This document shows positions 1 to 64,000 of a stretch of 64,000 nt of DNA, in pieces; positions within the stretch are counted from its first letter, which is position 1; every line of letters begins with the position of its first letter. A program made the translations under genes and the position numbers. This stretch comes from an uncultured bacterium (GTDB taxonomy: Bacteria; Babelota; Babeliae; Babelales; Vermiphilaceae). Below the pieces are notes generated by a model. It had not been told where the DNA came from. It did no database searches and worked only from the letters and a program-made list of their open reading frames with translations. The DNA is taken from NCBI GenBank assembly GCA_963840685.1, contig CAWIZM010000001.1, positions 752,286 through 816,285 of the forward strand, in the 5' to 3' direction.

Positions 1-569
1 GAGGATTATTGCGTGTTGGCAATGGCAGTGATATTAGCATTGCGGTTGGGGTTAATGAAACTGGCTGGACATTGGTGCCTATGCCAGAGGGAGTAAAAGG
101 GATTCGTCAATTGCATGCAATGAGCAAGACCGGCATGCCGCAGGATGTAGCGCGCAATGACGGTGGACAGATATATGCACTCAACGTTGATCGAGGCACA
201 AACCGTTCTGATGTCACGCGATTTGCCGTGAATGCAGTTGAGAATAGTCCAATTGATGACAACACGCTTGCGCCATTCCCAGATTTTTACGTGAAAGGTC
301 TTACATCGTACCGCATAAATTTTGGCGCACTGAGGACCGTATTTTCAACCGATGGCGCACTGTATTTAAGTGGCCATGGCATAGATTTAGAAGTGAAACC
401 TGTCGTTACTTTTCCACGAGATTCTATTTTATCACGGTTTGTTGGTGTAAAGCAGTTTTCTGTTCCTTTAGCGCTTGAAGGAGGCTCTCATATCACCGAT
501 ATGGTACGTAGTTTTGCTTCAGGGAGTTGGTTGATTAGTGGAGATTTTGGTTTGCGCATCAATGAATAA
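1..569 (+). CDS. 3' end of a larger ORF (open to the window start; TTG/ORF at 9..569). G/S/T/N-rich, unknown function, possibly a surface/secreted protein
   Basis: Reading frame is open from position 3 to the stop at 569. No recognisable motif. Followed 20 bp later by a signal-peptide beta-barrel-like gene. Confidence 0.3.
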   Translation, partial: GLLRVGNGSDISIAVGVNETGWTLVPMPEGVKGIRQLHAMSKTGMPQDVARNDGGQIYALNVDRGTNRSDVTRFAVNAVENSPIDDNTLAPFPDFYVKGLTSYRINFGALRTVFSTDGALYLSGHGIDLEVKPVVTFPRDSILSRFVGVKQFSVPLALEGGSHITDMVRSFASGSWLISGDFGLRINE

Positions 570-588
570 CAATACATGAGGATTTTTA

Positions 589-1839
589 ATGATAAGCACA
601 AAAAAAGTTACCTATAGCCTCATTCTTTTTTTTAGTATCTGGGGTAGTAGTACACACGCAATGAATTTGTTACGTCCATATGACACGTTGATTAGGCCAG
701 ACTTTGTGGGCGATCGGACATGGCAATTTGCTTTTTATGGTGAAGGCGGACTTGGCACCAAAGCATATTGTGCTGACGGTGAGGTGTGTGATGTATTGCG
801 CATCTGGCAACCTGAGCAAAATGCACTGAAGATGTTGCAAGGATTTCCTGAAAATTCACCCATTAGCCAATTACGCAATCAACTTGATGCGGACGATGAT
901 GGTAAGCGCGGTCACTTTTTGGTCAGCAGTGATTTTGATCTTAAATATAGTCTTGCGCTTGCTGCACGTGTCAGCTTTTTACGCGATTTCACTTTTGCTG
1001 CCTATCTCCCTTTTTATAGCATGGAGCTTAAAAATGTGTGCTGGGAAGATCAAACACAAAGTATTACTGATGAAGATATACGGGTGAAGCAATTATTGAC
1101 GGATGATTTTTTTACTATTGTTGAGCAATTGGGATGTGGACTTGATTTACGCGGTTGGAAACGCTCAGGCATCGGTGATTTAACTTTGATGCTTGAATGG
1201 TTCCGCAACTTTCCGCAAGCAAAGCCGTTACTGAAAAATGTGTTTCTTAACTGGCGTATCGGGTTGGCGCTACCAACCGGCAAGCGCGCTGATGAAAATA
1301 AACTATTTGCGATACCGTTTGGTGCCGATGGGGCCACAAGCCTTATTTTCGGTTTTGGTCTTGAACTGTTATTTGGTTCTTGCTTTAAGGCTGGCGTTGA
1401 CGTGCAGTTAACTCATTTGTTTGATACTAATCAGTTGCGTCGTATTAAAACAGATGAAAGGCAGACTGAGTTGTTGCTATTGGAAAAATCAGAAGTGCAT
1501 ATAGATTATGGATTATGGCAGCGGTTCAACCTGTTTTTTGAGTTCTATCAATTTTATCATGGCCTTTCATTCAAGGTTGGGTACAAGTTCTTTAAGCAGG
1601 GAGAAAATCATATATCTTTAGCGTGTAATGATTTTTCAACCACTATTGCAAGCACTGCAGTTGCATTGGAAGATTTTACGATGCATGAAATTATTCCTAA
1701 GTTGACGTATGATTTTGGCGTAAACCATCCAGATGCATGTACGCGGCCATATGTTTTGTTGTATGCACGATTACCGTTTAATGGAAAGCATGCGGTGTTG
1801 GCTAGAACTGCAGGCGTTATATTCGCTATTGATTTTTGA
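589..1839 (+). CDS. Putative outer-membrane beta-barrel protein (signal peptide, C-terminal Phe)
   Basis: N-terminal hydrophobic leader MISTKKVTYSLILFFSIWGSSTHA, alternating amphipathic strands, C-terminal ...FAIDF typical of OMP C-termini. RBS-like aggatt upstream. Confidence 0.4.
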   Translation: MISTKKVTYSLILFFSIWGSSTHAMNLLRPYDTLIRPDFVGDRTWQFAFYGEGGLGTKAYCADGEVCDVLRIWQPEQNALKMLQGFPENSPISQLRNQLDADDDGKRGHFLVSSDFDLKYSLALAARVSFLRDFTFAAYLPFYSMELKNVCWEDQTQSITDEDIRVKQLLTDDFFTIVEQLGCGLDLRGWKRSGIGDLTLMLEWFRNFPQAKPLLKNVFLNWRIGLALPTGKRADENKLFAIPFGADGATSLIFGFGLELLFGSCFKAGVDVQLTHLFDTNQLRRIKTDERQTELLLLEKSEVHIDYGLWQRFNLFFEFYQFYHGLSFKVGYKFFKQGENHISLACNDFSTTIASTAVALEDFTMHEIIPKLTYDFGVNHPDACTRPYVLLYARLPFNGKHAVLARTAGVIFAIDF

Positions 1840-1863
1840 GCAATTTGAATAAGGAGAAAATGT

Positions 1864-2856
1864 ATGAGAAAACAAATTTATATTCTCCCGTTGTTACTCT
1901 TGCTGAGCGTTTACTCTGCGCGATCTATGGAAAATCAAAAAGAATTAGCATTGCTTGTTGAATGTAATAGCAACAATTCGGTATGCCTGTTGCCAACTGA
2001 TATGCTAACCAAAATTATTGCTCATTATTATGATGATAAAGATCAAGTAAAATCTCTCAAGAGCACTATCGCAAACTTTATGAAATTAAGATCAACTTGC
2101 ACAGGTTGGAATAACTTATTAACGTTTGAGAAGATTGGTGATTTTTGTAAAAATTACCCTCAAGTTATCAAAAATGTTCTTTTAGGAGAACTAACCTATT
2201 CCTCTCGCTTGCCTATATTAGTACTAGTTCATGCCAGTATTGAACCGAGCATTGCTTTTCATAAAATAATTAATGCATTGCTTATCACCGTAGTCAGTAA
2301 AAATGATGTGCAATTGATTAGAATATTATTGAAACATATTGCAAAGCCAAAAGATTGCTTAGAAGAGATTAGAACGGTAGAAATAGCACAGATACTTTTT
2401 AACAATGGTGTAGATATACATACAACAGATTATTATGGACGTAACATTTTATGGAAATTGCTTGGTACATCATACCCATCAGATCTCATGAGGTTCTATG
2501 TTGCATGTGGTGTTGATGCAAGGAGACTAGATGGTTCTGGTGATACTTTGTTGCATAGCCTTGCACGTAAGGCATCAAAGATAAGATTTAGTGTCCCCAA
2601 TGAGGTTGATGATTTCTTAAAAAAAGCAGAATTATTGATAACGATGATTCCAGACATGATTAATAAATTTAACTGCCATGGATATGAATATGTTCAATAT
2701 GAAACGTCGCTTGGCATTGCTCAAAAATGTTTGAAAGATATAGCATCCAGTCATCGCTCTTTATGGGACGAAAAAAGAAGTCAAACAGAAGAAATTTTAG
2801 AGATAGAAGCTCTTGAAAAGCTTATTGTATTACTTCAGAAAAATGGTGCGTACTGA
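1864..2856 (+). CDS. Secreted ankyrin-repeat/F-box-like paralogue 1 (C-terminus truncated relative to paralogue 2 by a 2-nt indel)
   Basis: Signal peptide ending SMEN; F-box-like LPTDMLTKII motif; ANK-like GVDIHTTDYYGRNILWKLL and TLLHSLA. aaggag RBS. Paralogous to 2921..3982 etc. Confidence 0.6.
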   Translation: MRKQIYILPLLLLLSVYSARSMENQKELALLVECNSNNSVCLLPTDMLTKIIAHYYDDKDQVKSLKSTIANFMKLRSTCTGWNNLLTFEKIGDFCKNYPQVIKNVLLGELTYSSRLPILVLVHASIEPSIAFHKIINALLITVVSKNDVQLIRILLKHIAKPKDCLEEIRTVEIAQILFNNGVDIHTTDYYGRNILWKLLGTSYPSDLMRFYVACGVDARRLDGSGDTLLHSLARKASKIRFSVPNEVDDFLKKAELLITMIPDMINKFNCHGYEYVQYETSLGIAQKCLKDIASSHRSLWDEKRSQTEEILEIEALEKLIVLLQKNGAY

Positions 2857-2920
2857 CTGCACAGCAACTTGAAGAACAGAAAAATAGTGCAACATAATAA
2901 TTTAGGAGTTAATACATCAG

Positions 2921-3982
2921 ATGCAAAAACTAAATTCTGTTTTTAAGATCTGTATGGTTGTTGTTTTATTGAGTTCTCTGCCTATGCAAGGTATGGAAGA
3001 AGATTGGCAACGTTTCATACAAAATGCCCAAAGATATGATAGTAATGACAGTGATAATCAATTACTTTCATTGCCGATTGAGATGTTGGGCAAAATTGTT
3101 TCTCATCATTTTGATAATCAAGATCTTTACCCTGACCTCAAACTTTTCATGAAGTTAAGTACAGTATGCAAGCATTTTAATAGATTGTTGACGGTTGAGA
3201 CAATTGCTAACTGCTGTAAAAATTATGAACAACATAGAAGAGATTGGGTTTTAAACGATGTATTTAGTGATGAGCGTTTTAAGTATGTGGCAAAACGTTT
3301 ACCACTTTTAATTTTAGTGTGTGCTGGTGCTGATGATTATAAAGGCGAAATGTTTAGCACATGTCTGCAAAAAAATGACCTTGAACTAGTAGAAATGGTA
3401 TTCAAATATTATCCAAGTCAAAATAAAAGAAAAGCGTTAGGACCAAGTTTTTATCGTGTCAAAACAGTAGAAATGGCACAACTGTTTGTTGATAATGATT
3501 GTTTTGATATATATGGTGGTGGTTTTCATCCGGATGGTAAGCTTAATTTGTTATGGAAAATGGTTGATTCAGCATATTCGCTAGAACTGATGGAATTTTG
3601 TGTTAAGCATACTGATTATATAAAAAAATTAGCTCCTTGTGGGGTTGGTTATACGGCTAGCAATTTTTGTTTGTTGCATGCTATTGCACTGGAGTACCAA
3701 TCAGGTTGGATTACAAATCAGAATGATATTGATACTTTTTTGAAAAAAGCAAAATTTCTTCTGAGTATGATTCCAGATATGATAAATGCGACCGGAGCGA
3801 AGAATGAAACACCTCTTGATGTAGCCTATGCTAGCTTAGAAGATTTAAAAGAGACGGTAAGAAAGGGCTATGAAAGTAAAGAAAAAGTTTTAGCATTTGA
3901 ACAACTTATCGCATTATTTCGGGAACATGGTGCATTGACTGCACAGCAACTTGAAGAACAGAAAAATAGTGCAACACAATAA
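2921..3982 (+). CDS. Secreted ankyrin-repeat/F-box-like paralogue 2
   Basis: Signal peptide ending QGMEE; LPIEMLGKIV F-box-like motif; C-terminal HGALTAQQLEEQKNSATQ shared with family. Confidence 0.6.
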   Translation: MQKLNSVFKICMVVVLLSSLPMQGMEEDWQRFIQNAQRYDSNDSDNQLLSLPIEMLGKIVSHHFDNQDLYPDLKLFMKLSTVCKHFNRLLTVETIANCCKNYEQHRRDWVLNDVFSDERFKYVAKRLPLLILVCAGADDYKGEMFSTCLQKNDLELVEMVFKYYPSQNKRKALGPSFYRVKTVEMAQLFVDNDCFDIYGGGFHPDGKLNLLWKMVDSAYSLELMEFCVKHTDYIKKLAPCGVGYTASNFCLLHAIALEYQSGWITNQNDIDTFLKKAKFLLSMIPDMINATGAKNETPLDVAYASLEDLKETVRKGYESKEKVLAFEQLIALFREHGALTAQQLEEQKNSATQ

Positions 3983-4002
3983 TTTAGGAGTTAATACATC
4001 CA

Positions 4003-5169
4003 ATGCAAAAATTGACTTGTATCTTTAATTTTAATCTAATTTGTTTTTCAACCATTTTGTTCAGTGCGTTACCAGTGCAGGGCATGGAAGGAGCTTGGGA
4101 TCAATGTTTGGCAAGACTCGCATTGGTTAATGCTCAACTATGTAAATCATTAATTAATGCCCAAAGGTATGATAGTGATGATATGCCGGAATTAGTTCGA
4201 ATCAGTGATGATGAATTAATAGAAATAAGTAAAAGAAGGAAATTGGGGTTACTTCAATTAGCTAATGCCAAAGCCAAAGTAGAAGAGCTGAAGAATGATA
4301 TAAAAAGTTTCATGAAATTAAGTACCACATGTAAAAGCTGGAACAACTTTTTAACGTTTGAAAGAATTGGTAGCTTCTGTGAACATTATCCGCTAGAGAC
4401 CAAGAATGAAGTTTTACGATATTTGATAGAAAGCTGGGGCAGTAGTTTTGATGGTGAGTGTCGACCTACATTAATATTAATTTGTGCCGGTGCTGATATC
4501 GATACTAATCATCGCGGTAGAAGTGCTCTTAAAAGAGCTGTCTATAAAGATGATGTGCAATTTGCTAAAACATTATTTAGGTATAATGCAAACCCAAATA
4601 TACAAACATATTATACGTTCGTATCTGGATATTTTCCAGTTTTTTTCTGTGCTAACACGGTAGAGATGGTGCAGACATTTATTGAAAATGGCGTAGATAT
4701 ACAAGCAACAGATTTTGCTGGGCTTAATGTTTTATGGCATATTTTGTACAATGAAGGCTCAGCAGATCTGATGAAAGTTTATCTTGAACATGGGGTTGAT
4801 GCTACAAAATTACACCTTGGTGATAATGCTTGCTTATTACATGCCCTGGCGCATAGCTATTATATACCCTATATTGACAATTTCTTACAAAATGCAAATC
4901 TCCTACTCACGGCTATTCCTGGTATGATTAACACATTGGATGAGGATAATCTTACGCCTCTTGACGTTGCTCAAGAATCTTTGAAAGGGCTACAAGAAGA
5001 CGTAGAAGCGGAAAGCGCATTGAAAGACCTACAAGAAGATGGAGAAGAAGATGGAGTGGTGGAAAGCGCATTGGCATTTGAGAAATTTATCGCATTGCTC
5101 CGAGAACGTGGTGGTCTTACTGCGCAAGAACTTGGGATAATAAACATAGTGGAAAAACTTGATCAATAA
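4003..5169 (+). CDS. Secreted ankyrin-repeat paralogue 3
   Basis: Leader ending QGMEG; ANK repeat HRGRSALKRAVYKDDVQFAKTLFRYNANPN; C-terminal RERGGLTAQELG family motif. Confidence 0.6.
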   Translation: MQKLTCIFNFNLICFSTILFSALPVQGMEGAWDQCLARLALVNAQLCKSLINAQRYDSDDMPELVRISDDELIEISKRRKLGLLQLANAKAKVEELKNDIKSFMKLSTTCKSWNNFLTFERIGSFCEHYPLETKNEVLRYLIESWGSSFDGECRPTLILICAGADIDTNHRGRSALKRAVYKDDVQFAKTLFRYNANPNIQTYYTFVSGYFPVFFCANTVEMVQTFIENGVDIQATDFAGLNVLWHILYNEGSADLMKVYLEHGVDATKLHLGDNACLLHALAHSYYIPYIDNFLQNANLLLTAIPGMINTLDEDNLTPLDVAQESLKGLQEDVEAESALKDLQEDGEEDGVVESALAFEKFIALLRERGGLTAQELGIINIVEKLDQ

Positions 5170-5190
5170 GCACAACAAGGGATATTCTTC

Positions 5191-6277
5191 ATGCAGAAAT
5201 TAACGTTTAATTTTAATCTAATCTGTTTTTCAATTTTTTTGCTCAGTGTGATATCTGTGTGGGGCATGGAGGAAGAGATCAAGCATGATGTTACGCCTAT
5301 AGCAGCAAGCACGCGCAGAGGTTATAGTGTTCAGGATTTACTAAAACAATCACGTTATTGTATAGAACCTGAAGGTCTTGATCTAGCAAAAGAACTTACC
5401 ACGACTATTAAAAATTTTATGCGATTACGTGCCACCAGTGAAAGCTGCAATAGATTGTTTACCCCTGAAAAAATCGGTAGTCTTTGCAAAAGTTATCCCC
5501 AGGAGGTTAAGAATAACGTTTTACGCGATTTAGTAGAAAAAAATAGATACAGTATTCAGTATAAAACAAAGCGGCTGCCGATATTGATGTTAGTCTATGC
5601 TGGTGCTCGTGTCAGCGTTAAAATTAATAATAACTCTTTATTTGAAGATGCAATTGCGCACAATGATGTACCATTAATGAAAACATTGTTTAAATATCAC
5701 ACCTATCAAGATCTGACTGCCGGTATAGGGTTAAGGGAAAAGCCAAGTTTTTTTCTTGCCAAAACGGTAGAGATGGCCGAAAATATTCATTAAAAATAAG
5801 GTTAATGTGCATACAGTTTCTTCTGTATCCAAGACTAATATTTTGTGGGAACTCGTTAATGATCAACATTCATCAGAACTTATGGAATTTTATTGTGCAC
5901 ATAAGGTTGATGTGAAAAAGCTACGGCCGAGTGACCATTCTTGCTTGTTGCATAGAATTGCATTGTTTAATTTTTCTTGTTCTCCTTCGTCTATAAAAGG
6001 GCCACGTCCTTCTGATGATTTTGTATGGTCACATGCAGACTTGAGTGATAATTTCCTTAGAAAAGTAACGTTATTGTTGGATGTTATTCCCGGCATGATC
6101 AATGAATTAAATTGTAATAATGAGACACCTTTGGATATTGCTCAGAAGTCTTTAAAAAATGCACAAATGTATGATATTAAGGCAGTTATTGTATTAATCG
6201 ATCAACTTATTTTACTTTTCAGAAAACAGGGTGCTTTGACTGCACGGGAGCTTAAAGAGCAGGCATTGTTGAAATAG
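5191..6277 (+). pseudogene. Ankyrin-repeat paralogue 4, split into two ORFs (5191..5793 and 5807..6277) by a stop plus frame change
   Basis: N-part has the family leader and FMRL..CNRLFTPEKIGSLCKSYP motif. C-part has LLHRIA, TPLDIA and C-terminal QGALTARELKEQ motif. The two parts are in frames 1 and 2. Confidence 0.5.
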
Positions 6278-6308
6278 ATATATTGGTACTAACAAAGGGA
6301 GATTATGT

Positions 6309-7421
6309 ATGCACAAAGTAATTTTTAGTTTTAATATCATCTATATTTCAATTATTTTTTTCAGTGCATTACCAATGCACGGCATGGAGAAAGAGAACTT
6401 GTGTGAACCGTTGTCTGTAGAAGAATCTGATTACGTTGATCATTTTCTTGCATTACCTGGTGAAATACTGCCCGGCATGCAATCACTTGAAGATAGCGTT
6501 AAATTTTTTATGAAATTGAGCACCATACACAAAAAATGGCATGCATTATTGACGTATGAAGAAATTGGTCACCTTTGTAAATACTATTCACAAGATGATA
6601 AAAACCGGGACTTAGTTTGTACATCAAATTTTCTAATTACACACGGCTATACCTCTAAACGTTTGACGCTATTAACTTTAATATGTGCTGGCGCGAATAC
6701 TATAGGACGTATGTTGCTTGAGAGAGCAGTTATTCAAAATGATGTACAATGCGCAGAAATGATATTCAAGTATTATGAAAATCCCAAAGCCTCAATAAAA
6801 GTATTGAGGGATGGTCCAATACATTCCGATAAAAAATTTAATATATTTCCTATAATTTGCAGTATAGAGATTGCATATATACCATTATTATTTGCGGTCA
6901 AAAGCGTAGATATGGCAAAGATATTTATCGCTCATGGCGCAAACATGCATGAAACCATGTACGATGAGACCTCTACAATAGTACAAAATACAGATTATCA
7001 GAATACCAATGTTTTGTGGCACATAATGGACAATAGTTACCCATCAAGCCTCATGGAATTTTATCTTGCACGTCAGGTTGATACAACAAAACTGTGTGTC
7101 TCTTATAAAGGGAACTTGCTGCATAAGTTTGCTGCAACACCGTATTCAGGTAATATAAGCAGTCTTGATAACTTTATACAAAAAGCAAAACTATTGCTTA
7201 CTACCCTTCCTGCTCAAATTAATGCGTTGAATCAACGTGATCAAACGCCGCTCAATATCGTTAAAAAATCTTTGAGAGCTTTAAAGAAAAGTAAAAACGT
7301 TGCAGCAAAGTTAGCTTTTAAGGTGCTTATTGAATTATTTCAGGAGCATGGTGGTTTTGTGGCAGAAGATCTTAATCGGCTTGCGAATTCTAAATGGATG
7401 AGTCAGCAAAGTTCAATGTAA
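6309..7421 (+). CDS. Secreted ankyrin-repeat/F-box-like paralogue 5
   Basis: Leader ending HGMEKE; LPGEILPGM; FMKLSTIHKKWHALLTYEEIGHLCKYY family motif; ANK-like repeats; C-terminal QEHGGFVAEDL. Confidence 0.6.
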   Translation: MHKVIFSFNIIYISIIFFSALPMHGMEKENLCEPLSVEESDYVDHFLALPGEILPGMQSLEDSVKFFMKLSTIHKKWHALLTYEEIGHLCKYYSQDDKNRDLVCTSNFLITHGYTSKRLTLLTLICAGANTIGRMLLERAVIQNDVQCAEMIFKYYENPKASIKVLRDGPIHSDKKFNIFPIICSIEIAYIPLLFAVKSVDMAKIFIAHGANMHETMYDETSTIVQNTDYQNTNVLWHIMDNSYPSSLMEFYLARQVDTTKLCVSYKGNLLHKFAATPYSGNISSLDNFIQKAKLLLTTLPAQINALNQRDQTPLNIVKKSLRALKKSKNVAAKLAFKVLIELFQEHGGFVAEDLNRLANSKWMSQQSSM

Positions 7422-7423
7422 AA

Positions 7424-7460
7424 AAATAGCGACAGTTTTTTACGCTGTCGCTATTTTTAT
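7424..7460. terminator. Bidirectional rho-independent terminator between convergent genes
   Basis: Hairpin atagcgacag-ttttttacg-ctgtcgctat followed by a T-run. Confidence 0.6.
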
Positions 7461-7520
7461 ATCGTTCTTTTTAATGCGTGATCCGCCTACACCGTTACGG
7501 CGTGACAACCACGTCGCGGG

Positions 7521-7967
7521 TTACGCTTCTTCGTCTTCGCATTCAACTTCGCAACCATCTTCTTCACCAGGGAAGAAAAGGCCAAGTTCGCGTTCAGCAG
7601 ATTCAGCAGAATCAGATCCGTGTACTGCATTGTTACCAATACTTTTACCGAATAGTTTTCTGATGGTTCCTGCATCCGCTTTGCTCGGATCAGTAGCGCC
7701 CATTAGTTTACGGAAATCAGCGATGGCATTTTCTTTTTGTAGTACCATAGCGATGATAGGTCCGGAAATGATGAACTCAACAAGTTCACCAAAGAATGGA
7801 CGTTTGCTGTGTTCTTCATAAAACAATTCAGCATCTTCTTGCGCGAATTGCATTTTTTCCATGAAGACAATTTCAAAGCCATTTTTTTCGATCAAATCAA
7901 TTATTTTGCCACTGTTTTTTGCTTCTACTGCATCGGGCTTAATCATTGCAAATGTATATTCTACCAT
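7521..7967 (-). CDS. ndk: Nucleoside diphosphate kinase with a short acidic C-terminal tail
   Basis: MVEYTFAMIKPDAV..., NAVHGSDS motif. Extra acidic tail EEDGCEVECEDEEA. Confidence 0.9.
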   Translation of the reverse strand: MVEYTFAMIKPDAVEAKNSGKIIDLIEKNGFEIVFMEKMQFAQEDAELFYEEHSKRPFFGELVEFIISGPIIAMVLQKENAIADFRKLMGATDPSKADAGTIRKLFGKSIGNNAVHGSDSAESAERELGLFFPGEEDGCEVECEDEEA

Positions 7968-7972
7968 TAACG

Positions 7973-9859
7973 TTAATCTTTCTTATTTGTAGAGTTATCA
8001 TCTTTTTTCATTGCTGATTCAAGCGCCATTTGGAATGCACTTTTCATCTTTGACGCGTTTGCAGCAGGTTGTTGCTGTTGTTGCGGTTGCTCAACGTGAA
8101 CAGCTGCTTCTTTGCGTGCAGCAGGTTGTTGTTGCGCAGGTTGTTTTTTTGGTTTTTCAACATGTTGTTTTTGCGCAACTGGAGAGGTGATTTCACCTTC
8201 AAGCTTCATATCCAAGCCAATTTTACGTTCATCTTTATTGATGTTGATGACGCGGAATTGAGCTATTTGTCCAACCTTAAAGATATCATCAGCTTTCTTA
8301 CCTTCTAGGTTTGCATTGTGAAGCAATCCTTCTATGCCGGTAGGAAGTCTGACAAAAGCGCCAAAGTTAGTGATCTTTGATACTTCACCTTGAACAACTT
8401 TACCTACTTGGTATTCTTGCTCAACTTGTGCCCATGGATCTTGTCCAAGTTGTTTTACACCGAGTGATATTTTTTTGTTGTCTTTGTCGATTGCCAAAAT
8501 AACTGCTTCTACTTCTTGGCCAATTTTATAGCGATCGCTTGGGTGCTCAATATGTTCAGTCCATGAAAGGTCAGAAATATGAACTAAGCCATCAATACCA
8601 GGTAGCAATTGAACAAAAACACCAAAATCGGTGATGTTGCTAATGGTACCTTTGATCTTTTGACCAATTTTGAATTGTTGATCTACGGTCTTCCAAGGAT
8701 TTTTTCCAAGCTGTTTGATACTCAATGACATACGACGATTGTCTTTGTCCAAAGAAACAACCAGTACTTCAATTTCTTCACCAACTTTGAACTTGTCAGA
8801 TAAGTTTGTGATGCGATCAGTCCATGATACTTCAGATATGTGTACAAGGCCTTCAACGTTTGGTGCAACTTCAATGAATAGACCGTAATCGGTAATGCTT
8901 GAGATTTTACCTTTAATTTTGCTGCCGACTTGTATTGCAGGGTCAAGATTTTCCCATGGATTACCCGTGAGTTGTTTAAGCCCAAGAGAGATTTTTTCAT
9001 TATTTTTATCAAAGGACAATACTTTAACGGTGATGTTGTCACCAATTCTGACCACTTCACTTGGATGTGCAATGCGACCCCATGTCATATCAGTAATATG
9101 GAGCAAGCCATCAACGCCACCAATGTCAATAAATACACCGTAGTTGGTGATATTTTTAACGATACCTTGGATAACATCGCCTTCTTTGAGCTTGCCTAAG
9201 ATATCTTTGCGTGCTTCTACACGTTGATCAGCAAGGTATTTGCGACGTGAAATAATAACGTTTCCACGTTTTTGGTTAATTTTAAGAATGTTTGCGGTAA
9301 TTGTTTGACCAACATATTTATCAAAATCAAGTACTCGTTGTAGATCAATTTGTGATCCAGGCAAGAATGCAGGAATACCAATATCAACGTTCAAGCCACC
9401 CTTAACTTTATGGGTAACCAGACCTTCAACCGGTTTGCCTTCTTCAAAGAATTTAATAATTTGAGCCCATGCTTTAGCAGCTTTTGCTTTTTCGTATGAA
9501 AGAACAATGTTACCTTCAGCATTTTCTAGGGTATCAAGGATTACTTCAATATCATCATTTGGTTTCAAGTTTTTTAATTCTTGAATACTGAATTCGTATT
9601 TAGGGATCATGCCACGTGATTTGTAGCCTATATCAACATAGACTCCATCATTATCAACGGTGACAACATGTCCTTTAACAATTTTGCCAGATTGGAAAAT
9701 ATCAAAAATACCTTGGTACAGATTAGATATTTCGCTTTTTAGCTCATCACTTATTTGGAACTCGCTAAAATCAACGTGTTGTTTTGACCTGTTCGTGCAA
9801 AATTGATTTGGATTTATAAACTCTTTTGACATAAAAAAAGACTCCGAATTTCCAGTCAT
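7973..9859 (-). CDS. rpsA: 30S ribosomal protein S1 with a Q/P-rich C-terminal extension
   Basis: Six S1 domains (repeated GxV.G.V..I...G.F..l motifs); 628 aa. Confidence 0.9.
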   Translation of the reverse strand: MTGNSESFFMSKEFINPNQFCTNRSKQHVDFSEFQISDELKSEISNLYQGIFDIFQSGKIVKGHVVTVDNDGVYVDIGYKSRGMIPKYEFSIQELKNLKPNDDIEVILDTLENAEGNIVLSYEKAKAAKAWAQIIKFFEEGKPVEGLVTHKVKGGLNVDIGIPAFLPGSQIDLQRVLDFDKYVGQTITANILKINQKRGNVIISRRKYLADQRVEARKDILGKLKEGDVIQGIVKNITNYGVFIDIGGVDGLLHITDMTWGRIAHPSEVVRIGDNITVKVLSFDKNNEKISLGLKQLTGNPWENLDPAIQVGSKIKGKISSITDYGLFIEVAPNVEGLVHISEVSWTDRITNLSDKFKVGEEIEVLVVSLDKDNRRMSLSIKQLGKNPWKTVDQQFKIGQKIKGTISNITDFGVFVQLLPGIDGLVHISDLSWTEHIEHPSDRYKIGQEVEAVILAIDKDNKKISLGVKQLGQDPWAQVEQEYQVGKVVQGEVSKITNFGAFVRLPTGIEGLLHNANLEGKKADDIFKVGQIAQFRVININKDERKIGLDMKLEGEITSPVAQKQHVEKPKKQPAQQQPAARKEAAVHVEQPQQQQQPAANASKMKSAFQMALESAMKKDDNSTNKKD

Positions 9860-10242
9860 ATCGGGGAGATAGGCTGGGTTTGAGGGTTAAAATAAACAAT
9901 ATTTTATAAAGCATTAATAAAAATAGCACAGTATTTGAAAATTGACAACTATTACCGCGACATGAGCGGGTAAGGCGTATTTTGATATAATTATTCAAAT
10001 GGAATTTATCGATATGCGTTGGTATAGCTCATTTAAAGATATCAAGATGTATGTTGGAACATATCGTATATACTGATCTAGTCGCACCATTTAACAATTT
10101 CATACTGAAAATAAAAGGTTGTTTTATTGATTTTCGTCTATAAATAGTCGGCTAATCCTGTTGCTGAGTGGAATTTTACCTGGTATTCTAAGGATATAAG
10201 TGAAAAGAATAGAGGTTATTATCTTAACTAAAGGGAATCTAT

Positions 10243-11826
10243 ATGAAACGTTTTTATCAATTATTGTTTGTTGTTGCTGCTTTGGTAAGTGGCACTGTGT
10301 ATGGCATGGAAGTAAATATTAGGGATGCTGATTATGCTGGTCTTATGACGTATCTGAGGGCGAACGGTTATAATTTTAGTGAAGAACAACCATATGAGTA
10401 TGAAGCAAATGCATCTAAGGTGTTACCTGACATAGAAACATTTCTCTTTGCAAATGCAGAACAACAGAATGACTCGTATGTTCAATTATGCATATCTTAT
10501 TTAAATCATTGTTTTTCATCAACTGAATGCAAACCAGAAACTATTGAAGAAATGCTCAGAGCGCGTTTTACTGGTAATTCAGCAAAAGCATTGTTCTATG
10601 CTCCTTATAGACAATTCATGGTTGGGCAGTTGCAATTGGATAAATTGTATCCAGCTATAGAGGCTATTTGTAAGTCAAAAGATATTGATGCAATTTTAGG
10701 TTGGCTATCAATATTTGATGGTATAGATAATTCATGTGAAGTAATGCTTGTTGATCAAGGACTTAGCAAGGTAATAGCGCCTAAAAAGGGAAATGTGATT
10801 GCAATGAGTCCAGAAGAGCATTCATTGTTGCAAAAGGCTAATCATTTACAAGGACGCGGTAAAGCGTTTATTGATACACTGCGCGAGCAAGATCAAAAAG
10901 ACAAAAATGAGCGTCAACAGTTACGTGCAAATGCAGAAAAAAGAAAAGACAACATAGCTGGGCAAATATTTAATGCTCTTAAGCCAAATCAAGAGGCTCG
11001 CTTAGATCAGTTACTGCAAGATGAGTTAATTGGTGATGATGCGCCATTAGGTGAATATCGTGATTTTATTAATGCTGAAATTCAAAAAAGAATAAACGCC
11101 CCTAGGGTAAAAGCAGAAGATCGTGTAGTGCTATTAAACACATGGAACGCTAAGTTTGCTGCATTACCTGTTCAGGTAAAGCCAGAACCGGTGATAATTC
11201 CAGTGATAATTATTGATAATAAGCCACAACAACCGTTAAATCATAATCAAAATAATAATATTCCTAACAATCCAAGCATAGTTTTTCCTTGTGTAGGAGC
11301 AACCTTTTTATTTAATAAAGATGGGAGTCCGTTATCATCTAAAAACCTTGATGATTATCCAGATGGATATGATAAAGATGGCAACAAGATGGTATGGGAT
11401 GATTCTATTAAGAAATATATATTCGAAGGGCAACAACGAAGCGTTACTGAAAAACCAGAAGAACCAAAAGTAGAGTTACCTCAACAACCGCCTCAACAAC
11501 CAAACCAACCAAATGTAGATGGTCAGCCACAGCAACCAGTGCCAAATGCACCAAAAGGCATAGCTGCACTATTCGCGGCAATTACCGCACCTAGATTAGT
11601 AGTTGCGGCAGTTGTGGTGGGTGTATGTTATTGGGGTTACACTAAATATCAAGATTATAAAGCAGTTGAATCCTCCTCCGCCAAGGCTTCGGCGGACAAG
11701 GAATCCTCCTTCGCTAAAGCTACGGCGGACAGGGAAGCTGCAGCTGAGCAAAACAAGCAAAGTAAACAACGCATGCATAAGCAGCAACCAGTGCGCAAAC
11801 CGGTACATAAAAAGCGCACACGCTAA
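10243..11826 (+). CDS. Secreted Pro/Gln-rich protein with a C-terminal TM anchor and basic tail. It contains an in-frame GC-rich repeat insertion
   Basis: Leader ending VYGMEV; PQQP repeats; TM LVVAAVVVGVCYWGY; GC-rich segment at 11655..11725 encoding SSSAKASADKESSFAKATADREAAAEQ. Confidence 0.5.
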   Translation: MKRFYQLLFVVAALVSGTVYGMEVNIRDADYAGLMTYLRANGYNFSEEQPYEYEANASKVLPDIETFLFANAEQQNDSYVQLCISYLNHCFSSTECKPETIEEMLRARFTGNSAKALFYAPYRQFMVGQLQLDKLYPAIEAICKSKDIDAILGWLSIFDGIDNSCEVMLVDQGLSKVIAPKKGNVIAMSPEEHSLLQKANHLQGRGKAFIDTLREQDQKDKNERQQLRANAEKRKDNIAGQIFNALKPNQEARLDQLLQDELIGDDAPLGEYRDFINAEIQKRINAPRVKAEDRVVLLNTWNAKFAALPVQVKPEPVIIPVIIIDNKPQQPLNHNQNNNIPNNPSIVFPCVGATFLFNKDGSPLSSKNLDDYPDGYDKDGNKMVWDDSIKKYIFEGQQRSVTEKPEEPKVELPQQPPQQPNQPNVDGQPQQPVPNAPKGIAALFAAITAPRLVVAAVVVGVCYWGYTKYQDYKAVESSSAKASADKESSFAKATADREAAAEQNKQSKQRMHKQQPVRKPVHKKRTR

Positions 11827-12041
11827 GTATTGATTCTGTAATTTCACAAAAAATATAAAATTCGCATGTTTCTTAAACAAGGGACATGCGAATTTTTTTG
11901 TCTTTTTTCCATACATTATTGACCCATTTACTCGTAAACAAGTACTTTTGTTAATAGGGGAAATGTTTTACAGGTTTAAATTGGCACGCACAAGATGATA
12001 GATTTTTGGTCTTTGGGCGTCCAACATGTAAAGGGGTAGCG

Positions 12042-12461
12042 ATGAGCAATAATACATATGTTTTTTTTCTGAGTATTGCAATGGTGTGTATGTCTTTCCA
12101 TATGGAGGGAATGCAAACTATAGCGGATAGGGTGAAAGATGTAGTTAGTTTTTTGGATCGCCATAGCGGTAAGACTTTGGTAGCTGCATTGGGCATATTG
12201 GTTGCATCTACCTATTATGAAGAGGATGACTCTGAAGAAGATGAGCTTTTTAATCCAATAACTTACATTGGTCAATACTTTCAAAAAAAAGAAATCAACA
12301 CTGATGATATGGCCTATGATTTAAAAAAAATGTCTGGAAAAGAGTTGCATTTGCCAACAGATATGAATATTGAGCACGGTGTTGATGATGAGGATGATAG
12401 TGAAAATGGGAGTATGGATCCGATTGCTTGGATGGTATTATGGGATATTGCGTCCCGGTAA
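12042..12461 (+). CDS. Small secreted acidic protein (hypothetical)
   Basis: ATG at 12042 with an aaagggg RBS; leader ...FHMEGMQT; D/E-rich. The ORF track starts at 12006. Confidence 0.4.
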   Translation: MSNNTYVFFLSIAMVCMSFHMEGMQTIADRVKDVVSFLDRHSGKTLVAALGILVASTYYEEDDSEEDELFNPITYIGQYFQKKEINTDDMAYDLKKMSGKELHLPTDMNIEHGVDDEDDSENGSMDPIAWMVLWDIASR

Positions 12462-12497
12462 ATTGGTATAATTTTATTATTTTTTTAAGGAGCGTCG

Positions 12498-13466
12498 TTG
12501 AAGCTAAAAGTGAGAGTTTTGTGTTTGCTGTTTCTTTGTGTGTATGCTGAATTTTTGGCAATGGAGCATGAGCAAAAAAAGATATCTGATCTGAATGATA
12601 TTGTGGTTGATAAGGTTGATAAAGCTAATAACCCACCAAGTATAATACAATTGGTGTATACCGCATTTTTAGAAAGGACGCCGAGTAAAAAAGGGGTTCA
12701 AATGAGTAGCCCACAACAAGCAGTGCATCAGATTGAAAGTGAACTCGATAAACACATTGCAGCATTAAAAGATGGTGATCCAGAGATGTATGCAGCAATT
12801 ATGAATTTTAAGCTGCAGGCAGAGTTAAATGGTAAAACGCAACAAGAAATTAAAGAGTTTATAGAAACAAATCTGGATAAATTGTCTTCTATCAATATGT
12901 ATCAACATTTGTATAGTGCGCAGGCTGCAAAAATAGAATCAGATAAGAAAAAAGATTATCAGTTGCATGATGTGCTGGATAACAAAGAATTGGTTAATGA
13001 ATCAACGTTATACCATACACTTTTGTATCGCTCTGCTGCCATAGCATGTGGCAAAGAGGAAGTTGAAAAGGAAGTAGAAAAAGCAAAGGGATGCGTTGAT
13101 GATTGGCTTAAAAAAATAAAAGAGGATCATCCTATAGCGTATGCTATTTTGGCGCAAGCATATGAAGAGGCTAAAAACAACAATCTCAATCAACAAGATG
13201 CCGGTACACATTTGCTTAATGCGGTCAATCAACTTACCAATGTAGATTCATTATTACTGCCTATGAAAGACATTCAAAGTGCACACCAAAAAACAACTAT
13301 TTGGAAGCAGGCTGGTGGAATTATAGCAGCAGTTGTTGGTATTTTCAGCACAATAAGTGGATCGACTGGGGGGATTTTGGGTGGACTTTTTGCAACTAAA
13401 AATGCGACGGTTATCGCGTGCACATTGGGGGAATGTATTGCTTTGATGAATGTTACGATTGGATAA
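12498..13466 (+). CDS. Secreted hypothetical protein with a C-terminal glycine-zipper membrane segment (TTG start)
   Basis: aaggag RBS 5 nt upstream of TTG; leader ending LAMEHEQ; C-terminal GGIIAAVVGIFSTISGSTGGILGGLFA. Confidence 0.45.
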   Translation: MKLKVRVLCLLFLCVYAEFLAMEHEQKKISDLNDIVVDKVDKANNPPSIIQLVYTAFLERTPSKKGVQMSSPQQAVHQIESELDKHIAALKDGDPEMYAAIMNFKLQAELNGKTQQEIKEFIETNLDKLSSINMYQHLYSAQAAKIESDKKKDYQLHDVLDNKELVNESTLYHTLLYRSAAIACGKEEVEKEVEKAKGCVDDWLKKIKEDHPIAYAILAQAYEEAKNNNLNQQDAGTHLLNAVNQLTNVDSLLLPMKDIQSAHQKTTIWKQAGGIIAAVVGIFSTISGSTGGILGGLFATKNATVIACTLGECIALMNVTIG

Positions 13467-13472
13467 TGATTT

Positions 13473-13525
13473 ATTAAAATATAAAGCCCGCTCACGGTAT
13501 GTATACACAATGAGCGGGTTCTTTA
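13473..13525. terminator. Bidirectional terminator hairpin between convergent genes
   Basis: aaagcccgctca ... tgagcgggttcttt followed by a T-run. Confidence 0.55.
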
Positions 13526-13541
13526 TTTTTTTAGAATATTT

Positions 13542-13964
13542 TTAGAACGTGGTATTAATTTCGTTACGCAATTCGACTTTGCTACGAGCACCAGTTTTTT
13601 GACTTATTTTTTGTCCGTCTTTAAAGAATACAAGCGTTGGTAGGCCACGTACGCCGAAGTTTTTAGTTAAATCCTTGAATTTTTCTGTGTCGACTTTGAC
13701 AAACGTGATACTGGTCATTTCTTTAGCGAGGTCATCAATAATTGGGCTCATGCGTTGGCATGGACCACACCAGCTTGCGAAAAAGTCAACGACTACATTG
13801 CCGTTAGCGATTGCATCATTAAATTCTTGTTCTGAACCTATGTGTATGACGGTGCCAGTTTCAGTTCGCTTAACCATTTTTGCTTTGTCATTTTTTTGTA
13901 CACATCCGGTAAATGAAACGGTGCACAAGAATATTAAGGCAGATGTTTTATAGTTCATTTTCAC
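13542..13964 (-). CDS. Periplasmic thioredoxin-like lipoprotein
   Basis: WCGPCQ active site; lipobox-like SFTGC leader. Confidence 0.8.
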   Translation of the reverse strand: MKMNYKTSALIFLCTVSFTGCVQKNDKAKMVKRTETGTVIHIGSEQEFNDAIANGNVVVDFFASWCGPCQRMSPIIDDLAKEMTSITFVKVDTEKFKDLTKNFGVRGLPTLVFFKDGQKISQKTGARSKVELRNEINTTF

Positions 13965-14166
13965 GAGGATCCCTTTTTATTACGTATGTTTAGTGAAATA
14001 TGATTTGGTATGATGTACTGTCAACATAACGTACTGGTTATCCTTGTCAATAATAATAATTGTTTTCTTCTTGCATTGTGGCGCTTAAATTGGCTATATC
14101 TGTGGTGAAAATCGGCGATGAAAATTGGCACTGTACTTGTTATATCTGGTCAAAAGGAGAAATGAT

Positions 14167-15258
14167 ATGCTGGAACTGAGAGAAGTTGTTTACGTTGATG
14201 CGGTACCGACTGGTATTGAATGCATCCTTGGCGCAGATATTGGCGGCACTAACAGTAATTTTGGTTTCTTTCGCCCTCCTTCGCTGAAGATACGGCAGGC
14301 AGGTCGGCAGACAGGTTTAGGGGAAGAACATCTTGAACTCCTCTTTTCTGTGCACGCAAAGAGTCAGTTGGTTACTGATTTTACGGCGCTCGTTAAACAG
14401 ATATTGGAATATGTTCATGCCAAATACAAAATTGAAGTTAAGTACTCGGCCTTTGCCGCTGCGGGTGTGGTGTCAGAGCATCAAGATTATGTAAAGCCGA
14501 CTAATTTACCTATAGTCGTCGATTCTAAAGAAATATTAAAACAAACTCATCTCCATTGTGCGTTTATTGTGAATGATTTTGAAGTTATTGGTTATGGAGT
14601 AGATAGTATAGATCCTAAAGATTTGGTGTTGGTTAATGCGGGTGTTCCGCGTGCACAGGCAAACAGGGCAATTGTAGGTGCTGGTACTGGCTTTGGAAAA
14701 TGTATTATGATTTGGGATCGGCAATTGGGTCGTCATATTCCTTCTGCATCTGAAGGAGGACATGCAGATTTTGCGCCATACAATTTATTAGAAATGGATT
14801 TGGTTAATTATATTAAAAAAGAGAGACAAGGAAATTGCGCGGTATCATGGGAAGATCTACTTTCTGGCGATGGAATTCGGCTTATTTATTGTTTTTTCCG
14901 TGCGCGGGCACAGGATGAGTCTGCAGCGCATCAACCACCTCAAGCAGATGATATATTCAAGGCTCGCAAACAAGATGCCCATGCATATGCTACGTTTAAA
15001 TTATATGCAAAAATATATGCGCGGTGTGCTAAAAATTTTGCATTAGATGCATTAGCGTTAGGTGGTGTGTACATTGCTGGTGGTATTGCAGCAAAAAACT
15101 TGCCACTTTTTGAAAAAGATATTTTTATGACATCTTTTATCAATTGTGGCAAGCAACAAGAGCTACTTAAAGAGGTGCCAATCTACGTTATCACTGACTA
15201 TAACGTGAGTTTGTATGGCGTTGCTGAATACATGCTCATTGAGGGCATGTGTGGATAG
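14167..15258 (+). CDS. glk: Glucokinase (Glk family) carrying an in-frame GC-rich repeat-derived insertion just after the ATP-binding GGTN motif
   Basis: aaggag RBS then ATG 14167; LGADIGGTNSNFGFF matches the Glk N-terminal motif. Inserted loop RPPSLKIRQAGRQTGLGEEHLELL is encoded by GC-rich DNA at 14262..14345 homologous to the intergenic repeats. Confidence 0.7.
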   Translation: MLELREVVYVDAVPTGIECILGADIGGTNSNFGFFRPPSLKIRQAGRQTGLGEEHLELLFSVHAKSQLVTDFTALVKQILEYVHAKYKIEVKYSAFAAAGVVSEHQDYVKPTNLPIVVDSKEILKQTHLHCAFIVNDFEVIGYGVDSIDPKDLVLVNAGVPRAQANRAIVGAGTGFGKCIMIWDRQLGRHIPSASEGGHADFAPYNLLEMDLVNYIKKERQGNCAVSWEDLLSGDGIRLIYCFFRARAQDESAAHQPPQADDIFKARKQDAHAYATFKLYAKIYARCAKNFALDALALGGVYIAGGIAAKNLPLFEKDIFMTSFINCGKQQELLKEVPIYVITDYNVSLYGVAEYMLIEGMCG

Positions 15259-15259
15259 T

Positions 15260-15787
15260 TTATTGTTCCCAAGGGAAAACTATCCAATCAGTGGTTTCTT
15301 CCACGTAATAATCAGGTTTAATTTTTGATTTTGTTTTATAAAAAAGAACCGCGCTTTTGATGGTAGCGTTGGTTAGATGTTGTTTGAGTAGTTTTAGGAC
15401 AGCATCGAGCGTCTCTCCGGTATCGGCAAGGTCGTCTATGATTAAAATTGTTTCATAATTTTTGTAAGATTCTACGGGCACCGGGAAACGAAATCTTAAT
15501 GCTTTTTGTTTGCCTGCATCGTCGTATGATTCGGTACTGATAGTCACCGTGTTACGGTTATTCAGCATCGCTTCGCCCGCTAAGATTCCAAGCGGAATTA
15601 ATCCACCACGGCAAATGCCAATCAAGAGGTCTGGTTTAAAATTATCAGCTTTGACTTGCTCGTGAATGTTTGAGCACATAGATTTTATTTGTTCGAAGTT
15701 AACATATGTTTTTTTAATGTCAGGTTCCATACTCATGAGTGTAGAAGATACGATTAGAGAAAAAAGAATAGTAGATTTGTTATTCAT
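15260..15787 (-). CDS. Hypoxanthine/guanine phosphoribosyltransferase-like protein with an N-terminal hydrophobic extension (alternative start about 15730)
   Basis: PRTase motifs LLIGICRGG and ILIIDDLADTGETL; N-terminal ILFSLIVSSTLMSMEPD signal-like extension. Confidence 0.7.
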   Translation of the reverse strand: MNNKSTILFSLIVSSTLMSMEPDIKKTYVNFEQIKSMCSNIHEQVKADNFKPDLLIGICRGGLIPLGILAGEAMLNNRNTVTISTESYDDAGKQKALRFRFPVPVESYKNYETILIIDDLADTGETLDAVLKLLKQHLTNATIKSAVLFYKTKSKIKPDYYVEETTDWIVFPWEQ

Positions 15788-15898
15788 TTTGTGATTCCTC
15801 TTAATAACGTGAGTTTTGTATGGCGTTACCGAAATATATGTATATTGAGAGTATGTGAGGGTAGATAGCTCCTTTTGGTTTGTGGGTTGATAGATGCG

Positions 15899-16258
15899 CT
15901 ATTCCTTGTTTGTTTTCATAAGGTATGTTTTGGTTCGTGGGTCTTTGATGGCAGAGTATATTTTGCAAAACTCAATAAACGCACCTTTTTTTCGGTCAAC
16001 AGGCGTGATCGTTACGATATATAATTTTTGATTGTTTTCTTTATCTTCGTTAGTAACGATTTTTGGAAGATCACTTTTGATTTTTTTAAGTTCTTCATTC
16101 GGTATATCAGATCGCATAAAATAGGCGCGTTGTTGGTTTTTGCGGAGAAGAAGTTTGGTAATCGCTATGCGTTGTTGCATGCCTAACGTAGTGCCATTGA
16201 GCGCGAGTAGTACGAGTGCTTGTAGGATGAAAAAGTTTTTCATGGGCAGACCTTTCAA
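15899..16258 (-). CDS. Small secreted hypothetical protein. Its promoter and leader cassette is duplicated upstream of prs paralogue 2
   Basis: Leader MKGLPMKNFFILQALVLLALNGTTLGMQ. About 160 bp of leader-coding sequence plus upstream region is near-identical to 18955..19115. Confidence 0.45.
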   Translation of the reverse strand: MKGLPMKNFFILQALVLLALNGTTLGMQQRIAITKLLLRKNQQRAYFMRSDIPNEELKKIKSDLPKIVTNEDKENNQKLYIVTITPVDRKKGAFIEFCKIYSAIKDPRTKTYLMKTNKE

Positions 16259-16405
16259 AAAAAGTGTTTAATCATACTATTTTTGTGAAGACGATTTGTA
16301 AATAGGCAAGGATACTCTCTTTTTTTAAAAATTACTACGTTAAGATGTTTAAATTTTTTGTGCATACGGTGAAATTGATTTTCAATACCATTCGTCGTAT
16401 GCTCC

Positions 16406-16726
16406 GTGTGTGACGTTTCATTAAAAAACAGATTAAAAAAAGGGTTTCATATGCAAAAACATAGTGTTTTCTCATCTGCTTTCTTAGTGCTTGTAATGAG
16501 TGGAAATATCATGAGTATGCAGATATTAAAAAATGTATCGTGTAATAAGCGTTATCCCATAATCTCTATGATACGTAGTTTTAATAACAACACATATTAT
16601 GATGGATTGGTGAATGAATCTAATGTGCAGCGCACATTGATGATTCGGGATTCATACATAGCAATTGCACAATTACATGATCGACTAAAAAAATTGGAAA
16701 AGAAAACTATTTTACTTGATTTATAG
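16406..16726 (+). CDS. Small secreted hypothetical protein, possibly truncated by the adjacent IS
   Basis: Leader ending IMSMQ; stop codon abuts the IS630-like terminal sequence tagcaaac. Confidence 0.3.
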   Translation: MCDVSLKNRLKKGFHMQKHSVFSSAFLVLVMSGNIMSMQILKNVSCNKRYPIISMIRSFNNNTYYDGLVNESNVQRTLMIRDSYIAIAQLHDRLKKLEKKTILLDL

Positions 16727-17690
16727 CAAACCTCAGTAGGTTGTACACATTTCCCCCACAGCTTTGATAGTCGCTTCATAGAAATCCTGAATGGCTTCTG
16801 CCGCCTTCCTAATTCTTGCTTTCATAGCAGACCAATAGTGTTCAATTGGGTTTAAATCAGGAGAATATGGAGGTAAAAAAATAATTCTACATTGTGCTGA
16901 TTCAATGAGTTCTACAACTTTTTTCGATTTATGAAATCTTGCATTATCAATTATAAGAACCATCCCAGGTCTCAATTGAGGAACTAAAACTTGTTCAACG
17001 TACGTTGCATAGGTACTTGCATTTGAATACCCTTCAAAGACAAATGGTGCAAATAGCTTGCCTTTATTGAGTGCTGCCGTAATGTTATATCGTGCCTTGC
17101 GTATACCTTTTTTCTTGGCAAATAACCGTTTTCCAACAGGGCCCCAACCTTTTGGTGGTGCCTCATTATCATCGATTCCAGCTTCATCTGAATAAATTAT
17201 ATCATCTGGATTAATGTCCTTGATTTTCTCAAGATATTGCTCTCTTTTCTTTTGGTTAGCTTCTACGTAATTGAATGTTTTTTTTTGAAGTGAACCCAAT
17301 TTTCTTTAATGCCCGCTCCATAGTGCTCTCAGAAACAATTTGATTTTTCAACTTCGCCCATTCGACAATCATCATCTTTACTGTAAGATTCCCATTTTTT
17401 TCAACAAACGCTCTGAACTCTTCCCGGTTCGTAATTTTATGACTATGCCCTTTTTGAAAACCAGACTTTGGTTTAAGGCTGTTTGTTTTTTCTAACAGAT
17501 CTTTCCACTTATAGATTACTCTTCTGCTTACATCGAATGTTTTTGCTGCAATCGTTGGTCGCATGCCTTTAGAAATCGCGTTTATTACTCTTTCTCTCAG
17601 ATCTAAACTATATGTTGCCACTGCGTTCTCCTTTTTTTATGTGGCAGCCATTTTATCAGATTTGTGAACTAGTTAAAGAAGTTTGCTATA
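16727..17690 (-). mobile_element. IS630/Tc1-mariner-family insertion sequence. The transposase is in two overlapping ORFs (17256..17621 HTH part and 16733..17299 DDE part), i.e. frameshifted
   Basis: DDE-domain motifs (IIYSDEAGID, LIIDNARFHKS, PPYSPDLNPIEHYW). N-terminal HTH ORF overlaps by 44 nt in a different frame. Short terminal repeat tagcaaac/gtttgcta at both ends includes TA. Confidence 0.75.
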
Positions 17691-17889
17691 GACACTGAAA
17701 TGCGCGTAGAAGAAGCAATATGGTGTGGTCGTGAAATCAAGATGATAAGAGAATCAATAGAGAGAAATGAGTGTAGTCTACGCGAACAGTTAGATGCATT
17801 TCATAAAATTCAAAAAAAAGTTACGTCACTCGAAAAAAGGGCTATATCACTCGAATGAGTACCATTAAAAATGCAAAATTTACGGGTGA

Positions 17890-19032
17890 TTAATCTGCAA
17901 CATATTCTTTTACCGGTTCTATGAGGATGCTGCTTATATCAAACAATTCAACTTTACCATGAGATTGTACTGTTTTTAATGCAATAGTATTTGCAACGAA
18001 AACTTTTTCAAAATTGCTTGTTTGAACCCTATCCAAGGCATTATTGGAGAGTACTGGATGCACAAAATAACCAAAAACATGTTGCGCTCCTCTTTCTACC
18101 AATGCATCACATACCTGTAATGCGGTACCGCCAGTATCAATCATATCATCAACAATTATTGCGGTGGGCGTACTGAGTTCGCCAGACATACTCATAATTG
18201 CGGTCTTGTTTTGCGCATACCGATTTTTTGTGAAATATATGGTGTTACTATTTAGTTTTTGCGCAATGGTATGAGCGCGATCATATGCACCTTTGTCCAC
18301 CGCAATTAATGATACACCGTGCGATAGATCGATGTGCTCTCTAATATGTTGGGTGATGAGGTCAAGAGGAGAGAGTGAATGGAAGGGGATAGTGAAAAAG
18401 TTTTTGAGTACTGGTGTATGTGCTTCAATGGTCACTACTTGGTCGATACCTGCGTTTTGAAGCAATTGTGCGACAACGTGTGCAGGGCCAAATTTGCCAG
18501 GAATACGGCTCTTTTCTTGTCGTGAATAACCAAAATAAGGAATGATAGCAGTAATTTTTGTGCATCCGGTATTTTTAAGTTCATGCGCTAAAAATGCAAC
18601 ATGCATAATCTGTTCCTGTGGGGAGGGATAGGTTGTTTGAATAATAATGGCATGTTTGTTTAGCCAAAAATTAGCATCTTTATCTGTCTCTTTAAGGGTG
18701 ACTTCTGTTTCGCCGTCAGAAAACCGTGTAACTTGTGCATGATGCAAGTACTTATCAAAATGCTCAACAAGGGAGAGTCCTATGCTTGAGGTATCGAGGG
18801 CTATAAATTCAAAACCGTCTTTACTTTCTGAGCAATCAATCATTTCTTGAGAATTATTTTTGCTTTCTGTAAAGCTTCCGCTATCTACTGCATATGGCAA
18901 AGAATATGGATATGCTGGATTGTCTTTGTTTGTTTGATTTACATCGAGCATGCCTACAAGATTTCCGTTGAGCGTTAGGAGTATGAGTGCGAGGTGTGAT
19001 ATGAAGAAGTTTTTCATGAGCAGCTCTTTCAA
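17890..19032 (-). CDS. prs: Ribose-phosphate pyrophosphokinase paralogue 2 with an about 75-aa N-terminal extension carrying a signal peptide
   Basis: Full-length Prs homology (RFSDGE, IPYFGYSRQE, IVDDMIDTGGT) preceded by MKELLMKNFFISHLALILLTLNGNLVGM leader. Confidence 0.8.
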   Translation of the reverse strand: MKELLMKNFFISHLALILLTLNGNLVGMLDVNQTNKDNPAYPYSLPYAVDSGSFTESKNNSQEMIDCSESKDGFEFIALDTSSIGLSLVEHFDKYLHHAQVTRFSDGETEVTLKETDKDANFWLNKHAIIIQTTYPSPQEQIMHVAFLAHELKNTGCTKITAIIPYFGYSRQEKSRIPGKFGPAHVVAQLLQNAGIDQVVTIEAHTPVLKNFFTIPFHSLSPLDLITQHIREHIDLSHGVSLIAVDKGAYDRAHTIAQKLNSNTIYFTKNRYAQNKTAIMSMSGELSTPTAIIVDDMIDTGGTALQVCDALVERGAQHVFGYFVHPVLSNNALDRVQTSNFEKVFVANTIALKTVQSHGKVELFDISSILIEPVKEYVAD

Positions 19033-19119
19033 AAAAAGTGTTTAATCAGGTGTTTTTTTAACGCAATTTTAACGCAAAAGGATACTCTCTTTTTTTAAAA
19101 GTTGCTACATTAACGTGAA

Positions 19120-19275
19120 CTTGGAATTAGAAAATTAAAAAGCCCGTTCGCCCTGAGCTTGTCGAAGGGTACGGGCCTATGCTTCGACCCAGCCTTCGTT
19201 AAAACTTCGGCGGGCACGGCAGGCTGAGGCCATGGTCCGACGTAGCCTATCAGCACGAACGGCCTAGAATAATTA
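19120..19275. repeat. GC-rich palindromic intergenic repeat element (family member)
   Basis: ccctgagcttgtcgaagg / ccttcg... arms; shares segments with 20733..20805, 26885..26965 (reverse orientation) and 41640..41770. Confidence 0.7.
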
Positions 19276-19277
19276 GC

Positions 19278-19808
19278 TTATGTACATAACTCAGTGATTG
19301 TAGTGACTGCATGGGTAATAGCTTGTTCAAGGTCAGTAGAATTTTCAGAGAAATTAGTCAGCACATAATCAGGCACTTCTTCTCTGTTCAATGGACGCCC
19401 TATGCCAAACCGCAAACGGGGAAAATCAGCACCACATGCAGTAATAATTGAGCGTAATCCATTGTGTCCCTTTGCGCTGCCACCCATTTTGATGCTTACA
19501 TTGCCAAACGGTTTTTCCAGTTCATCATGTACAACCAAAATATTTTCTGGCTTAATGCCTTTTTTAAGGAGCGCTGGAATTACCCTGCCTGAACTGTTCA
19601 TGAATGTTTGTGGTTTAATCAACGCGATATGGTGGGTGCCAATGGTGATTTCAGCGTACTCCATTTCGCCTTTTTTTTGCCATACTGCACCATGGGCATG
19701 TGCAAGTGCATCAACTACACGAAAACCAATGCTGTGGCGTGTGTGGTAATATTTTGTTCCTGGATTACCTAATCCTATAATTGCTTTGATAGTAAGTTTT
19801 TGTGACAT
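19278..19808 (-). CDS. pth: Peptidyl-tRNA hydrolase
   Basis: IIGLGNPG..Y..TRHSIGF, GHNGLRSI motifs. Confidence 0.9.
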   Translation of the reverse strand: MSQKLTIKAIIGLGNPGTKYYHTRHSIGFRVVDALAHAHGAVWQKKGEMEYAEITIGTHHIALIKPQTFMNSSGRVIPALLKKGIKPENILVVHDELEKPFGNVSIKMGGSAKGHNGLRSIITACGADFPRLRFGIGRPLNREEVPDYVLTNFSENSTDLEQAITHAVTTITELCT

Positions 19809-19810
19809 GA

Positions 19811-28286: not shown

Positions 28287-30530
28287 ATGGATCGCAAGCG
28301 CACATCGATATCATCATCATATTATTATTATCTACCACCAGTGCTGGTAGGCATCATTACTACCCTCGTCTATATGCCATCATGGCATTACGCGTTTCAG
28401 TTTGATGACATCGTCAATATTCAAAAACATTTTAATTTGCGCCATTATACATTTTTTGACCTATTCTTTACGGGCAGTCGTTGGATCAGTTATTGGTTGA
28501 ATGCACTGCATTACAGCATTGGAAAATTTGATCCATTTTCATATCGCGTAGGCAATATTATTATTCATGTGACCAATGGCATGCTTGTTTTTTTGGTGAT
28601 TTTTTATGCACTTTCACGCATCAAAAAAGCCACTTTTTTCTCACTACATAGCTTTGCTTTGGCGTTTATGACGAGTACCCTTTTCTTGTTGCATCCAGTG
28701 CAAACTCAAACAGTTTCCTATGTCATTCAAGGTGAACTTGAAGGTATGGCAACGTTATTTAGTTTGATCACTATTTTTATGTTTTTGTTGTACGCCAATG
28801 CACGCACGCAGATGATACGTGGTCTCCTTGTGGCCTGTATGTATCTGGTTGCATTCTTTGCATGCGGGACCAAAGAAATTACCATTGTGTTACCATTTTT
28901 GTTGCTGCTCATTGACTGGTGGTTTGTTGCACAGGGTTCATGGCCGCAATTAAAACAACGCGCATGGTTACATCTGAGCATATTTGGTCTTATCTTTAGT
29001 GCGTATCTTTATTTATTGAAGCCAAAATTTTTCTATGATCTCTTCGGGTTAAAAATGGCGGTTAAAAATAATATAGGCAATGTACTGACGCATAATCCTG
29101 CTATTCAAATTACCCCTTATTATTTTTTTATTTCACAGTTTAAGGTTGTGCTGCATTATCTGTGGATTTTTATATGGCCATTTGCTATCAGCGTGGAATA
29201 TGATTGGAAACTTGCAAAAAGTTTATTTGCAGCTGATTGCATTCTTCCATTGATGCTATTGATCTGCATTGGTACGTTTATCTTTCGTGTGTTGAAGCGC
29301 AATACTACTCATCCGTTCTGCTTTGGTGTTTTGTGGTTTGCCATTTGCATTGCACCGCGTTCGAGCTTTATGCCTTCTTCTGAATTGCTTGCAGATTATA
29401 AAACCTATTTAGCATCTGTTGGTTGGCTTTTTATTATTGCAGCAGCACTTATCAAGGGATTTGAATATGGGGTAAAAACTTTCCAGCATCCATTCATGAA
29501 GCGTGCGTGGACACAAATGATATTTGTGTTACTGTTCGCTGTGCCGCTTGGGTATTGTACTATGCAGCGTAATATCGTGTGGAGTTCTGGTCTTGAATTT
29601 TGGGGTAACGTTATTAAAAATGCGCCCAATAAGGCACGTGCGTACAATAATTATGGAGTAGAGCTGGCGCAAGAGCATGGCAAACTTGATGAATCGGTGC
29701 CTTACTTTCAAAAAGCGATTGCTATGGACAAGAACTATTCTGACCCATGTAATAATTTAGCGGTTATATATGCGCGTACAAATAATCCTGATGGCGCAAT
29801 AGAAGTGCTTACAAAAAGTTTAAAAATTAATCCACATTATCCTGAGGGATACAATAATTTAGCGTCTATTTTCTTAGATAAAAAAGAATACGACAAAGCA
29901 AGATCAGCGTTGTTACAAGCGATCAGCTATCGTCCGCATTACGGTAAAGCGCTGTATAATCTTGGTCGCGTGTATACCGCTGAAGGTGATCATCTTACCG
30001 CATGGGAATATTATAAAAAATGTTGCATGCAGGCTGATTTGGATAATGAGGCTGGTTTTAACATGTATGCTCAGGCTAGTTTTGAATTGAAAAAATTTGA
30101 TGATGCCATAGGTGCGTACAAAAAGGTTATTGAAATCAATCCCAACAATTTCCCGGCGATTTTTAGAATAGGTAATGCGTATTATCATGCTGATAATTTT
30201 GCGCAGGCATTGGTGTGGTATCATAAAGCAGAGCAGAAAAAATCTGATGATGTGGGTGTATTGTTCAATTTAGGGGAGACCTATATAAAACTTTCTCAGC
30301 CAGAAAAAGCATTAGGATATTATCAAAAAGTACAACATGCGACGGTTAAAATACCGCATGTTGGATTACGACTTGCCGAATGTTACCGCACATTGGGGGA
30401 ATATGCCAAAGCGCACGAAGTGCTGGTGGCTATTGGCAAAAAAAATGAGATTCCAGAATATATCAAAGTTGCAGCGCTTTCTATGATGGACCAACCAAAC
30501 AACAAGGTTATTAACGTGAATTTGATCTAA
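28287..30530 (+). CDS. TMTC-like GT-C-fold membrane glycosyltransferase domain fused to C-terminal TPR repeats
   Basis: About 10 TM helices with an early-loop FQFDD motif, followed by multiple TPR units (AYNNYGV..., AIYAR..., ALYNLGRVY...). Confidence 0.6.
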   Translation: MDRKRTSISSSYYYYLPPVLVGIITTLVYMPSWHYAFQFDDIVNIQKHFNLRHYTFFDLFFTGSRWISYWLNALHYSIGKFDPFSYRVGNIIIHVTNGMLVFLVIFYALSRIKKATFFSLHSFALAFMTSTLFLLHPVQTQTVSYVIQGELEGMATLFSLITIFMFLLYANARTQMIRGLLVACMYLVAFFACGTKEITIVLPFLLLLIDWWFVAQGSWPQLKQRAWLHLSIFGLIFSAYLYLLKPKFFYDLFGLKMAVKNNIGNVLTHNPAIQITPYYFFISQFKVVLHYLWIFIWPFAISVEYDWKLAKSLFAADCILPLMLLICIGTFIFRVLKRNTTHPFCFGVLWFAICIAPRSSFMPSSELLADYKTYLASVGWLFIIAAALIKGFEYGVKTFQHPFMKRAWTQMIFVLLFAVPLGYCTMQRNIVWSSGLEFWGNVIKNAPNKARAYNNYGVELAQEHGKLDESVPYFQKAIAMDKNYSDPCNNLAVIYARTNNPDGAIEVLTKSLKINPHYPEGYNNLASIFLDKKEYDKARSALLQAISYRPHYGKALYNLGRVYTAEGDHLTAWEYYKKCCMQADLDNEAGFNMYAQASFELKKFDDAIGAYKKVIEINPNNFPAIFRIGNAYYHADNFAQALVWYHKAEQKKSDDVGVLFNLGETYIKLSQPEKALGYYQKVQHATVKIPHVGLRLAECYRTLGEYAKAHEVLVAIGKKNEIPEYIKVAALSMMDQPNNKVINVNLI

Positions 30531-30773
30531 ACGACCAACTGGCGGTCATGCTGTCAGCAATATCATGGAATAAGTTGTGATTTCTCTCTATAAGCACCCT
30601 TTTTGCCCTCATTTTACCCTGTAAAAAACAACTTTTTTAACTCTTTGTTGACTTTTATTGTTTCTATTTGAAATACTTAAAATTGAGTAGGGGGGTGCCT
30701 TTACCAAGAAACAAATGAGACGTATTGCATAGGGTGATACGCTCAAGGATAAATAACAAACAAAGGAGAAACC

Positions 30774-31319
30774 GTGAAGAAAATGGTTTTATTTTTCACA
30801 ATCATATGTACTATTACTGGTTTAAATGCAATGCAACCTGAACGTCCAGAGTATTACCAAATACTTGATTCATTGGTTAACAAGAGTCACCCTGATAAGC
30901 GTGATTGGCCAGCTATTTTTGCGATTCTTGATTCAATGCAAGGTGCTATCAGTATTAATGAATATTATTACATAAACGGAATTGGTCATTTAGATACATT
31001 ACTTATTTTTGCTATTGAAGAAAGAAACATTTTAGTAACGAAAACATTAATTGAAAAATATGGTGCTAATCCTAATATGCCAGAAAAAGATTCCTATAAT
31101 ATAGGTTATACCCCATTAATGTCTGCTATTATAAGGAAGGATCTTGCAATGGTAAAATTACTACTTTATTATGGCGCTGACCCTTATAAAACGTGCAATT
31201 ATACTACCATATTCAGAAGAAATATGCCAGTAGGACAAGAACCTAGAGATAGCTTTTATATCGCTGAAAAACTTGGTAATCCCGCTATTTTGAAAGAACT
31301 TAATCAGTTTAAAAAATAA
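30774..31319 (+). CDS. Secreted ankyrin-repeat protein
   Basis: Leader ending LNAMQPE; canonical ANK units GYTPLMSAIIRKDLAMVKLLLYYGADP. Confidence 0.7.
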   Translation: MKKMVLFFTIICTITGLNAMQPERPEYYQILDSLVNKSHPDKRDWPAIFAILDSMQGAISINEYYYINGIGHLDTLLIFAIEERNILVTKTLIEKYGANPNMPEKDSYNIGYTPLMSAIIRKDLAMVKLLLYYGADPYKTCNYTTIFRRNMPVGQEPRDSFYIAEKLGNPAILKELNQFKK

Positions 31320-31354
31320 AAAGATACATTTTCAAATAAAGTTCGACAATAACA

Positions 31355-31400
31355 AAAATGTATGTGTAGAGTTTTTTTAGATTTCTACACATACATTTTA
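31355..31400. terminator. Bidirectional terminator hairpin
   Basis: aaaatgtatgtgtaga-(13 nt)-tctacacatacatttt. Confidence 0.55.
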
Positions 31401-31601
31401 CTTTCATTCTTAAGTTCCTGAATATGGACTATCAGAATACAATTAAAACATATCGCTAACAGATTATATTATTTCCATACGACTATACAGAAGGTGCAAT
31501 TCAAACTTATCTTTAATAAATTTTTTTTCGACGGACCTATCCTTCGATACATTTCTGCTTTGCAAAAACACTCAGGACGAACGATCCTCAGTATAATCCT
31601 A

Positions 31602-32399
31602 TTATTGATCAGAGATTGAAAGCATAGGGATAGTATTGCCGGTTACGCGTGGCAAAATACCATTCCATTTTTCAATAGCTTTAGTTTGCGCTTCAATTTT
31701 TTTGAGTTGTATGAGTTCTTCATTTATTGATTCTTTTTTGATTTTGAAGGCATATGCTTCTGCTTCTGCACGGGTACGTGTTTGTAGCGCTTCTTCTTTA
31801 ATTTTTTCCGTTAAATTTTTGGCTTGTTTTGCGGTTTGTTCTGCGATCTGTTTCTGTTCAACCGCTTTGATGAAATCTTCTGAAAAATCAAGGTGAATAA
31901 AATTAAAGTCCACCAAAATAATGTGACGATTAGCTAAGCGTTCACGTAATTCTGCGATGACTTTTTCTTTTGCTTCATGCCGGAATTGAATCAAGTCCTC
32001 TGCGGTAAATTTGGCGATCACCGCTTTAACGCTTTCTTGTGTGAATGGATCAATGATTACTTCGTTAAATCGTGTGCCGATTTCTTGGTATAATTTAAGT
32101 GGATTGCCAATGCGATAGTTCACTACCATACCCACTGATACTGTTTGTAAATCGCGAGACATGGCAGGTGTTTCTATTGCGGCCTTATTTACACGTGTAT
32201 CCAAATATATGATCTTGTCTACAAAAGGCATTTTAGAATACAAACCTGATTCATCATGTACATGCGCCACGCGGCCCATACGTAATTGAATTGCGGTAAT
32301 GCCGGGATTAACGGTATAAAAAGAAAGAGGAATGCAGAGTAGGCATGCTACGAGTGCTAGAGCGAATAGTGATGCTATGCCGATGATTATTTTTTTCAT
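31602..32399 (-). CDS. SPFH/band-7 (HflC/prohibitin-like) membrane protein
   Basis: N-terminal TM, SPFH core, C-terminal coiled coil AEQTAKQAKNLTEKIKEEALQTRTRAEAEA; ATG 32399 preferred over TTG 32435. Confidence 0.65.
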   Translation of the reverse strand: MKKIIIGIASLFALALVACLLCIPLSFYTVNPGITAIQLRMGRVAHVHDESGLYSKMPFVDKIIYLDTRVNKAAIETPAMSRDLQTVSVGMVVNYRIGNPLKLYQEIGTRFNEVIIDPFTQESVKAVIAKFTAEDLIQFRHEAKEKVIAELRERLANRHIILVDFNFIHLDFSEDFIKAVEQKQIAEQTAKQAKNLTEKIKEEALQTRTRAEAEAYAFKIKKESINEELIQLKKIEAQTKAIEKWNGILPRVTGNTIPMLSISDQ

Positions 32400-32625
32400 G
32401 GTACGTTGGGCCTTTGGTCTGATGAATTTTTTCAAAAAAAGATGCTGGAATAATAGTTAATAGTATAGGGTAGATTTTTTTGGACGCAATTTTAAATGCG
32501 AAATAAATGTGATAGGAATTATCGATTCTATAGATAAAGAACATGGCAGATCTGTTCTCTGGAAAATAAATGCGAAATAAATGCGAAATAATTGTGGCAT
32601 TTTGAATTATCGACAATTTTACTTT

Positions 32626-34184
32626 TTAATCCTTAACGCCCTCTTTAAGCTTTGCCATAACTTGATCCAAGCTAAAACTAGCTGGTTTGTGTCGTGGTGG
32701 AAAAACTTTAAACGTCTGAAGCCATTTGGCAATGTATTCTTGCACAGGTGCCAGTACAAAAAGATGTTCCACGCGCCATTGTGCATAGTTATTAGAATCA
32801 CGATCAGCTCGCTCGAAAGGATCAGCACGTAAATTAAATAGTTTAGGAAACCGTAACGTAACAAATGGTTCTTGCCATACATCAATTCCTTTTGCGCGCT
32901 GTTCAGCAAAAACAATTTTCCATTGATTATATCTAAATGCTGTTAGCATGCCATCGTCATTCCAGTATAAAAATTCTTTGCGTGGTGATTCTTTTTCCTT
33001 ACCTTCAAAATAGGGAAGTAAGTTGTATCCATCAAGATGAACTTTATAGGTATTTTTTCCAATGGTATAACCTTGCGCCAATTTTTCTTTTATGGTTGCA
33101 TCACCGACGGTAGCCAGAAACGTTGGCATCCAATCCTCATGAGAAAAAATATCATTATAAACAGTTCCTGGTTTGATGGTATGTGGCCATCGTATAACGC
33201 ATGGCACGCGAAAACCACCTTCCCAGTTTGTTGCTTTTTCACCTCTGAATGGTGTCATGCCACCATCTGGCCATGTAAATATTTCTGCACCGTTATCCGT
33301 TGAATAGATAACAATAGTATTTTCAGTCATATTGAGCTCATCAAGTTTTTTAAGCAGTTGACCAATGCGTGCATCATGTTCTGCCATACCATCAGCGTAT
33401 ATTCCTTGGCCGGTTTTTCCTTTTGATGACGCTTTTAGATGGGTCCAAATATGCATACGTGTTGAATTGTACCAAATAAAAAATGGTTTATCTTTCTTGG
33501 CTACTTGGTCCATAAAATTTAAGGTAGCATAGGTAATTTCATCATCGATGGTTTCCATACGTTTTGTGGTTAATGGACCAGTATCTTCAATCTTGCCATG
33601 AGCAAAACTATGTATGACACCACGTGGCCCATATTTTTTTTTAAATGCGGGATTCTTAGGATAATCAGGACTTTCTGGTTCTTCCTCAGCATTCAGATGA
33701 TAAAGATTGCCAAAGAATTCATCAAAACCATGTGCGGTTGGTAGCATTTCGTCACGATCACCAAGATGGTTTTTTCCAAATTGACCACATATATATCCAT
33801 GTGGTTTTAATAGTTCGGCGATTGTGGGTCTTGTTTTTCAAGCCCAAGAGGGCTACCAGGTAGTCCAATTTTAGTTAATCCAGTTCGTATGGGTGATTGA
33901 CCGGTTATGAATGCTGCTCTTCCTGCAGTGCAACTTTGTTGACTATAAAAATCGGTAAATAAAGCGCCTTCACGCGCTATTCGATCAATATTGGGTGTGC
34001 GATAACCCATGATGCCCATATTGTAAGCACTCACATTAAACCATCCGATATCATCGCCCCAAATTACAAGGATATTAGGCTGTTTTTTCTTTTGCTGTTC
34101 GGGTTTAAGACTAGGTTGTTTCTCTTGACCAGAGACTCCACTTCCTACAATGAGACATAATGCGATAATAAAAAATTTTACCAT
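32626..34184 (-). pseudogene. Arylsulfatase gene split into an N-part (33807..34184, signal peptide plus active-site region) and a C-part (32626..33747)
   Basis: Sulfatase motifs ([32 protein letters not shown]-like); frame change near 33750..33810. Confidence 0.6.
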
Positions 34185-34599
34185 GAGCGTTCTCCTTTAA
34201 TTTAATTACTCCTTAGTTTTATTGCGTTTGTATTTTGCTTGTCAATGATCCGATAATTTCGTTTGTTTCTTGATGTACTTAAAATTTATTTTTCTTATTT
34301 CTGTGCATAGTTTCTGTTGCGATTAGCATATTTTTTGAATTTTTTTGTGCTATAAATTGAGCAATATTTTTTCATTAAACTTTTTTAAAAAAACTATTTG
34401 ATTAGACCATGGTAAACCGCTAACCTATAAATAGTAACCACCTCTCAACTATCTACATAATCAAAATTAGTATGGTAAAAAAGCGCGTTACATAAAAAAA
34501 GTAGGCGTAACGATTGGGACGTATATACGAAAAATTATACGGTAGAATGATATTGAAGTAAGAGAAATATGTTATTGATGTAAATACTGAAGGGATATT

Positions 34600-37170
34600 A
34601 TGGAACGAATATTGATGGGGACAGAGCAAAAAATACCATATATCTGTGAGGCTGCACCACAAGAGCATACGGTAAAAAGTCATTTAGCATTTTCTGTGTT
34701 AGGCGCAGATGGAGTTCTTGGAAAACTGAATATAGGTCGTATACGCAGTACAATTCAATGGGCAGCGACTGGTTATGAGACAGTCATAGATATTGAAAAA
34801 ATTGTACAAGAAGCGTGTAAAAATATTTTTGATGGCATTGGTGGCAGTCAATTAATTGATGCGCTTTTGCTGAGCACCACGGTGTTTATAGAAAATCATT
34901 CGGCGTATAGTTTTGTGGCAAAGCGACTTCTTTTTAAAAAGTTATATCGTGAAGCAACCAATACTTCTACCGCATCATCTGATATTGATGCAACCTATCG
35001 TGAACAATTTATTATTGCGATAAAAAAAGGTGTTGAGCTACACATACTTGATCCGCGTATGGTGACGTTTGATTTGGACCGTCTTGCACAGGCACTGGTA
35101 CCAGAATGTGATGATCTCTTTGATTACATGGGATTAAGCACACTTTATAAACGTTACTTTCTGAGGCATGAAGATCGCCGTGTGGAATTACCGCAGGCTT
35201 TTTGGATGCGCGTTGCTATGGGTCTTGCGTTAGAAGAAACTGACAAAGAAGCATGGGCAATTAAATTTTATAATCTTATATCTCACATGCGTTATGTACC
35301 CGGCACTCCAACTCTTTTGCATGCGGGTTTAATGCGACCACAATTAAGTTCTTGCTTTTTAACGACGGTTGAAGATGATCTTATTCATATTTTCAAAAGT
35401 TATGGCGATAATGCACAACTTGCTAAATGGTCTGGTGGCGTTGCTAATGATTGGACTAATATTCGCGCAACTGGTGCGATAGTCAAAGCAATTAAAGCAG
35501 AAAGTCAGGGAGTTATTCCATTTTTAAAAATTGCTAATGATGTAACTGCTGCAATTAATCGTAGTGGTAATCGTCGCGGTGCATGTTGTATGTACTTAGA
35601 AACATGGCATTTGGATATCGAAGATTTTATTGATCTACGCAAAAACACTGGTGATGAACGGCGTCGTACGCATGATATTAATATCGCCAATTGGATTCCA
35701 GATTTGTTTATGAAGCGTGTGCGTGATGATAAAGATTGGACACTTTTTTCTCCACATGAAGTGCCTGATTTACACCATATATATGGCAGCGCTTTTGAAA
35801 AACGATATGATGAGTATGAGCACATGGCAGAACGTGGCGAAATTAAGATGTCACGAAAAATGCCTGCAAAACAATTGTGGCGTAAAATGTTGAGTCGTCT
35901 TTTTGAAACAGGACATCCATGGATTACGTTTAAAGATCCATGCAATGTTCGTTCTCCCCAAGATCATGCTGGTGTTGTGCATAGTTCAAATTTGTGCACT
36001 GAAATTACATTAAATACTTCATCAGATGAAACTGCGGTTTGTAATTTAGGTTCGGTGAACTTGTCTTGTCATATTGTTGATGGCAACATTAATGATGCAA
36101 TGTTAGCAGATACAGTAGAATTGGCGATACGTATGCTTGATAACGTTATTGATATTAATTTTTATCCAACAAAAGAAGCGCAAACTGCAAATGTGCGTCA
36201 TCGTCCTGTTGGTCTTGGGCAGATGGGATTTCAAGATGCGTTATTCAAACTTGATATCGCATTTGATGCACCTGCCGCATTAGATTTTTGTAATGAAGTG
36301 TCTGAAACAATCGCATATCATGCAATTCTTGGATCTTCAAAGCTTGCAAAAGATCGTGGTGCGTATGAAAGTTATGATGGATCAAAATGGGATCGTGGCA
36401 TTTTCCCACAGGATACGGTTGCATTGCTTGAGCAAGAGCGTGGTGAAAAAATTCATCCGGTACCACATGGCAAATTGAATTGGCAGCCAGTGCGTGATCA
36501 TGTTAAACAGTATGGTATGCGTAATTCAAATACTATGGCAATTGCGCCAACGGCAACAATTTCTAATATTGCTTGCTGTTTTCCCTGCATTGAACCTATT
36601 TATAAAAATATTTATGTAAAATCAAATATGAGTGGTGAATTTACCGTCGTGAATACGTACCTATTTAATGATTTGAAAAGACTGGGTTTATGGGATCAAG
36701 ATATGCTTGATGAGCTTAAATATTATGATGGGAGCGTGCAACATAGTGAGCGTATTCCGCAGTCTATAAAAAATAAGTATAAAGAGGCATTTGAATTAGA
36801 TCCATTGTGGATGATTAAAATTACGGCAGCACGCGGTAAATGGATTGATCAAAGTCAATCGCATAATGTATTTATGCACGGCGTTTCTGGTAAGCAATTA
36901 CATGATATCTATATGGCGGCATGGGACCATGGTCTTAAAACAACCTATTACTTGCGTACATTAGGTGCAACTCAAATTGAAAAATCTACCCTTGATGCAA
37001 AGAAGTTTGGATTCACACAAAAACGTGATTATGGTGCACTTGCTGTAGCAAATGATGTTCCAATTACCGCGGTAGAAGCACCCTCACAAGATATTTCATT
37101 ATCAGCAACAGAAGAATTAATACAAGCATGTCCAATTTCGGCGAGCCCTGATTGTGACGTATGCCAATAA
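34600..37170 (+). CDS. nrdA: Ribonucleoside-diphosphate reductase alpha subunit (class I)
   Basis: ATP-cone N-terminus, catalytic motifs NLCTEI, C-terminal tail; 856 aa. Confidence 0.9.
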   Translation: MERILMGTEQKIPYICEAAPQEHTVKSHLAFSVLGADGVLGKLNIGRIRSTIQWAATGYETVIDIEKIVQEACKNIFDGIGGSQLIDALLLSTTVFIENHSAYSFVAKRLLFKKLYREATNTSTASSDIDATYREQFIIAIKKGVELHILDPRMVTFDLDRLAQALVPECDDLFDYMGLSTLYKRYFLRHEDRRVELPQAFWMRVAMGLALEETDKEAWAIKFYNLISHMRYVPGTPTLLHAGLMRPQLSSCFLTTVEDDLIHIFKSYGDNAQLAKWSGGVANDWTNIRATGAIVKAIKAESQGVIPFLKIANDVTAAINRSGNRRGACCMYLETWHLDIEDFIDLRKNTGDERRRTHDINIANWIPDLFMKRVRDDKDWTLFSPHEVPDLHHIYGSAFEKRYDEYEHMAERGEIKMSRKMPAKQLWRKMLSRLFETGHPWITFKDPCNVRSPQDHAGVVHSSNLCTEITLNTSSDETAVCNLGSVNLSCHIVDGNINDAMLADTVELAIRMLDNVIDINFYPTKEAQTANVRHRPVGLGQMGFQDALFKLDIAFDAPAALDFCNEVSETIAYHAILGSSKLAKDRGAYESYDGSKWDRGIFPQDTVALLEQERGEKIHPVPHGKLNWQPVRDHVKQYGMRNSNTMAIAPTATISNIACCFPCIEPIYKNIYVKSNMSGEFTVVNTYLFNDLKRLGLWDQDMLDELKYYDGSVQHSERIPQSIKNKYKEAFELDPLWMIKITAARGKWIDQSQSHNVFMHGVSGKQLHDIYMAAWDHGLKTTYYLRTLGATQIEKSTLDAKKFGFTQKRDYGALAVANDVPITAVEAPSQDISLSATEELIQACPISASPDCDVCQ

Positions 37171-37194
37171 TAATAGTTACTATAGGAAAAAATT

Positions 37195-38199
37195 ATGACA
37201 GCAAAAGGTATTATTAATAATAAAACGGTAGATCCCAATAAAATCTTACCCATGCGCTATTTATGGGCGCGCCAGCATTATAAAGATGGTGTTGCAAATA
37301 ATTGGACACCAGAAGAAATATCAATGCAAAATGATGTTGAACAATGGAAATCTCCTACTGCATTGAGCCCATCAGAACGACGTTTAATTTTATGGAATCT
37401 TGGATTTTTTTCTACGGCAGAATCGTTAACGGCGAATAATTTGGTACTGACTGTGTATCATTCATAACCAATCCTGAATGTCGCCAGTATCTTTTGCGCC
37501 AAGCATATGAAGAGGCAGTACATACCGATACCTTTATTTATTGTTGTGATTCATTGGGCTTAGATCCTGATGAAATTTATAACATGTATGCAACGATTCC
37601 ATCAATTAAAGCAAAAGATGATTTTGTTATTAAATTAACTCAATCAATTTTTGATCCAAATTTTACCACCGAACGTCCTGAAGACATAAAAATGCTCTTG
37701 CATGATCTGATTGGTTTTTATGTGATCATGGAAGGCATCTTCTTTTACGCTGGCTTTGCTATGATGCTTGCACTTAAGCGTCAAGGTAAAATGGTTGGTG
37801 TTGGCGAGCAGTTTGAATATATTATGCGTGATGAAAGTTTACATTTAGCATTTGGTTGTGATTTTATTAATACGATTAAAGCAGAAAATCCTGAATGCTG
37901 GACCCAAGAATTTCAAGACGAGATTGGTTGAATTAATTAAAAAATCAGTTGAGCTTGAAAAAGCATATGCATTTGATGCATGTCCAAATGGCTTGCTTGG
38001 TATTAATGCAGAGCAATTTTCTGAGTATGTTGAGTATATTGCTGATCGTCGTTTAGAGCGTATTGATTTGCCAAAAGTGTATGGTACCAAAAATCCATTG
38101 CCATGGATGTCGCAATCAGTTGATTTGAGCAAAGAGAAAAACTTCTTTGAAACACGGGTGACTGAATATCAGACAGCTGGTTCGCTTGAGTGGGAATAA
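37195..38199 (+). pseudogene. nrdB: Ribonucleotide reductase beta subunit, interrupted by two frameshifts (ORFs 37195..37467, 37494..37931, 37852..38199)
   Basis: R2 motifs RQAYEEAVH and ESLHLAF across three frames; the second shift is at a GG run (gagattgGttgaa). Confidence 0.75.
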
Positions 38200-38554
38200 T
38201 TTATTAAAATTTAAATTCAAAAAAGATTCATATCAGAAGAAGAGGGGAGCGCCTAAGGTGCTTGTCATTTTATGCGCTCGCTGTACCTCATATGTAATGA
38301 GCTATCAAAAAGATGGGCCTGGTCCTCTCTTGCGTTGCTATCTAGATAGAATTCATCACCCAGAGTTTTTAGAAAAACGTCAGTATGGCGAATTTAATAA
38401 GCAGGTTGCATTGCAGTTAATTTGCGAGGCATGCAAGGAAGTAATCGGCGTTCCAATTGTCTATGAAAAAGAAGATCGCCCTGCTTATCATATGCGCCCA
38501 GGATTTTTTTCTACTAAATCTATTGCTGCTTACAATGAAAATATCAAAAGATAA
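38186..38554 (+). CDS. Small hypothetical protein with two CxxC pairs (zinc-ribbon-like)
   Basis: CARC...CEAC; no RBS confirmed. Confidence 0.25.
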   Translation: MSGNNLLKFKFKKDSYQKKRGAPKVLVILCARCTSYVMSYQKDGPGPLLRCYLDRIHHPEFLEKRQYGEFNKQVALQLICEACKEVIGVPIVYEKEDRPAYHMRPGFFSTKSIAAYNENIKR

Positions 38555-39496
38555 GGTATAATTATTTATTAATATGCTTATTCATCTGGGCAGCTTGAAA
38601 CGACGAACTTCATGAAAATTTCTAATAAATTCGTTTCAAAATTACTTATCGTAGCATTCACCTTAACGGTACTCATTCAAGCTCAACAACTTGAGAGTAT
38701 GGAGATAGAAAAACAGGTCATTTGCAACAATCAAGGTATTCAGATTTACAGACTTTTATCTTCGGATAAGTTGAAGGTTCACTGTTTTGGTTGCCTGCTG
38801 ATATTATTCGCCACATCGCGATAAATACGCATACCATTACCGTGACTTTTGTCTAGTTTAAATCTTGAAAATTGCAGCGAACAATTTGGTCTTTTTTACA
38901 CAACTAAAATACTGAATCGCTTATATCCTAGCTTACTTAAGTATGCCAGCAGCATATTAAAAATATGTTTGAATGATGACAAAGTATCTCTTTTAAAAGT
39001 TCGAGGGGGATGGAACTTTTCATCATTTAACCCTGCCGACTATTTTTGATTTTTGTCATTGTTACGATGATTTTGATCTAATATCTAAAACGTTGTGCCA
39101 GGTGGTTGATAAAAAAGCACTTGTAGATTGCTTTAAGGATCTTACGCGACAAGTATGGTTTTAAACGAAAACGATTTACATGGCAATTATTTTAGCTATT
39201 GGAAGATTTTAACGTTGAAAGTATTTAGAATCGTATCTTGGCGTTTTTTTGGACTAGGGTCAGAATTGTTCCTGAAAAGAGTAAGGGAGTGTTGAACATA
39301 CTCAAGGCAAAAAATGGTGAAGGGCACACAGCTTTATATTTAGCTGAAAGAAAAGGTAAAATTAAAATTGCTGTGGCAATTAAAGATACAATAGAAAAAT
39401 TAGAGCAGAACATACCAAAAAAAGAACACTGTTTGATACAGTGAAGTTTCAGTCTCGGGATTTAAAAATTCATGCGATTATCGAGGTAAGATATTA

Positions 39497-39740
39497 TGCA
39501 GGTTCCAATTACACGTATACCTTATTGGTTTTGCCGGCAGTGGTAAGTACACCATCGCGAAAGAAATAGTGAAATCTACCGATTGACAAAATTGTTGATA
39601 ATCATTCTGCAATAGAAAGCGGAAACGAGTTGATTGATATTGATCATCAAAATGCGCTGACACTTGATGTGACTGATTTAACTGCGCAACAGGCAGCAAA
39701 ACAAATACTTGATTTTGTTGCAAAAACTCTGAGTAGGTAA
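39497..39740 (+). pseudogene. Remnant of a small P-loop kinase-like gene (Walker A in a shifted frame, internal stops)
   Basis: +1 frame reads VYLIGFAGSGKYTIAKEIVK then a stop; the downstream frame reads ...DLTAQQAAKQILDFVAKTL. Confidence 0.4.
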
Positions 39741-39853
39741 TCTTTTTTAGGAGTCGAAATCTTAAGATATTATGCTATATATGGCAAATATTTTTGGGTA
39801 TGCTACAATAAAAAACGTAGATTATCCTTAGAATTATAGCAGGGAACAGAATT

Positions 39854-41638
39854 ATGCAATTCAAACGAACGATAGGCTGTGGATTAGTTAATAAAGCATT
39901 GCTTGGCAAGCAAATTTGCCTCAATGGATGGGTGAACAAGCGCCGAGATCATGGTGGGTTAATATTCATCGATTTACGTGATCGCACCGGCATCATGCAA
40001 CTCGTTATCAATCCAGAGTTTAATAAAGAAGTTCATACCAAAGCGCATAGTCTCCGTTCTGAATATGTGATCGCAGTACATGGCACCGTGGTTGATCGTA
40101 CTCCAGAAACAATCAATAAAGAATTGGCAACGGGTGTCTGGGAACTGCAAGTTACTGAAATCCAGATATTAAATCCTGCAAAATCATTACCATTCTCACT
40201 TGAAGAAGCATCCAATGTTGAAGAAGAACTACGCTTAAAATATCGTTACCTTGATTTGCGTCGCCCTGAGATGCGCGAGCATTTTGTATTGCGTAATAAC
40301 ATCATCTTTGCCATGCGTGAGTTTTTACAACAAGAAACTTTTTATGAAATTGAAACACCAATTTTGACCAAAAACTCTCCTGAAGGGGCACGTGAATTTT
40401 TAGTTCCATCACGCATGCATCCCGGTTCATTTTATGCGTTACCACAATCACCACAGCTGTATAAACAGCTTTTGATGGCTGGTGGCATGGAACGGTACTT
40501 CCAGATTGCACGCTGTTTTCGTGATGAAGATTTACGCGCAGACCGTCAACCAGAATTTACACAGCTTGACGTTGAAATGTCATTCATAGAAGAACTTGAT
40601 GTGCAGAATCTTATCGAACGTATGCTCAACTATGTGCTCAAAAAAGTAATGAATATTGATATACCGTTACCCATTAAGCGCATCACCTATGATGAAGCTT
40701 TTTATCGGTATGGATCAGATAAACCAGATTTACGTTTTAATTTAGAAATCAAAGAAATATCTTCTGTGCTTGCCGATACTGAACTTAAATTTTTACGCGC
40801 AGCACTTGATAAAGGTGGCAAGCTTGGCGCTCTTCACGTCGCTGGACATGAATTTACACGGTCTGAGCTTGAAGGTTGGGTTGAGCGGGCACAAAAGTTA
40901 GGTGCATCAGGATTATTGTGGATGCGCATTAAAGATGAAAATACTATCGAATCCCCGGTGTCCAAATTTTTGCCAGCAGATTTTGTTGCGCAAGTACGTA
41001 CAATTATTCCTGACATTGCACCAGGAAGCGTACTCTTCTGCGTTGCAGGTAATTTTAAACACGCATGGGAAACACTTGGCAGGTTACGTTTAGAACTAGC
41101 GCATACGCTCAATATGATTCCTAAGAATGAGCTCAACTTCTGTTGGGTTACTGACTTTCCTTTATTTGAATATGATGAACAAACTAAGCGCTATAACGCG
41201 ATGCATCACCCATTCACCAGCCCACAACAAGGGTGGGAAAACATGGACCCTGCTCAGATGAAAGCACGAGCATATGATATTGTGCTGAATGGCATAGAGC
41301 TTGGTGGAGGTTCAATTCGAATTCACAACAGAGCGGTACAAGCACAGGTATTTGATCTGCTTGGGTTAACCAAAGAACAGACACAAGATAAATTTGGCTT
41401 TTTGCTTGAAGCACAAGAACTTGGTTTTCCGCCCCATGGCGGTATTGCGCTTGGCCTTGATCGTTTTATTATGTTGCTTACCAATTCAACTTCAATACGT
41501 GACGTGATTGCGTTTCCAAAGACACAACGTGGAATTGACCCTATGATGGAAGCACCAACCAAGGTTAAACAAGAGCAGTTGGTTGAGTATGGCTTGCGGT
41601 TTACTCCTGCGGTTGCGCAGCAACAAGGTGAAAAATAA
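39854..41638 (+). CDS. aspS: Aspartyl-tRNA synthetase
   Basis: Class II aaRS motifs ([30 protein letters not shown]). Confidence 0.92.
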
Positions 41639-41639
41639 A

Positions 41640-41770
41640 TAAGTGCTGAGAATGGCTGCATTCTTTGTCTTCGGTGACATTGATGCGGCCTGTCCTTCGT
41701 AGCCTTGCCGTGCCCGCCATAGCTTTTAGCGAAGGCTGGGGCGAAGTAGGGCCAGTTTTGTTTTCAAGCT
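41640..41770. repeat. GC-rich palindromic repeat element
   Basis: gccgtgcccgccatagcttttagcgaaggctgggg shared with 61125..61235 and the reverse complement of 19195..19235. Confidence 0.7.
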
Positions 41771-41869
41771 GAATTTGTCGATCAAAATAAGGCCTTATTT
41801 TGTTGTTTTTTCTACTTTAGGCTATATACTGGAAAAGTAACTATATAACGCTATTTCATGGATTAGGAA

Positions 41870-42547
41870 ATGGGAAAAAGTCAGATGAAAATTACAAAAA
41901 TATGTGCGAGTATTGTTTTGATGAGCAGTATGCTGCTTCAGGCTATGTCGTTACAAAAAAATAATGTAGAAATTAAACTGGTAGATGCTACCGCAACACC
42001 AGACAAGGTCTTGTTTTATGGGTCATCTCCCATTTTGGCAAGCAAATTTACGTGTGCTGGTTTACGCCCTATACAGATTTTGATACACAATAACGGTGAT
42101 GAACCGATAGTTATATCGGCACAATCGGTCGGTGAACAGCAACCTGATATCAAAGAAATTATGGAGTTATTTCAGATAAGAGAGACAGTTGGCGCATTAG
42201 TGGTCTTAACTTTGTGTGGATATGTTACCGGATTTGTTAATATTTTTGAACGCAAAGATGCACATGCGAGATGGTATCCGTTGAGTATTGGTTGTTGTGC
42301 AGGGTCCTTAAGTTTGGCGTATGTGGCGTGGCAATTTGCTTGCGACAGCAATACACTCATTGCTCCAATGATAAAAAAACATATATTGTCTTCACGTATG
42401 GTGATACCTGCAAGAGCCAAGCGTGAAACTATAGTTTTAATTGACACAAGTATTTCTGTTAACAGATGCTTTTTTGATGTATTTAATTTGGAAGGCGCCG
42501 TTGTGGCAACCTTTGATGCTACATTTGTTGAAGGAGCAAAGGTATGA
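41870..42547 (+). CDS. Membrane protein family member M1 (signal peptide, 2 TM, conserved C-terminal domain)
   Basis: Paralogous to 42544..43272 and 57551..58225: shared HP(I/V)(R/K).(I/K)IHN, two central TM helices, C-terminal ...F.FRVF... block. Confidence 0.5.
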   Translation: MGKSQMKITKICASIVLMSSMLLQAMSLQKNNVEIKLVDATATPDKVLFYGSSPILASKFTCAGLRPIQILIHNNGDEPIVISAQSVGEQQPDIKEIMELFQIRETVGALVVLTLCGYVTGFVNIFERKDAHARWYPLSIGCCAGSLSLAYVAWQFACDSNTLIAPMIKKHILSSRMVIPARAKRETIVLIDTSISVNRCFFDVFNLEGAVVATFDATFVEGAKV

Positions 42548-43272
42548 TTTGTCGTATAAAAAAACAGACTATTCTTTTTGGTATCATGTTATGTGCTTTA
42601 TCTGCACAATTGTTTTGTGCTGAAAAAATTACCTTCTCAGCAGAGCAAAATGGTATCAGCCTTGCCGTAGTGGATTGTACAATAAATCCTCCTTTCTACT
42701 TCAAACAATTTAATACTGGTACACCTCTTGTTCCTGGATTGGGAGTACAAGAATTTACGGAAAAAGGCATGCATCCAATTCGCATTATCATCCATAACAC
42801 GAGTGCAAAACCAGTTGTTATCGCACAAAATTCATTCCGTATGAAGCTTGCTGATTTGACAAGACTTGATCAATTTTTTTCAGCTGGAGATGGGATAGCA
42901 TTATCGTTTTTTATTGGTGTGTATGGTGGTATGTTTGGTGGTTTCTTAGCGCTTCGAGAAGGTGAGGACCCGGGGAGATGGAGATATTTGCCTTTTTCGT
43001 TGTCAAATTATCCCGTAACTTGTAGTTGGTGTACTGCGATGATAGGGTTGTCAATATATGGGTCGATGTCTTTGTATCAGGAAAAACTAAAAAAAATACA
43101 AAAACTTGAAAAATATTTCTTGAATAAACCAATCATCATAGAACCAGGTAAAATGGTACAAAAACTTGTCTTATTGGATGGTGCATCATTCCATTCGTTT
43201 TTCCAATTTCGTGTATTCAACTATGACCAAACCGAATATGCTGCAACCTTTGATATTGAATTGATGGCGTAA
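42544..43272 (+). CDS. Membrane protein family member M2 (ATGA start/stop overlap with M1)
   Basis: Same architecture; 4-bp overlap suggests translational coupling. Confidence 0.5.
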   Translation: MICRIKKQTILFGIMLCALSAQLFCAEKITFSAEQNGISLAVVDCTINPPFYFKQFNTGTPLVPGLGVQEFTEKGMHPIRIIIHNTSAKPVVIAQNSFRMKLADLTRLDQFFSAGDGIALSFFIGVYGGMFGGFLALREGEDPGRWRYLPFSLSNYPVTCSWCTAMIGLSIYGSMSLYQEKLKKIQKLEKYFLNKPIIIEPGKMVQKLVLLDGASFHSFFQFRVFNYDQTEYAATFDIELMA

Positions 43273-43484
43273 CACAGTATCGTGTATTCATTTCGTTAAA
43301 AAAATAATTTTTAATTATCTCGATTATCTACCTTTTTCTCTTGCTTGTGCAAACTTCCTTTCTACGCAAAGATGCATCCATGCTATACTGATGCTAATTT
43401 GATATTGATCGATAGAGTTGCTATTGATTGATAGAAAAAATAGAAAAATACAGTATCACTTATGCCTATTACCAAGGAACTACT

Positions 43485-43784
43485 ATGTCCCATGGCATTG
43501 ACGAAAACTCAAAGCAAAAAATTATTGCCGTTATCTCAGCACTTCTCCCAGAAGCAACCATATATCTTTTTGGATCTCGCGCGCGTGGTACGCAGTCACA
43601 ATGGTCTGATATTGATATTGCACTCGATGCAGGTAAAAAATTATCACGTTATGATATTGGAGAAATAGTAAGCATGTTTGAAGCAAGCAGTATGCCGTAT
43701 CGAGTTGAAATTGTGGATTTTCATGCAGTTTCACCTGACATGCAAAAGTCAATAACAGATGAGGGTATTGTATGGAAGAAATAA
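43485..43784 (+). CDS. Minimal nucleotidyltransferase (MNT) antitoxin-like protein
   Basis: LFGSRARGT....SDIDIAL polymerase-beta-type NTase motif; aaggaac RBS. Confidence 0.75.
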   Translation: MSHGIDENSKQKIIAVISALLPEATIYLFGSRARGTQSQWSDIDIALDAGKKLSRYDIGEIVSMFEASSMPYRVEIVDFHAVSPDMQKSITDEGIVWKK

Positions 43785-44185
43785 CAAAACGTTATGATAT
43801 AATGCTGCAAGCGCTTGTTACGTTGAAAAGATCCCTTGATGTTATTCGTACAAGAAAATTATCAGAGGAAGATTATCAGATGATGCGTGATTCGGTAATA
43901 AAACGCTTTGAATATTCTATAGATACATTCTGGAAATTTTTAAAGCTTTACTTACAAGAGCATTTGCAAGTGATACTTGAGTCATTGTCTCCACGCCCTA
44001 TTCTTCGCAAAGCACTTGAAGCAAATCTAATGTCAATACAAGAATATGAGATAATCTCGGAAGGTATTATTAACCGTAATGAAACCTCGCACTCATACAA
44101 TGAGAAACTAGCTGAAGAAATAGTTCATGATATACCAGAGTTTTATGAAGCTATGTATACCATTATAAAACGAATTAAGTTTTGA
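43772..44185 (+). CDS. HEPN-domain protein (HI0074-like nucleotidyltransferase substrate-binding partner)
   Basis: Overlaps the MNT stop; typical size and helical pattern of the MNT partner. Confidence 0.65.
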   Translation: MEEITKRYDIMLQALVTLKRSLDVIRTRKLSEEDYQMMRDSVIKRFEYSIDTFWKFLKLYLQEHLQVILESLSPRPILRKALEANLMSIQEYEIISEGIINRNETSHSYNEKLAEEIVHDIPEFYEAMYTIIKRIKF

Positions 44186-44216
44186 TTGATTCGCATAAAA
44201 AAAGGAAAGTAGAAAC

Positions 44217-45473
44217 ATGAAAATTGAAAAAATATGTGCGCGTGAAATTTTTGATTCCCGTGGATATCCCACAATTGCCTGTGATCTTATGCTCAATGAT
44301 GGTTCTTGGCACACCGCATCAGTTCCGTCTGGTGCATCCAAGGGATCACATGAAGCGGTTGAGCTGCGTGATGGCGGAGATCGTTTACTCGGTAAAGGTG
44401 TACGTAAAAACGTCGAAATTATTGAGCGCATAATCGCACCGATTTTAATTGGTAAAGAACCAATGTTGGTCAATATGGATGCTGCAATGTTGGAGCTTGA
44501 TGGTACTGATAACCGTTCACGTCTTGGTGCAAATACCATTTTGGCAGTAAGCATGGCAATCTGCAGAGCGCAAGCAGCAGTAGAAATGATGAGCTTGTAT
44601 GAATTTATACCGTATATTTGTCAGCTTGATGTGGTGGCTATGCCAATACCCATGATCAACATTCTTAACGGTGGTGTACATGCAGACACTGGTCTTTCGA
44701 TACAAGAATTTATGGTAGTGCCAGAAGAAATGGATACGTTTGCAGAGGCTATGGAATTTGGGGTTACTGCGTTTCATGAACTTAAAAAATTATTACATGC
44801 AAATGGCAAATCAACGTTGGTTGGTGATGAAGGTGGTTTTGCGCCCATCGTGAGTAGTACTCAGGAAGCACTTGACTATGTCCAAGAAGCAATCACGCAA
44901 GCAAAAAAATATTGCAAAGGTAATGCTACCATAGCGCTTGATGTTGCCGCGTCACAATTATATAATCCAACGACCCAACGGTATACCATTGATGGACACC
45001 CACTTACTACCAATGAACTGCTTGCATGGTACTTGCAACTAACGGAACAATATCCAATCTCTTCAATTGAAGATGGATTGCATGACAATGATTGGACTGG
45101 ATGGGAACGTATGGTTGAACTTCTTGGGGACAAAATTCTTGTGGTGGGAGATGATCTATTCGCTACAAATTCTGAACGTATTTGGGCCGGCATTGAACGT
45201 AATGCAGCAAATGCAGTGCTCATCAAGCCAAATCAGATTGGCACGGTCACAGAGACTCTACAGGCGCTTAAGCTGTGTGAAGAAAATGGAGTACCGGTTG
45301 TTGTGTCTCATCGTTCTGGTGAAACAAATGATTCATTTATTGCTGATCTTGCGGTTGGCGTAAGCGCGCAGTATATCAAAGCTGGCGGTTGTTCACGTGG
45401 TGAACGGCTGGCAAAGTATAACCGCTTACTTGAGATTGAGCAGGAACTGTTTTCTGAGTGCGAGAAGTTGTAA
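44217..45473 (+). CDS. eno: Enolase
   Basis: SRGYPT, SHRSGETND, IKPNQIGT motifs. Confidence 0.92.
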   Translation: MKIEKICAREIFDSRGYPTIACDLMLNDGSWHTASVPSGASKGSHEAVELRDGGDRLLGKGVRKNVEIIERIIAPILIGKEPMLVNMDAAMLELDGTDNRSRLGANTILAVSMAICRAQAAVEMMSLYEFIPYICQLDVVAMPIPMINILNGGVHADTGLSIQEFMVVPEEMDTFAEAMEFGVTAFHELKKLLHANGKSTLVGDEGGFAPIVSSTQEALDYVQEAITQAKKYCKGNATIALDVAASQLYNPTTQRYTIDGHPLTTNELLAWYLQLTEQYPISSIEDGLHDNDWTGWERMVELLGDKILVVGDDLFATNSERIWAGIERNAANAVLIKPNQIGTVTETLQALKLCEENGVPVVVSHRSGETNDSFIADLAVGVSAQYIKAGGCSRGERLAKYNRLLEIEQELFSECEKL

Positions 45474-45477
45474 ATAA

Positions 45478-45504
45478 AAAAAGCCCGTCCGCGAACGGGC
45501 TTTC
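45478..45504 (+). terminator. Terminator hairpin after eno
   Basis: aaagcccgtccgcgaacgggcttt. Confidence 0.5.
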
Positions 45505-45570
45505 ATGATTTCATCCGATACGATTATTTGAAGTTTACTGTACGCTTAGAAATTACTCATGATATTATTT

Positions 45571-48064
45571 TTACGCAACAGGTGCTGTTTTCTGATTGCG
45601 ATAAGTTGTAAGCAGAGGATTTGCTTCACCCATTTGAACAACATCTTTCAGTTGTTGCGCACGACCTTCTGATTTTTTATCAGTATTGTCTACAACAATT
45701 TTTTTCCTGCGTTCTCGTTTTTGCTGTTTTCTGCCTGGTGCTTTATGCCGTGATTCTTCTCTGTTTAATGTTTCATCATCCTTGACAAATTCATCCATAG
45801 CTTCTGCTGCTTCAATATTATTTTTAAAGAAGAATCGTGTTACTGGATCTTTGAGCGAATCAAACAATGAGCCTTCCACAGCATATTGTTTAGCAAGACC
45901 TATGTAATCTTTCGCATGTTGATGTATGCCGCCACGTAAGTTAGGCATAATAATGGTTGGTGAAATAAATACGGTTAAATTGTCTTTGCTGTTATCAGAG
46001 CTTCTATTTTTAAAGAACCATCCAAGAATTGGTATTTTTGAAAGTAGTGGAGTTTCATTTTCCGCATCATCATTTTCGGTACTTATCAGACCACCAAGTG
46101 CTAAAATACTTTTATTTCTTATATTTGCGTTGGTATGTACTTCGCGTGTATTTATAGTGTTTATAAATCCAGGCGTATTTGTGGCAAATGTATTGATTTC
46201 TATATCTACATTGAGGTTAATAATATTATCTGGGCTAATGCGTGGCGTAATTTTTACTTTAAGTGATGCTTCAATTGGGTCTTGTTTAATATTTGCGGCC
46301 TGCGTACCTAATGATGCTTCGCCAAGTACGAGCCGTGTTGTACCAACTTTAATAGATGCCTGTTTATTATCAATAGAAACCACGTGAGGATGAGAGATAA
46401 TTTTTGTAGCGTTAAAAGAACGCAACACTTGAAGTAGACTCCATGTCTCGCCATCTTTATCGTTAAATGAAATTATTGCGCTACCTTGTGGTGCCAAGCC
46501 GGCGATATTAGAGACTGTGGGAGGGGATTAGGATTGTTCAACGTATTGTGCAAGCAGATTACCCGCTATGGTTCCTGGGAATATAGATGTATCAACAATT
46601 GGTGGTACTAATTGCGCTGACTGAATATTGATTTGACTTGGCAAGCATGAGTTGAGATTACGTGTTTGTTGGCCAAGTTGGCGAAGATCATCAATACTGA
46701 CGTCAGCAATGAGTACTTCGATAAATACCTGAGGGAATGGTTTGTCCAACTGTTCAAGGAGATGCTTGATACGCTTCCAATCATCATTACGTGCAGCAAT
46801 AATCAGTCTATTGCCACCTGAATACTGATATTTAGCGCTACCTTTTTCACCCGGTGCTGCCGGAGCGCTGGGTTGATCACCTTCGGGAATGTCTGACTTA
46901 ATAATCACCGTGTCAAAAAAGCGTTCTGGTCCTCCACCAGCTCCTCTTTCTGACTTGCTTTGTCCGGTTACCCGCAGCATCCTTTGATCCTATAACGCTT
47001 TCCAAAACAGGAACTATTTTTTGAGCATCCAGGTAGAGCAATGTATAGACATGCAGTACTGATTTACCTGAATCAGGTTCAAGATCGATATAGGTCTCAA
47101 TAAAATCTTTAATTCTATCGACTGCTTGTGAACGTCCAACGACAATTAATGAATTAGTACGCCCTTCATCAATAATGCGGGTATTTGGTGCAAAATAGGT
47201 TTCACCCGGTTTGCGCGCATCGTTACGCATATGTGGTCCAGTAGGCAGTGCAGCTTTAAGAAGACCTTCAGTGAATAAATTTTTAATATCCTTTGCGGTA
47301 GTATGTTTTAATTTAACGATTTCCATTTTTTCATGGAAACCACCTTTGTCCAGTTGTTTGACAATAGCCATAGCACCCTTGATGGTGTCGGCTTTACCAA
47401 CTAAAATTAATGCATTGGCATTAGCATCTGTAAAAAAGGCAGTAGCGCCAGGAGCATTTGACGGAGTAGTAGATGGTCCAGAAAAAATATGATTGAGTAC
47501 TGCGGTGAGTTCATTATCCTGTGAACCAGCACCCGGAGCGGTAGGAACTTTCATATTGCTCAAATAATGTACATACCGAATACGTACGTCACCATCGGGT
47601 AAATCATCAAATGCGGTACCTATAAAAGTTGGCATTGGTTCAGAAATAATGCCTGGCGATGTTTCAGGGATGCGTATGATGGCAAACATGTCACCTTGTG
47701 GTTTAATGGCGTACCCTGCAACGTCAAGAATGGTATACAAGAGATTCCATGCCTCATCAACAGTCATTTTTTCTTCTACATAAAACGTAAGTTTGGCTGT
47801 CTAATTCGGACAATAGGTGGTTTTTGGGGAAGCACAATATTGATATCTCTTTTCTGCTGCGATCAGATTAATGACATCAACCAAATCCTTGTTTTGAAAT
47901 TGGAACAGGAATGTTTTTTTGTTAGCTAATCGTCCATGGTCGATTGTATTTTTTGAAGCGTTTATTGTGGTATCGCTTTGTTCTTGGATTATAGGTTCTT
48001 CAGCTGCATGCAATAGGTTGCTGGCGATAAGGAGATTACATACTATTATTATTACTCTATTCAT
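45571..48064 (-). pseudogene. Second secretin (GspD/PilQ-like) gene fragmented into four ORFs (47801..48064 signal+N0 start, 46913..47767 N domains, 46528..46980, 45571..46497 secretin C-domain)
   Basis: Collinear secretin homology across the four ORFs in different frames; paralogous to the intact upstream secretin. Confidence 0.65.
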
Positions 48065-48082
48065 ACGTATAGCTCCATTGAT

Positions 48083-48637
48083 CTATGATGTTTTTGGCTT
48101 TTTAATAAGCGTTCCAATGGTCAGTTTTACTTCAATTTTTGGTTGCTTTGGTATTTTGGTAATTTCAAGTGACTTGGTATAAATACGCTTATTAAGGCTC
48201 ATCTCTTCAAGCAACCTAGTAAGCTGTTGCATATCCATTTGTGGAAACTCAACATTCAATTCACTTTCTGTGTAACGGTCATCAAGTTGGGTATCTTTTG
48301 GTTGTCTATCATGTTTAACATTTTTGATGCCAAGTTTATTAGTGAGCTTTTGAAAATATTCAATGAGATAAAATGGTTCTTTTTCATCGAGTATGCGGTC
48401 AATTGATTTGCGTTGTTCTTCTACCGAACGTAATTTTGTAAGCACACTTTGTACTTTTTCTCGGTCTTCATTAACCTGTTCAAGCTTTTCATACAATGCG
48501 GTGATATTGCGGTAATAACGAAATGCAATAACACCTGCAAGCAGGAGTATACCGCCTAAAATAATGCCGAGATATTTATAAAAAGTCTTTATTTCAAGAT
48601 TTTCAATAAAAGCACTTACTTTGTCCAATGCTTCCAT
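48083..48637 (-). CDS. GspM/PilO-like bitopic inner-membrane protein
   Basis: Single N-terminal TM, periplasmic coiled coil; position downstream of the gspL-like gene. Confidence 0.45.
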   Translation of the reverse strand: MEALDKVSAFIENLEIKTFYKYLGIILGGILLLAGVIAFRYYRNITALYEKLEQVNEDREKVQSVLTKLRSVEEQRKSIDRILDEKEPFYLIEYFQKLTNKLGIKNVKHDRQPKDTQLDDRYTESELNVEFPQMDMQQLTRLLEEMSLNKRIYTKSLEITKIPKQPKIEVKLTIGTLIKKPKTS

Positions 48638-48730
48638 TATTTTCCTTTGCTTGTAGGTGCTAGTATAATTTTTAGCGCATCAAATTTGATGTCTCGTTGC
48701 GGTTCTGGTAGACGGAATAGTTTTGACTGT

Positions 48731-50269
48731 TCAAGTTCGCGCACAAGCGTAGTGAGTGCAGGAAAATCTTTTACGCGACCTTTTAATGTCATAGTCGCCA
48801 TCGGTTATAGTAATTTTTTCTAAAGCGAGCTCAAGCGATTCTTTATCAATGCGACTGGTTAATTCAAGTAAATATTTTAAGAACAAAGCAGGAGACTGGC
48901 TTGAAAATGCGAACCATGTTTTTTCTTCCCGTGTAAGTTCTTCTTGTGCTTTTTGTAGAGCTTCTTCAAGCTCATTGGTATCTTCTGGTATCGAATTTTT
49001 GAACTTTTCCCTGAGTACCTCAACGGCTTGTTCTTCAGAACTTGCTATCTCTTTTTCCAAGCGACTTGTTTGTAGATAACTGTAGGTAACCAAGGTACCA
49101 AGCAAAAGTAATATGAGTACCATCATAGTTATACATTGCGTATACAGCAGGGCACGATTAGATGCGGCTAACTCTCCCTTGCGCAGATTGAACAGTTCAG
49201 TCAAAGGCAGTGGTAATGCAATAGCAGTACTCATGATGCAACTTTGCGGTAGCACCTGTTTATTTTTAATGTGTACGTGCGGAATAGTGTTTATTTTTTG
49301 TGGTTCAAAAATTTCACACGGTATGGTAATTAATTCCGAAACAAAAGGACATAATCCCTTCAGTTGTGCGCCAGGTCCGAGCAGTACTAATTTTTTGATA
49401 GCATGTTCAGGCGAGCCATGTAGCGTGAAGGAAGTAAGGGTAAAGCGTATGTCTTCCCAAAAGGCGGTACAGCTGGTGGTCATAGCATGGCCATATTCAG
49501 GCCAATCAGTCGTGCTAATGCCAAAACGCATTATGTGGTCCATTGCTTGGCCAACAGTGATGCCAAGTGCATCACCAACTGATTTTGCAAGATGTATCAT
49601 GCCTTTAGAGAGTGTACGGATTAAACGTAGTTGTCCATTGTCAATGTAGGTAATGCGTGTCGCGCTCAGTCCAAGATCAATCAATGCAATGGTTGCATGA
49701 GATTGTTCATATTCAGGAATAGCTTGGTACAACGCATAGAGAGAAAACAGATCAACGGTCACCACATCAGGAGTAATGCCTGCAAGAGCAAGCAGTTCCA
49801 AATGTTTGATGACATGCTGTTTTTGCACTGCAGCAACCAACACTTGTGCACTTTGATCTTCACTATTTTGTTTCGTGATAATAAAGTCTATCACTGCATC
49901 TTGCAATGAAAATGGCAGAAGCGGTTCAACTTCAAAATTAATAATGAGTTTGATTTTTTCATGCGTGGTAAACGGTAATTTGAGTTCTTTAAATACCACC
50001 ACGGAACTTGGCAATGCGGTGCGTACTTCTTGCACTTTACCTACTTGGCTCATTATTTGTTTTAATGTGGCAACAGTGCGCTCGGTATAATCGGTTGCAT
50101 TACTTGTTTCTAATCCCATTTCAATAGTTTGTTCAATGGTCAGTGAAGAGCCACTTGCGCGTACTACCGTTGCACTAATATCGGTTTTGCCGATATCAAT
50201 ACCGACAATCCGTTTGGAAAAAAGATAATGAGAACCTATTTTTTCAGGTAACAATATATTTTTGATCAT
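48731..50269 (-). CDS. GspL-like protein (PilM-type actin-like cytoplasmic domain fused to TM and a PilN-like periplasmic domain)
   Basis: IVGIDIGKTDISATVV actin-fold start; central TM LLYTQCITMMVLILLLLGTLV; 4-bp overlap with the secretin gene. Confidence 0.55.
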   Translation of the reverse strand: MIKNILLPEKIGSHYLFSKRIVGIDIGKTDISATVVRASGSSLTIEQTIEMGLETSNATDYTERTVATLKQIMSQVGKVQEVRTALPSSVVVFKELKLPFTTHEKIKLIINFEVEPLLPFSLQDAVIDFIITKQNSEDQSAQVLVAAVQKQHVIKHLELLALAGITPDVVTVDLFSLYALYQAIPEYEQSHATIALIDLGLSATRITYIDNGQLRLIRTLSKGMIHLAKSVGDALGITVGQAMDHIMRFGISTTDWPEYGHAMTTSCTAFWEDIRFTLTSFTLHGSPEHAIKKLVLLGPGAQLKGLCPFVSELITIPCEIFEPQKINTIPHVHIKNKQVLPQSCIMSTAIALPLPLTELFNLRKGELAASNRALLYTQCITMMVLILLLLGTLVTYSYLQTSRLEKEIASSEEQAVEVLREKFKNSIPEDTNELEEALQKAQEELTREEKTWFAFSSQSPALFLKYLLELTSRIDKESLELALEKITITDGDYDIKRSRKRFSCTHYACART

Positions 50270-52839
50270 GATGCTGCCTCCACGGTGTCAGCTGATATAT
50301 AATCACGTAGGGATGACCGTGTTCGTTCTTTTTTCTTCAGCTGTGCATGCATTATTGGGTTGTCAGAAGGCATGGCGTTATCTGTTGCTAATGAGCCATT
50401 CTGAGCATTATTTCCTTGCGATGGTTGCTTTGGTCCAGGAGCCATTACAGGACTGAGTTTTTCTTTTTTGCTTACATGACGTTCAAACAAGAATTTTTCA
50501 ATAACTTGCTCAGTCGAGGTGTCAGACGGCTTAAAGAATGAGCGATAGACCGGATCACGTTCATCATGCGGGTTGAGCGTAGCAGCTAAATCCTCTTGAT
50601 ATTCTGCAATGCGTTCTTTGGTGAAAGGTTGTTCCTGCATTGCTTTTTCAGGCCGTACAATTTGAGATGAAATGAGTATCAAGAGATTTGATTTTATGGT
50701 TGTTTTTGTCTTGTTTTTAAATAGCCAACCTATGACCGGTATATCACCCAAAAAGGGCACTTTTGTTACCACATCGGTAATATTGTTTTGGATCAGCCCG
50801 CCAAGCGCAAGTACTTCCTTGTCAGCGACAATGGCAAAGGTATTGACGTCTTCTATCGATGTATTCGCTGTTGAACCGGCAGTAGTTGTAGTAAATCGTT
50901 CGATATGCACATTGATATCCAAAATGATCATGCCATCAGAATTAATCTGTGGTTTAATGGTTACTTTTAGATCTGCTTTTTGTGGTGTATTTGATGTAGT
51001 TTGTGGTTGATTAGGGTTGCCACCAGTAGTAATCGTACCATTTATTACACGACGTGTTTGACCTACTGATACTGATGCTTCACTTTTATTGGTGGCTACT
51101 AAAAATGGATTGGAGACTATTTGCGTATTGGTGATAGTTTCCAAGAGTGCGAATACTCCCCATACACCAAAGAGATCTTGCCCCAAGGTAAGCACCGTAC
51201 TACCAACCGTAGCGGAGGTTGCTAAACTTATAAGATTACCAAGTAGCGTGGTGGCTCCGACACCGCTTGGATTGGTAACGATTCCTTGGCCAAATAAACC
51301 AGATGTTTGAAAATTGATATTTTTACCCAACAGGTTATCCGCACAGCCGGTTGTTTTGCTTCTCAATTGAGTGCCCAGTGATTTATTGTTATCTAATTGG
51401 AGCTCGAGTATGAGTACTTCTATGGCAATTTGTGGCTGAGCGACGTCAAGCTTATCAATAATTTCTTTGGCAGCCATATAATCTTCATAACCACCTTTGA
51501 TAATCACTTGATTAGTTTCTTCTTCTGGTGTAAATGTTATCGGTTTTAAGTATTTATCCTCTCCGCGTACGCCGCCACTTGTTTCTACGCCGGGAGTTCT
51601 TTCACCTAATTTGGTTGTCTCATTCATAATTGCTGCTATGGTCTTTGCATCCGCATATTTAAGTTTATATATATTCAATGGTGAGTACGGTTGTTCTAAA
51701 TCGATATCAATATTTTTAATAATAAAATCTTCTATTTTCTGAATAGCATCCCGCTGGCCAAGTAATATCAGTGAATTGGTACGTTTTTCCGCGATAATTT
51801 TAGTGTTTTCAGGAAAATAAAGTGATGTTGGCGCTTTGCGTGGCCCCATCATACGTGGTTGTTCTGCTGGTTTTGTCAGTGAATCATATAAGTCTGCAAC
51901 GTCTTTAGCATTGGCTTGCCGTAATTTCAATACTGACATAGCTTGAGGCATAGACACTTTATCAAGCTCTTTCACAATCTTCATAAGCGATTTAATATTA
52001 TATGATCTGTCGGTGATCAAAAGCGCTTTACTTTCAGGAAGACCAATAGCAGGTGCGCTTGCTGTTTTAAGTGCGGTAACAATTGGCACGAGCGTGGTCA
52101 GATCGCTATTTTCAATAAAGTACATGAAGCGAATAATTTCATCACTGTCAGGTAGCTCGTCTATGCTGGTACCAATGAAAGTGCGCAAAGTGGATTGATA
52201 AGCATCTTTGGTAGGTTTAATGCGATACATGTGTGGCGTTGCTTGTTGTACCAGGGTAAATCCAGACACATCCAAGAATGTGATAAAAAGGTTCCATGCT
52301 TCTTGTTTCGTTAATGGATCGTTTGTTTTGAAGGTGATTTTGTTGCCTTTAATGGCGATTGTATTTTTTGGTAAAGGATCAATGGCATCGTCGGTAATGA
52401 AGGTGACATCAAAGATAGCTTCAATTTGTTGAATTAAATTTTGCAGCGACGCTCCCTCAAAATTAAATTCTATCGTCGGCTCTTCTTCTTTTTTTGTTTC
52501 AACAGGTTTGGGCCCTGGTGCCTCTTGTTGCAGTTCTATGGGCAGCGCATATTTATCTTCATCAAAAATAGATTGTGTATTTGGGGCTTGAGCAGCGGTT
52601 TGCGCATCAGTGGATTCCACTTGTGCATCACTGACATCCATGAGCTGTTTTAAATCAGTAATTTTTGATTTTCTTGCTGCGAGTTTCTGCTCAGTTTTTG
52701 TATGTTCTTGTTTTTGTGCAAGTTCTTTGCGGCGACGGCGACGCGTAAGCCATGATGCATCCACGACGGTATCCATCAACAGTAGGCAACTAACTAACAA
52801 TAATGGTGTCCATTGCAATCTATTTTTATTATTCATCAT
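50266..52839 (-). CDS. gspD: Type II secretion/type IV pilus secretin
   Basis: N0-N1-N2-N3 then secretin domain (VPFLGDIPVIGWLFKNKTK), 857 aa, signal peptide. Confidence 0.85.
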   Translation of the reverse strand: MMNNKNRLQWTPLLLVSCLLLMDTVVDASWLTRRRRRKELAQKQEHTKTEQKLAARKSKITDLKQLMDVSDAQVESTDAQTAAQAPNTQSIFDEDKYALPIELQQEAPGPKPVETKKEEEPTIEFNFEGASLQNLIQQIEAIFDVTFITDDAIDPLPKNTIAIKGNKITFKTNDPLTKQEAWNLFITFLDVSGFTLVQQATPHMYRIKPTKDAYQSTLRTFIGTSIDELPDSDEIIRFMYFIENSDLTTLVPIVTALKTASAPAIGLPESKALLITDRSYNIKSLMKIVKELDKVSMPQAMSVLKLRQANAKDVADLYDSLTKPAEQPRMMGPRKAPTSLYFPENTKIIAEKRTNSLILLGQRDAIQKIEDFIIKNIDIDLEQPYSPLNIYKLKYADAKTIAAIMNETTKLGERTPGVETSGGVRGEDKYLKPITFTPEEETNQVIIKGGYEDYMAAKEIIDKLDVAQPQIAIEVLILELQLDNNKSLGTQLRSKTTGCADNLLGKNINFQTSGLFGQGIVTNPSGVGATTLLGNLISLATSATVGSTVLTLGQDLFGVWGVFALLETITNTQIVSNPFLVATNKSEASVSVGQTRRVINGTITTGGNPNQPQTTSNTPQKADLKVTIKPQINSDGMIILDINVHIERFTTTTAGSTANTSIEDVNTFAIVADKEVLALGGLIQNNITDVVTKVPFLGDIPVIGWLFKNKTKTTIKSNLLILISSQIVRPEKAMQEQPFTKERIAEYQEDLAATLNPHDERDPVYRSFFKPSDTSTEQVIEKFLFERHVSKKEKLSPVMAPGPKQPSQGNNAQNGSLATDNAMPSDNPIMHAQLKKKERTRSSLRDYISADTVEAAS

Positions 52840-53954
52840 GGTTTTTCAATCCCAACTTCTTGTTCAGGTGTTTGGGTTCGTGGCGCTTTGCCCTGTTTTT
52901 GCATAAGCTCTTTTTCATGCATACGAATTTCTTGCATGGTAGGCGCAAATGCATGTTTTTGTTCGAGTATTTTCTGCTTTTTTTGTTCTTCTTCTTGTGC
53001 TGCGAGCGCAATTTTTTGTTGATCACGTTTGCTTGGTTTATTCGATTGCACGGTAAAGAGGAGTTCACTTTCTTCATTGTGTCGCATTAACACTACCTGA
53101 ATTACCCCTTCATCTTGCGTTGCCAAGATATCTTTGTAAATTTTTAAGCGCTCATCAGTGGTGTTTGTTGGTACACCATTAATCGTTTTGATAATATCAC
53201 CCGATTTAAGTCCTAAATAAAAGCCAAGTGATTTGTCTTCTATTTCACCGACACGACATCCAACGCTTTTGCCATCTTTATAGGCAGTGGTGAGCCCTAA
53301 CAGATCGATAAATTGTGCGAGGTTTTTTATCCGTAGTAAAAATTCTGTGGTATTGATAACAAATTGATCTTTTTTAACTTCCTGTATCGCATCTGCCCAA
53401 GAAGCAATGGCAGCATAGGCGGGATCAAGCTGCGCATCTTGTTCGCGCAGATAAAGAACCTCTTGTTGGCCATTCGAACGGAGCAGTATAATTTTATTGC
53501 TGAAAATGCGGATTAATTGTGCATCTTCTACCGCATCGCCGACTTTGTATGTTTTTTCTGCGGTTGTTTTATTGTCTTGTATAATCGCACGATTTTTATC
53601 TTCTTGCGAACTCATGACAAGAATGCCCTTGAGCGTGATGTTGAGTGGATCAATAAACTGTGGTGTAGGGATTGGTGGCACAACGGCTACTTGGGGTTTT
53701 GGTGCGGGAGGCAGCGTGGGTAACGCTTTTTCATGAGGAGAGACTGCTTTTTCTTGATAGGTACCAAAAAGATCATGTTCATATATTTTTTCTATATAAA
53801 TAGGTGGTGTCTCAGTTGATTCCTGAGTTTCCGGTTTTGTTGGTTCTATTTTTGAACGCTTTGGTAGTGGCGCGCTCATAAAATATATGCACAACAAAAC
53901 GAGAAGAAAAATACATAACAGTACGCTATTTGCAATCCAAAAAGGATGTTTCAT
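52836..53954 (-). CDS. GspC-like protein (TM, Pro-rich linker, HR-like domain, PDZ domain, C-terminal coiled coil)
   Basis: PDZ-like GLKSGDIIKTINGVP; N-terminal TM; ATGA overlap with the secretin start. Confidence 0.5.
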   Translation of the reverse strand: MKHPFWIANSVLLCIFLLVLLCIYFMSAPLPKRSKIEPTKPETQESTETPPIYIEKIYEHDLFGTYQEKAVSPHEKALPTLPPAPKPQVAVVPPIPTPQFIDPLNITLKGILVMSSQEDKNRAIIQDNKTTAEKTYKVGDAVEDAQLIRIFSNKIILLRSNGQQEVLYLREQDAQLDPAYAAIASWADAIQEVKKDQFVINTTEFLLRIKNLAQFIDLLGLTTAYKDGKSVGCRVGEIEDKSLGFYLGLKSGDIIKTINGVPTNTTDERLKIYKDILATQDEGVIQVVLMRHNEESELLFTVQSNKPSKRDQQKIALAAQEEEQKKQKILEQKHAFAPTMQEIRMHEKELMQKQGKAPRTQTPEQEVGIEKP

Positions 53955-54088
53955 CCAGACTTCCTCATGCTAAAAAAGACTTTTCTCACAATAACCTCCT
54001 TATCCAATACTTGTCAAGTGAAACTTAGGAATAGGACGCGTGGTAAAACCACCTGAATCGATATTATTATTTTTCTTGTGTTACAACC

Positions 54089-55081
54089 TTATGGCGCGGG
54101 AATCACATTCAATATTTGCGTGACAATTTGGTCAGGGCTAATTCCTTGCGCTTCCGCTTCATAAGTTAATCCAAGACGATGTCGTAATACCGGATGCGCA
54201 ATGCTTTTCACATCATCAGGAGTAACAAAATGACGTTTTTTCAAGAATGCACGTGCCTTTGATGCGTGGAGTAATGCAAGCGTTGCGCGTGGTGATACGC
54301 CATAGTTGATGTAAGATGCAATGTCTTTAAGTTTGTATTCTGCGGGCATACGTGTTGCAAATACAATCGATACAATATAATCGATAATTTTTTCATCGAC
54401 ATACACTGCTTTAACTAATTCTTGTGCTTTAAAAATCGTATCTTTGTTGATTATCTTATGCACCTGATTTACATCGAGAGAGCGTCTTAATAATTCTCGT
54501 TCTTCATGTAAATTTGGATATAGTACCAGTAGTTTAAACAGAAAGCGATCAACTTGTGCTTCAGGTAAGCTATAGGTACCTTCTTGTTCGATAGGGTTTT
54601 GCGTTGCAAACACCAAAAATGGTCGATCAAGTTGGTAGGTAGTTGAACCTATGGTGACTTGTCGTTCTTGCATTGCTTCAAGCAGCGCAGCTTGTACTTT
54701 TGCAGGCGCACGGTTAATTTCATCCGCAAGGACAAGGTTGGCAAAAATTGGTCCCTTTTTTGTTTCAAAGTCTTGTGTTTTTTGATTGTAAATAAGGGTA
54801 CCAATTAAATCTGCTGGTAATAAATCGGGAGTGAATTGAATACGTTGAAAGGTTCCGCCAATTGCATTGGTGAATGCTTTGATCATGGTTGTTTTTGCAA
54901 CGCCAGGAACACCTTCAAGCAGAATATGTCCGTCGCATAGCAGGGCAATGATCATAAAGTTAATGATATCACGCTGTCCAACAATAACTTTGCCAACTTC
55001 TATACTGAGACCATTCAGTCTCTCACTTTCTTCTTTTATTTGTTCTATGACATCCGCTGATGGTGTGTTATTAATCGCCAT
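54089..55081 (-). CDS. MoxR-family AAA+ ATPase
   Basis: GVPGVAKT Walker A, DEINRA Walker B, MoxR C-terminal helical domain. Confidence 0.85.
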
Positions 55082-55183
55082 TATTAAACCTTTATCGTTA
55101 AAGGGCTATTTTTCTTAGGTAACAAGAGATAGAAAATACTATAACACAGTGCAGAAAATCTTCAATATATAGCATTCCAAGTA

Positions 55184-55333
55184 GTCGTTGCGAGCTTGCG
55201 AAGCAATCCAGGCTAATCATTTATGCTGTATTGTTAGATGCTGCTGTTAATTTTGATTTAAATTTTTTATTTTTTTGTTAGCTGCTGGTTGGTTTATAGT
55301 TTTTCCTGGATTGCTTCGCAAGCTCGCAACGAC
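55184..55333. repeat. MITE-like element: perfect 29-bp terminal inverted repeats flanking an AT-rich 92-bp core
   Basis: gtcgttgcgagcttgcgaagcaatccagg (55184..55212) is the exact reverse complement of 55305..55333. Confidence 0.75.
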
Positions 55334-55559
55334 GGCGACTAGAGGCTATTTTCTTCGAAATTGTAAGCGTATAATCATAATGCATTGTCAGCACGAACGG
55401 CTTATAATAATGCGTTATGTTTGCTTGCTCCACGCTTGTCAAAATTAGTTGTTTGTGCAACTATACTATCTACTTATCAAACGCACATAAGAACCAAAAT
55501 AAACACATATAAGAATCAAAAAAACGTACATAAGAACCAACATTCGCTAAGGAATTTTT

Positions 55560-56075
55560 ATGATATTATCCGGCAAAGAAATTAAAAATAGATTAAATAA
55601 AGATATTTTTATTGAACCTTTTAATGACGCACAACTCAATCCAAACAGTTACAACTTGCGTCTGCACCATGATTTGCTTGTGTATGATGAGCCATTGCTT
55701 GATTTAAAAAAAGAAAATCGTGTACAGGCAATTACCATTCCAGATGAAGGGCTTGTTTTGGAAACGGGTAAATTATATTTGGGGCGTACGGTGGAATATA
55801 CCAAAACGGAAGCGTTGGTTCCTATGATTGAAGGACGCTCATCAATTGGTAGGCTTGGCTTATTCATCCACATTACTGCTGGCTTTGGAGACGTTGGGTT
55901 CCGTGGTTTCTGGACACTGGAAATGTTTTGTGTACAACCAATTCGCATCTATTCTGGTGTTGAAATTTGCCAGATTTTTTATCACACCATTGAGGGTGAA
56001 TATGTTCATTATGCAAGCAATAAATATCAAAATAATTTAGGTGTTCAGCCAAGCCTTTTATACAAAGAATTCTAG
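55560..56075 (+). CDS. dcd: dCTP deaminase
   Basis: ILSGKEI...NPNSYNLRL, EGRSSIGRLG motifs. Confidence 0.88.
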   Translation: MILSGKEIKNRLNKDIFIEPFNDAQLNPNSYNLRLHHDLLVYDEPLLDLKKENRVQAITIPDEGLVLETGKLYLGRTVEYTKTEALVPMIEGRSSIGRLGLFIHITAGFGDVGFRGFWTLEMFCVQPIRIYSGVEICQIFYHTIEGEYVHYASNKYQNNLGVQPSLLYKEF

Positions 56076-56101
56076 AGTATTATTACGGCGTTAATTGTCC
56101 C

Positions 56102-57238
56102 TTACTTAAGCTGCTTTTGAATTTCATCAAACACAGGGTTAATGTATTTTGTTCTGAGTTCTTGCAATTTAGCCGCATCAATTTGTAACCATGGATACTG
56201 TTCATTTGAGTTAAACATTTTTTTCAAATCTTGGAGTACTTGTTTTCGATCAGCGATCGCATAGGCATCAAGATAGCCTTCTATGAAACTTTTAAAAGCG
56301 AGATCAAACCATTTTTTCAAATCAATACCTTTGATGACATCTTTTCTTGCAGCAGACTCGCTTGTAGAAAAGGGTGCTAAAAATGGTTTTAATATATCAT
56401 CAGAAGGAATTGCTAAGTTATTGAGGAATGCTCTCATGGTTTCATTATCAATGAAGGTGAAGTGACCACCAATTTCATCATAAAAAACATTGAAGCAATG
56501 GAAATCTCCATGAGGAATGGTTTTGCCGATTTTTGCACCAGGAACTGGTTTCATAAACCGTTTATGGAAGTTGGCTAATTCAGTGCCCAGTATTTTGTAT
56601 GCACGCTTAACTCTTTCAGCATTTTGTGGTGTTTGACTATCGCGAAAAGCAGTAACGATCTCACATAACACTTTGCCTTTTGCTGTTGGCATTGCCGCTA
56701 TGTAGTGAAGACCATAACCAGCGGGATAAGAAAAGTAGGCGAATGGCAATGCAATACTTGGGAATCCTTTTGGAGGAACTGCTGGCGCAATGAGTTCTTT
56801 CATGCCAGGATATTTTTCTATTTCCTTAAGACTGAGTGTTTCATCCAATCCATTTCTTGCTTCTTTGATGATGTACATAGATGCTGGCCCAGGGCGACAG
56901 GTTGCGGTCACTTCAAAAAGTTGTATGGTGTTAAAACTACCTTCTAAATCTTTTATGGTTCTTTTCTTTGCTTTTAAACATGTTTCTTTACTGAAATCTT
57001 CATTGAGAAGTTTTTTTTCGCTGTAGGCTTTGGCTAAAAATTTGGGTAATGATTTTTCGGTAAAAGTACCATCTGGTTCAAGTAATGATTTATCAAAGGC
57101 TATCTCCGGCACTACAGCTGCTCCATAGGGATCACCTTTGATCGGTTTTTGTTGCGCAACTAGATTGGGCAATAAGCCAAACATGGCTACACAGAGTAGG
57201 CCTTGCGCTTTTTGTGTGAATGCATGCGTATTCTTCAC
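56102..57238 (-). CDS. Secreted protein with a protein-kinase-like (APH/CotS-type) catalytic signature
   Basis: Signal peptide; HGDFHCFNVFYDEIGGHFTFIDNE resembles the HGDxxxxNxx...IDxE catalytic/Mg-binding loop of kinase-like fold enzymes. Confidence 0.45.
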   Translation of the reverse strand: MKNTHAFTQKAQGLLCVAMFGLLPNLVAQQKPIKGDPYGAAVVPEIAFDKSLLEPDGTFTEKSLPKFLAKAYSEKKLLNEDFSKETCLKAKKRTIKDLEGSFNTIQLFEVTATCRPGPASMYIIKEARNGLDETLSLKEIEKYPGMKELIAPAVPPKGFPSIALPFAYFSYPAGYGLHYIAAMPTAKGKVLCEIVTAFRDSQTPQNAERVKRAYKILGTELANFHKRFMKPVPGAKIGKTIPHGDFHCFNVFYDEIGGHFTFIDNETMRAFLNNLAIPSDDILKPFLAPFSTSESAARKDVIKGIDLKKWFDLAFKSFIEGYLDAYAIADRKQVLQDLKKMFNSNEQYPWLQIDAAKLQELRTKYINPVFDEIQKQLK

Positions 57239-57550
57239 GAGAACTCCTTATTTTTTTGAAACATTAGTGAAATATGACTGTTATCAAAGGTAGGGAATTG
57301 TATTTGCGGATGTCAATTATCTATCGCTTGCTGGGCCTGTTAGGGCCTTGATCTCTTATCCTTCGCCCCTTATAAACGTGAGCAATTATTTGTTTTTTTG
57401 TATATCTCACAGGTGCAAAATTCCAATAGAAAATATTTACAAGCTTTTATGTGTGACCGGTTGTTTTTTCTGTGAAAAGCTTTAATCTTAAAATGATCTA
57501 TAATTATTACGAATAAAAAAACGGTAAATGCTTATTTAAAGGGCGATTTC

Positions 57551-58225
57551 ATGATAAAAAAGAGCTACAAACAAATTTTTGCTTTCTCAATATGTGCCTT
57601 GTTGATGCCTCAGGTATTATACGGTCATACTCAGGTGGTGAATGATATTGAATTGAAAGTAAATGATTGCGCTGATAACCCAGGAGAGGTGCTTGTCTAT
57701 GGCGGTACTTCAATTACAGTAGCACAGTTTCTGCAAAAGGGTATTCATCCCGTTAAATTGAAAATTTCAAACAAAAGTAATGAATCGATCATTATATCCC
57801 CAAAATCAGTGTTCAAAGAGCTAGTAGATGTTGAAAAAGCAGCGCGTATGTTCCATGCTAATAATCAATTGACATCATCGTTACTTTTAGATGCTTGCCT
57901 GGTGACTCTGGGAGTTAATACAGCAACAGTTTGCATAATGCCTCCTATGATTCTTGTAACTTTATTTACTTGCTTCCCTGGTAACATATGTGGTGCAATC
58001 TACTGGTTTTATGTGAGAAGCAAAAATAAACAACTCAACCAAGATTTTATTCGTGCTCTTGCTGAACATAACAAAAATGGTGAATGTATTATTCAACCTG
58101 GGTCATCGGTAACAAAAATCTTATTATTAAAACAAGACAGCAGAATATCACGCTTTACCTTCCGCGTATTTGATGGACAGAATAAACAGTTTGTGGCTTC
58201 TTTTGAAGTTGCGTTAGACCAATAA
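57551..58225 (+). CDS. Membrane protein family member M3 (paralogue of M1/M2)
   Basis: GIHPVKLKISN, two TM helices, C-terminal IIQPGSSVTKILLL...FTFRVFD. Confidence 0.5.
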   Translation: MIKKSYKQIFAFSICALLMPQVLYGHTQVVNDIELKVNDCADNPGEVLVYGGTSITVAQFLQKGIHPVKLKISNKSNESIIISPKSVFKELVDVEKAARMFHANNQLTSSLLLDACLVTLGVNTATVCIMPPMILVTLFTCFPGNICGAIYWFYVRSKNKQLNQDFIRALAEHNKNGECIIQPGSSVTKILLLKQDSRISRFTFRVFDGQNKQFVASFEVALDQ

Positions 58226-58342
58226 ATCATAGTAAATGGTAGGTTTATTAAAAAAGTAATTGTATGCCGATGGGTTGTTAAACTAAAGCTTTAACTTTCG
58301 CTCATTAAATTTTTTGTTGGCGATATAGAAAGTAACTTTTTT

Positions 58343-59119
58343 TTAAACCTCATCCTGAAAATTTGCCAACTCCGTTTGAATAGGCCCCTTTTTAAGCCCA
58401 CGAATAAACTGATAAATATACGGGTTGCCGCAATCCCAAATTGTCTTTGCATCACCAAAATATTCAATCTTGCCATCATTGAGCAGGGCAACTTTGTCCG
58501 CATATTTAAATATTTCTACATCGTGGGAAATAACGACTGAGGTTAATGCAAGTCGCTGTTGCATATCAAACATCAACTCATGAATCACACGGGTGGTGAT
58601 AGGGTCAAGGCCAGTGGTTGGCTCATCATATAAAATTATCTTTGGCTCAGTGACCAACGTGCGTGCAAAACCAACGCGCTTGCGCATGCCGCCAGACAGT
58701 TCTGATGGATACGCATATAATATTTCTTCTTTAAGCCCTACGAGTGCTAATTTTTCTTTGACGATAGGAAGCACGTGTTCTTTGGGTACGCCTTGTTCAA
58801 TCAACGTGATGCCAACATTTTCATACACCGTAAGGGAATCAAGCAATGCTGCAAACTGGAAAACATAGCCACAGGTTTTAAATACATCATTCAGATTATG
58901 TTCTGATACCTTGGTAATATCTTTGCCTTCAATAAGCACTGATCCACACGTGGGTTGCAATAAACCAATAATCTGTTTGAGCAGTACTGATTTGCCTTCG
59001 CCAGAGCGACCAATAATCACGGTCATAAGGCCTTCTGGTATTTCCAGATTGACCCCTTTGGTGATCCATTTATCATCAAATTGTTTCTTTAAATCTATAA
59101 TTTTAATGATTGCTGCCAT
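58343..59119 (-). CDS. mlaF: ABC transporter ATP-binding protein, MlaF-like
   Basis: GRSGEGKS Walker A, LSGGMRKRV signature, ILYDEPTTGLD. Confidence 0.85.
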   Translation of the reverse strand: MAAIIKIIDLKKQFDDKWITKGVNLEIPEGLMTVIIGRSGEGKSVLLKQIIGLLQPTCGSVLIEGKDITKVSEHNLNDVFKTCGYVFQFAALLDSLTVYENVGITLIEQGVPKEHVLPIVKEKLALVGLKEEILYAYPSELSGGMRKRVGFARTLVTEPKIILYDEPTTGLDPITTRVIHELMFDMQQRLALTSVVISHDVEIFKYADKVALLNDGKIEYFGDAKTIWDCGNPYIYQFIRGLKKGPIQTELANFQDEV

Positions 59120-59123
59120 AGCT

Positions 59124-59939
59124 TTATAGATGTTCGAGTAGTTTGGTTAAAAAATAATTGCTCATTAAGATCATAATGGAGCTGAGCACTACGCTTTGTG
59201 TGGTTGCGGTTCCAACACCACGCGCACCGCCCGACGTGTAATAACCTTTGTAGGTGCCTACCCATGATAATAACAAACCAAAGACGATCGATTTAATTAA
59301 ACCGCTCATGATGTCTTTTAATTCTACGTATGATTTAATACTGTGCTGATAATCTTCAGGGCTCAATTCCAGCATGTGCACACAGACAAGATAACCACCA
59401 AGAACGCCAAAGACCATAGAAAATGCGGTCAAGCAGGGTGACATTATGGTGCTTGCTACTATGCGGGGTACAATCAGGTACTGAAAGGGGTCAATTCTGA
59501 GGGTGCGTAAGGCATCAATCTGTTCGGTAATACGCATGGTACCAATTTCTGCGGCAATGGCAGACCCTGCGCGGCCAGTTACCATGAGACCAGTTAATAC
59601 GGGACCAAGTTCACGCACCATGCCGAGTGCAACTACTGCGCCAATAAATTGCTCTCCGCCAACGCGCTGAAAGCCAATGTAGCTTTGGAGTGCAACTACC
59701 ATGCCGGTGAAAAGACCGGTAAGCATGATGATGTTAAACGATTCAACGCCGATAGTATTCATTTGGGCGAATGTTTTATGCAGCTTGAGCTTGGTGGTAA
59801 CGCATGTTTTTAATGCGTGTACAAAGAAGAGCGAAAATCTGCCTAGCATGGTACAGATATGCAGTGTCCGATTGCCTATGAAGTTAATGTAGCGTATAAA
59901 CAAAATCGGACTCTTTGTAGTAAGACTATCGCTATGCAA
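59124..59939 (-). CDS. mlaE: ABC transporter permease, MlaE-like
   Basis: Five TM, adjacent to mlaF, MlaE-length. Confidence 0.75.
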   Translation of the reverse strand: MHSDSLTTKSPILFIRYINFIGNRTLHICTMLGRFSLFFVHALKTCVTTKLKLHKTFAQMNTIGVESFNIIMLTGLFTGMVVALQSYIGFQRVGGEQFIGAVVALGMVRELGPVLTGLMVTGRAGSAIAAEIGTMRITEQIDALRTLRIDPFQYLIVPRIVASTIMSPCLTAFSMVFGVLGGYLVCVHMLELSPEDYQHSIKSYVELKDIMSGLIKSIVFGLLLSWVGTYKGYYTSGGARGVGTATTQSVVLSSIMILMSNYFLTKLLEHL

Positions 59940-59944
59940 AGTAA

Positions 59945-60283
59945 TTATGCGGTAGTTTGCTCTGTTTTAATACCATTGAGTTGAGCAACATATTTAGATG
60001 TTGCAATTTGAGATGATTTCATCAATGCCAACAATAATGAGCCAAAAAGAAATGCAGCGCCAAGGCCCCAGGTTATTTTTTGGAATAGGTCTTGACCGCC
60101 AGAACCACCAAAAAGCATTTGTGTGCCGCCACCAAATGCACCAAGTCCCATACTACCTTTACCTTTTTGAATGAGGATAAGAAGAACTAAAAGAACGCAT
60201 ATAAAAATATACACGCTGACAAGAAGGCCATATACAATTGACATGTAATACTCCGTTTTATGCTGTACATCGTAGTTTATCAT
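59945..60283 (-). CDS. secG: Preprotein translocase subunit SecG
   Basis: Two TM with a Gly-rich loop GLGAFGGGTQMLFGGSGGQ. Confidence 0.7.
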   Translation of the reverse strand: MINYDVQHKTEYYMSIVYGLLVSVYIFICVLLVLLILIQKGKGSMGLGAFGGGTQMLFGGSGGQDLFQKITWGLGAAFLFGSLLLALMKSSQIATSKYVAQLNGIKTEQTTA

Positions 60284-60341
60284 CTTAGATATGTTGGATG
60301 ATCTGATGCACTGCTTGGTTTAATAGGTTGAATATATATAT

Positions 60342-64000: not shown

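Follow-up and report, generated by a model that had tools for sequence, protein, structure and literature searches.

Met-Glu after the signal peptides of Dependentiae: a conserved signature at the predicted mature N-terminus of exported proteins

N-terminal hydrophobic leaders of many predicted exported proteins of an uncultured Dependentiae (TM6/Babeliales) parasite end in a small residue followed by Met and then by Glu, Asp, Asn or Gln, as was observed in a 64,000-nucleotide stretch of its genome, analyzed as a whole and referred to below as the window. Apparently, Met-Glu after Dependentiae signal peptides is a conserved signature not described before, and it could be put to the test as a tag of effector fate.

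Occurrence of the motif in the window and in related genomes

The first-pass annotation of this DNA had quoted 19 strings of this type, and all 19 were located where N-terminal hydrophobic leaders of window ORFs end; with three further examples (MS/MEPD in 15260-15787, minus strand; MS/MQIL in 16451-16726 and EG/MQTI in 12042-12461, both plus strand; the slash marks the predicted cut) the motif was found in 22 ORFs in total, all within 589-42547. The strict pattern [AGSCTN]-M-[EDNQ], sought in the 18 positions that follow the hydrophobic core, was present in 19 of 33 leader-like ORFs (called by a home-made heuristic, not SignalP, with false positives including Rossmann-fold N-termini) versus 0.95 expected if this tripeptide were as frequent there as in the remaining parts of the proteins (binomial p = 3e-21), and in 0 of 30 leaderless ORFs of the window subjected to the same test. 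Between the small and the acidic or amide residue after the core, Met occurred 20 times and every other residue at most 5 times, the background frequency of Met being 2.1%. When left unconstrained, the residue preceding the first M[EDNQ] was A, G, S or C in 51 of 64 cases, compared with 18-21% in the background. These endings are thus confirmed as a real and widespread observation, but the initial wording, "almost every" secreted protein, was too strong, as about ten leader-bearing ORFs of the window lack the motif, including 56102-57238. The latter gene is the source of the end coordinate initially given for the feature.

The position after Met had been described as acidic or amide, which agrees with 55 of the 80 cases pooled from the window and the related loci having E, D, N or Q there (69%, compared with 19% for the second residue of cytoplasmic proteins, p = 8e-12), but the residue is chiefly Glu (46%, with D, N and Q at about 7.5% each; 37 Glu vs 6 Asp, approximately sixfold). 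The motif is a feature of the protein level: a variety of codons is used at -1, and GAA and GAG occur at +2 in the background ratio.

Comparison with leaders of related genomes, also suggested in the first-pass annotation, revealed the motif in 39 of 169 cases in 17 related Dependentiae loci versus 3.1 expected (p = 8e-31), while 150 kb of E. coli K-12, the single outgroup tested, yielded 1 of 52 with the same pipeline. These data support the motif being common to Dependentiae/Babeliales MAGs, in line with the lineage specificity supposed initially.

Carriers of the motif in the window

On the plus strand, the first carrier is an outer-membrane beta-barrel (589-1839; leader MISTKKVTYSLILFFSIWGSSTHA/MNLL, Met codon 661-663), predicted by AlphaFold2 with pLDDT 90 and having FapF, a COG4313 channel and FadL as best fold matches; its homologues possess [A/G/S]/M-N in 100 of 103 parsed clusters and a C-terminal Phe in 119 of 120. 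It is followed by an ankyrin-repeat protein (1864-2856; ...VYSARS/MENQ, Met codon 1927-1929) and by tandem paralogues at 2921-3982 (MQKL...LPMQG/MEED, Met codon 2993-2995), 4003-5169 (with ankyrin repeats; ...LPVQG/MEGA, 4084-4086), 5191-5793 (...ISVWG/MEEE, 5266-5268) and 6309-7421 (...LPMHG/MEKE, 6384-6386). Further downstream lie three ORFans: 10243-11826 (...SGTVYG/MEVN, Met codon 10306-10308), which has a C-terminal transmembrane segment and a basic tail, 12042-12461 (MSNNTYVFFLSIAMVCMSFHMEG/MQTI), where the cut site is ambiguous (Met codon 12102-12104 or 12111-12113), and 12498-13466 (...VYAEFLA/MEHE, 12561-12563). The same strand encodes a small ORF (16451-16726; ...MSGNIMS/MQIL, Met codon 16517-16519), an ankyrin-repeat protein (30774-31319; ...ITGLNA/MQPE, 30831-30833) and a 70-aa ORF (38612-38824; ...QAQQLES/MEIE, 38699-38701); the latter, which bears the SMEIE string, is probably the 5' part, still intact, of an ankyrin gene that has decayed. 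A variant with Ser at +2 occurs in 41870-42547 (...SSMLLQA/MSLQ, Met codon 41945-41947); the N-termini of 42544-43272 and 57551-58225 resemble it (by eye only) and have no Met at that position.

The minus strand encodes a phosphoribosyltransferase (PRTase; 15260-15787; MNNKSTILFSLIVSSTLMS/MEPD, Met codon 15728-15730) with the Shine-Dalgarno sequence AAGAGGA upstream of the leader ATG, a 114-aa ORFan (15899-16243; MKNFFILQALVLLALNGTTLG/MQQR, 16178-16180) and a PRPP synthetase paralogue (17890-19017; MKNFFISHLALILLTLNGNLVG/MLDV, 18949-18951) with a linker of about 45 aa. ORFans of the MNYN family are found at 22130-22465 (...AGHVYG/METE, Met codon 22397-22399), 22538-23287 (...AGCVYG/MDAE, 23219-23221) and 24224-24955 (...TGHVYS/MNDD, 24887-24889), and other ORFans at 23310-23906 (MKKYIPLLVSLSIICTIATA/MDNM, 23844-23846), 26275-26772 (...CHTSFT/MNES, 26698-26700) and 26973-28037 (MYKNILFLLPLLSLATLSHA/MEDQ, 27975-27977).

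Leader structure, predicted cleavage site and translation start

The leaders are of the ordinary Sec type, some 21 residues in length, basic in the n-region and hydrophobic in the core; proteins with the motif have no lipobox, and the leaders matched no entry of Pfam or NCBIfam. At least 13 leader sequences of the window show no evident mutual similarity on inspection, yet share an identical type of ending. Among orthologues the leaders (18-27 residues) are open and in frame, and their n/h/c order is kept while the sequences have diverged. In length and hydrophobicity, leaders bearing the motif are indistinguishable from those lacking it, and the difference in n-region charge is marginal (1.53 vs 1.75 K/R, p = 0.049). 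With the small residue at -1 and L, S, V, I, M, T, C or A at -3, the c-region obeys the -3/-1 rule of signal peptidase I, which supports Met at the predicted +1, one of the two positions considered in the first-pass annotation; therefore, the predicted mature proteins start with Met-Glu, and we infer cleavage before Met in the cell. A crude blind cut-site scorer, with hand-set -3/-1 weights and +1 ignored save for a Pro penalty, returned Met as the top +1 residue (10 of 23 and 29 of 115) and Glu as the top +2 residue.

In 15 of 19 and 24 of 39 genes a Shine-Dalgarno core is located before the leader start, and in 4 of 19 and 0 of 39 genes one is located before the conserved Met, with a background of 6-7%; in L019, AGGAG precedes a GTG start of the leader. 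Since these cores stand before the leader start and not before the conserved Met, the leaders are translated, contrary to the scenario, raised in the first-pass annotation, of Met as the true start behind untranslated codons.

Conservation of Met-Glu and classes of carriers

In cross-genome ortholog groups, pairwise identity reached 0.83 at +1 (Met 83%) and 0.70 at +2 (Glu 70%), compared with 0.04-0.22 at +3 to +9 and 0.13-0.57 at -8 to -1, these figures being anchored on the motif itself and hence biased upward. The groups are mostly all-or-none, the motif being either absent or shared by almost every member, and replacement of Met by Leu, Ile or Val is tolerated among orthologues. Judging from these alignments, purifying selection on Met-Glu in a stable class of exported proteins throughout Dependentiae/Babeliales seems to be the best explanation.

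The carriers comprise ankyrin, WD40, CPT-like (kinase-like) kinase, PRTase, PRPP synthetase and ORFan proteins, two of them being nucleotide-salvage enzymes, as well as the outer-membrane barrel with Met-Asn; class B acid phosphatase also carries Met-Asn. Non-carriers are Skp (Met at +1 in 0 of 17 orthologues), secretin, GspC, a thioredoxin lipoprotein, sulfatase, M16 and C11 peptidases and lipases; the M16, C11 and lipase ortholog groups are consistently devoid of the motif across genomes. The strict motif is also missing from some WD40 and ankyrin proteins. The carrier class consists mainly of rapidly evolving, eukaryote-like or orphan proteins, a type expected to act on the host. Met alone is no effector mark, because the conserved barrel has it at +1, and Met-Asn on the barrel and the acid phosphatase means that +1 Met is not confined to effector-like cargo.

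Duplicated leader cassettes and history of the start codon

The duplicated cassette noticed earlier at 16 kb and 19 kb was recovered: copy A (16177-16343), preceding the 114-aa ORFan, and copy B (18948-19113), preceding the PRPP synthetase paralogue, both on the minus strand, comprise the promoter region, Shine-Dalgarno site and leader (in A, to one base past ATG) with 74-92% identity (repeat families D1-D3), and their alignment stops at GGCATGC, one base after ATG. At the DNA level the leaders of the MNYN family share about 90% identity, synonymous sites included, and the sequence downstream is unalignable. Together with promoter and ribosome-binding site, the leader behaves as a module subject to duplication and recombination before unrelated coding sequences.

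Met as an old start codon was rejected in the cases tested. For the PRPP synthetase with the leader, the old start (MD-FEFI) is found some 45 residues downstream of Met, and the linker is not the former upstream region; a leaderless copy of the enzyme also exists. In PRTase, Met lies no more than about 6 residues away from where leaderless homologues begin; among orthologues it shifts together with the cleavage site. Together with the +2 bias and the conservation of Met and Glu, these cases argue against leader capture upstream of pre-existing starts, proposed in the first-pass annotation, as a general cause.

Possible meaning of the Met-Glu signature

Our preferred, albeit tentative, reading is that Met-Glu is a selected tag on the mature N-terminus, which would be read after Sec translocation, presumably by a sorting or stability factor, and would set the later fate of the protein; the motif would then be no fossil of gene history. 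The outcome might be onward export from the periplasm and/or survival once inside the host, and a role as a sorting signal is plausible. [quoted passage not shown] Against the tag stand Met-Asn on the barrel and the acid phosphatase, the WD40 and ankyrin proteins lacking the strict motif, the tolerance of Leu, Ile and Val, and the split between carriers and non-carriers, which a historical origin would predict as well; moreover, the nearest precedent, the Q-rule of Bacteroidetes, was judged by its authors not to be a generic sorting signal (PMC5837995).

A possible, if doubtful, alternative is a rule of processing or protection with no sorting meaning, whereby signal peptidase I or periplasmic or host peptidases favor a Met-Glu pair at P1'-P2', so that cleavage is efficient and the N-terminus untrimmed, fast evolvers being at the optimum and housekeeping proteins keeping ancestral sites. 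Met at +1 of the barrel and the phosphatase, the hydrophobic substitutions, as expected of a hydrophobic S1' pocket, the likeness of leaders with and without the motif, and the stabilizing, non-sorting +1 Gln of Bacteroidetes (PMC5837995, PMC10653852) fit it, but a general optimum should have reached all substrates, including Skp and the M16, C11 and lipase groups, and neither a modifying enzyme nor an unusual signal peptidase was identified in the analysis. Fusion, at ATG or close to it, of cytoplasmic-type or horizontally acquired genes to a mobile cassette of promoter and leader, with Met as the old start spread through duplication and recombination of such cassettes, is unlikely to explain the signature: the matching cassettes ending one base past ATG, the MNYN-family leaders, the mostly cytoplasmic-type folds of the carriers (ankyrin, WD40, kinases, PRTase, PRPP synthetase) and the position of Met in PRTase are consistent with it, whereas the distant start and foreign linker of PRPP synthetase, the joint shift of Met and cleavage site, the Glu bias unlike cytoplasmic residue 2, the conservation of Met and Glu amid turnover of flanking residues, Met on the ancestrally exported barrel and the single ending of dissimilar leaders are not.

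In eukaryotes, substrates of the N-terminal acetyltransferase NatB, which acts mainly during translation, start with Met and have Glu, Asp, Asn or Gln as the second residue, and Met is retained there. That effectors with Met-Glu pass as host N-termini in the host cytosol, become acetylated and escape N-degron pathways is rather improbable, although the prevalence of these four residues after Met matches NatB and the eukaryote-like repeat carriers are expected in the host cytosol (PMC4378268). NatB takes Asp as well as Glu, despite the sixfold excess of Glu, and works mainly co-translationally; Leu and Ile at +1 of orthologues are destabilizing in eukaryotes, and the barrel remains in the bacterium. 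Use of the conserved in-frame ATG as a second start, giving an exported and a cytoplasmic form per gene, is very improbable: gene callers often start at this ATG, the replacements Leu, Val and Ile are one base from it and could include near-cognate starts, and two carriers are enzymes that the bacterium itself might need; however, Shine-Dalgarno cores before the internal Met are scarce, the conserved Glu and small -1 residue are left unexplained, cytoplasmic ankyrin or WD40 effectors have no obvious use, and a leaderless PRPP synthetase is already present. Met as the only true start, at which some automatic gene calls begin, is hardly credible given the Shine-Dalgarno sites of the leaders (e.g., AAGAGGA in PRTase, AGGAG in L019), their retained n/h/c organization and the canonical -3/-1 pattern.

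Comparison with known systems

In Bacteroidetes, Gln occupies +1 of 64-79% of signal peptidase I substrates and is cyclized to pyroglutamate, which stabilizes the proteins (PMC5837995, PMC10653852). Both systems place a lineage-specific residue right after a canonical Sec/signal peptidase I site of many, not all, exported proteins, but Dependentiae use Met with Glu at +2, no modifying enzyme was found for it, and coverage is about 25-60% of leader-like ORFs and is skewed to effector-like and orphan proteins. The Plasmodium PEXEL (RxLxE/Q/D) likewise serves an intracellular parasite exporting many unrelated effectors, with x-E/Q/D as the mature N-terminus, which separates exported from resident proteins, a precise signal-peptidase cut being sufficient (PMC10653839). 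It is, however, eukaryotic, with a plasmepsin V cut in the ER and the PTEX translocon, and Dependentiae leaders have no RxL element before the cut; any resemblance is, speculatively, functional and not due to homology. The Bacteroidetes lipoprotein export signal is also a short acid-containing motif at the mature N-terminus, located after the +1 Cys and deciding whether a Sec-exported protein passes the periplasmic face of the outer membrane (PMC5080379). It belongs, however, to lipoproteins processed by signal peptidase II at +1 Cys, unlike the lipobox-free proteins considered here.

Conserved leaders with variable mature regions are known from the phytoplasma SVM signal (Pfam SVM_signal) and mycoplasma Vlp-type lipoproteins. 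Those families similarly belong to Sec-only host-restricted bacteria and combine a conserved 5' region and signal peptide with divergent mature parts, but the leaders of Dependentiae match nothing in Pfam or NCBIfam and fall into many families, seemingly unrelated on inspection, which have only the final small residue-Met-Glu in common.

Occurrence of the motif at leader ends

Translation of all open reading frames (ORFs) showed that about half of the approximately 63 likely genes of the window start with a signal-peptide-like leader, and that in most of these leaders the hydrophobic stretch is followed by a small residue and Met, the next residue being mostly Glu and more rarely Gln, Asn or Asp. 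The 19 strings quoted for this motif in the first-pass annotation were all found in place, and three further ORFs, 15260-15787 (-), 16451-16726 (+) and 12042-12461 (+), bring the total to 22 ORFs in the range 589-42547. The accompanying statement that almost every secreted protein carries the motif was too strong, as about 10 leader-bearing ORFs of the window are without it, including 56102-57238, which had defined the end coordinate of that finding.

A leader was called where the start codon was followed by a 10-residue window free of charged residues whose Kyte-Doolittle hydropathy averaged 1.7 or more; this home-made heuristic, distinct from SignalP, lets in false positives, e.g., Rossmann-fold N-termini. 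The strict pattern was set as [AGSCTN]-M-[EDNQ] just past the hydrophobic core, and its expectation was derived from how often this tripeptide occurs in other parts of the proteins. In the window the pattern occurred in 19 of 33 leader-like ORFs (0.95 expected, p = 3e-21) and in none of the 30 leaderless ones. For comparison, 17 loci of about 20 kb each (L002-L018) were found via the ribosomal protein S1 gene (7973-9859), the closest relatives of which (60-67% identity) belong to metagenome-assembled genomes labelled Candidatus Dependentiae, TM6 or Babeliales, with one more distant relative at 39% identity. These loci, 15 of which contain the motif, yielded the strict pattern in 39 of 169 leader-like ORFs, where 3.1 would be expected (p = 8e-31), and in a single one of 140 leaderless ORFs; the Dependentiae sequence examined amounts to about 400 kb, and the related loci share synteny and hence are not fully independent. 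The same pipeline applied to 150 kb of Escherichia coli K-12, the sole outgroup control, gave 1 of 52. The motif is thus present in the Dependentiae loci and nearly absent from the single E. coli control. A cut-site scorer, crude and set by hand, that draws solely on the -3/-1 rule and on how polar the following residues are, and is blind to position +1 except for a Pro penalty, returned Met as the top +1 residue for both the window (10/23) and the relatives (29/115), and Glu as the top +2 residue in both sets, neither preference being seen in E. coli.

Type of leader and predicted cleavage site

The motif leaders have a mean length of 21.3 residues, 1.5 Lys/Arg in the n-region and a 16-residue uncharged stretch, as is expected of Sec signal peptides, with their basic n-region, a core of about 10-16 hydrophobic, uncharged residues and an overall length near 18-28. 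They did not clearly differ from non-motif leaders in length or hydrophobicity, the difference in n-region Lys/Arg was marginal (1.53 vs. 1.75, p = 0.049), and net charge at +3 to +12 showed no significant difference between the two sets; the idea that they represent a distinct kind of leader was consequently rejected. When aligned on the Met, which lies at residue 19-28, the leaders display Gly, Ala or Ser at -1, a bulky residue at -2 and Val, Leu, Ile, Met, Thr, Ala or Ser at -3. Since the strict pattern itself demands a small residue at -1, the count was redone without this demand, on the first M[EDNQ]: Ala, Gly, Ser or Cys occupied -1 in 51 of 64 leaders (background 18-21%), in agreement with the AXA rule, and a small or aliphatic residue (L/S/V/I/M/T/C/A) occupied -3 in 58 of 64. 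As predicted from these positions, the geometry is that of canonical signal peptidase I substrates with the scissile bond directly before Met; a cut leaving Met at -1 would break the signal peptidase I rule.

Other known signals were compared with the 22 window leaders. A lipoprotein (signal peptidase II) signal was rejected, as none of the 22 has Cys after the predicted cut, as in the lipobox L-[AS]-[GA]-C, and so was a Tat signal, as none contains RR; the thioredoxin at 13542-13964 does have Cys after its predicted cut (FTGC) and carries no Met. Prepilin-peptidase substrates have a short basic leader cut after Gly, with Phe or Met at +1, Glu at +5 and a helix after the cut. Here the hydrophobic stretch precedes the Gly/Ala/Ser-Met bond rather than following it, and Glu stands at +2 rather than at +5, so that a type IV pilin signal was rejected as well. 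Pfam scans of all motif-bearing proteins gave no match to SVM_signal, the profile of the phytoplasma SVM signal, and no model for the leaders, nor was one found in NCBIfam.

Translation of the leaders

Shine-Dalgarno cores were located 4-20 nt before the leader start in 15 of 19 window genes and 24 of 39 related genes, and before the conserved Met in only 4 of 19 and 0 of 39, respectively, against a background of 6-7% for internal Met codons. The leader ATG of the phosphoribosyltransferase (PRTase) at 15260-15787 (-) is preceded by the Shine-Dalgarno sequence AAGAGGA. Two database homologues of this enzyme from Dependentiae, P0016 and P0020, seem to be leaderless; on their contigs both turned out to be shortened gene calls with intact leaders starting from GTG (L019, 2938-3465, with an AGGAG site upstream, and L020, 1934-2452). 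The alternative raised in the first-pass annotation, namely that Met is the true start and the upstream hydrophobic codons are untranslated, is contradicted by the Shine-Dalgarno placement and by the leaders recovered behind P0016 and P0020, and with the leaders being conserved and open it was rejected.

Automatic gene calls often begin at the conserved internal ATG and thereby lose the signal peptide (P0003, P0016, P0020, P0082, P0084, P0097 and P0102), therefore Dependentiae secretomes may be underestimated.

Conservation of Met-Glu and origin of the leaders

Leader-bearing proteins were grouped by similarity of their mature parts. Met-Glu was mostly found either in nearly all members of an ortholog group or in none, which shows a stable class membership of the motif carriers; the PRTase family is mixed, with only its closer members keeping Met-Glu. 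In five cross-genome groups pairwise identity was 0.83 at +1 and 0.70 at +2, values biased upwards by anchoring the comparison on the motif, vs. 0.13-0.57 in the leader flank (-8 to -1) and 0.04-0.22 in the mature flank (+3 to +9). Glu follows the leader-end Met in 46% of cases, and any of E/D/N/Q in 69% (55/80); residue 2 of cytoplasmic proteins whose starts have Shine-Dalgarno support shows 10% and 19%, respectively (p = 8e-12). The -1 residue is encoded by varied codons, and the ratio of GAA to GAG at +2 equals that of the background; therefore the constraint acts on the protein, and a nucleotide-level motif was rejected. Judged from these comparisons, Met-Glu at the predicted +1/+2 positions is under selection. 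Separately, Gly at -1 is encoded by GGC in 7 of 9 window genes vs. 28% in the background (p = 0.003, confounded by paralogy) and, more weakly, in 5 of 10 cases in the relatives (p = 0.07), and a slight preference for C just ahead of the conserved ATG is possible.

Two nucleotide-salvage enzymes of the window, the PRTase and a PRPP synthetase paralogue (17890-19032, -), possess signal peptides and are therefore both predicted to be exported. Every Dependentiae orthologue of the PRTase that was found has a leader: its junction reads [S/T/A/G]↓M-[E/D] in close orthologues, L-E, V-E or I-H stand at this place in some, and the distant orthologues show ordinary sites. The distance between the Met and the conserved domain is different in four sequences of this family, so that the Met follows the cut site; leaderless distant homologues begin about 6 residues after the Met position. 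The PRPP synthetase has a leaderless copy at 19811-20731, 69% identical to it and starting with MD-FEFI, so that the ancestral start lies about 45 residues downstream of the leader-end Met, and alignment of the intervening linker with the DNA upstream of the leaderless paralogue revealed no homology. In these two enzymes the Met was consequently rejected as a fossil start codon, since the old PRPP synthetase start lies elsewhere and the PRTase Met moves with the cut site.

The duplicated cassette noticed at 16 and 19 kb is real: 16177-16343 (-) and 18948-19113 (-) are 74-92% identical over the leader, the Shine-Dalgarno region and a block upstream of it, and their alignment ends one base past the ATG of Gly-Met. 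Downstream follow unrelated sequences, a 114-aa ORFan in one case and the PRPP synthetase in the other. Between the two copies sits an IS630-family transposase (16733-17621, -; HTH_Tnp_IS630 and DDE_3 ORFs, probably joined by a frameshift) with terminal inverted repeats at 16722-16749 and 17663-17690. The three leaders of the MNYN family display about 90% DNA identity including synonymous sites, with similarity fading about 25 nt past the ATG, and in the MQKL family, a tandem array, similarity drops after ATG-GAx. Together with the cassette duplication, these patterns imply that leader modules were duplicated or recombined before different coding sequences. Of the earlier proposal that leaders were captured upstream of pre-existing start codons, the duplication accordingly stands, but the capture at old starts does not hold for the PRPP synthetase, whose old start is not the Met and whose linker is not the old upstream region.

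Proteins with and without the motif

The motif is carried by ankyrin-repeat proteins, WD40 propellers, CPT/zeta-like P-loop kinases, the PRTase, the PRPP synthetase paralogue (as a Met-Leu variant), a class B acid phosphatase (Met-Asn) and many proteins without a family match. Skp/OmpH, the secretin GspD, GspC, the thioredoxin lipoprotein, Band 7 and sulfatase are without it, as are M16 and C11 peptidases and lipases in the relatives; Skp orthologues have Ala↓Asp/Glu at the cut and Met in 0 of 17.

The protein at 589-1839 (+), located directly upstream of the tandem Met-Glu effector array 1864-7421, was modelled with high confidence as an outer-membrane beta-barrel (pLDDT 90), its closest matches being the FapF polypeptide transporter, a COG4313 channel and FadL. 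Its conservation among Babeliales is high (48% identity or more in the best-scoring 120 of 269 matching clusters), with a C-terminal Phe in 119 of 120 clusters, [A/G/S]↓Met-Asn in 100 of 103 parsed clusters and a nearly invariant predicted mature N-terminus, MNLLRPYDTLIRP. This barrel is the exception to an "effector only" reading of the Met, and one may speculate that it is a candidate outer-membrane conduit.

Three proteins encoded at 41870-43272 (+) and 57551-58225 (+), without Pfam matches, have N-terminal regions that look alike by eye, and their leaders end in QA↓MSLQ, FC↓AEKI and YG↓HTQV; if they form one family, its sole Met carrier is an exception to the all-or-none pattern. The Met-Glu protein at 10243-11826 (+) carries a C-terminal transmembrane segment and, after it, a long basic tail; as a predicted single-pass membrane protein it may be bound for a host or vacuolar membrane.

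Possible role of the Met-Glu N-terminus

The members of the widespread phylum Dependentiae live as obligate parasites of protists. In general, no linear signal is known for type II secretion substrates. Up to 44% of Dependentiae proteins have signal peptides, and no secretion machinery other than a type II system has been recognised in them (PMC6561590, PMC4378268); the Babela, TM6 comparative-genomics and Chromulinavorax papers likewise report many signal peptides on ankyrin proteins and type II as the only secretion system. The motif went unmentioned in the open-access and bioRxiv papers on Dependentiae, TM6 and Babela that were searched, in which signal-peptide counts are given; within the limits of an open-access search it is apparently new, though Q-rule-like rules are already known.

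The leaders are canonical Sec leaders with a predicted signal peptidase I site, and cleavage there would leave a Met-Glu N-terminus that some factor may read after translocation. Met-Glu could then be a fate tag for a cargo class, acting in onward export from the periplasm and/or in stability at the destination. We favour this reading tentatively, stopping short of calling it probable, because a generic optimum should reach all substrates, yet whole ortholog groups stay without the motif across genomes. The same observation speaks against the main rival, a processing or protection rule without sorting meaning, which we consider somewhat unlikely. Such a rule would accommodate the Met of the outer-membrane barrel and the tolerated replacement of Met by Leu, Ile or Val in orthologues, and it has a precedent in the Bacteroidetes Q-rule, found not to be a sorting signal (PMC5837995). 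That rule is the closest known kind (PMC5837995, PMC10653852); its mark is Gln at +1 of most signal peptidase I substrates together with a glutaminyl cyclase, whereas here Met tops +1, which makes the Dependentiae motif an analogue rather than a member. A purely historical origin, quite unlikely in our view, is made less credible by the conservation of Met and Glu, the +2 bias and the PRPP synthetase case. Mimicry of host NatB substrates would fit the E/D/N/Q class, as the 55 of 80 leader-end Mets so followed have the sequence of such substrates, but the sixfold excess of Glu over Asp does not suit it, and we hold it very unlikely; dual initiation, from both the leader start and the Met, is without Shine-Dalgarno support and hardly credible.

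As to the fate tag, a true second-step export signal, by which hundreds of host-directed effectors would after cleavage be split from periplasmic residents and handed to the sole outer-membrane route of these bacteria, the type II system or possibly the FapF-like barrel, appears unlikely when taken by itself. If true, bacteria would have a counterpart of the mature-N-terminus signal of Plasmodium PEXEL proteins, and the step would have its first simple linear signal. The parallel with the mature N-terminus of PEXEL proteins is functional (PMC10653839): PEXEL has RxL before the cut and x-E/Q/D after it, whereas the leaders here have no Arg at -3 and read aliphatic/any/small from -3 to -1, which leaves the acidic or amide residue at +2 as the sole common feature. 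A further functional parallel, of which the Dependentiae motif is likewise not a member, is the Bacteroidetes lipoprotein export signal (PMC5080379). The motif bears on how Dependentiae separate host-directed effectors from their own envelope proteins: a conserved two-residue signature at a predicted cut site offers a concrete, mutable handle on effector sorting and a ready classifier of candidate effectors in metagenome-assembled genomes. With the Bacteroidetes Q-rule as the first, it would be the second case in which the Sec/signal peptidase I pathway, supposedly universal, follows a rule specific to one phylum.

Possibly interrupted genes and a Bro-N protein in the window

A second secretin extends over three overlapping or adjacent ORFs at 45571-47767 (-), namely Secretin_N (46913-47767), an ORF at 46528-46980 and Secretin (45571-46497), and could be a frameshifted gene or a pseudogene; two gspD copies were reported in TM6 genomes (PMC4776705). 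The sulfatase at 32626-34184 (-) seems to be divided between two ORFs, an N-terminal one of 125 aa that has a signal peptide (33807-34184) and one of 373 aa (32626-33747), and is likely frameshifted or a pseudogene. At 38612-39444 (+) a 70-aa ORF with leader and MEIE is followed by out-of-frame fragments, ankyrin-like by eye, and looks like a decaying effector gene with its leader still intact. The ORF at 5191-5793 (+) encodes 200 aa including a leader, and that at 5807-6277 (+) 156 aa without one; added up, they are as long as their tandem paralogues (353-388 aa) and may be one interrupted gene. Finally, a protein with a Bro-N domain, which is typical of phages and large DNA viruses, is encoded amid the effector genes at 25288-26136 (+).

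Follow-up and report, generated by a model that had tools for sequence, protein, structure and literature searches.

Babela massiliensis encodes 126 ankyrin-repeat (ANK) proteins, 79 of them with a signal peptide (PMC4378268), and Chromulinavorax destructans encodes 98, of which 78% have one (PMC6561590). F-box domains have been noted across TM6 genomes (PMC4776705), and F-box, RING and other ubiquitin-system proteins have been reported in Dependentiae genomes (PMC4378268, PMC4776705). The proteins analyzed here come from the same phylum and resemble the ANK proteins of Babela and Chromulinavorax in the combination of a predicted signal peptide with ANK repeats, in massive paralogous expansion and in an inferred role in host manipulation after secretion (PMC4378268, PMC6561590). 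We did not find their sub-family described in these two papers or in PMC4776705; its own features are a 25-residue leader, a split F-box, about five ANK repeats, a GGLTAQEL tail, an arrangement in arrays and RBR fusions.

Regarding other systems, AnkB of Legionella pneumophila (Lpg2144/LegAU13) likewise has its F-box at the N-terminus, ahead of the ANK repeats, and belongs to an amoeba-associated intracellular bacterium. AnkB mimics a substrate adaptor of SCF (also cited in PMC4776705). Unlike the array proteins, it has no Sec leader, depends on the Dot/Icm type IV system for translocation, carries a C-terminal CaaX farnesylation motif and has only 2-3 ANK repeats, whereas the array proteins begin with a leader, their F-box contains a 13-residue insert, and none of the five has a CaaX motif, since they end in NGAY, SATQ, KLDQ, ALLK and QSSM. 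We saw no sequence relationship between them and AnkB beyond the domain level. The ANK/PRANC proteins of poxviruses, Orientia, Rickettsia and Wolbachia also join ANK repeats to an F-box-like Skp1-binding module and form large families of paralogues at the host interface (a likeness drawn partly from a PNAS 2008 paper, as cited in PMC6561590). Their F-box-like PRANC is C-terminal, whereas the F-box of the array proteins is N-terminal to ANK, and PRANC gave no match in Pfam scans of the window genes, the family members and the N-terminal modules. Finally, helices with the patterns LPxE(L/I)LxxIFS and (V/T)CKx(W/F)xxL align with the F-box of Skp2, from which the array proteins differ by an insert of ~13 residues between helices 1 and 2 and by being bacterial, with a predicted signal peptide. 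Their substrate-binding domain would be ANK, in contrast to the LRR or WD40 of eukaryotic F-box proteins.

Five paralogous genes form a tandem array

The window, which is the whole 64-kb stretch of DNA that was analyzed, belongs to a genome whose RpsA shows 60-68% identity to 16 Babeliales/TM6/Dependentiae-type genomes. The organism is a member of the Dependentiae, an intracellular parasite. Positions 1864-7421 hold five consecutive ORFs on the plus strand that are mutually paralogous, with 28-40% protein identity, followed by a hairpin (a slash marks the end of each leader):

1864..2856, plus strand: g1, 330 aa, leader aa 1-21 (..SARS/ME)
2921..3982, plus strand: g2, 353 aa, leader aa 1-24 (..LPMQG/ME)
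4003..5169, plus strand: g3, 388 aa, leader aa 1-27 (..LPVQG/ME)
5191..6277, plus strand: g4, split into 5191-5793 (200 aa) and 5807-6277 (156 aa)
6309..7421, plus strand: g5, 370 aa, leader aa 1-25 (..LPMHG/ME)
7422..7458, no strand assigned: 15-bp hairpin with A-run and U-run flanks, bidirectional intrinsic terminator-like

A tblastn search detected no further copies in the 64-kb window. The intergenic gaps measure only 64, 20, 21 and 31 nt, and ribosome-binding sites are retained. The hairpin separates g5 from the convergent ndk (7521-7967, minus strand), folds as RNA at -19.8 kcal/mol (z -6.2, with 0 of 200 shuffles equally stable) and is the sole strong terminator-like structure in or after the array; a consensus terminator scan that accepts loops of 3-8 nt did not list it despite its 7-nt loop. 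Transcription probably runs through all five genes as one unit and meets a terminator only past g5. The gene 24 nt upstream of the array is outer-membrane-protein-like, with a signal peptide and a C-terminal Phe.

The array proteins have in common the leader, FMKLSTxCKxWNxLLT, about five ANK repeats and a C-terminal GGLTAQEL helix, and the family profile covers g2, g3 and g5 from end to end, with scores of 405-458 bits (405 for g5). The ORFs, the protein alignment and tblastn all bear out the five-gene family with a shared leader proposed in the preliminary description, and we located these elements that it had listed as common: the FMKLST motif, the ANK region and the C-terminal HG(A/G)LTAQ(Q/E)L.

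Leader and ankyrin repeats

The leader combines a positive N-terminus, ~15-20 hydrophobic residues, a Pro and [V/M/A]-x-[G/S] followed by M-E. Among 146 Met-start family representatives, 105 have an N-terminal hydrophobic window and 92 have x-x-[GASC] followed by M[EDKNQL] near residue 25. We infer from these patterns a Sec-type signal peptide-like leader and predicted export, and the long hydrophobic stretch (up to ~20 residues) may instead act as an anchor that is not cleaved. By itself, a Sec leader takes proteins no further than the periplasm.

Pfam, a PDB profile search and AF2 modelling with Foldseek concurred on ANK repeats. The family profile matched a DARPin (E 3e-14) and ankyrin-2 (E 2.7e-10), and g3 exceeded the Pfam cut-offs for Ank_2 (35 bits), Ank_5, Ank_4 and Ank. 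The g3 model (mean pLDDT 81.9) contains ~5 ANK-like helix pairs at aa ~130-340, then C-terminal helices with RGGLTAQEL. In Foldseek it matched ankyrin and DARPin structures of the PDB (E 4e-7), superposing ~195 columns with an rmsd of 2.9 A. In g1, Ank_4 reached 23.8 bits (cut-off 22.7). The g5 protein, which has a 30-aa insertion in the ANK region and the tail HGGFVAEDL, gave no Pfam match when searched alone.

The N-terminal module resembles a split F-box

LPxEiL and FMKLST had been taken for separate features, the second family-specific and the first shared by all five genes. The alignment with Skp2 shows instead one split F-box, in which LPxEiL is predicted to be helix 1 and FMKLST...LLT helices 2-3, with a ~13-residue insert between them. 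As for its distribution, LPxEiL is present in g1 (LLPTDML) and g2 (SLPIEML) and truncated in g5 (ALPGEIL), but is not present in g3 and g4.

In hhalign, the module profile matched the Skp2 F-box with 90.7% probability (E 1.2e-6, 38 columns, 39% identity, 13-residue insert), using a Skp2 sequence that was checked against the fragments in the HMMER alignments only. HMMER gave co-linear split matches of the module to the Skp2 chains 1ldk_E and 1fs1_A, and the search of the module profile against PDB sequences returned Skp2 at sub-threshold level only (E 0.6-1.1). Across the N-terminal modules of 42 members, the only Pfam families to recur were F-box-like (24/42) and F-box (17/42), with a best E of 1.3e-5. 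Most family members keep the canonical LPxExLxxIFS, and the best-conserved stretch of the whole family is the second F-box half (FMKLSTxCKxFNxLLT.ETIG.LCK.Y).

The array genes themselves gave weaker matches. None of the five reached the Pfam gathering score for F-box or F-box-like, the best being g2 at 19.7 against 24.3 bits. In g1 the module spans aa ~42-98 (LLPTDMLTKII ... FMKLRSTCTGWNNLLTFEKIGDFCKNY) ahead of the ANK region, with E 0.045 for F-box and 0.19 for F-box-like. The most complete F-box of the array is that of g2 (aa ~47-102), with an ANK region behind it and the ...HGALTAQQLEEQKNSATQ tail intact; F-box-like matched aa 49-90 with E 0.014 in the whole protein and E 7e-4 in the module alone. 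The public gene call for g2, P0028, starts 11 codons later, within the leader. A long helix replaces the first half in g3, and only the second half (FMKLSTTCKSWNNFLTFERIGSFCEHY) remains there and matches Pfam. F-box and F-box-like gave no match in g4, where the LP half is absent and the second half degenerate (FMRLRATSESCNRLFTPEKIGSLCKSY), or in g5, which keeps the second half (FMKLSTIHKKWHALLTYEEIGHLCKYY) behind a shortened helix 1 (ALPGEILPGM). Modelled in isolation, the module reached only a low confidence (pLDDT 67), and this model had no matches in Foldseek. The F-box assignment is thus supported by hhalign and by Pfam across the members, but is weak in the window genes, with the first half of the module lost or degraded in g3-g5.

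Lesions in g1 and g4 are mild

A 2-nt excess at ~2850-2853 (GCGTAC-TGACTG versus GCAT-TGACTG) creates an in-frame TGA that shortens the C-terminus of g1 by 13 aa, and without these 2 nt the frame recovers ...GALTAQQLEEQKNSAT. Contigs of six sequencing runs encode the identical 330-aa product, and the truncation recurs in five to six independent assemblies, in agreement with the proposed loss of the C-terminus through a 2-nt indel. The split of g4 was likewise confirmed as a single extra base, either G at 5779 or an A of the adjoining run, and its removal opens a frame of 361 aa; across this site the relatives P0016 and P0035 (the latter intact, 61% identity) read EMAK(I/V)FIKNKV. On a Logan contig of ERR11718639, g4 is one continuous 361-aa frame flanked by an exact g3 and a 370-aa g5, and all coordinates downstream of the site are offset by -1; the split products occur only in the NCBI/ENA record. 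The g4 frameshift may be a polymorphism or a sequencing error, because it does not occur in this independent assembly from a near-identical strain. Another strain carries a different frameshift in g4 (P0014/P0016). As for the other genes, g3 has an internal 39-nt repeat at 4981-5073 (repeat families D9/D14) and is covered by an independent contig (L001) of 99.93% identity, and P0018 from another assembly is a g5 allele with 99.2% identity. The decay attributed to the array is mild.

A single conversion-like patch lies in an old array

The g1/g2 and g2/g3 junctions, previously described as almost identical, are so over 93 nt, with 90% identity between 2854-2946 and 3936-4028. The core consists of two copies:

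2854..2918, plus strand: junction copy A, out-of-frame g2-type tail remnant (LTAQQLEEQKNSAT), stop and AGGAG ribosome-binding site, ending directly ahead of the g2 ATG
3936..4000, plus strand: junction copy B, in-frame g2 tail, stop and ribosome-binding site, up to the g3 ATG

Within the core, stretches of 41 and 21-23 nt match exactly (background 50-56%), and the best 60-nt window reaches an identity of 0.97; in all other gene pairs the longest exact runs are 9-17 nt. When we looked for recombination tracts, the permutation test flagged this one patch (p<=0.0005), with copy B as the probable donor. Each array paralogue has a nearest relative elsewhere at 37-61% identity, compared with 28-40% within the array, so the paralogues are old. 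Calling the array "undergoing gene conversion" was overstated: one ~65-nt conversion-like patch stands, and the remaining differences between the copies go back to old divergence.

Five independent Logan contigs, each of a different run and 99.4-100% identical, all stop at 2883, 30 nt into the 41-nt repeat, and L001 begins at 3947, the equivalent point in copy B. We infer that the stop at 2883 is the pattern expected of k=31 assembly.

The wider family and its genomic context

The family comprises at least 257 clusters (E<=1e-30), with tandem arrays elsewhere of four (L019), three (L021), two (L020) and four copies, one of them split (L022). Glycosyltransferase (envelope sugar) genes adjoin arrays in other genomes. 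Five members (P0025, P0050, P0062, P0081 and P0106) have a C-terminal IBR/RBR above Pfam cut-offs and P0036, P0044 and P0005 have RING-like fingers, and these E3 fusions tie the family to ubiquitin transfer. The window encodes the type II secretion genes GspD (50266-52839), GspC (52836-53954) and a PilM/GspL-like gene (48731-50269), and none of its annotated ORFs belongs to a type III, IV or VI system. Outside the array, the window also contains a fragmented secretin gene.

Proposed function and alternatives

We read the array as exported F-box/ANK effectors of an old Dependentiae family that would exploit the host ubiquitin machinery, with a probability of about 0.6. It is possible, though we doubt it, that they are exported ANK binders in which the F-box has fallen out of use, the module being a degenerate relic or structural cap, and that they sequester, relocalise or inhibit host proteins without an SCF ubiquitin ligase. 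In g3 and g4 there is no LP helix and in g5 only a shortened one, no array gene reaches the Pfam F-box threshold, the region is a single long helix in the g3 model, and the g4-type protein without the LP half is kept intact in P0035, which points to a helix-1-independent function under maintenance. Against this, g1 and g2 keep both halves, most members have the canonical first half, the second half is the family's best-conserved stretch and the RBR/RING fusions connect it to ubiquitin transfer. We consider it improbable that these are periplasmic or membrane-anchored ANK proteins serving the bacterium's own envelope, for instance in immunity or self-protection like the Bdellovibrio ankyrin proteins (as cited in PMC6561590), with a functionally meaningless F-box likeness. 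The only export signal seen is the N-terminal Sec-type leader or anchor, the upstream gene is outer-membrane-protein-like and arrays elsewhere adjoin glycosyltransferase genes, but the size and rapid evolution of the family are those expected at a host interface, and signal-peptide ANK proteins of Dependentiae have been read as secreted into the host (PMC4378268, PMC6561590). To our knowledge, F-box, RBR and RING domains have no bacterial partners.

Still less probable is an array of mostly dead DNA, with decaying pseudogenes that have no current function. The truncated g1, the frameshifted g4, the different g4 frameshift in another strain, the split copy in L022 and the fragmented secretin gene would fit it; however, g2, g3 and g5 have intact frames of 353-388 codons and score 405-458 bits, the g3 model is confident, g1 has lost only 13 residues and keeps an identical allele in six sequencing runs, g4 is intact in an independent assembly and ribosome-binding sites persist. 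Least credible of all is that errors of assembly or sequencing produced the frameshifts and the near-identical junctions. The window comes from one contig of 931 kb that may be a long-read assembly, and g4 is split in the NCBI/ENA record and intact in the Logan assembly, but an artefact is excluded for the junction and g1, since the contigs break at 2883 and 3947 as expected if both repeat copies exist, leaving the g4 frameshift as the only candidate.

According to the effector reading, the leader would carry the proteins over the inner membrane, and a second step, through the window-encoded type II system or vesicles, would release them into the host cell. There, the F-box would dock on host Skp1/Cullin-1 and the ANK repeats would pick host proteins for ubiquitination, while g3-g5, with a degraded F-box, may be ANK binders only. 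The array would have evolved by birth-and-death, with ancient copies, a ~65-nt gene conversion through which the g1/g2 junction acquired the g2 tail, spacer and ribosome-binding site, and a 1-nt frameshift in g4 that may not be fixed in the population. The earlier view of eukaryote-like effector candidates is sustained by the Dependentiae parasite, the RBR/RING-fused relatives and a phylum rich in signal-peptide ANK proteins. The array would then be an ordinary instance of a gene class known in this phylum, in which secreted ANK and F-box proteins have already been described.

Five adjacent paralogues with a common architecture

The ORF listing and the protein alignment confirm the five-gene tandem array of the preliminary description: the paralogues, g1 to g5, are adjacent on the + strand and share 28-40% pairwise protein identity, and tblastn found no further copies in the rest of the 64-kb window. 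The array and its flanks comprise:

589-1839, +: upstream gene, 416-aa protein with a signal peptide and C-terminal ...AIDF; ends 24 nt before g1
1864-2856, +: g1, 330 aa
2921-3982, +: g2, 353 aa
4003-5169, +: g3, 388 aa
5191-5793 plus 5807-6277, +: g4, split
6309-7421, +: g5, 370 aa
7422-7458, between g5 and the convergent ndk: terminator-like 15-bp hairpin (-19.8 kcal/mol, z -6.2)

The gaps between g1 and g5 measure 64, 20, 21 and 31 nt, and a GGAG-like ribosome-binding site lies upstream of every start codon. Since these gaps are short and the hairpin after g5 is the sole strong terminator-like structure, the five genes are likely co-transcribed; given the 24-nt spacing, the upstream gene is possibly part of the same transcript. 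A sigma-70 promoter scan gave a number of sites not above that of shuffled sequence, and Rfam returned zero matches over the whole window. The upstream protein found no match in Pfam or NCBIfam. Its last residue is aromatic, like that of outer-membrane beta-barrels, and several metagenome contigs encode it at ≥90% identity (P0021-P0024).

The elements described as common to the five proteins are all visible in the alignment: the leader, the motif FMKLSTxCKxWNxLLTFExIGxFCKxY, an ankyrin (ANK) region and the C-terminal (H/R/Q)G(A/G)LTAxEL. We also observed in g3 an internal tandem duplication of 39 nt (4981-5073; LKGLQEDVEAESA and LKDLQEDGEEDGVVESA), which extends an acidic linker before the C-terminal helices.

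The similarity to ANK proteins holds in both sequence and fold. Against the Pfam clan Ank (PF12796, PF13637 and PF00023, among others) at curated cut-offs, g3 scored 35.0 bits with Ank_2 (cut-off 27.3), 32.1 with Ank_5 (27), 31.4 with Ank_4 (22.7) and 22.9 with Ank (21.1), and g1 reached 23.8 bits with Ank_4 (22.7). Taken singly, g2, g4 and g5 were unmatched by the ANK models; they align over their full length to the family profile, which in turn finds ankyrin and DARPin chains in the PDB at E values from 3e-14 to 1e-6. AF2 modelled g3 (mean pLDDT 81.9) with the stacked helix-turn-helix repeat fold and about five helix pairs at residues ~130-340. Foldseek against the PDB aligned this model to designed ankyrin repeat proteins (E 4.4e-7, rmsd 2.9 Å, ~195-198 columns) and to ankyrin-1/AnkB (rmsd 3.5-3.8 Å, 250 columns).

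A probable divergent F-box split by an insertion

The preliminary description treated LPxEiL as an F-box-like motif and FMKLST...LLT as a separate, family-specific one. This separation does not hold: the two appear to be halves of a single divergent F-box, with LPxEiL as helix 1 and FMKLST...LLT as helices 2-3. The sequence comparisons behind this reading are the Pfam alignment of g2 (aa 49-90), which covers both 'LSLPIEML' and 'FMKLSTVCKHFNRLL', the matches of the N-terminal modules across the family, and a profile alignment to Skp2 with an insertion between the halves. Among 42 N-terminal modules, 24 matched F-box-like at E≤0.01 (best 1.3e-5) and 17 matched F-box, and no other Pfam family recurred. 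With hhalign, the module profile matched the Skp2 F-box with 90.7% probability and E 1.2e-6, at 39% identity over 38 columns and with 13 inserted residues between helices 1 and 2; the Skp2 sequence used was verified only against the Skp2 fragments in the HMMER-versus-PDB output. In that HMMER search the Skp2 F-box matches were co-linear but split and sub-threshold. Leucine-rich repeat (LRR) matches from the same search were discarded as noise from the 'LxxLP' motif. AF2 modelled the isolated module poorly (pLDDT 67, pTM 0.37), and Foldseek with this low-confidence model gave zero fold matches.

Within the window the support for an F-box is weaker than at the level of the family, and none of the five proteins reaches the curated cut-off. 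The scores for g2 were 19.7 bits with F-box-like (cut-off 24.3) and 15.7 with F-box (20.5), and those for g1 were 14.1 and 11.9; g3 scored 14.2, through its second half only, while g4 and g5 were unmatched by PF00646 and PF12937. In the alignment, both halves are present in g1 and g2, whereas helix 1 is absent from g3 and g4 and shortened in g5, so LPxEiL is common to three of the five copies and not to all, as had been proposed.

A short conversion patch in an old array

The g1/g2 and g2/g3 junctions were said to be almost identical, and they are, at 90% over 93 nt (2854-2946 versus 3936-4028). The core contains exact runs of 41 and 21-23 nt, and identity peaks at 0.97 in a 60-nt window, where the background is ~0.5. 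In a column-shuffling test the 41-nt run had p≤0.0005. The maximum runs in the other eight gene pairs were 9-17 nt, and the sole marginal case was a 17-nt run in the g3 and g4 leaders (p ~0.02). A recent duplication of a whole gene, or an unequal crossover, would also yield identical junctions; we discard both, as within ~10-25 nt of the patch, on each side, identity is back at the background level. What was copied is a single patch of ~65 nt comprising the end of g2, its stop codon, the spacer and the ribosome-binding site, now placed on the g1/g2 junction.

As described, g1 has lost its C-terminus through a 2-nt indel. Two extra bases lie just 5' of the patch (GCGTAC/TGACTG versus GCAT/TGACTG), and deleting them brings back ...NGALTAQQLEEQKNSAT. 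Because the 5' edge of the patch is the site of this indel, the truncation may be a by-product of the conversion event. The exact 330-aa product was found on contigs from six different sequencing runs. Moreover, five independent Logan contigs for which DNA is available are 99.4-100% identical to the window and all end at 2883, 30 nt into the 41-nt repeat, and contig L001 starts at 3947, where 30 nt of the second copy are left. Breaks at these points are what a k=31 assembly graph would be expected to show where it forks at a genuine repeat. Together with the six-run product, they establish that the patch and the g1 truncation are genuine.

The split of g4 is less secure. The gene is, as noted before, interrupted by one extra base, removal of which restores a frame of 361 codons. 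Since the relatives P0016 and P0035 have E-M-A-K-(I/V)-F-I-K-N-K-V here, the split is most simply described as a G inserted at 5779. Homopolymer slippage was considered and is unsupported: the relatives have GCC-AAA-ATA at this position, so that a G is the simpler choice for the extra base. The split products were found in the NCBI/ENA record only. In a Logan contig from ERR11718639 the gene is unbroken at 361 aa, its neighbours are an exact g3 and a g5 of 370 aa, and the coordinates from the g4 stop codon onward are 1 nt short of those of the window; this intact allele is known from its gene coordinates, not from its sequence. Neither of two reconstructed intact proteins was present in the protein collection by exact look-up, and the intact allele was not among the results of a homology search with the repaired g4. 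A more distant strain bears a different frameshift, 30-40 nt upstream (P0014/P0016). Given the intact gene in the ERR11718639 contig and the different lesion in the other strain, the split is a polymorphism or a sequencing error and not a fixed loss. Split copies recur across different strains and species.

Every window paralogue is closer to a relative from some other organism than to its own array: g4 to P0035 (61% identity), g3 to P0002 (48%), g2 to P0101 (46%), g5 to P0048/P0063 (~41%) and g1 to several proteins (~37%). With only 28-40% identity within the array, the copies are old, and no homogenisation is under way. The preliminary description presented the paralogues as undergoing gene conversion and decay. 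One ~65-nt tract and the lesions in g1 and g4 are there, but an ongoing process overstates them in an array whose copies are old and whose g4 loss is not fixed; the part of the earlier reading that stands is that of effector-like F-box/ANK paralogues. Taken together, the array evolves by birth and death, and short conversion events are rare. Paralogous effector arrays of this kind, with occasional conversion patches, are common in intracellular bacteria.

A family of Dependentiae with links to ubiquitin transfer

The window RpsA is 60-68% identical to those of 16 Babeliales/TM6/Dependentiae-type genomes. Searched with the family profile, 1.84 billion cluster representatives yielded 257 full-length relatives at E≤1e-30 and, among the best matches listed, most are 300-450 aa long. 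The 931-kb source contig carries at least one further member outside the array, P0010, whose F-box is duplicated. Five relatives (P0025, P0050, P0062, P0081 and P0106) carry C-terminal IBR/RBR E3-ligase domains above the Pfam cut-offs, and others (P0005, P0036, P0044, P0052 and P0075) end in a RING-like finger; these fusions tie the family independently to ubiquitin transfer. The RBR-fused members also have extra ANK repeats. Two F-box modules occur in tandem in P0004, P0010 and P0027; P0026 contains two complete family units, and P0025 showed the second unit alone, plus another F-box-type motif.

As a rule the family occurs in tandem arrays: locus L019 has four copies, L022 also four (one of them split), L021 three and L020 two. 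The arrays at L019 4883-10646, L020 11145-14780 and L021 928-5762 adjoin gene clusters for glycosyltransferases or UDP-sugar dehydrogenases/epimerases, a recurrent neighbourhood that is absent from the window. In 17 other genomes fetched via rpsA, almost all of Dependentiae type, the 3 kb on either side of this gene contain no member, so the location of the array is lineage-specific. A scan of GTDB species-representative genomes, which do not include the source genome, gave no match to g3. A viral-contig scan with g2, which detects close relatives only, gave no match, and at this sensitivity the array shows no tie to giant viruses.

Dependentiae are widespread parasites of protists, nearly all of them uncultured, and, to our knowledge, their control of the host is known from gene inventories only. 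The array combines a genome of this phylum, signal peptides with ANK repeats and many paralogues, and it belongs squarely to a class already known from the literature: Chromulinavorax encodes 98 ANK proteins, 78% of them with a signal peptide (PMC6561590), and F-box domains have been recorded across TM6 genomes (PMC4776705). It differs from two other types of effector. The window proteins end in NGAY, SATQ, KLDQ, ALLK and QSSM, none with the Cys at -4 of a Legionella AnkB-type CaaX motif, and the annotated ORFs of the window (64 kb of a genome of at least 931 kb) include no Dot/Icm genes. In PRANC/poxvirus proteins the F-box-like module is C-terminal of the ANK repeats, whereas here it is N-terminal, and Pfam PRANC was unmatched in every scan.

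A conserved leader with a Met-Glu/Asp boundary

All five proteins start with M-x-K, with K/R at residues 2-3, followed by 15-20 hydrophobic residues (12-residue Kyte-Doolittle mean 2.3-3.0). The leaders of g2, g3 and g5 have a Pro at -4/-5; residue -1 is G (S in g1) and -3 is V, M, S or A, with Met-Glu directly after. These features, read by inspection and from a hydropathy scan, are those of a Sec-dependent type I signal peptide; cleavage, as opposed to retention as a membrane anchor, would be at this point. The family consensus, MKKLTFxLNxxWxSxxLLSxLSxQG/ME (slash, predicted cleavage site), spans ~25 residues, and Met-Glu/Asp is near-invariant after the site. This boundary lies near residue 25 in 92 of the 146 Met-start family representatives, and most exceptions look like truncated gene calls. 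The public call of g2 (P0028, 342 aa) is one such case: it begins at a Met inside the leader, 11 codons downstream of the start (2921-2953), and thereby hides the signal peptide. For this reason an exact look-up of full-length g2 found no match. Several 'leaderless' representatives resemble the same truncated call (e.g. MSVILLSTLSMQGMD...).

Met right after the cleavage site is unusual for bacterial signal peptides. In the window, Met also comes first after the predicted site in the ORFs at 589, 10243, 15787(-), 19017(-), 23287(-), 23906(-), 28037(-) and 41870, and examples on unrelated signal-peptide-like ORFs include THA/MN, VYG/ME, LMS/ME, VYG/MD, ATA/MD, SHA/ME and LQA/MS. Two window ORFs with signal-peptide-like N-termini are:

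10243-11826, +: 527-aa protein: signal peptide (VYG/ME), Pro/Gln-rich centre, C-terminal transmembrane segment, strongly basic tail (..KQQPVRKPVHKKRTR)
17890-19032, -: PRPP-synthetase-like protein (Pribosyltran_N, Pribosyl_synth) with a signal-peptide-like extension (MKNFFISHLALILLTLNGNLVG/ML...)

The former was assigned to no family and is possibly another host-interaction factor; the latter is either an exported enzyme of nucleotide metabolism or a protein whose start codon was called too far upstream. In other Dependentiae loci (L004, L006-L009, L014, L017 and L019-L021) a '[GAS]M' boundary occurs in 24 of 63 signal-peptide-like ORFs. Several Met-boundary ORFs continue into F-box-like LP/FP motifs; in L006 and L007, small signal-peptide ORFs near rpsA have such motifs (YFPKEIESRIIHYL and RFPQEIWKHIAHYV) after an 'A/ME' boundary, and these ORFs were unmatched by the family profile at E≤1e-5. 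A recurrent exported ORF with no effector-like motif, ...KA/QSVFILIHG, has a different boundary.

Because the boundary is found on unrelated effector-like ORFs and differs on some exported proteins that are not effector-like, the leader could mark a Dependentiae-specific effector class and do more than an ordinary Sec signal, a reading that we consider improbable. It might then serve as a sorting signal for a second secretion step into the host, or its Met might be a second start codon, giving exported and leaderless isoforms. On this reading the leader, the F-box with its insert and the RBR-fused relatives together would define a self-contained host-ubiquitination toolkit across the phylum, with a secretion route other than the type III/IV systems on which the F-box effectors known so far rely.

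A possible route into the host

In the best-supported mechanism, the array proteins would be exported in a Sec-dependent manner, with cleavage of the leader, and then released from the parasite, for which type II secretion or vesicles are candidate routes. Once delivered into the host, the F-box would dock on Skp1 and the ANK repeats would pick the substrates; copies without helix 1 could be plain ANK binders. The window contains these genes related to secretion:

45574-47800, -: second secretin gene (Secretin_N plus Secretin), in three ORFs, 29-34% identical to GspD
48731-50269, -: PilM/GspL-like gene
50266-52839, -: GspD secretin
52836-53954, -: GspC
54089-55081: MoxR-type AAA ATPase, next to GspC

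The type II secretion/type IV pilus-like cluster at 48731-53954 is a candidate outer-membrane route for leader-bearing proteins. The second secretin gene is probably a pseudogene, its three ORFs being separated by a frameshift (near 46916-46989) and an in-frame stop (46528-46530).

The conserved leader with its Met-Glu/Asp is the most interesting loose end of an array that is otherwise expected as genome biology. With its leader, split F-box, ANK repeats and conserved tail, in more than 250 clusters and with some RBR/RING-fused members, the family is a concrete and well-delimited one for testing whether Dependentiae subvert SCF ubiquitin ligases, and it could be used to test how proteins with a Sec leader reach the host cytosol without classical effector injection systems.

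Follow-up and report, generated by a model that had tools for sequence, protein, structure and literature searches.

Tandem in-frame copies of a dispersed 30-nt GC-rich hairpin unit in a lineage-specific gene of a Dependentiae-like bacterium

The window analysed here, a 64-kb stretch of DNA from an AT-rich, Dependentiae-like bacterium, contains an open reading frame (ORF) at 10243..11826 that carries a GC-rich repeat block towards its 3′ end. The seven homologs of this gene all share ndk–rpsA synteny, and no Pfam family was found for its product. Looking up the exact sequences of the ORF and of another protein in the window gave no match. The protein comprises a signal-like N-terminus, a conserved N-terminal domain, a Pro/Gln-rich linker, a hydrophobic anchor (..VVVGVCYWGYTKY) and a K/R-rich tail, with the repeats placed C-terminal to the anchor within this tail. 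Read from the sequence in this way, the product is not simply secreted, as the initial annotation had it, since a C-terminal anchor accompanies the signal-like N-terminus.

10243..11826, plus strand: host gene, 527 aa, lineage-specific
11671..11700, plus strand: unit 1, TCCTCCTCCGCCAAGGCTTCGGCGGACAAG, matching the family consensus at 28/30 positions and read in frame F1 as SSSAKASADK
11704..11733, plus strand: unit 2, TCCTCCTTCGCTAAAGCTACGGCGGACAGG, a CTAAAG/TACG loop variant read in frame F1 as SSFAKATADR

The sequence contains the block just as that annotation quoted it, in frame. Two tandem units of 33 nt (11668-11700 and 11701-11733) make it up; they share 85% identity and read ESSSAKASADK and ESSFAKATADR, the imperfect peptide repeat that had been described, and the GAA ahead of unit 1 gives the 33-nt period. 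Unit 2 is the top covariance-model match (45.8 bits).

Both units belong to a dispersed repeat family, as had been claimed; their membership is well beyond chance, and the window has eight clear copies, three in ORFs and five intergenic. An nhmmer profile built from six copies matched at 11672, 11705, 14275 (glk), 19190, 26925 and 61190 (E = 2e-7 to 3e-5), with further minus-strand copies at 41709-41737 and 61150-61175; a covariance model run with filters off returned the identical eight. The copies beyond the host gene, together with one probable remnant, are as follows.

7480..7513, plus strand: weak, probable decayed remnant downstream of ndk (covariance model 10 bits, E ~3)
14275..14316, plus strand: copy in glk, 42 nt, in which a left half (18 nt) precedes two right halves of 12 nt each; frame F2 gives PPSLKIRQAGRQTG
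19189..19218, plus strand: intergenic copy downstream of pth, in a 125-nt mosaic of GC-rich modules (19140-19264)
26924..26953, plus strand: intergenic copy flanked by two minus-strand ORFs
41681..41758, minus strand: intergenic island downstream of aspS, in which a unit at ~41708-41738 is nested in the loop of an outer unit
61149..61178, minus strand: intergenic copy in the gatB–tpiA spacer, inverted relative to the next
61189..61218, plus strand: intergenic copy in the same spacer, TCCGACTTCGCCAAGGCTTCGACGGATACC, matching unit 1 of the host gene's L003 ortholog without a difference over its first 26 nt

The 18-mer CGCCAAGGCTTCGGCGGA recurs at one mismatch, with no matches in 100 shuffles; its partner had been placed at 61190-61207, and the correct position is 61197-61214. 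The 25-mer said to match the glk copy is identical to it at only 21/25 positions, and for this reason is undetected there at ≤3 mismatches, but the glk copy is nonetheless significant by profile. The ORF at 60342..61202 over-extends tpiA, whose real start is MKPFLYIANWKMN; the copies at 61.1 kb are intergenic. Orientation within the window (6–7 plus versus 2 minus) is not significantly skewed. The first 21 kb of the window holds five copies, against one each in the syntenic regions of L001, L005 and L007 (18–21 kb), and eight copies in 64 kb extrapolates to roughly 100–150 per Mb, a figure for the window only and not for the whole genome. Companion GC-rich modules, GCGAAGCAATCCAG.. and CTGAGCTTGTCGAAG.., accompany the 30-mer; modules of this kind lie at 19140-19170, 20736-20799 and 55184-55333.

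The family consensus is the 30-mer TCCGCC–TTCGCYAARGCTWC–GGCGGA–CAAG, in which a 6-bp stem closes a 14-nt loop, itself holding a small inner GC(Y)..(R)GC stem, and a tail of 4 nt follows. Its edges are sharp: in a logo of 122 cross-phylum copies, information falls from ~1.5–2 bits to ~0 bits exactly at positions 1 and 30, and the flanks are random apart from a weak C-W preference upstream. Stem pairing is supported by compensatory change, since copies found with a sequence-only profile contain 35 double-sided compensatory cells versus 12.9 ± 2.8 after shuffling (0/500), and slid controls collapse. A metagenome scan anchored on the loop, which left both stem arms unconstrained, gave 119 distinct matches with many arm types, 53 of which pair at 6/6 Watson–Crick positions and 45 at 5/6; perfect complementarity would be expected by chance in 1/4096. 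Across more than 12 phyla neither the loop nor the CAAG tail varies, and the stem covaries freely. On its own, a single unit folds into a hairpin of low thermodynamic stability (z = −0.9 to −1.8), and 1–2 stem mismatches are found in each of the window copies. Nested arrangements occur, either left-left-right-right or with one unit within the loop of another, and L051 contains arrays with several left and right halves.

Other identities for the unit were considered. The alternative fold GCCTT[CGCC]AAGGC was rejected: position 15 covaries with position 12 and not with position 6. The copies are solitary, tandem without spacers, or inverted, which excludes a CRISPR repeat; the CAAG tail is followed by random flank with no T-run, and both orientations are found, which excludes an intrinsic terminator; and the mixed orientation counts given below do not favour an RNA-level function on one strand. 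Rfam 15 gave no match in the window at the gathering score and only noise for two copy regions at E ≤ 10, while across 18 cross-phylum loci it returned just a tRNA and a cobalamin riboswitch, neither at the unit. To our knowledge, nothing supports an origin from a universal RNA (rRNA 3′ end, SRP or tmRNA).

Comparison of filled and empty sites indicates how the unit enters DNA. The glk product in the window (P0008, 363 aa) has 14 extra residues that are missing from 349-aa homologs of 81–87% identity, and at the DNA level the filled site is longer by 42 nt relative to L132 and L133. Among orthologs of the host gene, a 30-nt unit that adds 10 aa to the linker is present in L003 (CAACAA[CCCGACTTCGCCAAGGCTTTGACGGGCAGG]CCAGATAAT) and absent from L001 (CAACAACCAGATAAT), with near-identical flanks; the insert measures exactly 30 nt, and an ambiguous CC is the only possible target duplication. 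This difference could be a gain in L003 or a precise loss in L001. On the evidence of these alignments, the comparisons establish that the 30-mer enters DNA as an exact unit and is gained or lost between close relatives.

These sites also bear out the core of the initial annotation, that the family is tolerated in frame within coding sequence, and the copies in ORFs (30, 42 and 66 nt) all pass the proposed length check as multiples of three. The accompanying expectation that such copies encode similar peptides fails, because they are read in different frames: F1, F2 (as in glk) and the reverse frame R2 are all used. Across low-GC loci, 36/52 copies lie outside long ORFs, the intergenic ones occupying short spacers between co-directional genes. 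The other 16, mainly in frames F1 and R2, include in-frame copies in copA, rlmN, tgt, pheT, leuS and trmH, for which no comparison with insert-free homologs was made. Relative to genes, the copies in ORFs are 9 same-sense and 7 antisense, and the intergenic copies 4 and 8. The commonest variant of the unit is stop-free in all six frames. That frame preservation and lengths divisible by three reflect survivorship remains an inference, as disrupted genes would go unseen.

Returning to the host gene, its tail units are old. A 43% identical ortholog has two units at the same place and the units have decayed in others, so that no clean empty site is available. Between the window gene and its L003 ortholog, identity at third codon positions is 0.91 in the 22 unit codons versus 0.53 in the rest of the gene, and at codon positions 1 and 2 it is 0.77 versus 0.67. 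Judged by codon position, this demonstrates that what is conserved in the units is the DNA and not the protein. Despite long divergence the tail units remain close to consensus, for which the best explanation is that the numerous other copies in the genome have re-inserted there or acted as donors in gene conversion. The 22 Ala/Ser/Lys/Asp-rich residues that the two units add to the tail after the membrane anchor are probably neutral.

As far as sequence matches can tell, the family is not specific to the window genome. Carriers of the 30-mer span more than 12 bacterial phyla, with Patescibacteria, Dependentiae, Bradyrhizobium and Acidobacteriota among them, and viral contigs also contain it; most copies are intergenic, and some are found in frame within housekeeping genes. 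Many matches come from metagenome-assembled genomes (MAGs), one of them a Rickettsiales MAG (L101), and complete genomes or cultured isolates of Bradyrhizobium, Maricaulis, Bdellovibrio and Cerasicoccus are among the carriers. Complete genomes with the unit include Bradyrhizobium sp. LMG 9283, Bdellovibrio sp. HCB288, Maricaulis MIT060901 and Babeliaceae OY969927.1. A 21-nt pattern searched against 596 Gb gave at least 120 matches versus a calculated ~4–6 expected by chance, and flanking positions outside the searched pattern are likewise conserved. Among PLSDB plasmids and INPHARED phages, BLAST with the unit returned only partial matches at chance level. Literature searches with the DNA strings and encoded peptides of the unit found no paper describing it; broader searches yielded only papers on REP, RPE, MITE and PARCEL repeats, without a comparable cross-phylum spread for any repeat family found, and an HUH phylogenomics paper does not mention its motifs.

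No transposase adjoins the copies among the ORFs scanned flanking or between them in the window and six copy-rich loci, and no Y1/HUH gene was found among scanned ORFs near copies. The genes at those ORFs are IS630, gyrB, deoxyhypusine synthase and an AbrB-like antitoxin (identified by eye), or nothing. The sole insertion sequence in the window is of the IS630 type, with ends (TATAGCAAAC..) unrelated to the unit.

We consider it probable, with appreciable reservation, that the block consists of a discrete GC-rich hairpin of 30 nt, present twice in tandem, which behaves as a non-autonomous selfish element of REP/RPE-like character and is tolerated in frame. Under this proposal, a trans-acting enzyme encoded elsewhere would copy the unit as a single-stranded hairpin. 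The best guess for this enzyme is an HUH/RAYT-like single-stranded DNA transposase, given that the hairpin has a conserved flanking tetranucleotide, that neither terminal inverted repeats nor a target duplication is seen, and that copies have inserted into loops of other hairpins. Copies in ORFs would then be survivors of selection, a supposition that rests on lengths divisible by three (30, with halves of 18 and 12), the stop-free common variant, and sites in loops, linkers and tails. Several observations count against a selfish element: no transposase was found beside the copies and only the unrelated IS630-type element occurs in the window; the hairpin is weak and mismatched; and the tail copies lack a clean empty site. 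Moreover, the same loop and tail in more than 12 phyla would not be predicted for a lineage-bound selfish element, and hint at a conserved interaction partner or function.

This last point leads to the strongest competing explanation, which we nonetheless regard as unlikely: that the 30-mer is a DNA or RNA motif beneficial to the host, such as a site that a very conserved factor binds or processes, a hairpin that stabilises mRNA, or a tRNA-adjacent signal, whose copies, those in ORFs included, are kept by selection. Such a motif could account for an invariant loop and CAAG tail beside a covarying stem across phyla, for intergenic copies in short co-directional spacers, for a tRNA gene within 200 nt at 8/60 loci, and for the conserved third codon positions of the copy in the host ORF. 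It is harder to reconcile with copies in both orientations relative to genes and within unrelated housekeeping genes, with presence or absence between close relatives without compensating change, with decay in some orthologs, with the several-fold difference in copy number between syntenic regions of relatives, and with the lack of a matching Rfam family. More doubtful still is spread without dedicated machinery, by template switching, microhomology-mediated repair or gene conversion between sequences able to form hairpins while DNA replicates, with horizontally transferred DNA fragments seeding new lineages. Here the failure to find an associated enzyme becomes an argument in favour, as does the independent duplication of half-units (left-right-right in glk, and the L051 arrays), and near-consensus copies in a copy-rich genome with decay in copy-poor relatives fit gene conversion; however, the 30-nt insertion is clean and complete with random flanks, and undirected repair errors would hardly yield one loop across phyla.

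The two remaining explanations fare far worse. A native 11-residue coding repeat, duplicated within the gene as a functional tail motif and only incidentally resembling sequence elsewhere, would fit the in-frame tandem arrangement of the units, the hydrophilic and seemingly helix-prone peptide they encode, and an ortholog with two units at the same place. The same 30-mer nevertheless occurs in non-coding DNA, in another frame in glk, on the other strand and identically in unrelated phyla; differences between orthologs concern the first two codon positions, the third being conserved; and the units are lost or degraded in other orthologs. The family profile matches, the cross-phylum unit and the codon-position pattern contradict this origin, and we give it very little credence. 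Least credible of all is an artefact, whether low-complexity GC-rich similarity or MAG assembly and contamination. The many matches from MAGs might suggest it, but it is refuted by the excess of matches with conserved unsearched flanks, the complete genomes and cultured isolates, the in-frame copies in conserved genes, and the frequency of perfect arms.

With the REP/RPE-like selfish element still preferred, a broader conjecture can be entertained, though we hold it only tentatively and at somewhat less than an even chance: the 30-mer may be an undescribed pan-bacterial structured mini-element, with constant loop and CAAG and covarying stem, inserted or removed as exactly 30 nt without target duplication and found in frame in essential genes, which depends on one very widespread or universal trans-acting partner and has the companion modules in the same hidden system. 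If so, the partner would be a single-stranded DNA nuclease or transposase, or a core replication or repair enzyme. REP and RPE families are usually treated as lineage-bound, whereas here the loop of one 30-nt hairpin is constant in more than 12 phyla while its stem drifts by compensation; this conservation is unexplained, and the mobilising machinery is unidentified. Should the finding hold, it would suggest that a very widespread, unidentified agent is writing short hairpins into bacterial DNA, and that the unit is a source both of recurrent 10–14-residue insertions into conserved enzymes and of numerous "hypothetical proteins" that are annotated spuriously. It would also offer a tractable test case for selfish DNA surviving in coding sequence, in which filled and empty sites are clean, the length is fixed at 30 nt and the main variant is stop-free in all six frames. 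For the host gene itself the effect is modest.

Among known systems, REPs are the closest. Their GTAG- and CGTC-tagged superfamilies have been surveyed (Di Nocera et al. 2013, PMC3733652) and associated with RAYTs (PMC2817692). Like REPs, which are 20–40-nt imperfect GC-rich palindromes with a conserved tetranucleotide at one end, the unit is 30 nt with covarying stems, albeit a weak fold. It is likewise mostly extragenic, between co-directional or convergent genes (5/8 copies in the window and 36/52 at low-GC loci), and occurs as singles, inverted dimers and clusters, sometimes in ORFs where it adds short peptides, without terminal inverted repeats. The intragenic REP peptides listed in PMC3733652 include no match to the unit. 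The GTAG-14 REPs of Bradyrhizobium are described as having "GCGG/CCGC type loops up to 27 bp" (PMC3733652), and these are probably the 30-nt unit nested in a REP loop. The unit differs in its tag, which is CAAG (CTTG on the other strand) with TCC at the other end of the logo rather than GTAG or CGTC; GTAG occurs in it only internally, on the complementary strand of the TACG variant. No RAYT was seen near its copies, its loop is conserved while its stem varies, and REP families are mostly bound to a species or genus, whereas the unit is the same in more than 12 phyla.

Rickettsia palindromic elements, reportedly described by Ogata and colleagues in 2000, are selfish palindromes of an AT-rich intracellular bacterium that insert in frame into protein-coding genes they do not destroy, where they typically occupy surface loops or termini. 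In-frame insertion relative to insert-free homologs is likewise met here (glk, +14 aa; ORF linker, +10 aa), although the sequences were not compared. RPE-1 measures 100–150 bp against 30 nt, and RPEs are confined to Rickettsia. RPE-4 and RPE-6 have been equated with CGTC REPs (PMC3733652).

The single-stranded substrates of IS200/IS605-type elements, with subterminal hairpins, and PATEs (PMC6006769) resemble the unit in form only: a hairpin recognised by shape together with a short conserved flanking motif, no target duplication and possible precise excision. They differ in needing two different ends and more than 100 nt, and for the unit neither a TnpA/HUH gene was found near its copies nor a fixed target tetranucleotide seen. 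PARCELs are also palindromic coding repeats that have spread horizontally among distant microbes, but they are 25-residue, protein-level repeats in long tandem arrays, unrelated to the unit in size and sequence (PMC2996958). MITEs, for instance those derived from IS630, are similarly short, non-coding and dispersed, and an IS630-family element is present in the window; they are, however, 70–300 bp long with terminal inverted repeats and a TA duplication, whereas the unit inserts as exactly 30 nt with at most an ambiguous CC duplicated. Finally, the GC clusters of yeast and other fungal mitochondria differ in being organellar and of other sequences, but are likewise short, GC-rich, mobile-like hairpins of an AT-rich genome and include some that lie in frame within genes.

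The window is AT-rich (GC ~38%), and positions 11665–11752 form an island of 63% GC or more, one of a few such islands. The GC-rich block quoted in the initial annotation is present there as described, and the island carries two tandem units that encode, in frame, the peptides ESSSAKASADK and ESSFAKATADR. No Pfam family was found for the protein encoded by ORF 10243..11826. As read from its sequence, this protein has a signal-like N-terminus (MKRFYQLLFVVAALVSGTVYG), a Pro/Gln-rich linker and a C-terminal hydrophobic segment with the last residues VCYWGYTKY, beyond which lies a K/R-rich tail of 60 residues with the repeats at its start. The protein had been described as secreted; membrane-anchored is the better description because the repeats and tail follow the hydrophobic anchor. 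By the positive-inside rule we infer that the repeats probably occupy a cytoplasmic tail. The 22 tail residues contributed by the units are probably neutral, with small consequence for the gene; the interest of these units is their family, a 30-nt hairpin element of many phyla, rather than their effect on the gene. Units and remnants with defined limits in the window include the following (D numbers denote repeat families within it):

7480–7513: weak unit remnant, detected by the covariance model
11668–11700, plus strand: first 33-nt tandem unit of the ORF (family D11)
11701–11733, plus strand: second 33-nt tandem unit, head-to-tail with the first and 85% identical to it (D11)
41681–41758, minus strand: nested unit, one inside the loop of another, between TTCGC and CAAGG
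41709–41737, minus strand: unit copy within the nested region above, detected by the six-copy profile
61150–61175, minus strand: unit copy detected by the six-copy profile

In addition to the two minus-strand copies, a profile built from six copies matched both units of the ORF, the copy inside glk (14275) and those at 19190, 26925 and 61190 (E = 2e-7 to 3e-5 for these six). A later covariance model, trained on copies from other organisms and run without filters, returned the identical eight copies. Three units lie in ORFs and five are intergenic, all of the latter in short spacers. The pair of copies close to 61.1 kb belongs to the intergenic set: the TIM domain of ORF 60342..61202 begins at residue 37, with a plausible start (MKPFLYIANWKMN) located downstream of both copies. 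An 18-mer reported to recur in this region does so (one mismatch; 0 in 100 shuffles), but at 61197–61214, 7 nt from its reported position, and a 25-mer said to match the glk copy agrees at only 21 of 25 positions. The copy at 61189–61218 shares a subfamily, CCGAC...GACGG with an A-A opposition in the stem, with L003 1924–1953, L017, L042 and L016 (L numbers denote loci from other genomes or MAGs). The changes in this subfamily are correlated yet non-complementary. Babeliales-like, Saccharimonadales and Opitutales sequences all contain it, and L107 and L125 have the compensated form CCGTC...GACGG.

Comparison of filled and empty sites in glk and the ORF family supports the proposal of the initial annotation that the repeat is tolerated in frame inside coding sequence; overall, its observation is confirmed and its interpretation supported. 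The glk product of this genome (P0008) is 363 aa long, versus 349 aa in homologs at 87, 86 and 81% identity, which lack exactly PPSLKIRQAG..LGEE, inserted at a turn after the GGTNSNFGFF motif. Relative to the empty L132/L133 site, the filled site has a net gain of 42 nt, composed of a left half (18 nt) and two right halves (12 + 12 nt). The Pro/Gln linker of L003 reads CAACAA[CCCGACTTCGCCAAGGCTTTGACGGGCAGG]CCAGATAAT and that of its closer relative L001 reads CAACAACCAGATAAT, with nearly identical flanks; the difference is exactly 30 nt, its edges are the unit boundaries of an independent logo, and there is no target duplication beyond an ambiguous CC. A similar copy is present in L007 at a CAA^CCA site; the L007 and L003 copies may represent two gains, or L001 may have undergone a precise loss. 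The unit is gained or lost as an exact unit and is tolerated in frame in essential genes. In each relative the ompH–prs spacer or prs N-terminus holds a different GC-rich module, and looks like a hot spot:

L132 5375–5410: hairpin unit
window 20732–20908: second module family
L001 17243–17278: weak unit

Inserts within ORFs measure 30, 42 and 66 nt. It had been proposed to test whether such copies are always multiples of 3 in length and encode similar peptides; the lengths all comply, but the peptides differ, as F1 is the frame used by the ORF units (S-A/S-F-A-K-A-S/T-A-D-K) and F2 that used by the glk copy (PPSLK.R..G), where F1–F3 and R1–R3 are the forward and reverse reading frames of the unit. 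All six frames of the commonest variant (CCAAGG/TTCG) are free of stop codons, and stops in the other variants are confined to F3 and R3.

The family is not specific to the source genome. Scanning the 21-nt core CTTCGCYAARGCTWCGRCGGA across 596 Gb, with each species represented by a single genome, yielded at least 120 loci, against ~4–6 expected by chance according to our own calculation. Cultured isolates and complete genomes among the matches listed comprise several Bradyrhizobium, Maricaulis, Bdellovibrio sp. HCB288, Cerasicoccus, Palleronia and Thalassobacterium; the MAG matches listed belong to Verrucomicrobiota, Acidobacteriota, Bacteroidota, Planctomycetota, Patescibacteria, Dependentiae/Babeliales, Bdellovibrionota, Elusimicrobia, Nitrospirae, Armatimonadota and Actinomycetota. 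No archaea are named among the matches listed for this core. IMG/VR viral contigs gave 35 matches, and the unit is present in more than 12 bacterial phyla and in viral contigs. Positions outside the search are also conserved (upstream TCCGC at 70–97%, and downstream CAAG), and the information content of the logo is zero directly beyond the 30-nt edges.

Coding location was assessed in loci with GC <0.52, where ORFs are easier to read: 36 of 52 copies did not fall within an open frame of 150 codons or more, and 16 did (nine F1, four R2, and one each R1, R3 and F3). Flanking sequence identified housekeeping hosts, including a P-type ATPase (DSAFAKASADKEK), rlmN (SSAFAKATADKG), tgt (SSAEALAKAD), pheT, leuS and a SpoU/TrmH methylase. 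Orientation is mixed relative to the host gene (nine same, seven antisense) and is four same, eight antisense for intergenic copies between co-directional genes. Units occur singly, as 33-nt tandems, as inverted doublets, as several left then several right halves, and nested in a loop, the last also outside the window (L035, 2580–2650 and 1700–1800). In Bradyrhizobium, the unit is embedded in a palindromic composite of greater size, with arms (..GCGAAGCAATCCAG.. / ..CGCTCGCAATGACG) similar to the window module at 55184–55333. A tRNA gene lies no more than 200 nt away in 8 of 60 loci (L009, L025, L027, L038, L039, L045, L054 and L061); L100 and L245 are additionally listed with a unit near a tRNA gene. 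The L039 unit has tRNA-Ile on one side and tRNA-Ala on the other, a combination typical of rRNA operon spacers. At a contig end in a Chitinophagaceae MAG (L119 2985–3221), at least seven units form a head-to-tail array of 29-nt period, unlike the solitary or 33-nt tandem units elsewhere.

A single unit folds weakly (6-bp stem, 14-nt loop; z = -0.9 to -1.8), but the stem is real, because compensatory changes and arm complementarity both attest to it. Scoring the hairpin on 36 further copies, collected with a profile based on sequence alone, gave 93% paired cells and 35 double-sided compensatory cells, the latter versus 12.9 +/- 2.8 in shuffles (0/500); sliding the structure by 1–3 columns collapsed pairing to 31–51%. 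A loop-anchored metagenome scan (TTCGCCAAGGCTTC-N6-CAAG) left both arms unconstrained. Among the matches listed, 119 were distinct, 53 with 6/6 and 45 with 5/6 Watson–Crick pairs, and at least 12 arm types occurred (for example TCCGCC/GGCGGA, CCCGCC/GGCGGG, TCCTCC/GGAGGA, TCCCCC/GGGGGA and CCAGCC/GGCTGG). Loop positions 12 and 15 covary as C-G or T-A (143 to 7). The element thus combines an unchanging loop and tail with a stem that is free and self-complementary. By our own count, mismatches among the 119 were C.A/A.C in 37 cases versus G.T in 17, a weak hint that the complementary strand may be the folding one; these counts are non-independent owing to subfamilies.

Seven homologs of ORF 10243..11826 were found, all with ndk–rpsA–ORF synteny. 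The tail of L004 (97% identical) has both units as in the window, and L003, with 43% overall identity, likewise carries two, at the matching codon position and in the matching loop-variant order. Decayed or partly deleted remnants occupy this position in L001 and L007, the L002 tail retains a trace at most, and L005 carries a left-left-right-right nested copy further downstream. This comparison of tails shows the array to be old. Across the 22 unit codons, the window and L003 agree in 91% of third positions and 77% of positions 1+2, versus 53% and 67%, respectively, in the remaining gene. Such a pattern is the opposite of protein-level constraint, and indicates that the DNA sequence of the units is itself maintained or refreshed. 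The first 21 kb of the window contain five copies, versus one each in the syntenic 18–21 kb of L001, L005 and L007; this copy-rich lineage fits our inference of refreshing by re-insertion or gene conversion from other copies.

The window also contains the following mobile elements, modules and genes:

1864–7421: five tandem paralogous ORFs, ~330–390 aa (repeat families D4, D6, D7, D9, D12–D14)
16727–17690, minus strand: sole insertion sequence (IS) in the window, IS630 family; ORFs 16733..17299 and 17256..17621 (an HTH_Tnp_IS630 ORF plus a DDE_3 ORF)
17890..19032: second prs-like gene, 380 aa (Pribosyltran_N, Pribosyltran and Pribosyl_synth domains)
19140–19170, 20736–20759 and 20769–20799: second GC-rich module family (CCCGTTCGCCCTGAGCTTGTCGAAGGG)
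21631–24997, minus strand: second paralogous ORF cluster (repeat families D1, D3, D5, D8)
25288..26136: ORF encoding a BRO-N domain, as is typical for proteins of phages and large viruses, here in a bacterial context
55184–55333: MITE-like 150-nt element flanked by a MoxR-type AAA gene and dcd

The IS630-family ORFs overlap as though frameshift-joined. This IS was rejected as the source of the unit, its inverted ends (TATAGCAAAC..) being unrelated. Adjoining it, the prs-like gene is longer than the canonical prs (19811..20731), with DNA 78% identical over 300 nt; the relative L132 lacks the extra block. Within the second module family, a 97% complementary pair flanks pth–prs, and a local hairpin lies within the ompH–prs spacer; its motif CTGAGCYTGTCGAA was found three times in the cross-phylum loci, versus 0.01 expected. 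The MITE-like element has perfect 29-nt inverted arms (GTCGTTGCGAGCTTGCGAAGCAATCCAGG) around 92 AT-rich bases, and the arm motif GCGAAGCAATC, common to it and the unit-bearing Bradyrhizobium composite, gave eight matches in the cross-phylum loci, versus 0.55 expected. Counterparts of the five tandem ORFs in relatives show faint ankyrin matches.

No transposase was found in ORFs between copy pairs at six copy-rich loci, and neither these loci nor the IS and the copy-flanking ORFs of the window identified an agent that moves the unit. We favor movement by a single-stranded DNA hairpin mechanism, inferred rather than shown, because the form of the unit matches REP/RAYT and IS200/IS605 substrates: a hairpin with a conserved tetranucleotide and no terminal inverted repeats. 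Like these, it inserts exactly and without target duplication, is possibly lost exactly, and inserts into hairpin loops (PMC3733652, PMC6006769).

The family consists of 30-nt hairpin elements with sharp limits, in which the loop is invariant and the stem covaries. Assignment as a MITE, CRISPR repeat or terminator was rejected, as each fails a defining feature, and no Rfam family matches the unit. We found no description of its sequence or peptides in the literature, although coverage was incomplete and a prior description elsewhere is not excluded; the peptides are absent from the lists in the REP paper (PMC3733652). Members of the GTAG and CGTC REP superfamilies are tagged palindromes of 20–40 nt, mostly extragenic and at times inside ORFs, as in Opitutus terrae and, as RPE-4 and RPE-6, in R. 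conorii (PMC3733652). In the Bradyrhizobium GTAG-14 REPs, the 'GCGG/CCGC type loops up to 27 bp' (PMC3733652) probably correspond, we infer, to this unit, which there appears as a loop variant. The unit has its architecture in common with REPs but fails the tag criterion, its tail being CAAG, and keeps one sequence across phyla; there is a substantial chance that this conservation reflects something not yet understood. With RPEs it has the in-frame lifestyle in common, although size and host range differ, and we rate the unit as REP/RPE-like.

Follow-up and report, generated by a model that had tools for sequence, protein, structure and literature searches.

Introduction

The incorporation of dispersed repeats into protein-coding genes is best known from Rickettsia. 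Insertion in frame is the hallmark of its palindromic elements, RPE-1 to RPE-10 (Ogata et al. 2000, 2002), as reviewed in PMC10969869. The same source describes ERIC, a sequence of approximately 127 bp confined to Enterobacteria, and other small mobile sequences of enterobacteria as nominally intergenic, occasionally falling in ORFs where they give rise to peptides (Delihas 2007). A further class is formed by REPs, which Di Nocera, De Gregorio and Rocco (2013) surveyed in more than 80 species and sorted into GTAG- and CGTC-tagged superfamilies (PMC3733652). In their account, REPs are GC-rich stem-loops of 20-40 bp located mostly just downstream of ORFs and often arranged as inverted dimers or clusters. 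Some families occur in several species, and intragenic REPs encode extra residues in tRNA synthetase and repair genes. RPE-4 and RPE-6 are equated with CGTC REPs, for which no transposase is known (PMC3733652). Lastly, the intracellular bacterium Coxiella burnetii has small repeats, QMITE1 and QMITE2, that lengthen ORFs or interrupt them in frame; the small form of QMITE2 is a REP and is also present in Bradyrhizobium, Rhodobacter and Lacimicrobium (Wachter et al. 2018, PMC5896051).

Here, a comparable event is described for a glucokinase gene (glk) within a 64-kb stretch of bacterial DNA, referred to as the window. Within the reach of sequence comparison and a structural model, the analysis confirmed that a REP-like hairpin, now decayed, has been inserted in frame and tolerated in a predicted surface loop of an apparently functional enzyme. 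A phenomenon best known in Rickettsia is thereby extended to Dependentiae. The case is clean and datable, with repeat DNA turned into protein sequence in a central metabolic enzyme and the empty site present in the orthologues. The original prediction had treated such colonisation as the mark of rickettsial elements and as new for this kind of genome. Since REPs in the genes of many bacteria (PMC3733652) and QMITEs (PMC5896051) have already been catalogued, the novelty narrows to Dependentiae and to this repeat family, for neither of which a description was found.

The insertion in glucokinase

The features discussed below are collected in Table 1. The glk ORF is identified as a glucokinase by Pfam (PF02685, E = 1.6e-68). 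Among the 4445 homologues found, the nearest named ones belong to Candidatus Dependentiae/Babeliales and, judged by sequence, the window genome is Dependentiae-like. An AlphaFold model built from 24 sequences has a mean pLDDT of 87.6 and superimposes on E. coli Glk (1sz2) with TM scores of 0.78/0.88.

Near the N-terminus, glk contains codons that are missing from all 23 orthologues in the protein alignment. At the DNA level, the four closest orthologues (80-87 % identical) have exactly 42 nt fewer. The segment is therefore an insertion rather than ancestral Glk sequence. Three of these four have enough flanking sequence to be compared and share the thioredoxin-glk (trx-glk) neighbourhood; in one of the three, glk is also followed on its 3' side by a phosphoribosyltransferase gene as in the window. 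Where the orthologues read NSNFGFFRRxNGxLELLFS, the window protein reads NSNFGFFRPPSLKIRQAGRQTGLGEEHLELLFS (24-sequence alignment). Both the R of FFR and the LELL that flank the insert are ancestral, and therefore the roughly 24 codons first proposed (14262-14345) proved too wide and shrink to a net gain of 14. The in-frame insertion itself stands: the frame is preserved and Glk homology resumes at the ancestral LELL. The junctions are ambiguous by about 8 nt. With a GC content of 61 %, the segment differs markedly from the window at approximately 38 %.

In the AlphaFold model, residues 37-56 lie between strands E29-36 and E57-65, so that the insert would occupy the turn of the beta2-beta3 hairpin of the N-terminal domain. 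Residues 41-52 are predicted with pLDDT below 50 while the fold around the loop is confident. The surface exposure expected of a tolerated insertion is thus found in the model, and such a placement appears compatible with the Glk fold.

Dependentiae-type bacteria are reduced and host-dependent, and metabolic genes are often lost from them. Because the window appears to come from a host of this type and only about 10 residues separate the insert from the phosphate-1 motif (DIGGTN) ahead of it, it could be supposed that the insertion was disabling and that glk is becoming a pseudogene. The gene itself makes this very unlikely. Outside the insert, glk is under strong purifying selection, with a dN/dS of 0.074-0.082 at a dS of 0.69-1.05 relative to three insert-free orthologues, although this value of approximately 0.08 is averaged across the whole divergence (dS ~0.7-1.0) and not over the time since insertion alone. 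Stops and frameshifts are absent, all invariant residues of the Glk family are retained in the 24-sequence alignment and the modelled chain folds confidently around the loop. What is observed in glk is an in-frame insertion in an otherwise conserved coding gene.

Two other accounts of the extra codons concern the DNA itself. Assemblers can be misled by short GC-rich repeats, and a repeat-bearing read might have been collapsed into glk by an assembly or sequencing error. Almost no credence can be given to such an artefact, as the reading frame is intact and a nucleotide-identical glk, insert included, is present in 4 other assemblies from separate samples (Logan and JGI contigs). An intein, an intron or recoding can be set aside, since 42 nt is far too short for any known self-splicing element and the frame is open.

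Table 1. Coordinates of glk, its insert and the copies of the repeat in the window
Feature	Position	Strand	Description
glk (glucokinase) ORF	14167-15258	+	363 aa from ATG at 14167; intact, under purifying selection
Segment without counterpart in orthologues	14274-14329	+	56 nt versus 14 nt in orthologues; net +42 nt = 14 codons; reads PPSLKIRQAGRQTGLGEEH
Repeat core inside glk	14275-14303	+	CCTCC TTCGCTGAAGATACGGCAGGC AGG; hairpin motif in decayed form
12-nt tandem duplication of the 3' half of the repeat	14293-14316	+	CGGCAGGCAGGT / CGGCAGACAGGT, 11/12 identical
Two tandem 33-nt copies	11668-11733	+	Inside ORF 10243-11826, in another frame (ESSSAKASADK ESSFAKATADR)
Intergenic copy	19186-19218	+	In GC-rich cluster 19140-19264, ending 14 nt downstream of the pth stop
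Intergenic copy	26921-26953	+	In GC-rich tract 26903-26965
Intergenic copy, one indel	41706-41746	-	In tract 41681-41758, which starts 43 nt downstream of the aspS stop
Inverted pair of copies	61149-61174 and 61190-61218	- and +	6 nt downstream of the gatB stop, upstream of tpiA

The insert as a copy of a dispersed repeat

The glk insert belongs to a repeat family that is represented in the window by 9 units at 6 loci within 64 kb, counts that are small. Repeat finding groups 14275-14303 with copies at 11672/11705, 19190, 26925 and 61190. In direct comparison, the glk copy is identical to 11705-11733 at 25/29 positions and to the reverse complement of 61149-61174, its closest relative, at 22/26. 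A nearly base-for-base resemblance had been claimed; the match is significant, but with approximately 85 % identity that wording was slightly generous. As a pattern, the 26-mer (up to 3 mismatches) has 3 matches in the window compared to 0 in 100 shuffles, and the 21-mer has 6 compared to 0.07 expected. In a formal alignment, a leave-one-out nhmmer profile made from the 7 other window copies, with the glk copy excluded, finds 14274-14303 at E = 8.8e-4, and this is the sole match outside the training set above the inclusion threshold.

These figures bear upon the simplest competing account, namely that the loop grew in this lineage by slippage and point mutation and that its similarity to the repeat is a coincidence of GC-rich low complexity. 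Part of the insert is indeed a local 12-nt tandem duplication, and two orthologues (P0068 and P0075) have unrelated loop expansions elsewhere in Glk, these being large inserts at a different site that are neither GC-rich nor derived from the window repeat. An over-tight external profile also scores the glk copy at only E = 5.6. Yet coincidence would have to produce matches to specific copies, the exclusive profile match and the absence of shuffle matches, all in a segment of 61 % GC within a 38 % GC genome, and loop growth of this kind is highly improbable. As for the external profile, it was made from 121 exact-match foreign copies, and because selection by an exact pattern leaves 18 of its columns invariant, it was rejected as a fair test and replaced by the local leave-one-out profile. 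The glk copy departs from the cross-phylum consensus at 4/21 core positions.

Within the family, the glk copy and the minus-strand copy at 61149-61174 have the derived states GCTGAAG and GGCAGG in common, which suggests that the insert came from a subfamily residing in this genome. ORF 10243-11826 reads the repeat as SSFAKATADR, and glk reads it one frame over as PSLKIRQAG; because the frames differ, the likeness is one of DNA and not of protein. Tandem amplification of the 3' half is not peculiar to glk and is also seen in arrays of foreign genomes, such as L046 and L086, where the unit is 11 nt and CGGCGGACAAGT-like.

All four intergenic loci are located 6-43 nt after a stop codon (pth, an unnamed ORF, aspS and gatB) and have gene neighbours on the same strand. 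The unnamed ORF is 26973-28109(-), and the tract 26903-26965 ends 8 nt downstream of its stop. Apart from the inverted pair beside gatB, a weaker one is formed by 19186-19218(+) and a partial copy at 19229-19248(-), the partner scoring E = 0.43; the surrounding cluster, 19140-19264, is mixed with other repeat families. Only two of the six loci are intragenic even though long ORFs cover approximately 87 % of the window. This scarcity fits the depletion expected if selection purges most intragenic insertions. At the other intragenic locus, the second tandem copy contains the exact 21-mer found across phyla, and orthologues of ORF 10243 in other Dependentiae have copies of the DNA motif at different positions in the protein.

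A side observation relates to the annotation of the gatB-tpiA interval. The longest triose-phosphate isomerase ORF, 60342-61202 (-), starts within the inverted repeat pair. As Pfam recognises TIM only from residue 37 onwards, tpiA probably starts further downstream, leaving the repeats in the spacer.

The canonical hairpin and its distribution

The canonical core can be written TCCNCC-TTCGCYAARGCTWC-GGNGGA and spans approximately 27-30 nt. Its consensus forms a hairpin in which a 3x3 internal loop separates an outer stem of 6 bp from a mini-stem of 3 bp with AA at its tip. In 121 copies, positions 6:9 covary as C:G (81), T:A (37) and mixed (3), independently of other variable sites. For the outer-stem pair -2:17, a metagenome scan in which both members of the pair were left free returned G:C 57, T:A 24, A:T 8, C:G 3, G:T 3, T:G 1 and 27 non-pairs; the 24 T:A pairs compare with 8.2 expected under independence. 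Covariation at two stem positions therefore supports the canonical element as a hairpin. The palindromic character initially attributed to the sequence thus applies to the family consensus. The glk copy lacks it: only 4/6 outer and 2/3 inner pairs are left and the DNA fold z-score is +0.51 relative to shuffles.

Outside the window, an exact scan for TTCGCYAARGCTWCGGCGGAC with one genome per species gave at least 120 matches, where our estimate of chance is about 2-4. Listed matches come from Bradyrhizobium, Acidobacteriota, Verrucomicrobiota, Bacteroidota, Planctomycetota and Elusimicrobia as well as Bdellovibrio, Nitrospirae, Rickettsiales, Saccharibacteria and Roizmanbacteria, placing the exact canonical core in about a dozen phyla among those listed. 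Between genomes, the flanks are unrelated apart from a conserved TCC(G)CC that precedes the core and an A(A/G)G that follows. Viral contigs contain 31 core matches compared to 0 for a reversed-sequence control. No match to the core was found in 5,426 E. coli genomes or 72,556 PLSDB plasmids, and derivation from a universal RNA or gene was rejected on that basis.

The motif is open in 4-6 of its 6 reading frames. Among Pfam-confirmed genes of unrelated foreign genomes, the 21-mer occurs in frame in those for PheT, a DUF255 protein, a P-type ATPase, RlmN, a glycosyltransferase, GlnRS and LptC, with copies in several frames and both orientations. The copy in RlmN corresponds to a 7-residue gap in a solved homologue, the sole foreign case with such a gap. 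The GlnRS copy (L071) aligns to E. coli GlnRS without one, the motif replacing native sequence at unchanged length, so not every intragenic copy is a simple insertion.

Some individual loci are of interest in their own right. In a low-GC genome (L102), PheT contains the in-frame motif together with an NlpC/P60 domain between B3_4 and B5. At L078, a single open frame of 575 codons links a class I/II aminotransferase to a CobQ-like domain through a stretch with the motif (STFAKATADR). This arrangement may be a repeat-mediated gene fusion or, alternatively, two genes with a lost stop codon. In a Rikenellaceae MAG (L037), the motif ends 3 nt before a sequence resembling the 5' end of a tRNA gene (GGGGAATTAGCTCAGTTGG...).

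Turning to mobility, a search for a transposase, target-site duplication or terminal inverted repeat found none. All-against-all BLAST of 2400 ORFs from 120 motif loci also gave no recurrent neighbour, the largest shared family reaching 6/120. Mobility is judged from copy number and distribution only. A repeat with an exact core across distant bacteria, covariation and no obvious mobilising gene provides a broader lead than the glk insert. We raise tentatively, as a possibility with the odds somewhat against it, that the copies represent an undescribed, untagged REP-like superfamily whose core of about 27 nt is preserved nearly base for base in about a dozen phyla, Bradyrhizobium, Acidobacteriota, Saccharibacteria and Dependentiae among them, and some viral contigs, and repeatedly lands in frame in housekeeping genes, in any frame and orientation, with no linked transposase. 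If so, either the hairpin would be copied or maintained by a host factor of very wide occurrence, or an element of 30 nt would have spread rampantly by horizontal transfer. It would also raise the question of how REP-like sequences arise and spread when no dedicated transposase accompanies them, and the core would offer a simple marker for repeat-derived protein loops in metagenomes.

Comparison with described repeat families

In its behaviour, the window repeat is like an intragenic REP or RPE, and it falls outside the named families. The resemblance to RPEs is that of a dispersed repeat of an intracellular-type host which is found in frame in a housekeeping enzyme, adds a surface segment compatible with the fold and decays after insertion. 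The analogy drawn originally is apt to that extent. As an element, however, the repeat is a REP-like sequence of about 30 nt and not an RPE of 100-150 bp. RPE-1 measures approximately 100-150 bp and contributes 30-50 residues, whereas the glk insert adds 42 nt (14 aa) around a core of about 30 nt. RPEs are known from the single genus Rickettsia, while the glk repeat resides in a host of another phylum and its core is spread across many. Unlike in RPEs, the frame in which the glk repeat is read varies between genes. Concerning the hairpin, the glk-repeat consensus has covariation support, but the glk copy itself folds no better than shuffles. Neither Rfam nor any other match connects this repeat with rickettsial elements, and the two are set apart here by host and length.

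Like REPs, the window repeat is a short, GC-rich, imperfect palindrome present in many copies, with a core of approximately 27-30 nt. It favours the 3' end of the upstream ORF and occurs in inverted dimers and clusters, that is, in REPIN-like arrangements. It differs by having no unpaired GTAG or CGTC (TGTC/CCTC) end. In the 121 copies, positions -8 to -6 are unconserved and the 3' flank is A-A/G-G; a TGTC on the reverse strand has two of its bases inside the stem, and GTAG is internal only and confined to the W=A variant. Unlike the REPs of PMC3733652, the hairpin has two stems split by a 3x3 internal loop. The supplements of that paper, in which Dependentiae are not covered, contain neither the window motif nor the peptides FAKA and LRRT.

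Full-length QMITEs, at about 190 bp or more, possess terminal inverted and direct repeats, overlap mostly the 3' ends of ORFs and differ in sequence from the window repeat. Nevertheless, the occurrence of QMITE2 in distant lineages offers a precedent for the sharing of such repeats (PMC5896051). ERIC is unlike the window repeat in sequence and structure. MITEs in general are defined by TIRs, a target-site duplication and a length of approximately 100-400 bp, in contrast to an element of about 30 nt. At the glk junctions, no direct repeat is evident, and flanks are unconserved between copies.

Rfam gave no matches in the window at gathering thresholds. Its E-value scan returned below-threshold matches to other repeats of the window only and none for the glk repeat family, and it does not cover the compound elements of Bradyrhizobium either. 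Literature searches yielded no relevant report of the repeat's DNA strings, of the peptides that it encodes or of Dependentiae repeats.

Proposed history and fate of the insert

The evidence makes it probable that a REP-like hairpin repeat was copied at the DNA level into the turn of glk, acquired a 12-nt duplication, was tolerated and has since decayed. The order of events given here is a reconstruction. A copy of the GC-rich hairpin repeat from the resident subfamily would have entered the codons of the beta2-beta3 turn, and slippage would then have duplicated 12 nt of the 3' half of the repeat to bring the net gain to 42 nt. The allele would have survived because its length is a multiple of three, its frame is free of stops and it lies in a predicted disordered surface loop away from the active site. 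Thereafter, the hairpin would have decayed while the rest of Glk was kept under strong purifying selection. With a decayed hairpin in an enzyme under purifying selection, the insert is best seen as tolerated selfish or junk DNA that extends a loop by 14 residues. The insert is presumably translated, and its effect on fitness would be neutral or slightly harmful. As for how the repeat moves, our best guess is copying that depends on a single-stranded hairpin, either through an HUH-type enzyme acting in trans or by template switching. A TTCGCC microhomology is present at the left junction of the insert.

Alternatively, the insert may have been co-opted. Its basic, flexible loop (K, R, R) could serve a new interaction or some form of regulation, or else an mRNA hairpin close to the 5' end could modulate translation. 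The loop is charged and lies about 110 nt from the start codon, and a role as RNA elements has been ascribed to REPs in certain contexts (PMC3733652). Against such a role, the hairpin of the glk copy is precisely what has decayed, and the loop occurs in no second species among the aligned orthologues. Moreover, intragenic copies elsewhere are read in several frames and both orientations, a pattern that speaks against any specific function of the peptide. Co-option is thus unlikely, and toleration is the reading preferred here.

Other repeats and duplications in the window

The window harbors two further GC-rich repeat families. A second repeat, CGTCGTTGCGAGCTTGCGAAGCAATCCAGG, forms a perfect 29-nt inverted pair (55184-55212 / 55305-55333) within 55164-55349 and is built like a dimer of CGTC-tagged REPs (PMC3733652). 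It has a below-threshold Rfam match to Wolbachia sRNA 46 (WsnRNA46, E = 2e-5). In Bradyrhizobium, the glk-type hairpin is nested within a repeat of this second type. The third family, GTTCGCCCTGAGCTTGTCGAAGGG, occurs at 19140-19170, 20736-20799 and 20731-20885. Its below-threshold match to Aggregatibacter sRNA 41 (E = 1.3e-8) suggests that certain sRNA families in Rfam are in fact repeats of wide distribution.

The pth gene is flanked by two paralogues of prs (17890-19032 and 19811-20731), approximately 78 % identical over 300 nt, and related contigs (L011 and L285) have a single prs beside it. Inverted repeats of 31 nt with 97 % complementarity (19140-19170 / 20769-20799) enclose the pth-prs2 segment. 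The clusters of repeats around pth-prs2 may delimit a duplication or rearrangement.

Lastly, 1864-7421 contains five paralogous genes in tandem, spaced at roughly 1.1 kb (repeat families D4, D6, D7, D9 and D12-D14), an array typical of an expanded effector-like family. Three more tandem paralogues (D1, D3, D5 and D8) are found at 21631-24997 (-), with 63-83 % identity.

Follow-up and report, generated by a model that had tools for sequence, protein, structure and literature searches.

A leader-bearing PRPP synthetase paralogue that shares its 5′ module with a neighbouring small gene in a Dependentiae-like genome

One of two PRPP synthetase genes in the 64-kb window (the whole stretch of DNA analysed here), prs2, starts with a promoter-like box, a 5′ untranslated region (5′UTR) and a hydrophobic leader homologous to those of an adjoining small gene, as the first-pass annotation had noticed. 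We refer to this paralogue as prsL and to its product as PrsL or Prs2. It is almost certainly, as far as comparison of sequences can tell, an old chimeric fusion to which the nearby IS630-family element is unrelated. The leader carries a coding signature and the enzyme keeps its catalytic motifs; promoter function, export, final compartment and metabolic role are what we infer. The account as a whole, in which an old chimeric gene with a translated leader would supply an exported PRPP synthetase acting outside the cytoplasm, with the IS uninvolved, is in our judgement rather likely.

The 5′ module and the translation of its leader

The two genes and their cassettes comprise the following features (window coordinates, all on the minus strand).
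19079..19107, minus: box 1 of the prsL cassette, promoter-like TAGCAA-17 nt-TATCCT
19018..19048, minus: box 2 of the prsL cassette, conserved 5′UTR GATTAAACACTTTTTTTGAAAG, with Shine-Dalgarno (SD)-like GAAAGAG 7 nt before the ATG
18949..19017, minus: prsL leader codons, MKNFFISHLALILLTLNGNLVGM, 23 aa
18814..18948, minus: polar linker of 45 aa, prsL residues 24-68, with conserved NNSQEM(I/F)D
17890..18813, minus: Prs catalytic body of prsL, class I ribose-phosphate diphosphokinase (TIGR01251, Pfam)
16309..16337, minus: box 1 of the small-gene cassette, promoter-like TAGTAA-17 nt-TATCCT
16244..16274, minus: box 2/5′UTR of the small gene, with SD GAAAGG
16178-16243, minus: leader codons of the small gene, MKNFFILQALVLLALNGTTLGM
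15899..16243, minus: small leader-bearing gene, 114 aa, basic and fast-evolving

The 5′ ends of prsL (19113..18949, minus strand) and of the small gene (16343..16178, minus strand) are homologous over ~170 bp. A repeat search of the window returned three matched blocks, collinear at a spacing of 2770-2774: 36 nt at 92% identity (16308-16343 versus 19078-19113), 48 nt at 92% (16227-16274 versus 19001-19048) and 43 nt at 74% (16177-16219 versus 18948-18990). These correspond to box 1, a block spanning 5′UTR and start, and a hydrophobic leader of 22-23 codons, and a poorly conserved spacer of ~30-40 nt separates the two 92% boxes. In pairwise alignment, the similarity extends from TTAACGTAG to GGCATGC and fades at both ends. 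An earlier description of 160-200 bp as near-identical thus holds for the extent of the homology but not for its evenness. Box cores of 22 nt and 23 nt each occur at two sites in the window with ≤3 mismatches, where shuffles expect 0, and the similarity is more than that of a generic promoter, since it continues through all of the leader codons.

Box 1 takes the form TAG[CT]AA, 16-17 nt, TAT[CT]NT in 9/9 cassettes, 35-65 nt upstream of the ATG, and the length of its spacer is conserved across the nine though T-run and A-run lengths differ. Its geometry recurs at only two sites in the window, and the prsL cassettes are 92-95% identical in this box among themselves, compared with 76-87% to small-gene cassettes. 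Box 1 is a putative promoter; its −35 hexamer matches the sigma-70 consensus at 3/6 positions (weak), and a simple promoter scan did not report the box, giving for the small gene another candidate, in the spacer. RNAalifold predicts A-U-rich pairing of 13 bp between boxes 1 and 2, and a structured 5′UTR may be an alternative reading of this pairing; double changes are present at 1/25 predicted pairs, with an unfavourable covariation term (+0.94), the distance between the boxes varies among cassettes, and Rfam gave no match over the cassettes.

As first quoted, the two leaders opened with an in-frame TTG that lies five codons ahead of the conserved ATG start (MKNFF...; 19017 in prsL, 16243 in the small gene). 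This ATG is preceded by an SD in all nine cassette copies, and the publicly available 375-aa protein prediction P0001 also begins at 19017. Three prsL orthologues and six small-gene copies keep the leader in frame, and it has the marks of a translated signal peptide that the first reading had attributed to it. Third positions vary at 21/21 of its interior codons across the nine copies, versus 12/21 for second positions, mean entropies at codon positions 1, 2 and 3 are 0.70, 0.39 and 0.91, and pairwise codon comparisons hold 187 synonymous differences. Frame 0 is free of stops in every copy while frame +1 has 1-5 stops in each, and the sole indel is of 3 nt.

All nine leaders reach a maximum 11-aa Kyte-Doolittle mean of 2.2-2.8, with an uncharged h-region of ~11-13 residues. 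The n-region has a single charge, Lys2 (Arg2 in the small gene of L003), in 8/9 copies, and the L008 copy reads MNNFF. At the leader end, position −1 is Gly (or Ser/Ala) and position −3 is Leu in prsL (LVG, followed by M) and Thr in the small gene. With an L-V-G that suits signal peptidase I poorly at −3/−1, only one positive charge in the n-region and a long, polar, low-complexity linker typical of a tether, PrsL might be held at the inner membrane by an uncleaved signal anchor, the linker serving as a flexible stalk. We regard this as unlikely: the h-region is short for a stable membrane span, and the same type of leader, with its [GAS]-M ending, is found on ankyrin-like proteins that can act only once outside the cell (PMC4378268).

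Less likely still, the leader would not be translated, or not mainly so, and Prs2 would be an ordinary cytoplasmic enzyme starting at the leader-ending Met or a later one, with the shared DNA being promoter and 5′UTR only. The small protein bears the same leader without another plausible start, the similarity stops near the end of the leader codons after covering them all, and the substitution pattern, absence of stops and 3-nt indel are those of coding sequence. The conserved SD stands before the first ATG, and a purine-rich SD is kept in the prsL of L003, although the remainder of box 2 has diverged there (ACGAGGAACGCATG); just before Met23, by contrast, is GTAGGC, with no SD at a usable spacing. 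An internal start would fit the JGI call of the L001 orthologue, which begins at the second ATG with the leader in frame upstream, the Met at the end of nearly all leaders in this genome and the ease with which T-rich DNA encodes hydrophobic peptides; SD-like sequences upstream of both prs ATGs in distant lineages also make dual initiation conceivable. The canonical Prs start Met is absent from PrsL, which has KDGFEF versus MDFEF in Prs1. Gene callers omit such leaders: the JGI predictions for L001 and L012 begin at an internal Met, as does the Logan prediction for the L006 phosphoribosyltransferase. Translation of the prsL leader is very probable on this reading of the sequences.

Catalytic body and linker

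Two further features lie upstream of prsL.
19130..19270, strand not assigned: GC-rich repeat element between pth and the prsL cassette, sharing an exact 25-mer with a copy near prs1
19811..20731, minus: prs1, leaderless Prs paralogue, in the conserved skp-prs-pth position

PrsL has an N-terminal extension of 68 aa, and the linker of about 45 aa that had been noted earlier is present in it, behind the 23-aa leader; the Prs1 alignment begins at Prs2 residue 69. Residues 3-301 of Prs1 and 69-371 of Prs2 are 69% identical, and both proteins exceed the curated TIGR01251 cut-off of 113 bits (Prs2, 221 bits; Prs1, 210.8 bits). Prs2 contains the Pfam domains Pribosyltran_N, Pribosyltran and Pribosyl_synth, and aligned with PDB 3dah it retains RFSDGE, YFGYSRQEK, EAH, the K-x-R (KNR) flexible loop and DDMIDTGGT, with RQEK in place of RQDR in both paralogues. 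PrsL thus resembles class I Prs enzymes (TIGR01251; PDB 3dah, 4s2u, 1dkr) in its full-length match and conserved motifs, and differs from the known, cytoplasmic members in its extension and in having lost the canonical start Met. It is likely, judging from these motifs, to be an active PRPP synthetase.

The linker is also present in L001 and L003, with its NNSQEM motif conserved. Its DNA has collinear, in-frame similarity to three small genes, including those of L003 (z 7.1) and L007 (16-nt exact match, z 4.4); at the protein level, shuffle tests of the linker against the small protein were mostly non-significant and hhalign gave a probability of 0.3%.

A related, palindromic copy of the GC-rich repeat occupies 20735-20800, flanked by the prs1 ATG and the A-run that precedes it. 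The exact 25-mer is at 19145-19169 (plus) and 20770-20794 (minus), with a 3-mismatch copy at 20736-20760, and the GC content of the repeat is 0.48-0.49 versus ~0.37 nearby.

Age of the fusion and the IS630 element

A search of other genomes, suggested at first pass, located the same leader-Prs fusion outside the window lineage in L003 and L001, both of other genera. Gene order is skp-pth-[cassette]prsL-geneX(intact)-[cassette]small in L003 and skp-[cassette]prsL-pth-[cassette]small in L001, with no IS in either and prsL as the sole prs at each locus. The small-gene cassette is syntenic in five other genera (L006, L007, L008, L003, L001), again with no IS; it occurs in L006, L007 and L008 without prsL, which is absent from L006-L009. 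The skp-prs-pth position of prs1 is likewise filled in L007, L008, L009, L010 and L012. Cassettes cluster by gene, not by genome, and the duplication therefore predates these lineages; the similarity within the window reflects conservation and not recency. This clustering, together with IS-free fusions and paired cassettes in two other genera, runs against the recent event that had been envisaged. The three leader-bearing Prs of this kind form one clade (neighbour-joining (NJ) bootstrap 96/100). Leader-bearing Prs are sporadic among Prs representatives, and the single-copy prs of distant lineages (L010, L011, P0028) have hydrophobic leaders that are unrelated in sequence and join the enzyme at its canonical Met.

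Ongoing gene conversion between the nearby cassettes, or a mere shared regulon motif, could stand in for a single old fusion, and the interval from box 2 to the ATG, where the window copies are 90% identical (27/30) versus 77% and 83% to their orthologues, points that way. Orthologues are nonetheless closer than paralogues in box 1 and the leader, ~170 collinear bp that include coding sequence are no short motif, only two copies occur in 64 kb, and the leader-Prs proteins are a single clade, all of which make this reading improbable. A similarly small chance attaches to the idea that prsL is a redundant duplicate heading for loss, with a functionless leader. The L003 copy is frameshifted near its 3′ end (dispensable there, or an assembly error) and L006-L009 are without the gene; against this, the window and L001 copies are intact at 73-77% amino-acid identity, every catalytic motif is retained, the leader and the linker motif are conserved, and prsL is the only prs at the L001 and L003 loci.

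The remaining interval between the two cassettes holds two features.
16724-17688, minus: IS630-family element, 965 bp, with TA duplicated at 16722-16723 and 17689-17690
16451..17858, plus (16451-16723 and 17691-17858): geneX, leader-bearing and IS-interrupted, its open reading frame (ORF) restored on removal of the IS

The frameshifted IS630 transposase reported between the two module copies is there. Its element has 28-nt terminal inverted repeats and DDE_3 (PF13358) and HTH_Tnp_IS630 (PF01710) domains, and the transposase matches NF033545 at 127.6 bits (cut-off 100). Overlapping ORFs at 17621-17256 and 17299-16733, in different frames, meet at an A9 run (~17282-17290), and an A8 run would make them one ORF. 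The element resembles IS630/Tc1-mariner transposons in its DDE_3 transposase with N-terminal HTH, inverted repeats and TA duplication; unlike intact ones, its frame is broken, and it is a bystander. Removing it with one TA yields a geneX ORF collinear with intact genes of 144 aa (L003) and 146 aa (L016). In the conspecific contig L016, which shows no difference in prs2, geneX or the small-gene cassette, the site is empty (GTGTC-TA-AATCAAG), and the filled site differs by the 965-bp insert and the duplicated TA. This copy arrived later, is specific to the strain and interrupts an unrelated gene read from the other strand; it had no part in the fusion, and IS-mediated shuffling is not upheld. 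Recent delivery of an 'export cassette' of promoter and leader to prs2 by the IS630 element, as the place of the element between the copies might suggest, has next to no chance given the empty TA site of L016, a simple TA-duplicating insertion whose excision restores geneX, a frameshifted transposase, grouping of cassettes by gene and the IS-free fusions of L003 and L001; we rejected this copy as the mover.

Predicted export and its possible meaning

Downstream of the small gene is another leader-bearing gene.
15260..15787, minus: 6-oxopurine phosphoribosyltransferase (PRTase; Gpt/XPRT-like), PF00156, with predicted signal peptide MNNKSTILFSLIVSSTLMS followed by ME

The PRTase gene follows the small gene in the same orientation after 111 nt, with no terminator-like site between them, and the two may be co-transcribed in this genome. 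Its best PDB matches are 4trb and 1vdm, with the alignment starting at residue 26-28. Like other Gpt/XPRT 6-oxopurine PRTases (PDB 4trb, 1vdm, 1a95), it matches over the whole catalytic body; unlike the characterised enzymes, the Dependentiae-like PRTases have a predicted N-terminal signal peptide, which is present in homologues down to ~50% identity and missing from the most distant, leaderless ones. This conserved leader next to the prsL locus suggests extracytoplasmic purine salvage. The small protein itself had no Pfam or NCBIfam match and only two homologues in a protein search, and its AF2 model (pLDDT 42) was unusable.

The window encodes GspD-like secretins and ~19-20 leader-bearing ORFs, including ankyrin-like proteins, with a common leader ending [GAS]-M-[EDNQ]; NDK, RpsA, Pth, enolase, AspRS and Prs1 are leaderless. 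Signal-peptide content is high in the phylum Dependentiae/TM6 (PMC6561590, PMC4378268), where 44% of Chromulinavorax proteins (PMC6561590) and 79/126 Babela ankyrin proteins (PMC4378268) bear such peptides, and a type II secretion system is reported for all TM6 genomes (PMC4776705). The prsL leader resembles the effector-like Sec (signal peptidase I) leaders of these bacteria, with one Lys/Arg, an 11-13-residue uncharged core and a polar c-region ending in Gly/Ala/Ser, and shares its ending with the ankyrin-like proteins of the window. It differs in being attached to a housekeeping cytoplasmic enzyme and in having leader and upstream DNA common to one other gene. Composition and context together tip us slightly towards export of PrsL across the inner membrane.

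We propose that a duplicated prs was joined at its codon 3 to a 5′ module taken from the small gene next to it, and that the captured module comprised the promoter-like box, the 5′UTR with its SD, the Sec-type leader of 22-23 codons and probably the next ~45 codons. The fusion in all likelihood arose a single time, ahead of the divergence between the window lineage and at least two further genus-level Dependentiae-like lineages, and has persisted ever since. The two cassettes would probably place prsL and the small gene under equal control of transcription and translation and send both products along one export route. PrsL, whose translation most likely begins at the first ATG, would cross the inner membrane via Sec and act as a PRPP synthetase in the periplasm, or in the host after type II secretion, where it could feed PRPP to the exported PRTase; leaderless prs1 would serve the cytoplasm.

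Modules of this kind have precedents. The Borrelia burgdorferi ospE/ospF/elp (erp) lipoprotein genes, with their 'upstream homology box', and Mycoplasma vlp genes have a common upstream region and leader in front of unrelated mature proteins. As in those families, a promoter, 5′UTR and signal-peptide module has been duplicated onto different coding bodies, which there gives common regulation and export; unlike them, the present module has only two members per genome and shows neither a lipobox nor evidence of antigenic variation, and one of its recipients is a core metabolic enzyme.

Targeted literature searches found no precedent for an ATP-dependent hexameric enzyme outside the cytoplasm and no description of host exploitation by exported nucleotide salvage. 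A purine-salvage role for PrsL is offered as a tentative suggestion. Equally speculative is a fuller scheme, in which the lineage would export a two-enzyme purine-nucleotide factory, prsL and the 6-oxopurine PRTase, to the periplasm or host cytosol; host ribose-5-phosphate, ATP and purine bases would be turned into nucleotides and imported, copies of the same cassette would drive both enzymes in this genome, and the leader-ending Met would be a fossil start codon left by upstream extension or 5′-module capture. Membrane-associated purine PRTases acting in base uptake were reportedly an idea of Hochstadt-Ozer and Stadtman in the 1970s, and with a PRTase outside the cytoplasm the capture of bases would be coupled to their conversion into nucleotides.

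Dependentiae are unable to make nucleotides and probably depend on importing them and nucleosides. Export of PRPP synthetase and purine PRTase, if it occurs, would move some of the nucleotide salvage out of the bacterial cytoplasm, and the cultivated relatives Babela, Vermiphilus and Chromulinavorax allow this idea to be tested. For annotation, the lesson is that gene callers drop leaders of the prsL and PRTase kind. The locus is a datable case of the re-targeting of a housekeeping enzyme, in which a neighbour's promoter, 5′UTR and signal peptide would have been copied onto a duplicate while the leaderless copy was kept for the cytoplasm.

The prs locus and the shared 5' region

The second PRPP synthetase gene, prs2 (here prsL; product PrsL), lies in a cluster with its leaderless paralogue prs1 and with a small leader-bearing gene.

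Features of the prs locus
21520-20909, minus strand: skp/OmpH
20731-19811, minus strand: prs1, 306 aa, no leader
19808-19278, minus strand: pth
about 19270-19130: GC-rich repeat between pth and prsL
19017-17890, minus strand: prsL, 375 aa counted from its ATG
plus strand: geneX, split by an IS630 element (16724-17688)
16243-15899, minus strand: small gene, 114 aa
15787-15260, minus strand: phosphoribosyltransferase (PRTase)

Glucokinase, on the plus strand, and a lipoprotein thioredoxin come after the PRTase. Among named homologues, the closest are from Candidatus Dependentiae, and the window shows hallmarks published for that phylum, namely GspD-like secretins and arrays of ankyrin-like proteins that carry signal peptides (PMC4378268, PMC6561590, PMC4776705).

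A repeat search of the window identified three collinear blocks between the small-gene and prsL 5' regions: 16227-16274/19001-19048 (48 nt, 92% identity), 16308-16343/19078-19113 (36 nt, 92%) and 16177-16219/18948-18990 (43 nt, 74%). Pairwise alignment extends the similarity from TTAACGTAG to GGCATGC. The duplication described in the first-pass annotation stands as homology over about 170 bp that fades on either side, but near-identity does not hold throughout. Each core occurs only twice in the 64 kb with up to three mismatches, where shuffles expect none. The leader starts in that annotation correspond to upstream in-frame TTG codons; five codons further on is the conserved ATG start (MKNFF...), which is preceded by GAAAG(A/G) and coincides with the start of the public 375-aa call, P0001. 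The proposed linker of about 45 aa was recovered: residues 3-301 of Prs1 align with residues 69-371 of PrsL at 69% identity and, because the alignment begins at PrsL residue 69, the extension comprises a 23-aa leader and a 45-aa polar linker.

GC-rich mini-repeats, with the exact 25-mer CGTTCGCCCTGAGCTTGTCGAAGGG, occur in this AT-rich genome at 19145-19169 (+), 20770-20794 (-) and, with three mismatches, 20736-20760 (+), with one palindromic copy between the prs1 ATG and its upstream A-run and another just upstream of the prsL cassette. Related contigs have other repeat types upstream of prs1; GC-rich or other repeats were located in L006 (1-40 and ~100-170), L007 (7950-7995) and L003 (4370-4500), and one repeat sits in frame inside a Prs coding region (P0005). 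At 20731-20885 (+), Rfam gives a match below threshold to AaHKsRNA41 (RF02901), scoring 50.8 bits where the gathering score is 97 (E 1.6e-9). This match overlaps both the terminator region of skp, upstream of prs1, and the palindromic GC-rich repeat.

Age of the fusion and the IS630 element

Related contigs were retrieved via protein matches, and the leader-prsL fusion, sought in other genomes, is present in two of them, L003 and L001. Together with the window, the related contigs contain nine cassettes (box 1, box 2 and hydrophobic leader codons), of which three belong to prsL and six to small genes.

Gene orders in related contigs ([C], cassette; trx, thioredoxin)
L003 (JGI 3300020642): skp-pth-[C]prsL-geneX (intact, 144 aa)-[C]small-trx
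L001 (JGI 3300015603): skp-[C]prsL-pth-[C]small
L006, L007, L008: prs1-pth-geneX-[C]small, without prsL; skp is also upstream of prs1 in L007 and L008
L009: skp-prs1-pth only

In L001 the JGI-called prsL start is immediately preceded by the in-frame leader, MKNFFISQLLLVLLTLNGNLIGM. The L003 prsL is frameshifted about 60 codons upstream of its natural stop (about 5530-5590); the correct frame runs on to a normal Prs C-terminus, and the JGI and Logan assemblies agree in sequence.

Box 1 is 92-95% identical among prsL cassettes and only 76-87% identical between these and small-gene cassettes, so cassettes cluster by gene, not by genome; the small-gene cassettes of the window and L006 are 95% identical. 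In a neighbour-joining tree, the three Prs proteins with leaders group as a single clade (bootstrap 96/100), sister to, or nested among, leaderless Prs1 of the same family, and therefore the fusion arose once. Prs proteins of the lineages postdating it are now only 66-77% identical. On these sequence comparisons, we regard the leader fusion as ancient, predating these lineages.

An IS630 element with a broken transposase does lie between the two copies, as first annotated; the suggestion that it shuffled the cassette does not survive comparison with L016 (Logan ERR10755941), a conspecific contig without the element, or the age of the fusion. L016 and the window have identical sequences from the 3' part of prsL across geneX and through the small-gene cassette, apart from a few differences, all in the geneX-cassette spacer. 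L016 carries the empty site GTGTC-TA-AATCAAG; at this point the window contains 965 additional bp and a second TA. Once the element and one TA are removed, geneX again has an ORF collinear with its intact counterparts in L003 and L016. Because of the empty site and this restoration, the insertion is recent, strain-specific and simple, and the element is a bystander with no part in the leader fusion. Its two transposase ORFs join at a run of nine A (A9; 17282-17290, minus strand), and A8 would give one intact ORF; the split could reflect mutation, sequencing error or programmed frameshifting.

Probable translation of the leader and architecture of the cassette

The alternative that prsL starts at the internal Met, leaving the leader untranslated, is unlikely because the leader varies as coding sequence, its frame is open and the canonical Prs start is lost (KDGFEF in PrsL against MDFEF in Prs1). 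Of the 21 interior codons compared across the nine leaders, every one varies at its third position, 14 vary at the first and 12 at the second; mean entropy is 0.70 at position 1, 0.39 at position 2 and 0.91 at position 3. Pairwise comparisons include 187 synonymous codon differences, and the single indel is of 3 nt. The reading frame has zero stops, against one to five in frame +1 of each copy. All nine copies have a purine-rich Shine-Dalgarno sequence 5-8 nt before the first ATG, retained in the L003 prsL despite divergence of the remaining box 2. A single basic residue, an uncharged core whose 11-aa Kyte-Doolittle mean peaks at 2.2-2.8, and a polar end, LNGxxxG-M, characterize the peptide. 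Some initiation at Met23 could nevertheless accompany that at the first ATG.

Box 1 has a promoter-like geometry, reading TAG[CT]AA, 16-17 nt, TAT[CT]NT in every cassette, with the spacer length kept while the T- and A-runs vary in length (T5A6, T2A9, T4A7); its distance to the ATG varies from 35 to 65 nt. It is not the general promoter type of the genome, because within the window the motif is confined to the two cassettes. If box 1 is a promoter, box 2 would be a conserved 5'UTR with a ribosome-binding site. A sigma-70 scan candidate, TTTACA-17-TAGTAT, occurs only in the window small-gene spacer and is not kept in prsL. RNAalifold pairs the box 1 A-run with the box 2 T-run and folds ATGAAA/TTTCAT around the start codon; an RNA switch was rejected given essentially no covariation for either fold, and an Rfam search over the cassettes gave no match. 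Downstream of box 1, a short ORF preceding the leader is not conserved: on inspection, its starts and stops differ among copies.

A box 2 scan of a genome-contig collection, apparently without the genome of the window, gave a sole, chance match in a Bacteroidetes MAG (L002), and a box 1 scan of metagenome contigs matched only the L003 contig. The box 1 core AAAAAAAGAGAGTA[CT]CC directly precedes the leaderless prs1 ATG in L009 (7985-8003, one mismatch), and degraded cores precede prs1 in L008 (2545-2567) and in the window (~20805-20822). There are hints that part of the cassette may descend from the ancestral prs upstream region.

Origin of the linker and putative export of purine enzymes

Comparisons of the linker with the mature small protein were non-significant in 17 of 18 pairs (Smith-Waterman shuffles), and hhalign gave a probability of 0.3%. 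At the DNA level, the best local alignments recur at one collinear, in-frame place: window prsL nt 146-198 matches L003 small-gene nt 170-219 (z 7.1; 0 of 1,000 codon shuffles as good), the 16-nt ATAATTCTCAAGAAAT is shared exactly with the L007 small gene (z 4.4), and weaker matches link the window prsL linker with the L008 small gene. The aligned DNA encodes NNSQEM, NSQEI, NSPEI and NTSEV. The mature part of the small protein evolves very fast, and the AlphaFold2 model of the small protein has a pLDDT of 42. We propose with moderate confidence that the fusion carried about 65 small-gene codons; one tandem duplication with end-points at prs codon 3 and small-gene codon ~65 would yield the chimera, and the three present-day gene orders would need further deletions afterwards. 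The reverse derivation, of the small gene as a decayed prsL, was rejected, since tblastn and blastn found no prs relic in the small-gene region beyond leader and linker. The event amounts to a duplicated gene having captured a promoter-plus-signal-peptide module, which is a known kind of event.

About 19-20 of some 26-30 hydrophobic-leader ORFs in the window end their leader in [GAS]-M-[EDNQ] (for example VQG|MEGA, VYG|METE and SHA|MEDQ; examples lie at 1864-7421, 10243-13466, 22130-24997, 26275-28109, 30774-31319 and 41870-42547). Carriers include ankyrin-like proteins, the geneX product, the small protein, PrsL and the PRTase. Conserved envelope proteins (Skp, GspD, the lipoprotein thioredoxin and a sulfatase) lack this ending. 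Leaders are distributed non-randomly in the window, being absent from NDK, RpsA, Pth, enolase, AspRS, glucokinase and Prs1. The ending may mark a lineage-specific leader class for effector-like proteins, or its Met may be a fossil start codon.

Two tandem arrays look like expanding effector families: five leader-bearing ankyrin-like paralogues at 1864-7421 (+; starts MQKL.../MHKV...) and four leader-bearing paralogues at 22130-24997 (-; starts MNYNTLRI.../MKKYIPLL..., hydrophobic C-terminal regions conserved). Four genes are each split into two or three consecutive ORFs, which may be pseudogenes or assembly frameshift errors.

Split genes in the window
37195-38199, plus strand: RNR small-subunit-like gene
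32626-34184, minus strand: sulfatase
45571-47767, minus strand: GspD-like secretin
5191-6277, plus strand: ankyrin-like paralogue

PrsL passes the Prs family model and retains the flexible-loop motif and those for nucleotide and ribose-5-phosphate. The PRTase, a 6-oxopurine enzyme of the Gpt/XPRT type, has solved-structure matches that begin at residue 26-28. Among its homologues (P0124-P0158), those that are Dependentiae-like keep a classical signal peptide to as low as about 50% identity; the most distant (34-47% identity), taken to be outside the phylum, start directly at the catalytic domain; in L006 the Logan gene call starts at an internal Met, dropping the leader. The PRTase gene starts 111 nt downstream of the small gene and no terminator-like site was found between them, so the small-gene cassette may drive the PRTase too.

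Leader-bearing Prs is sporadic among Prs representatives. Single-copy prs genes of more distant Dependentiae-like lineages, L010 (4990-5065), L011 (80-155) and L012 (800-915; protein P0028), in skp-prs-pth position, have sequence-unrelated hydrophobic leaders fused at the canonical Met. SD-like sequences precede both ATGs in L010 and L011, and in L012 a T-run within the leader is shifted out of frame by one base compared with P0028.

The proposal of a secretion leader on PrsL is kept in part: the fusion is real and apparently functional, but ancient, derived from the neighbouring small gene and without IS involvement. We infer export, cleavage, compartment and activity from sequence and context. 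Targeted literature searches for a Prs or PRTase that is exported found no precedent. Most coherently, Prs and the purine PRTase would act jointly in an extracytoplasmic compartment, either the periplasm or the host, with prs1 serving the cytoplasm. The main significance of the locus is possible extracytoplasmic purine salvage in Dependentiae.
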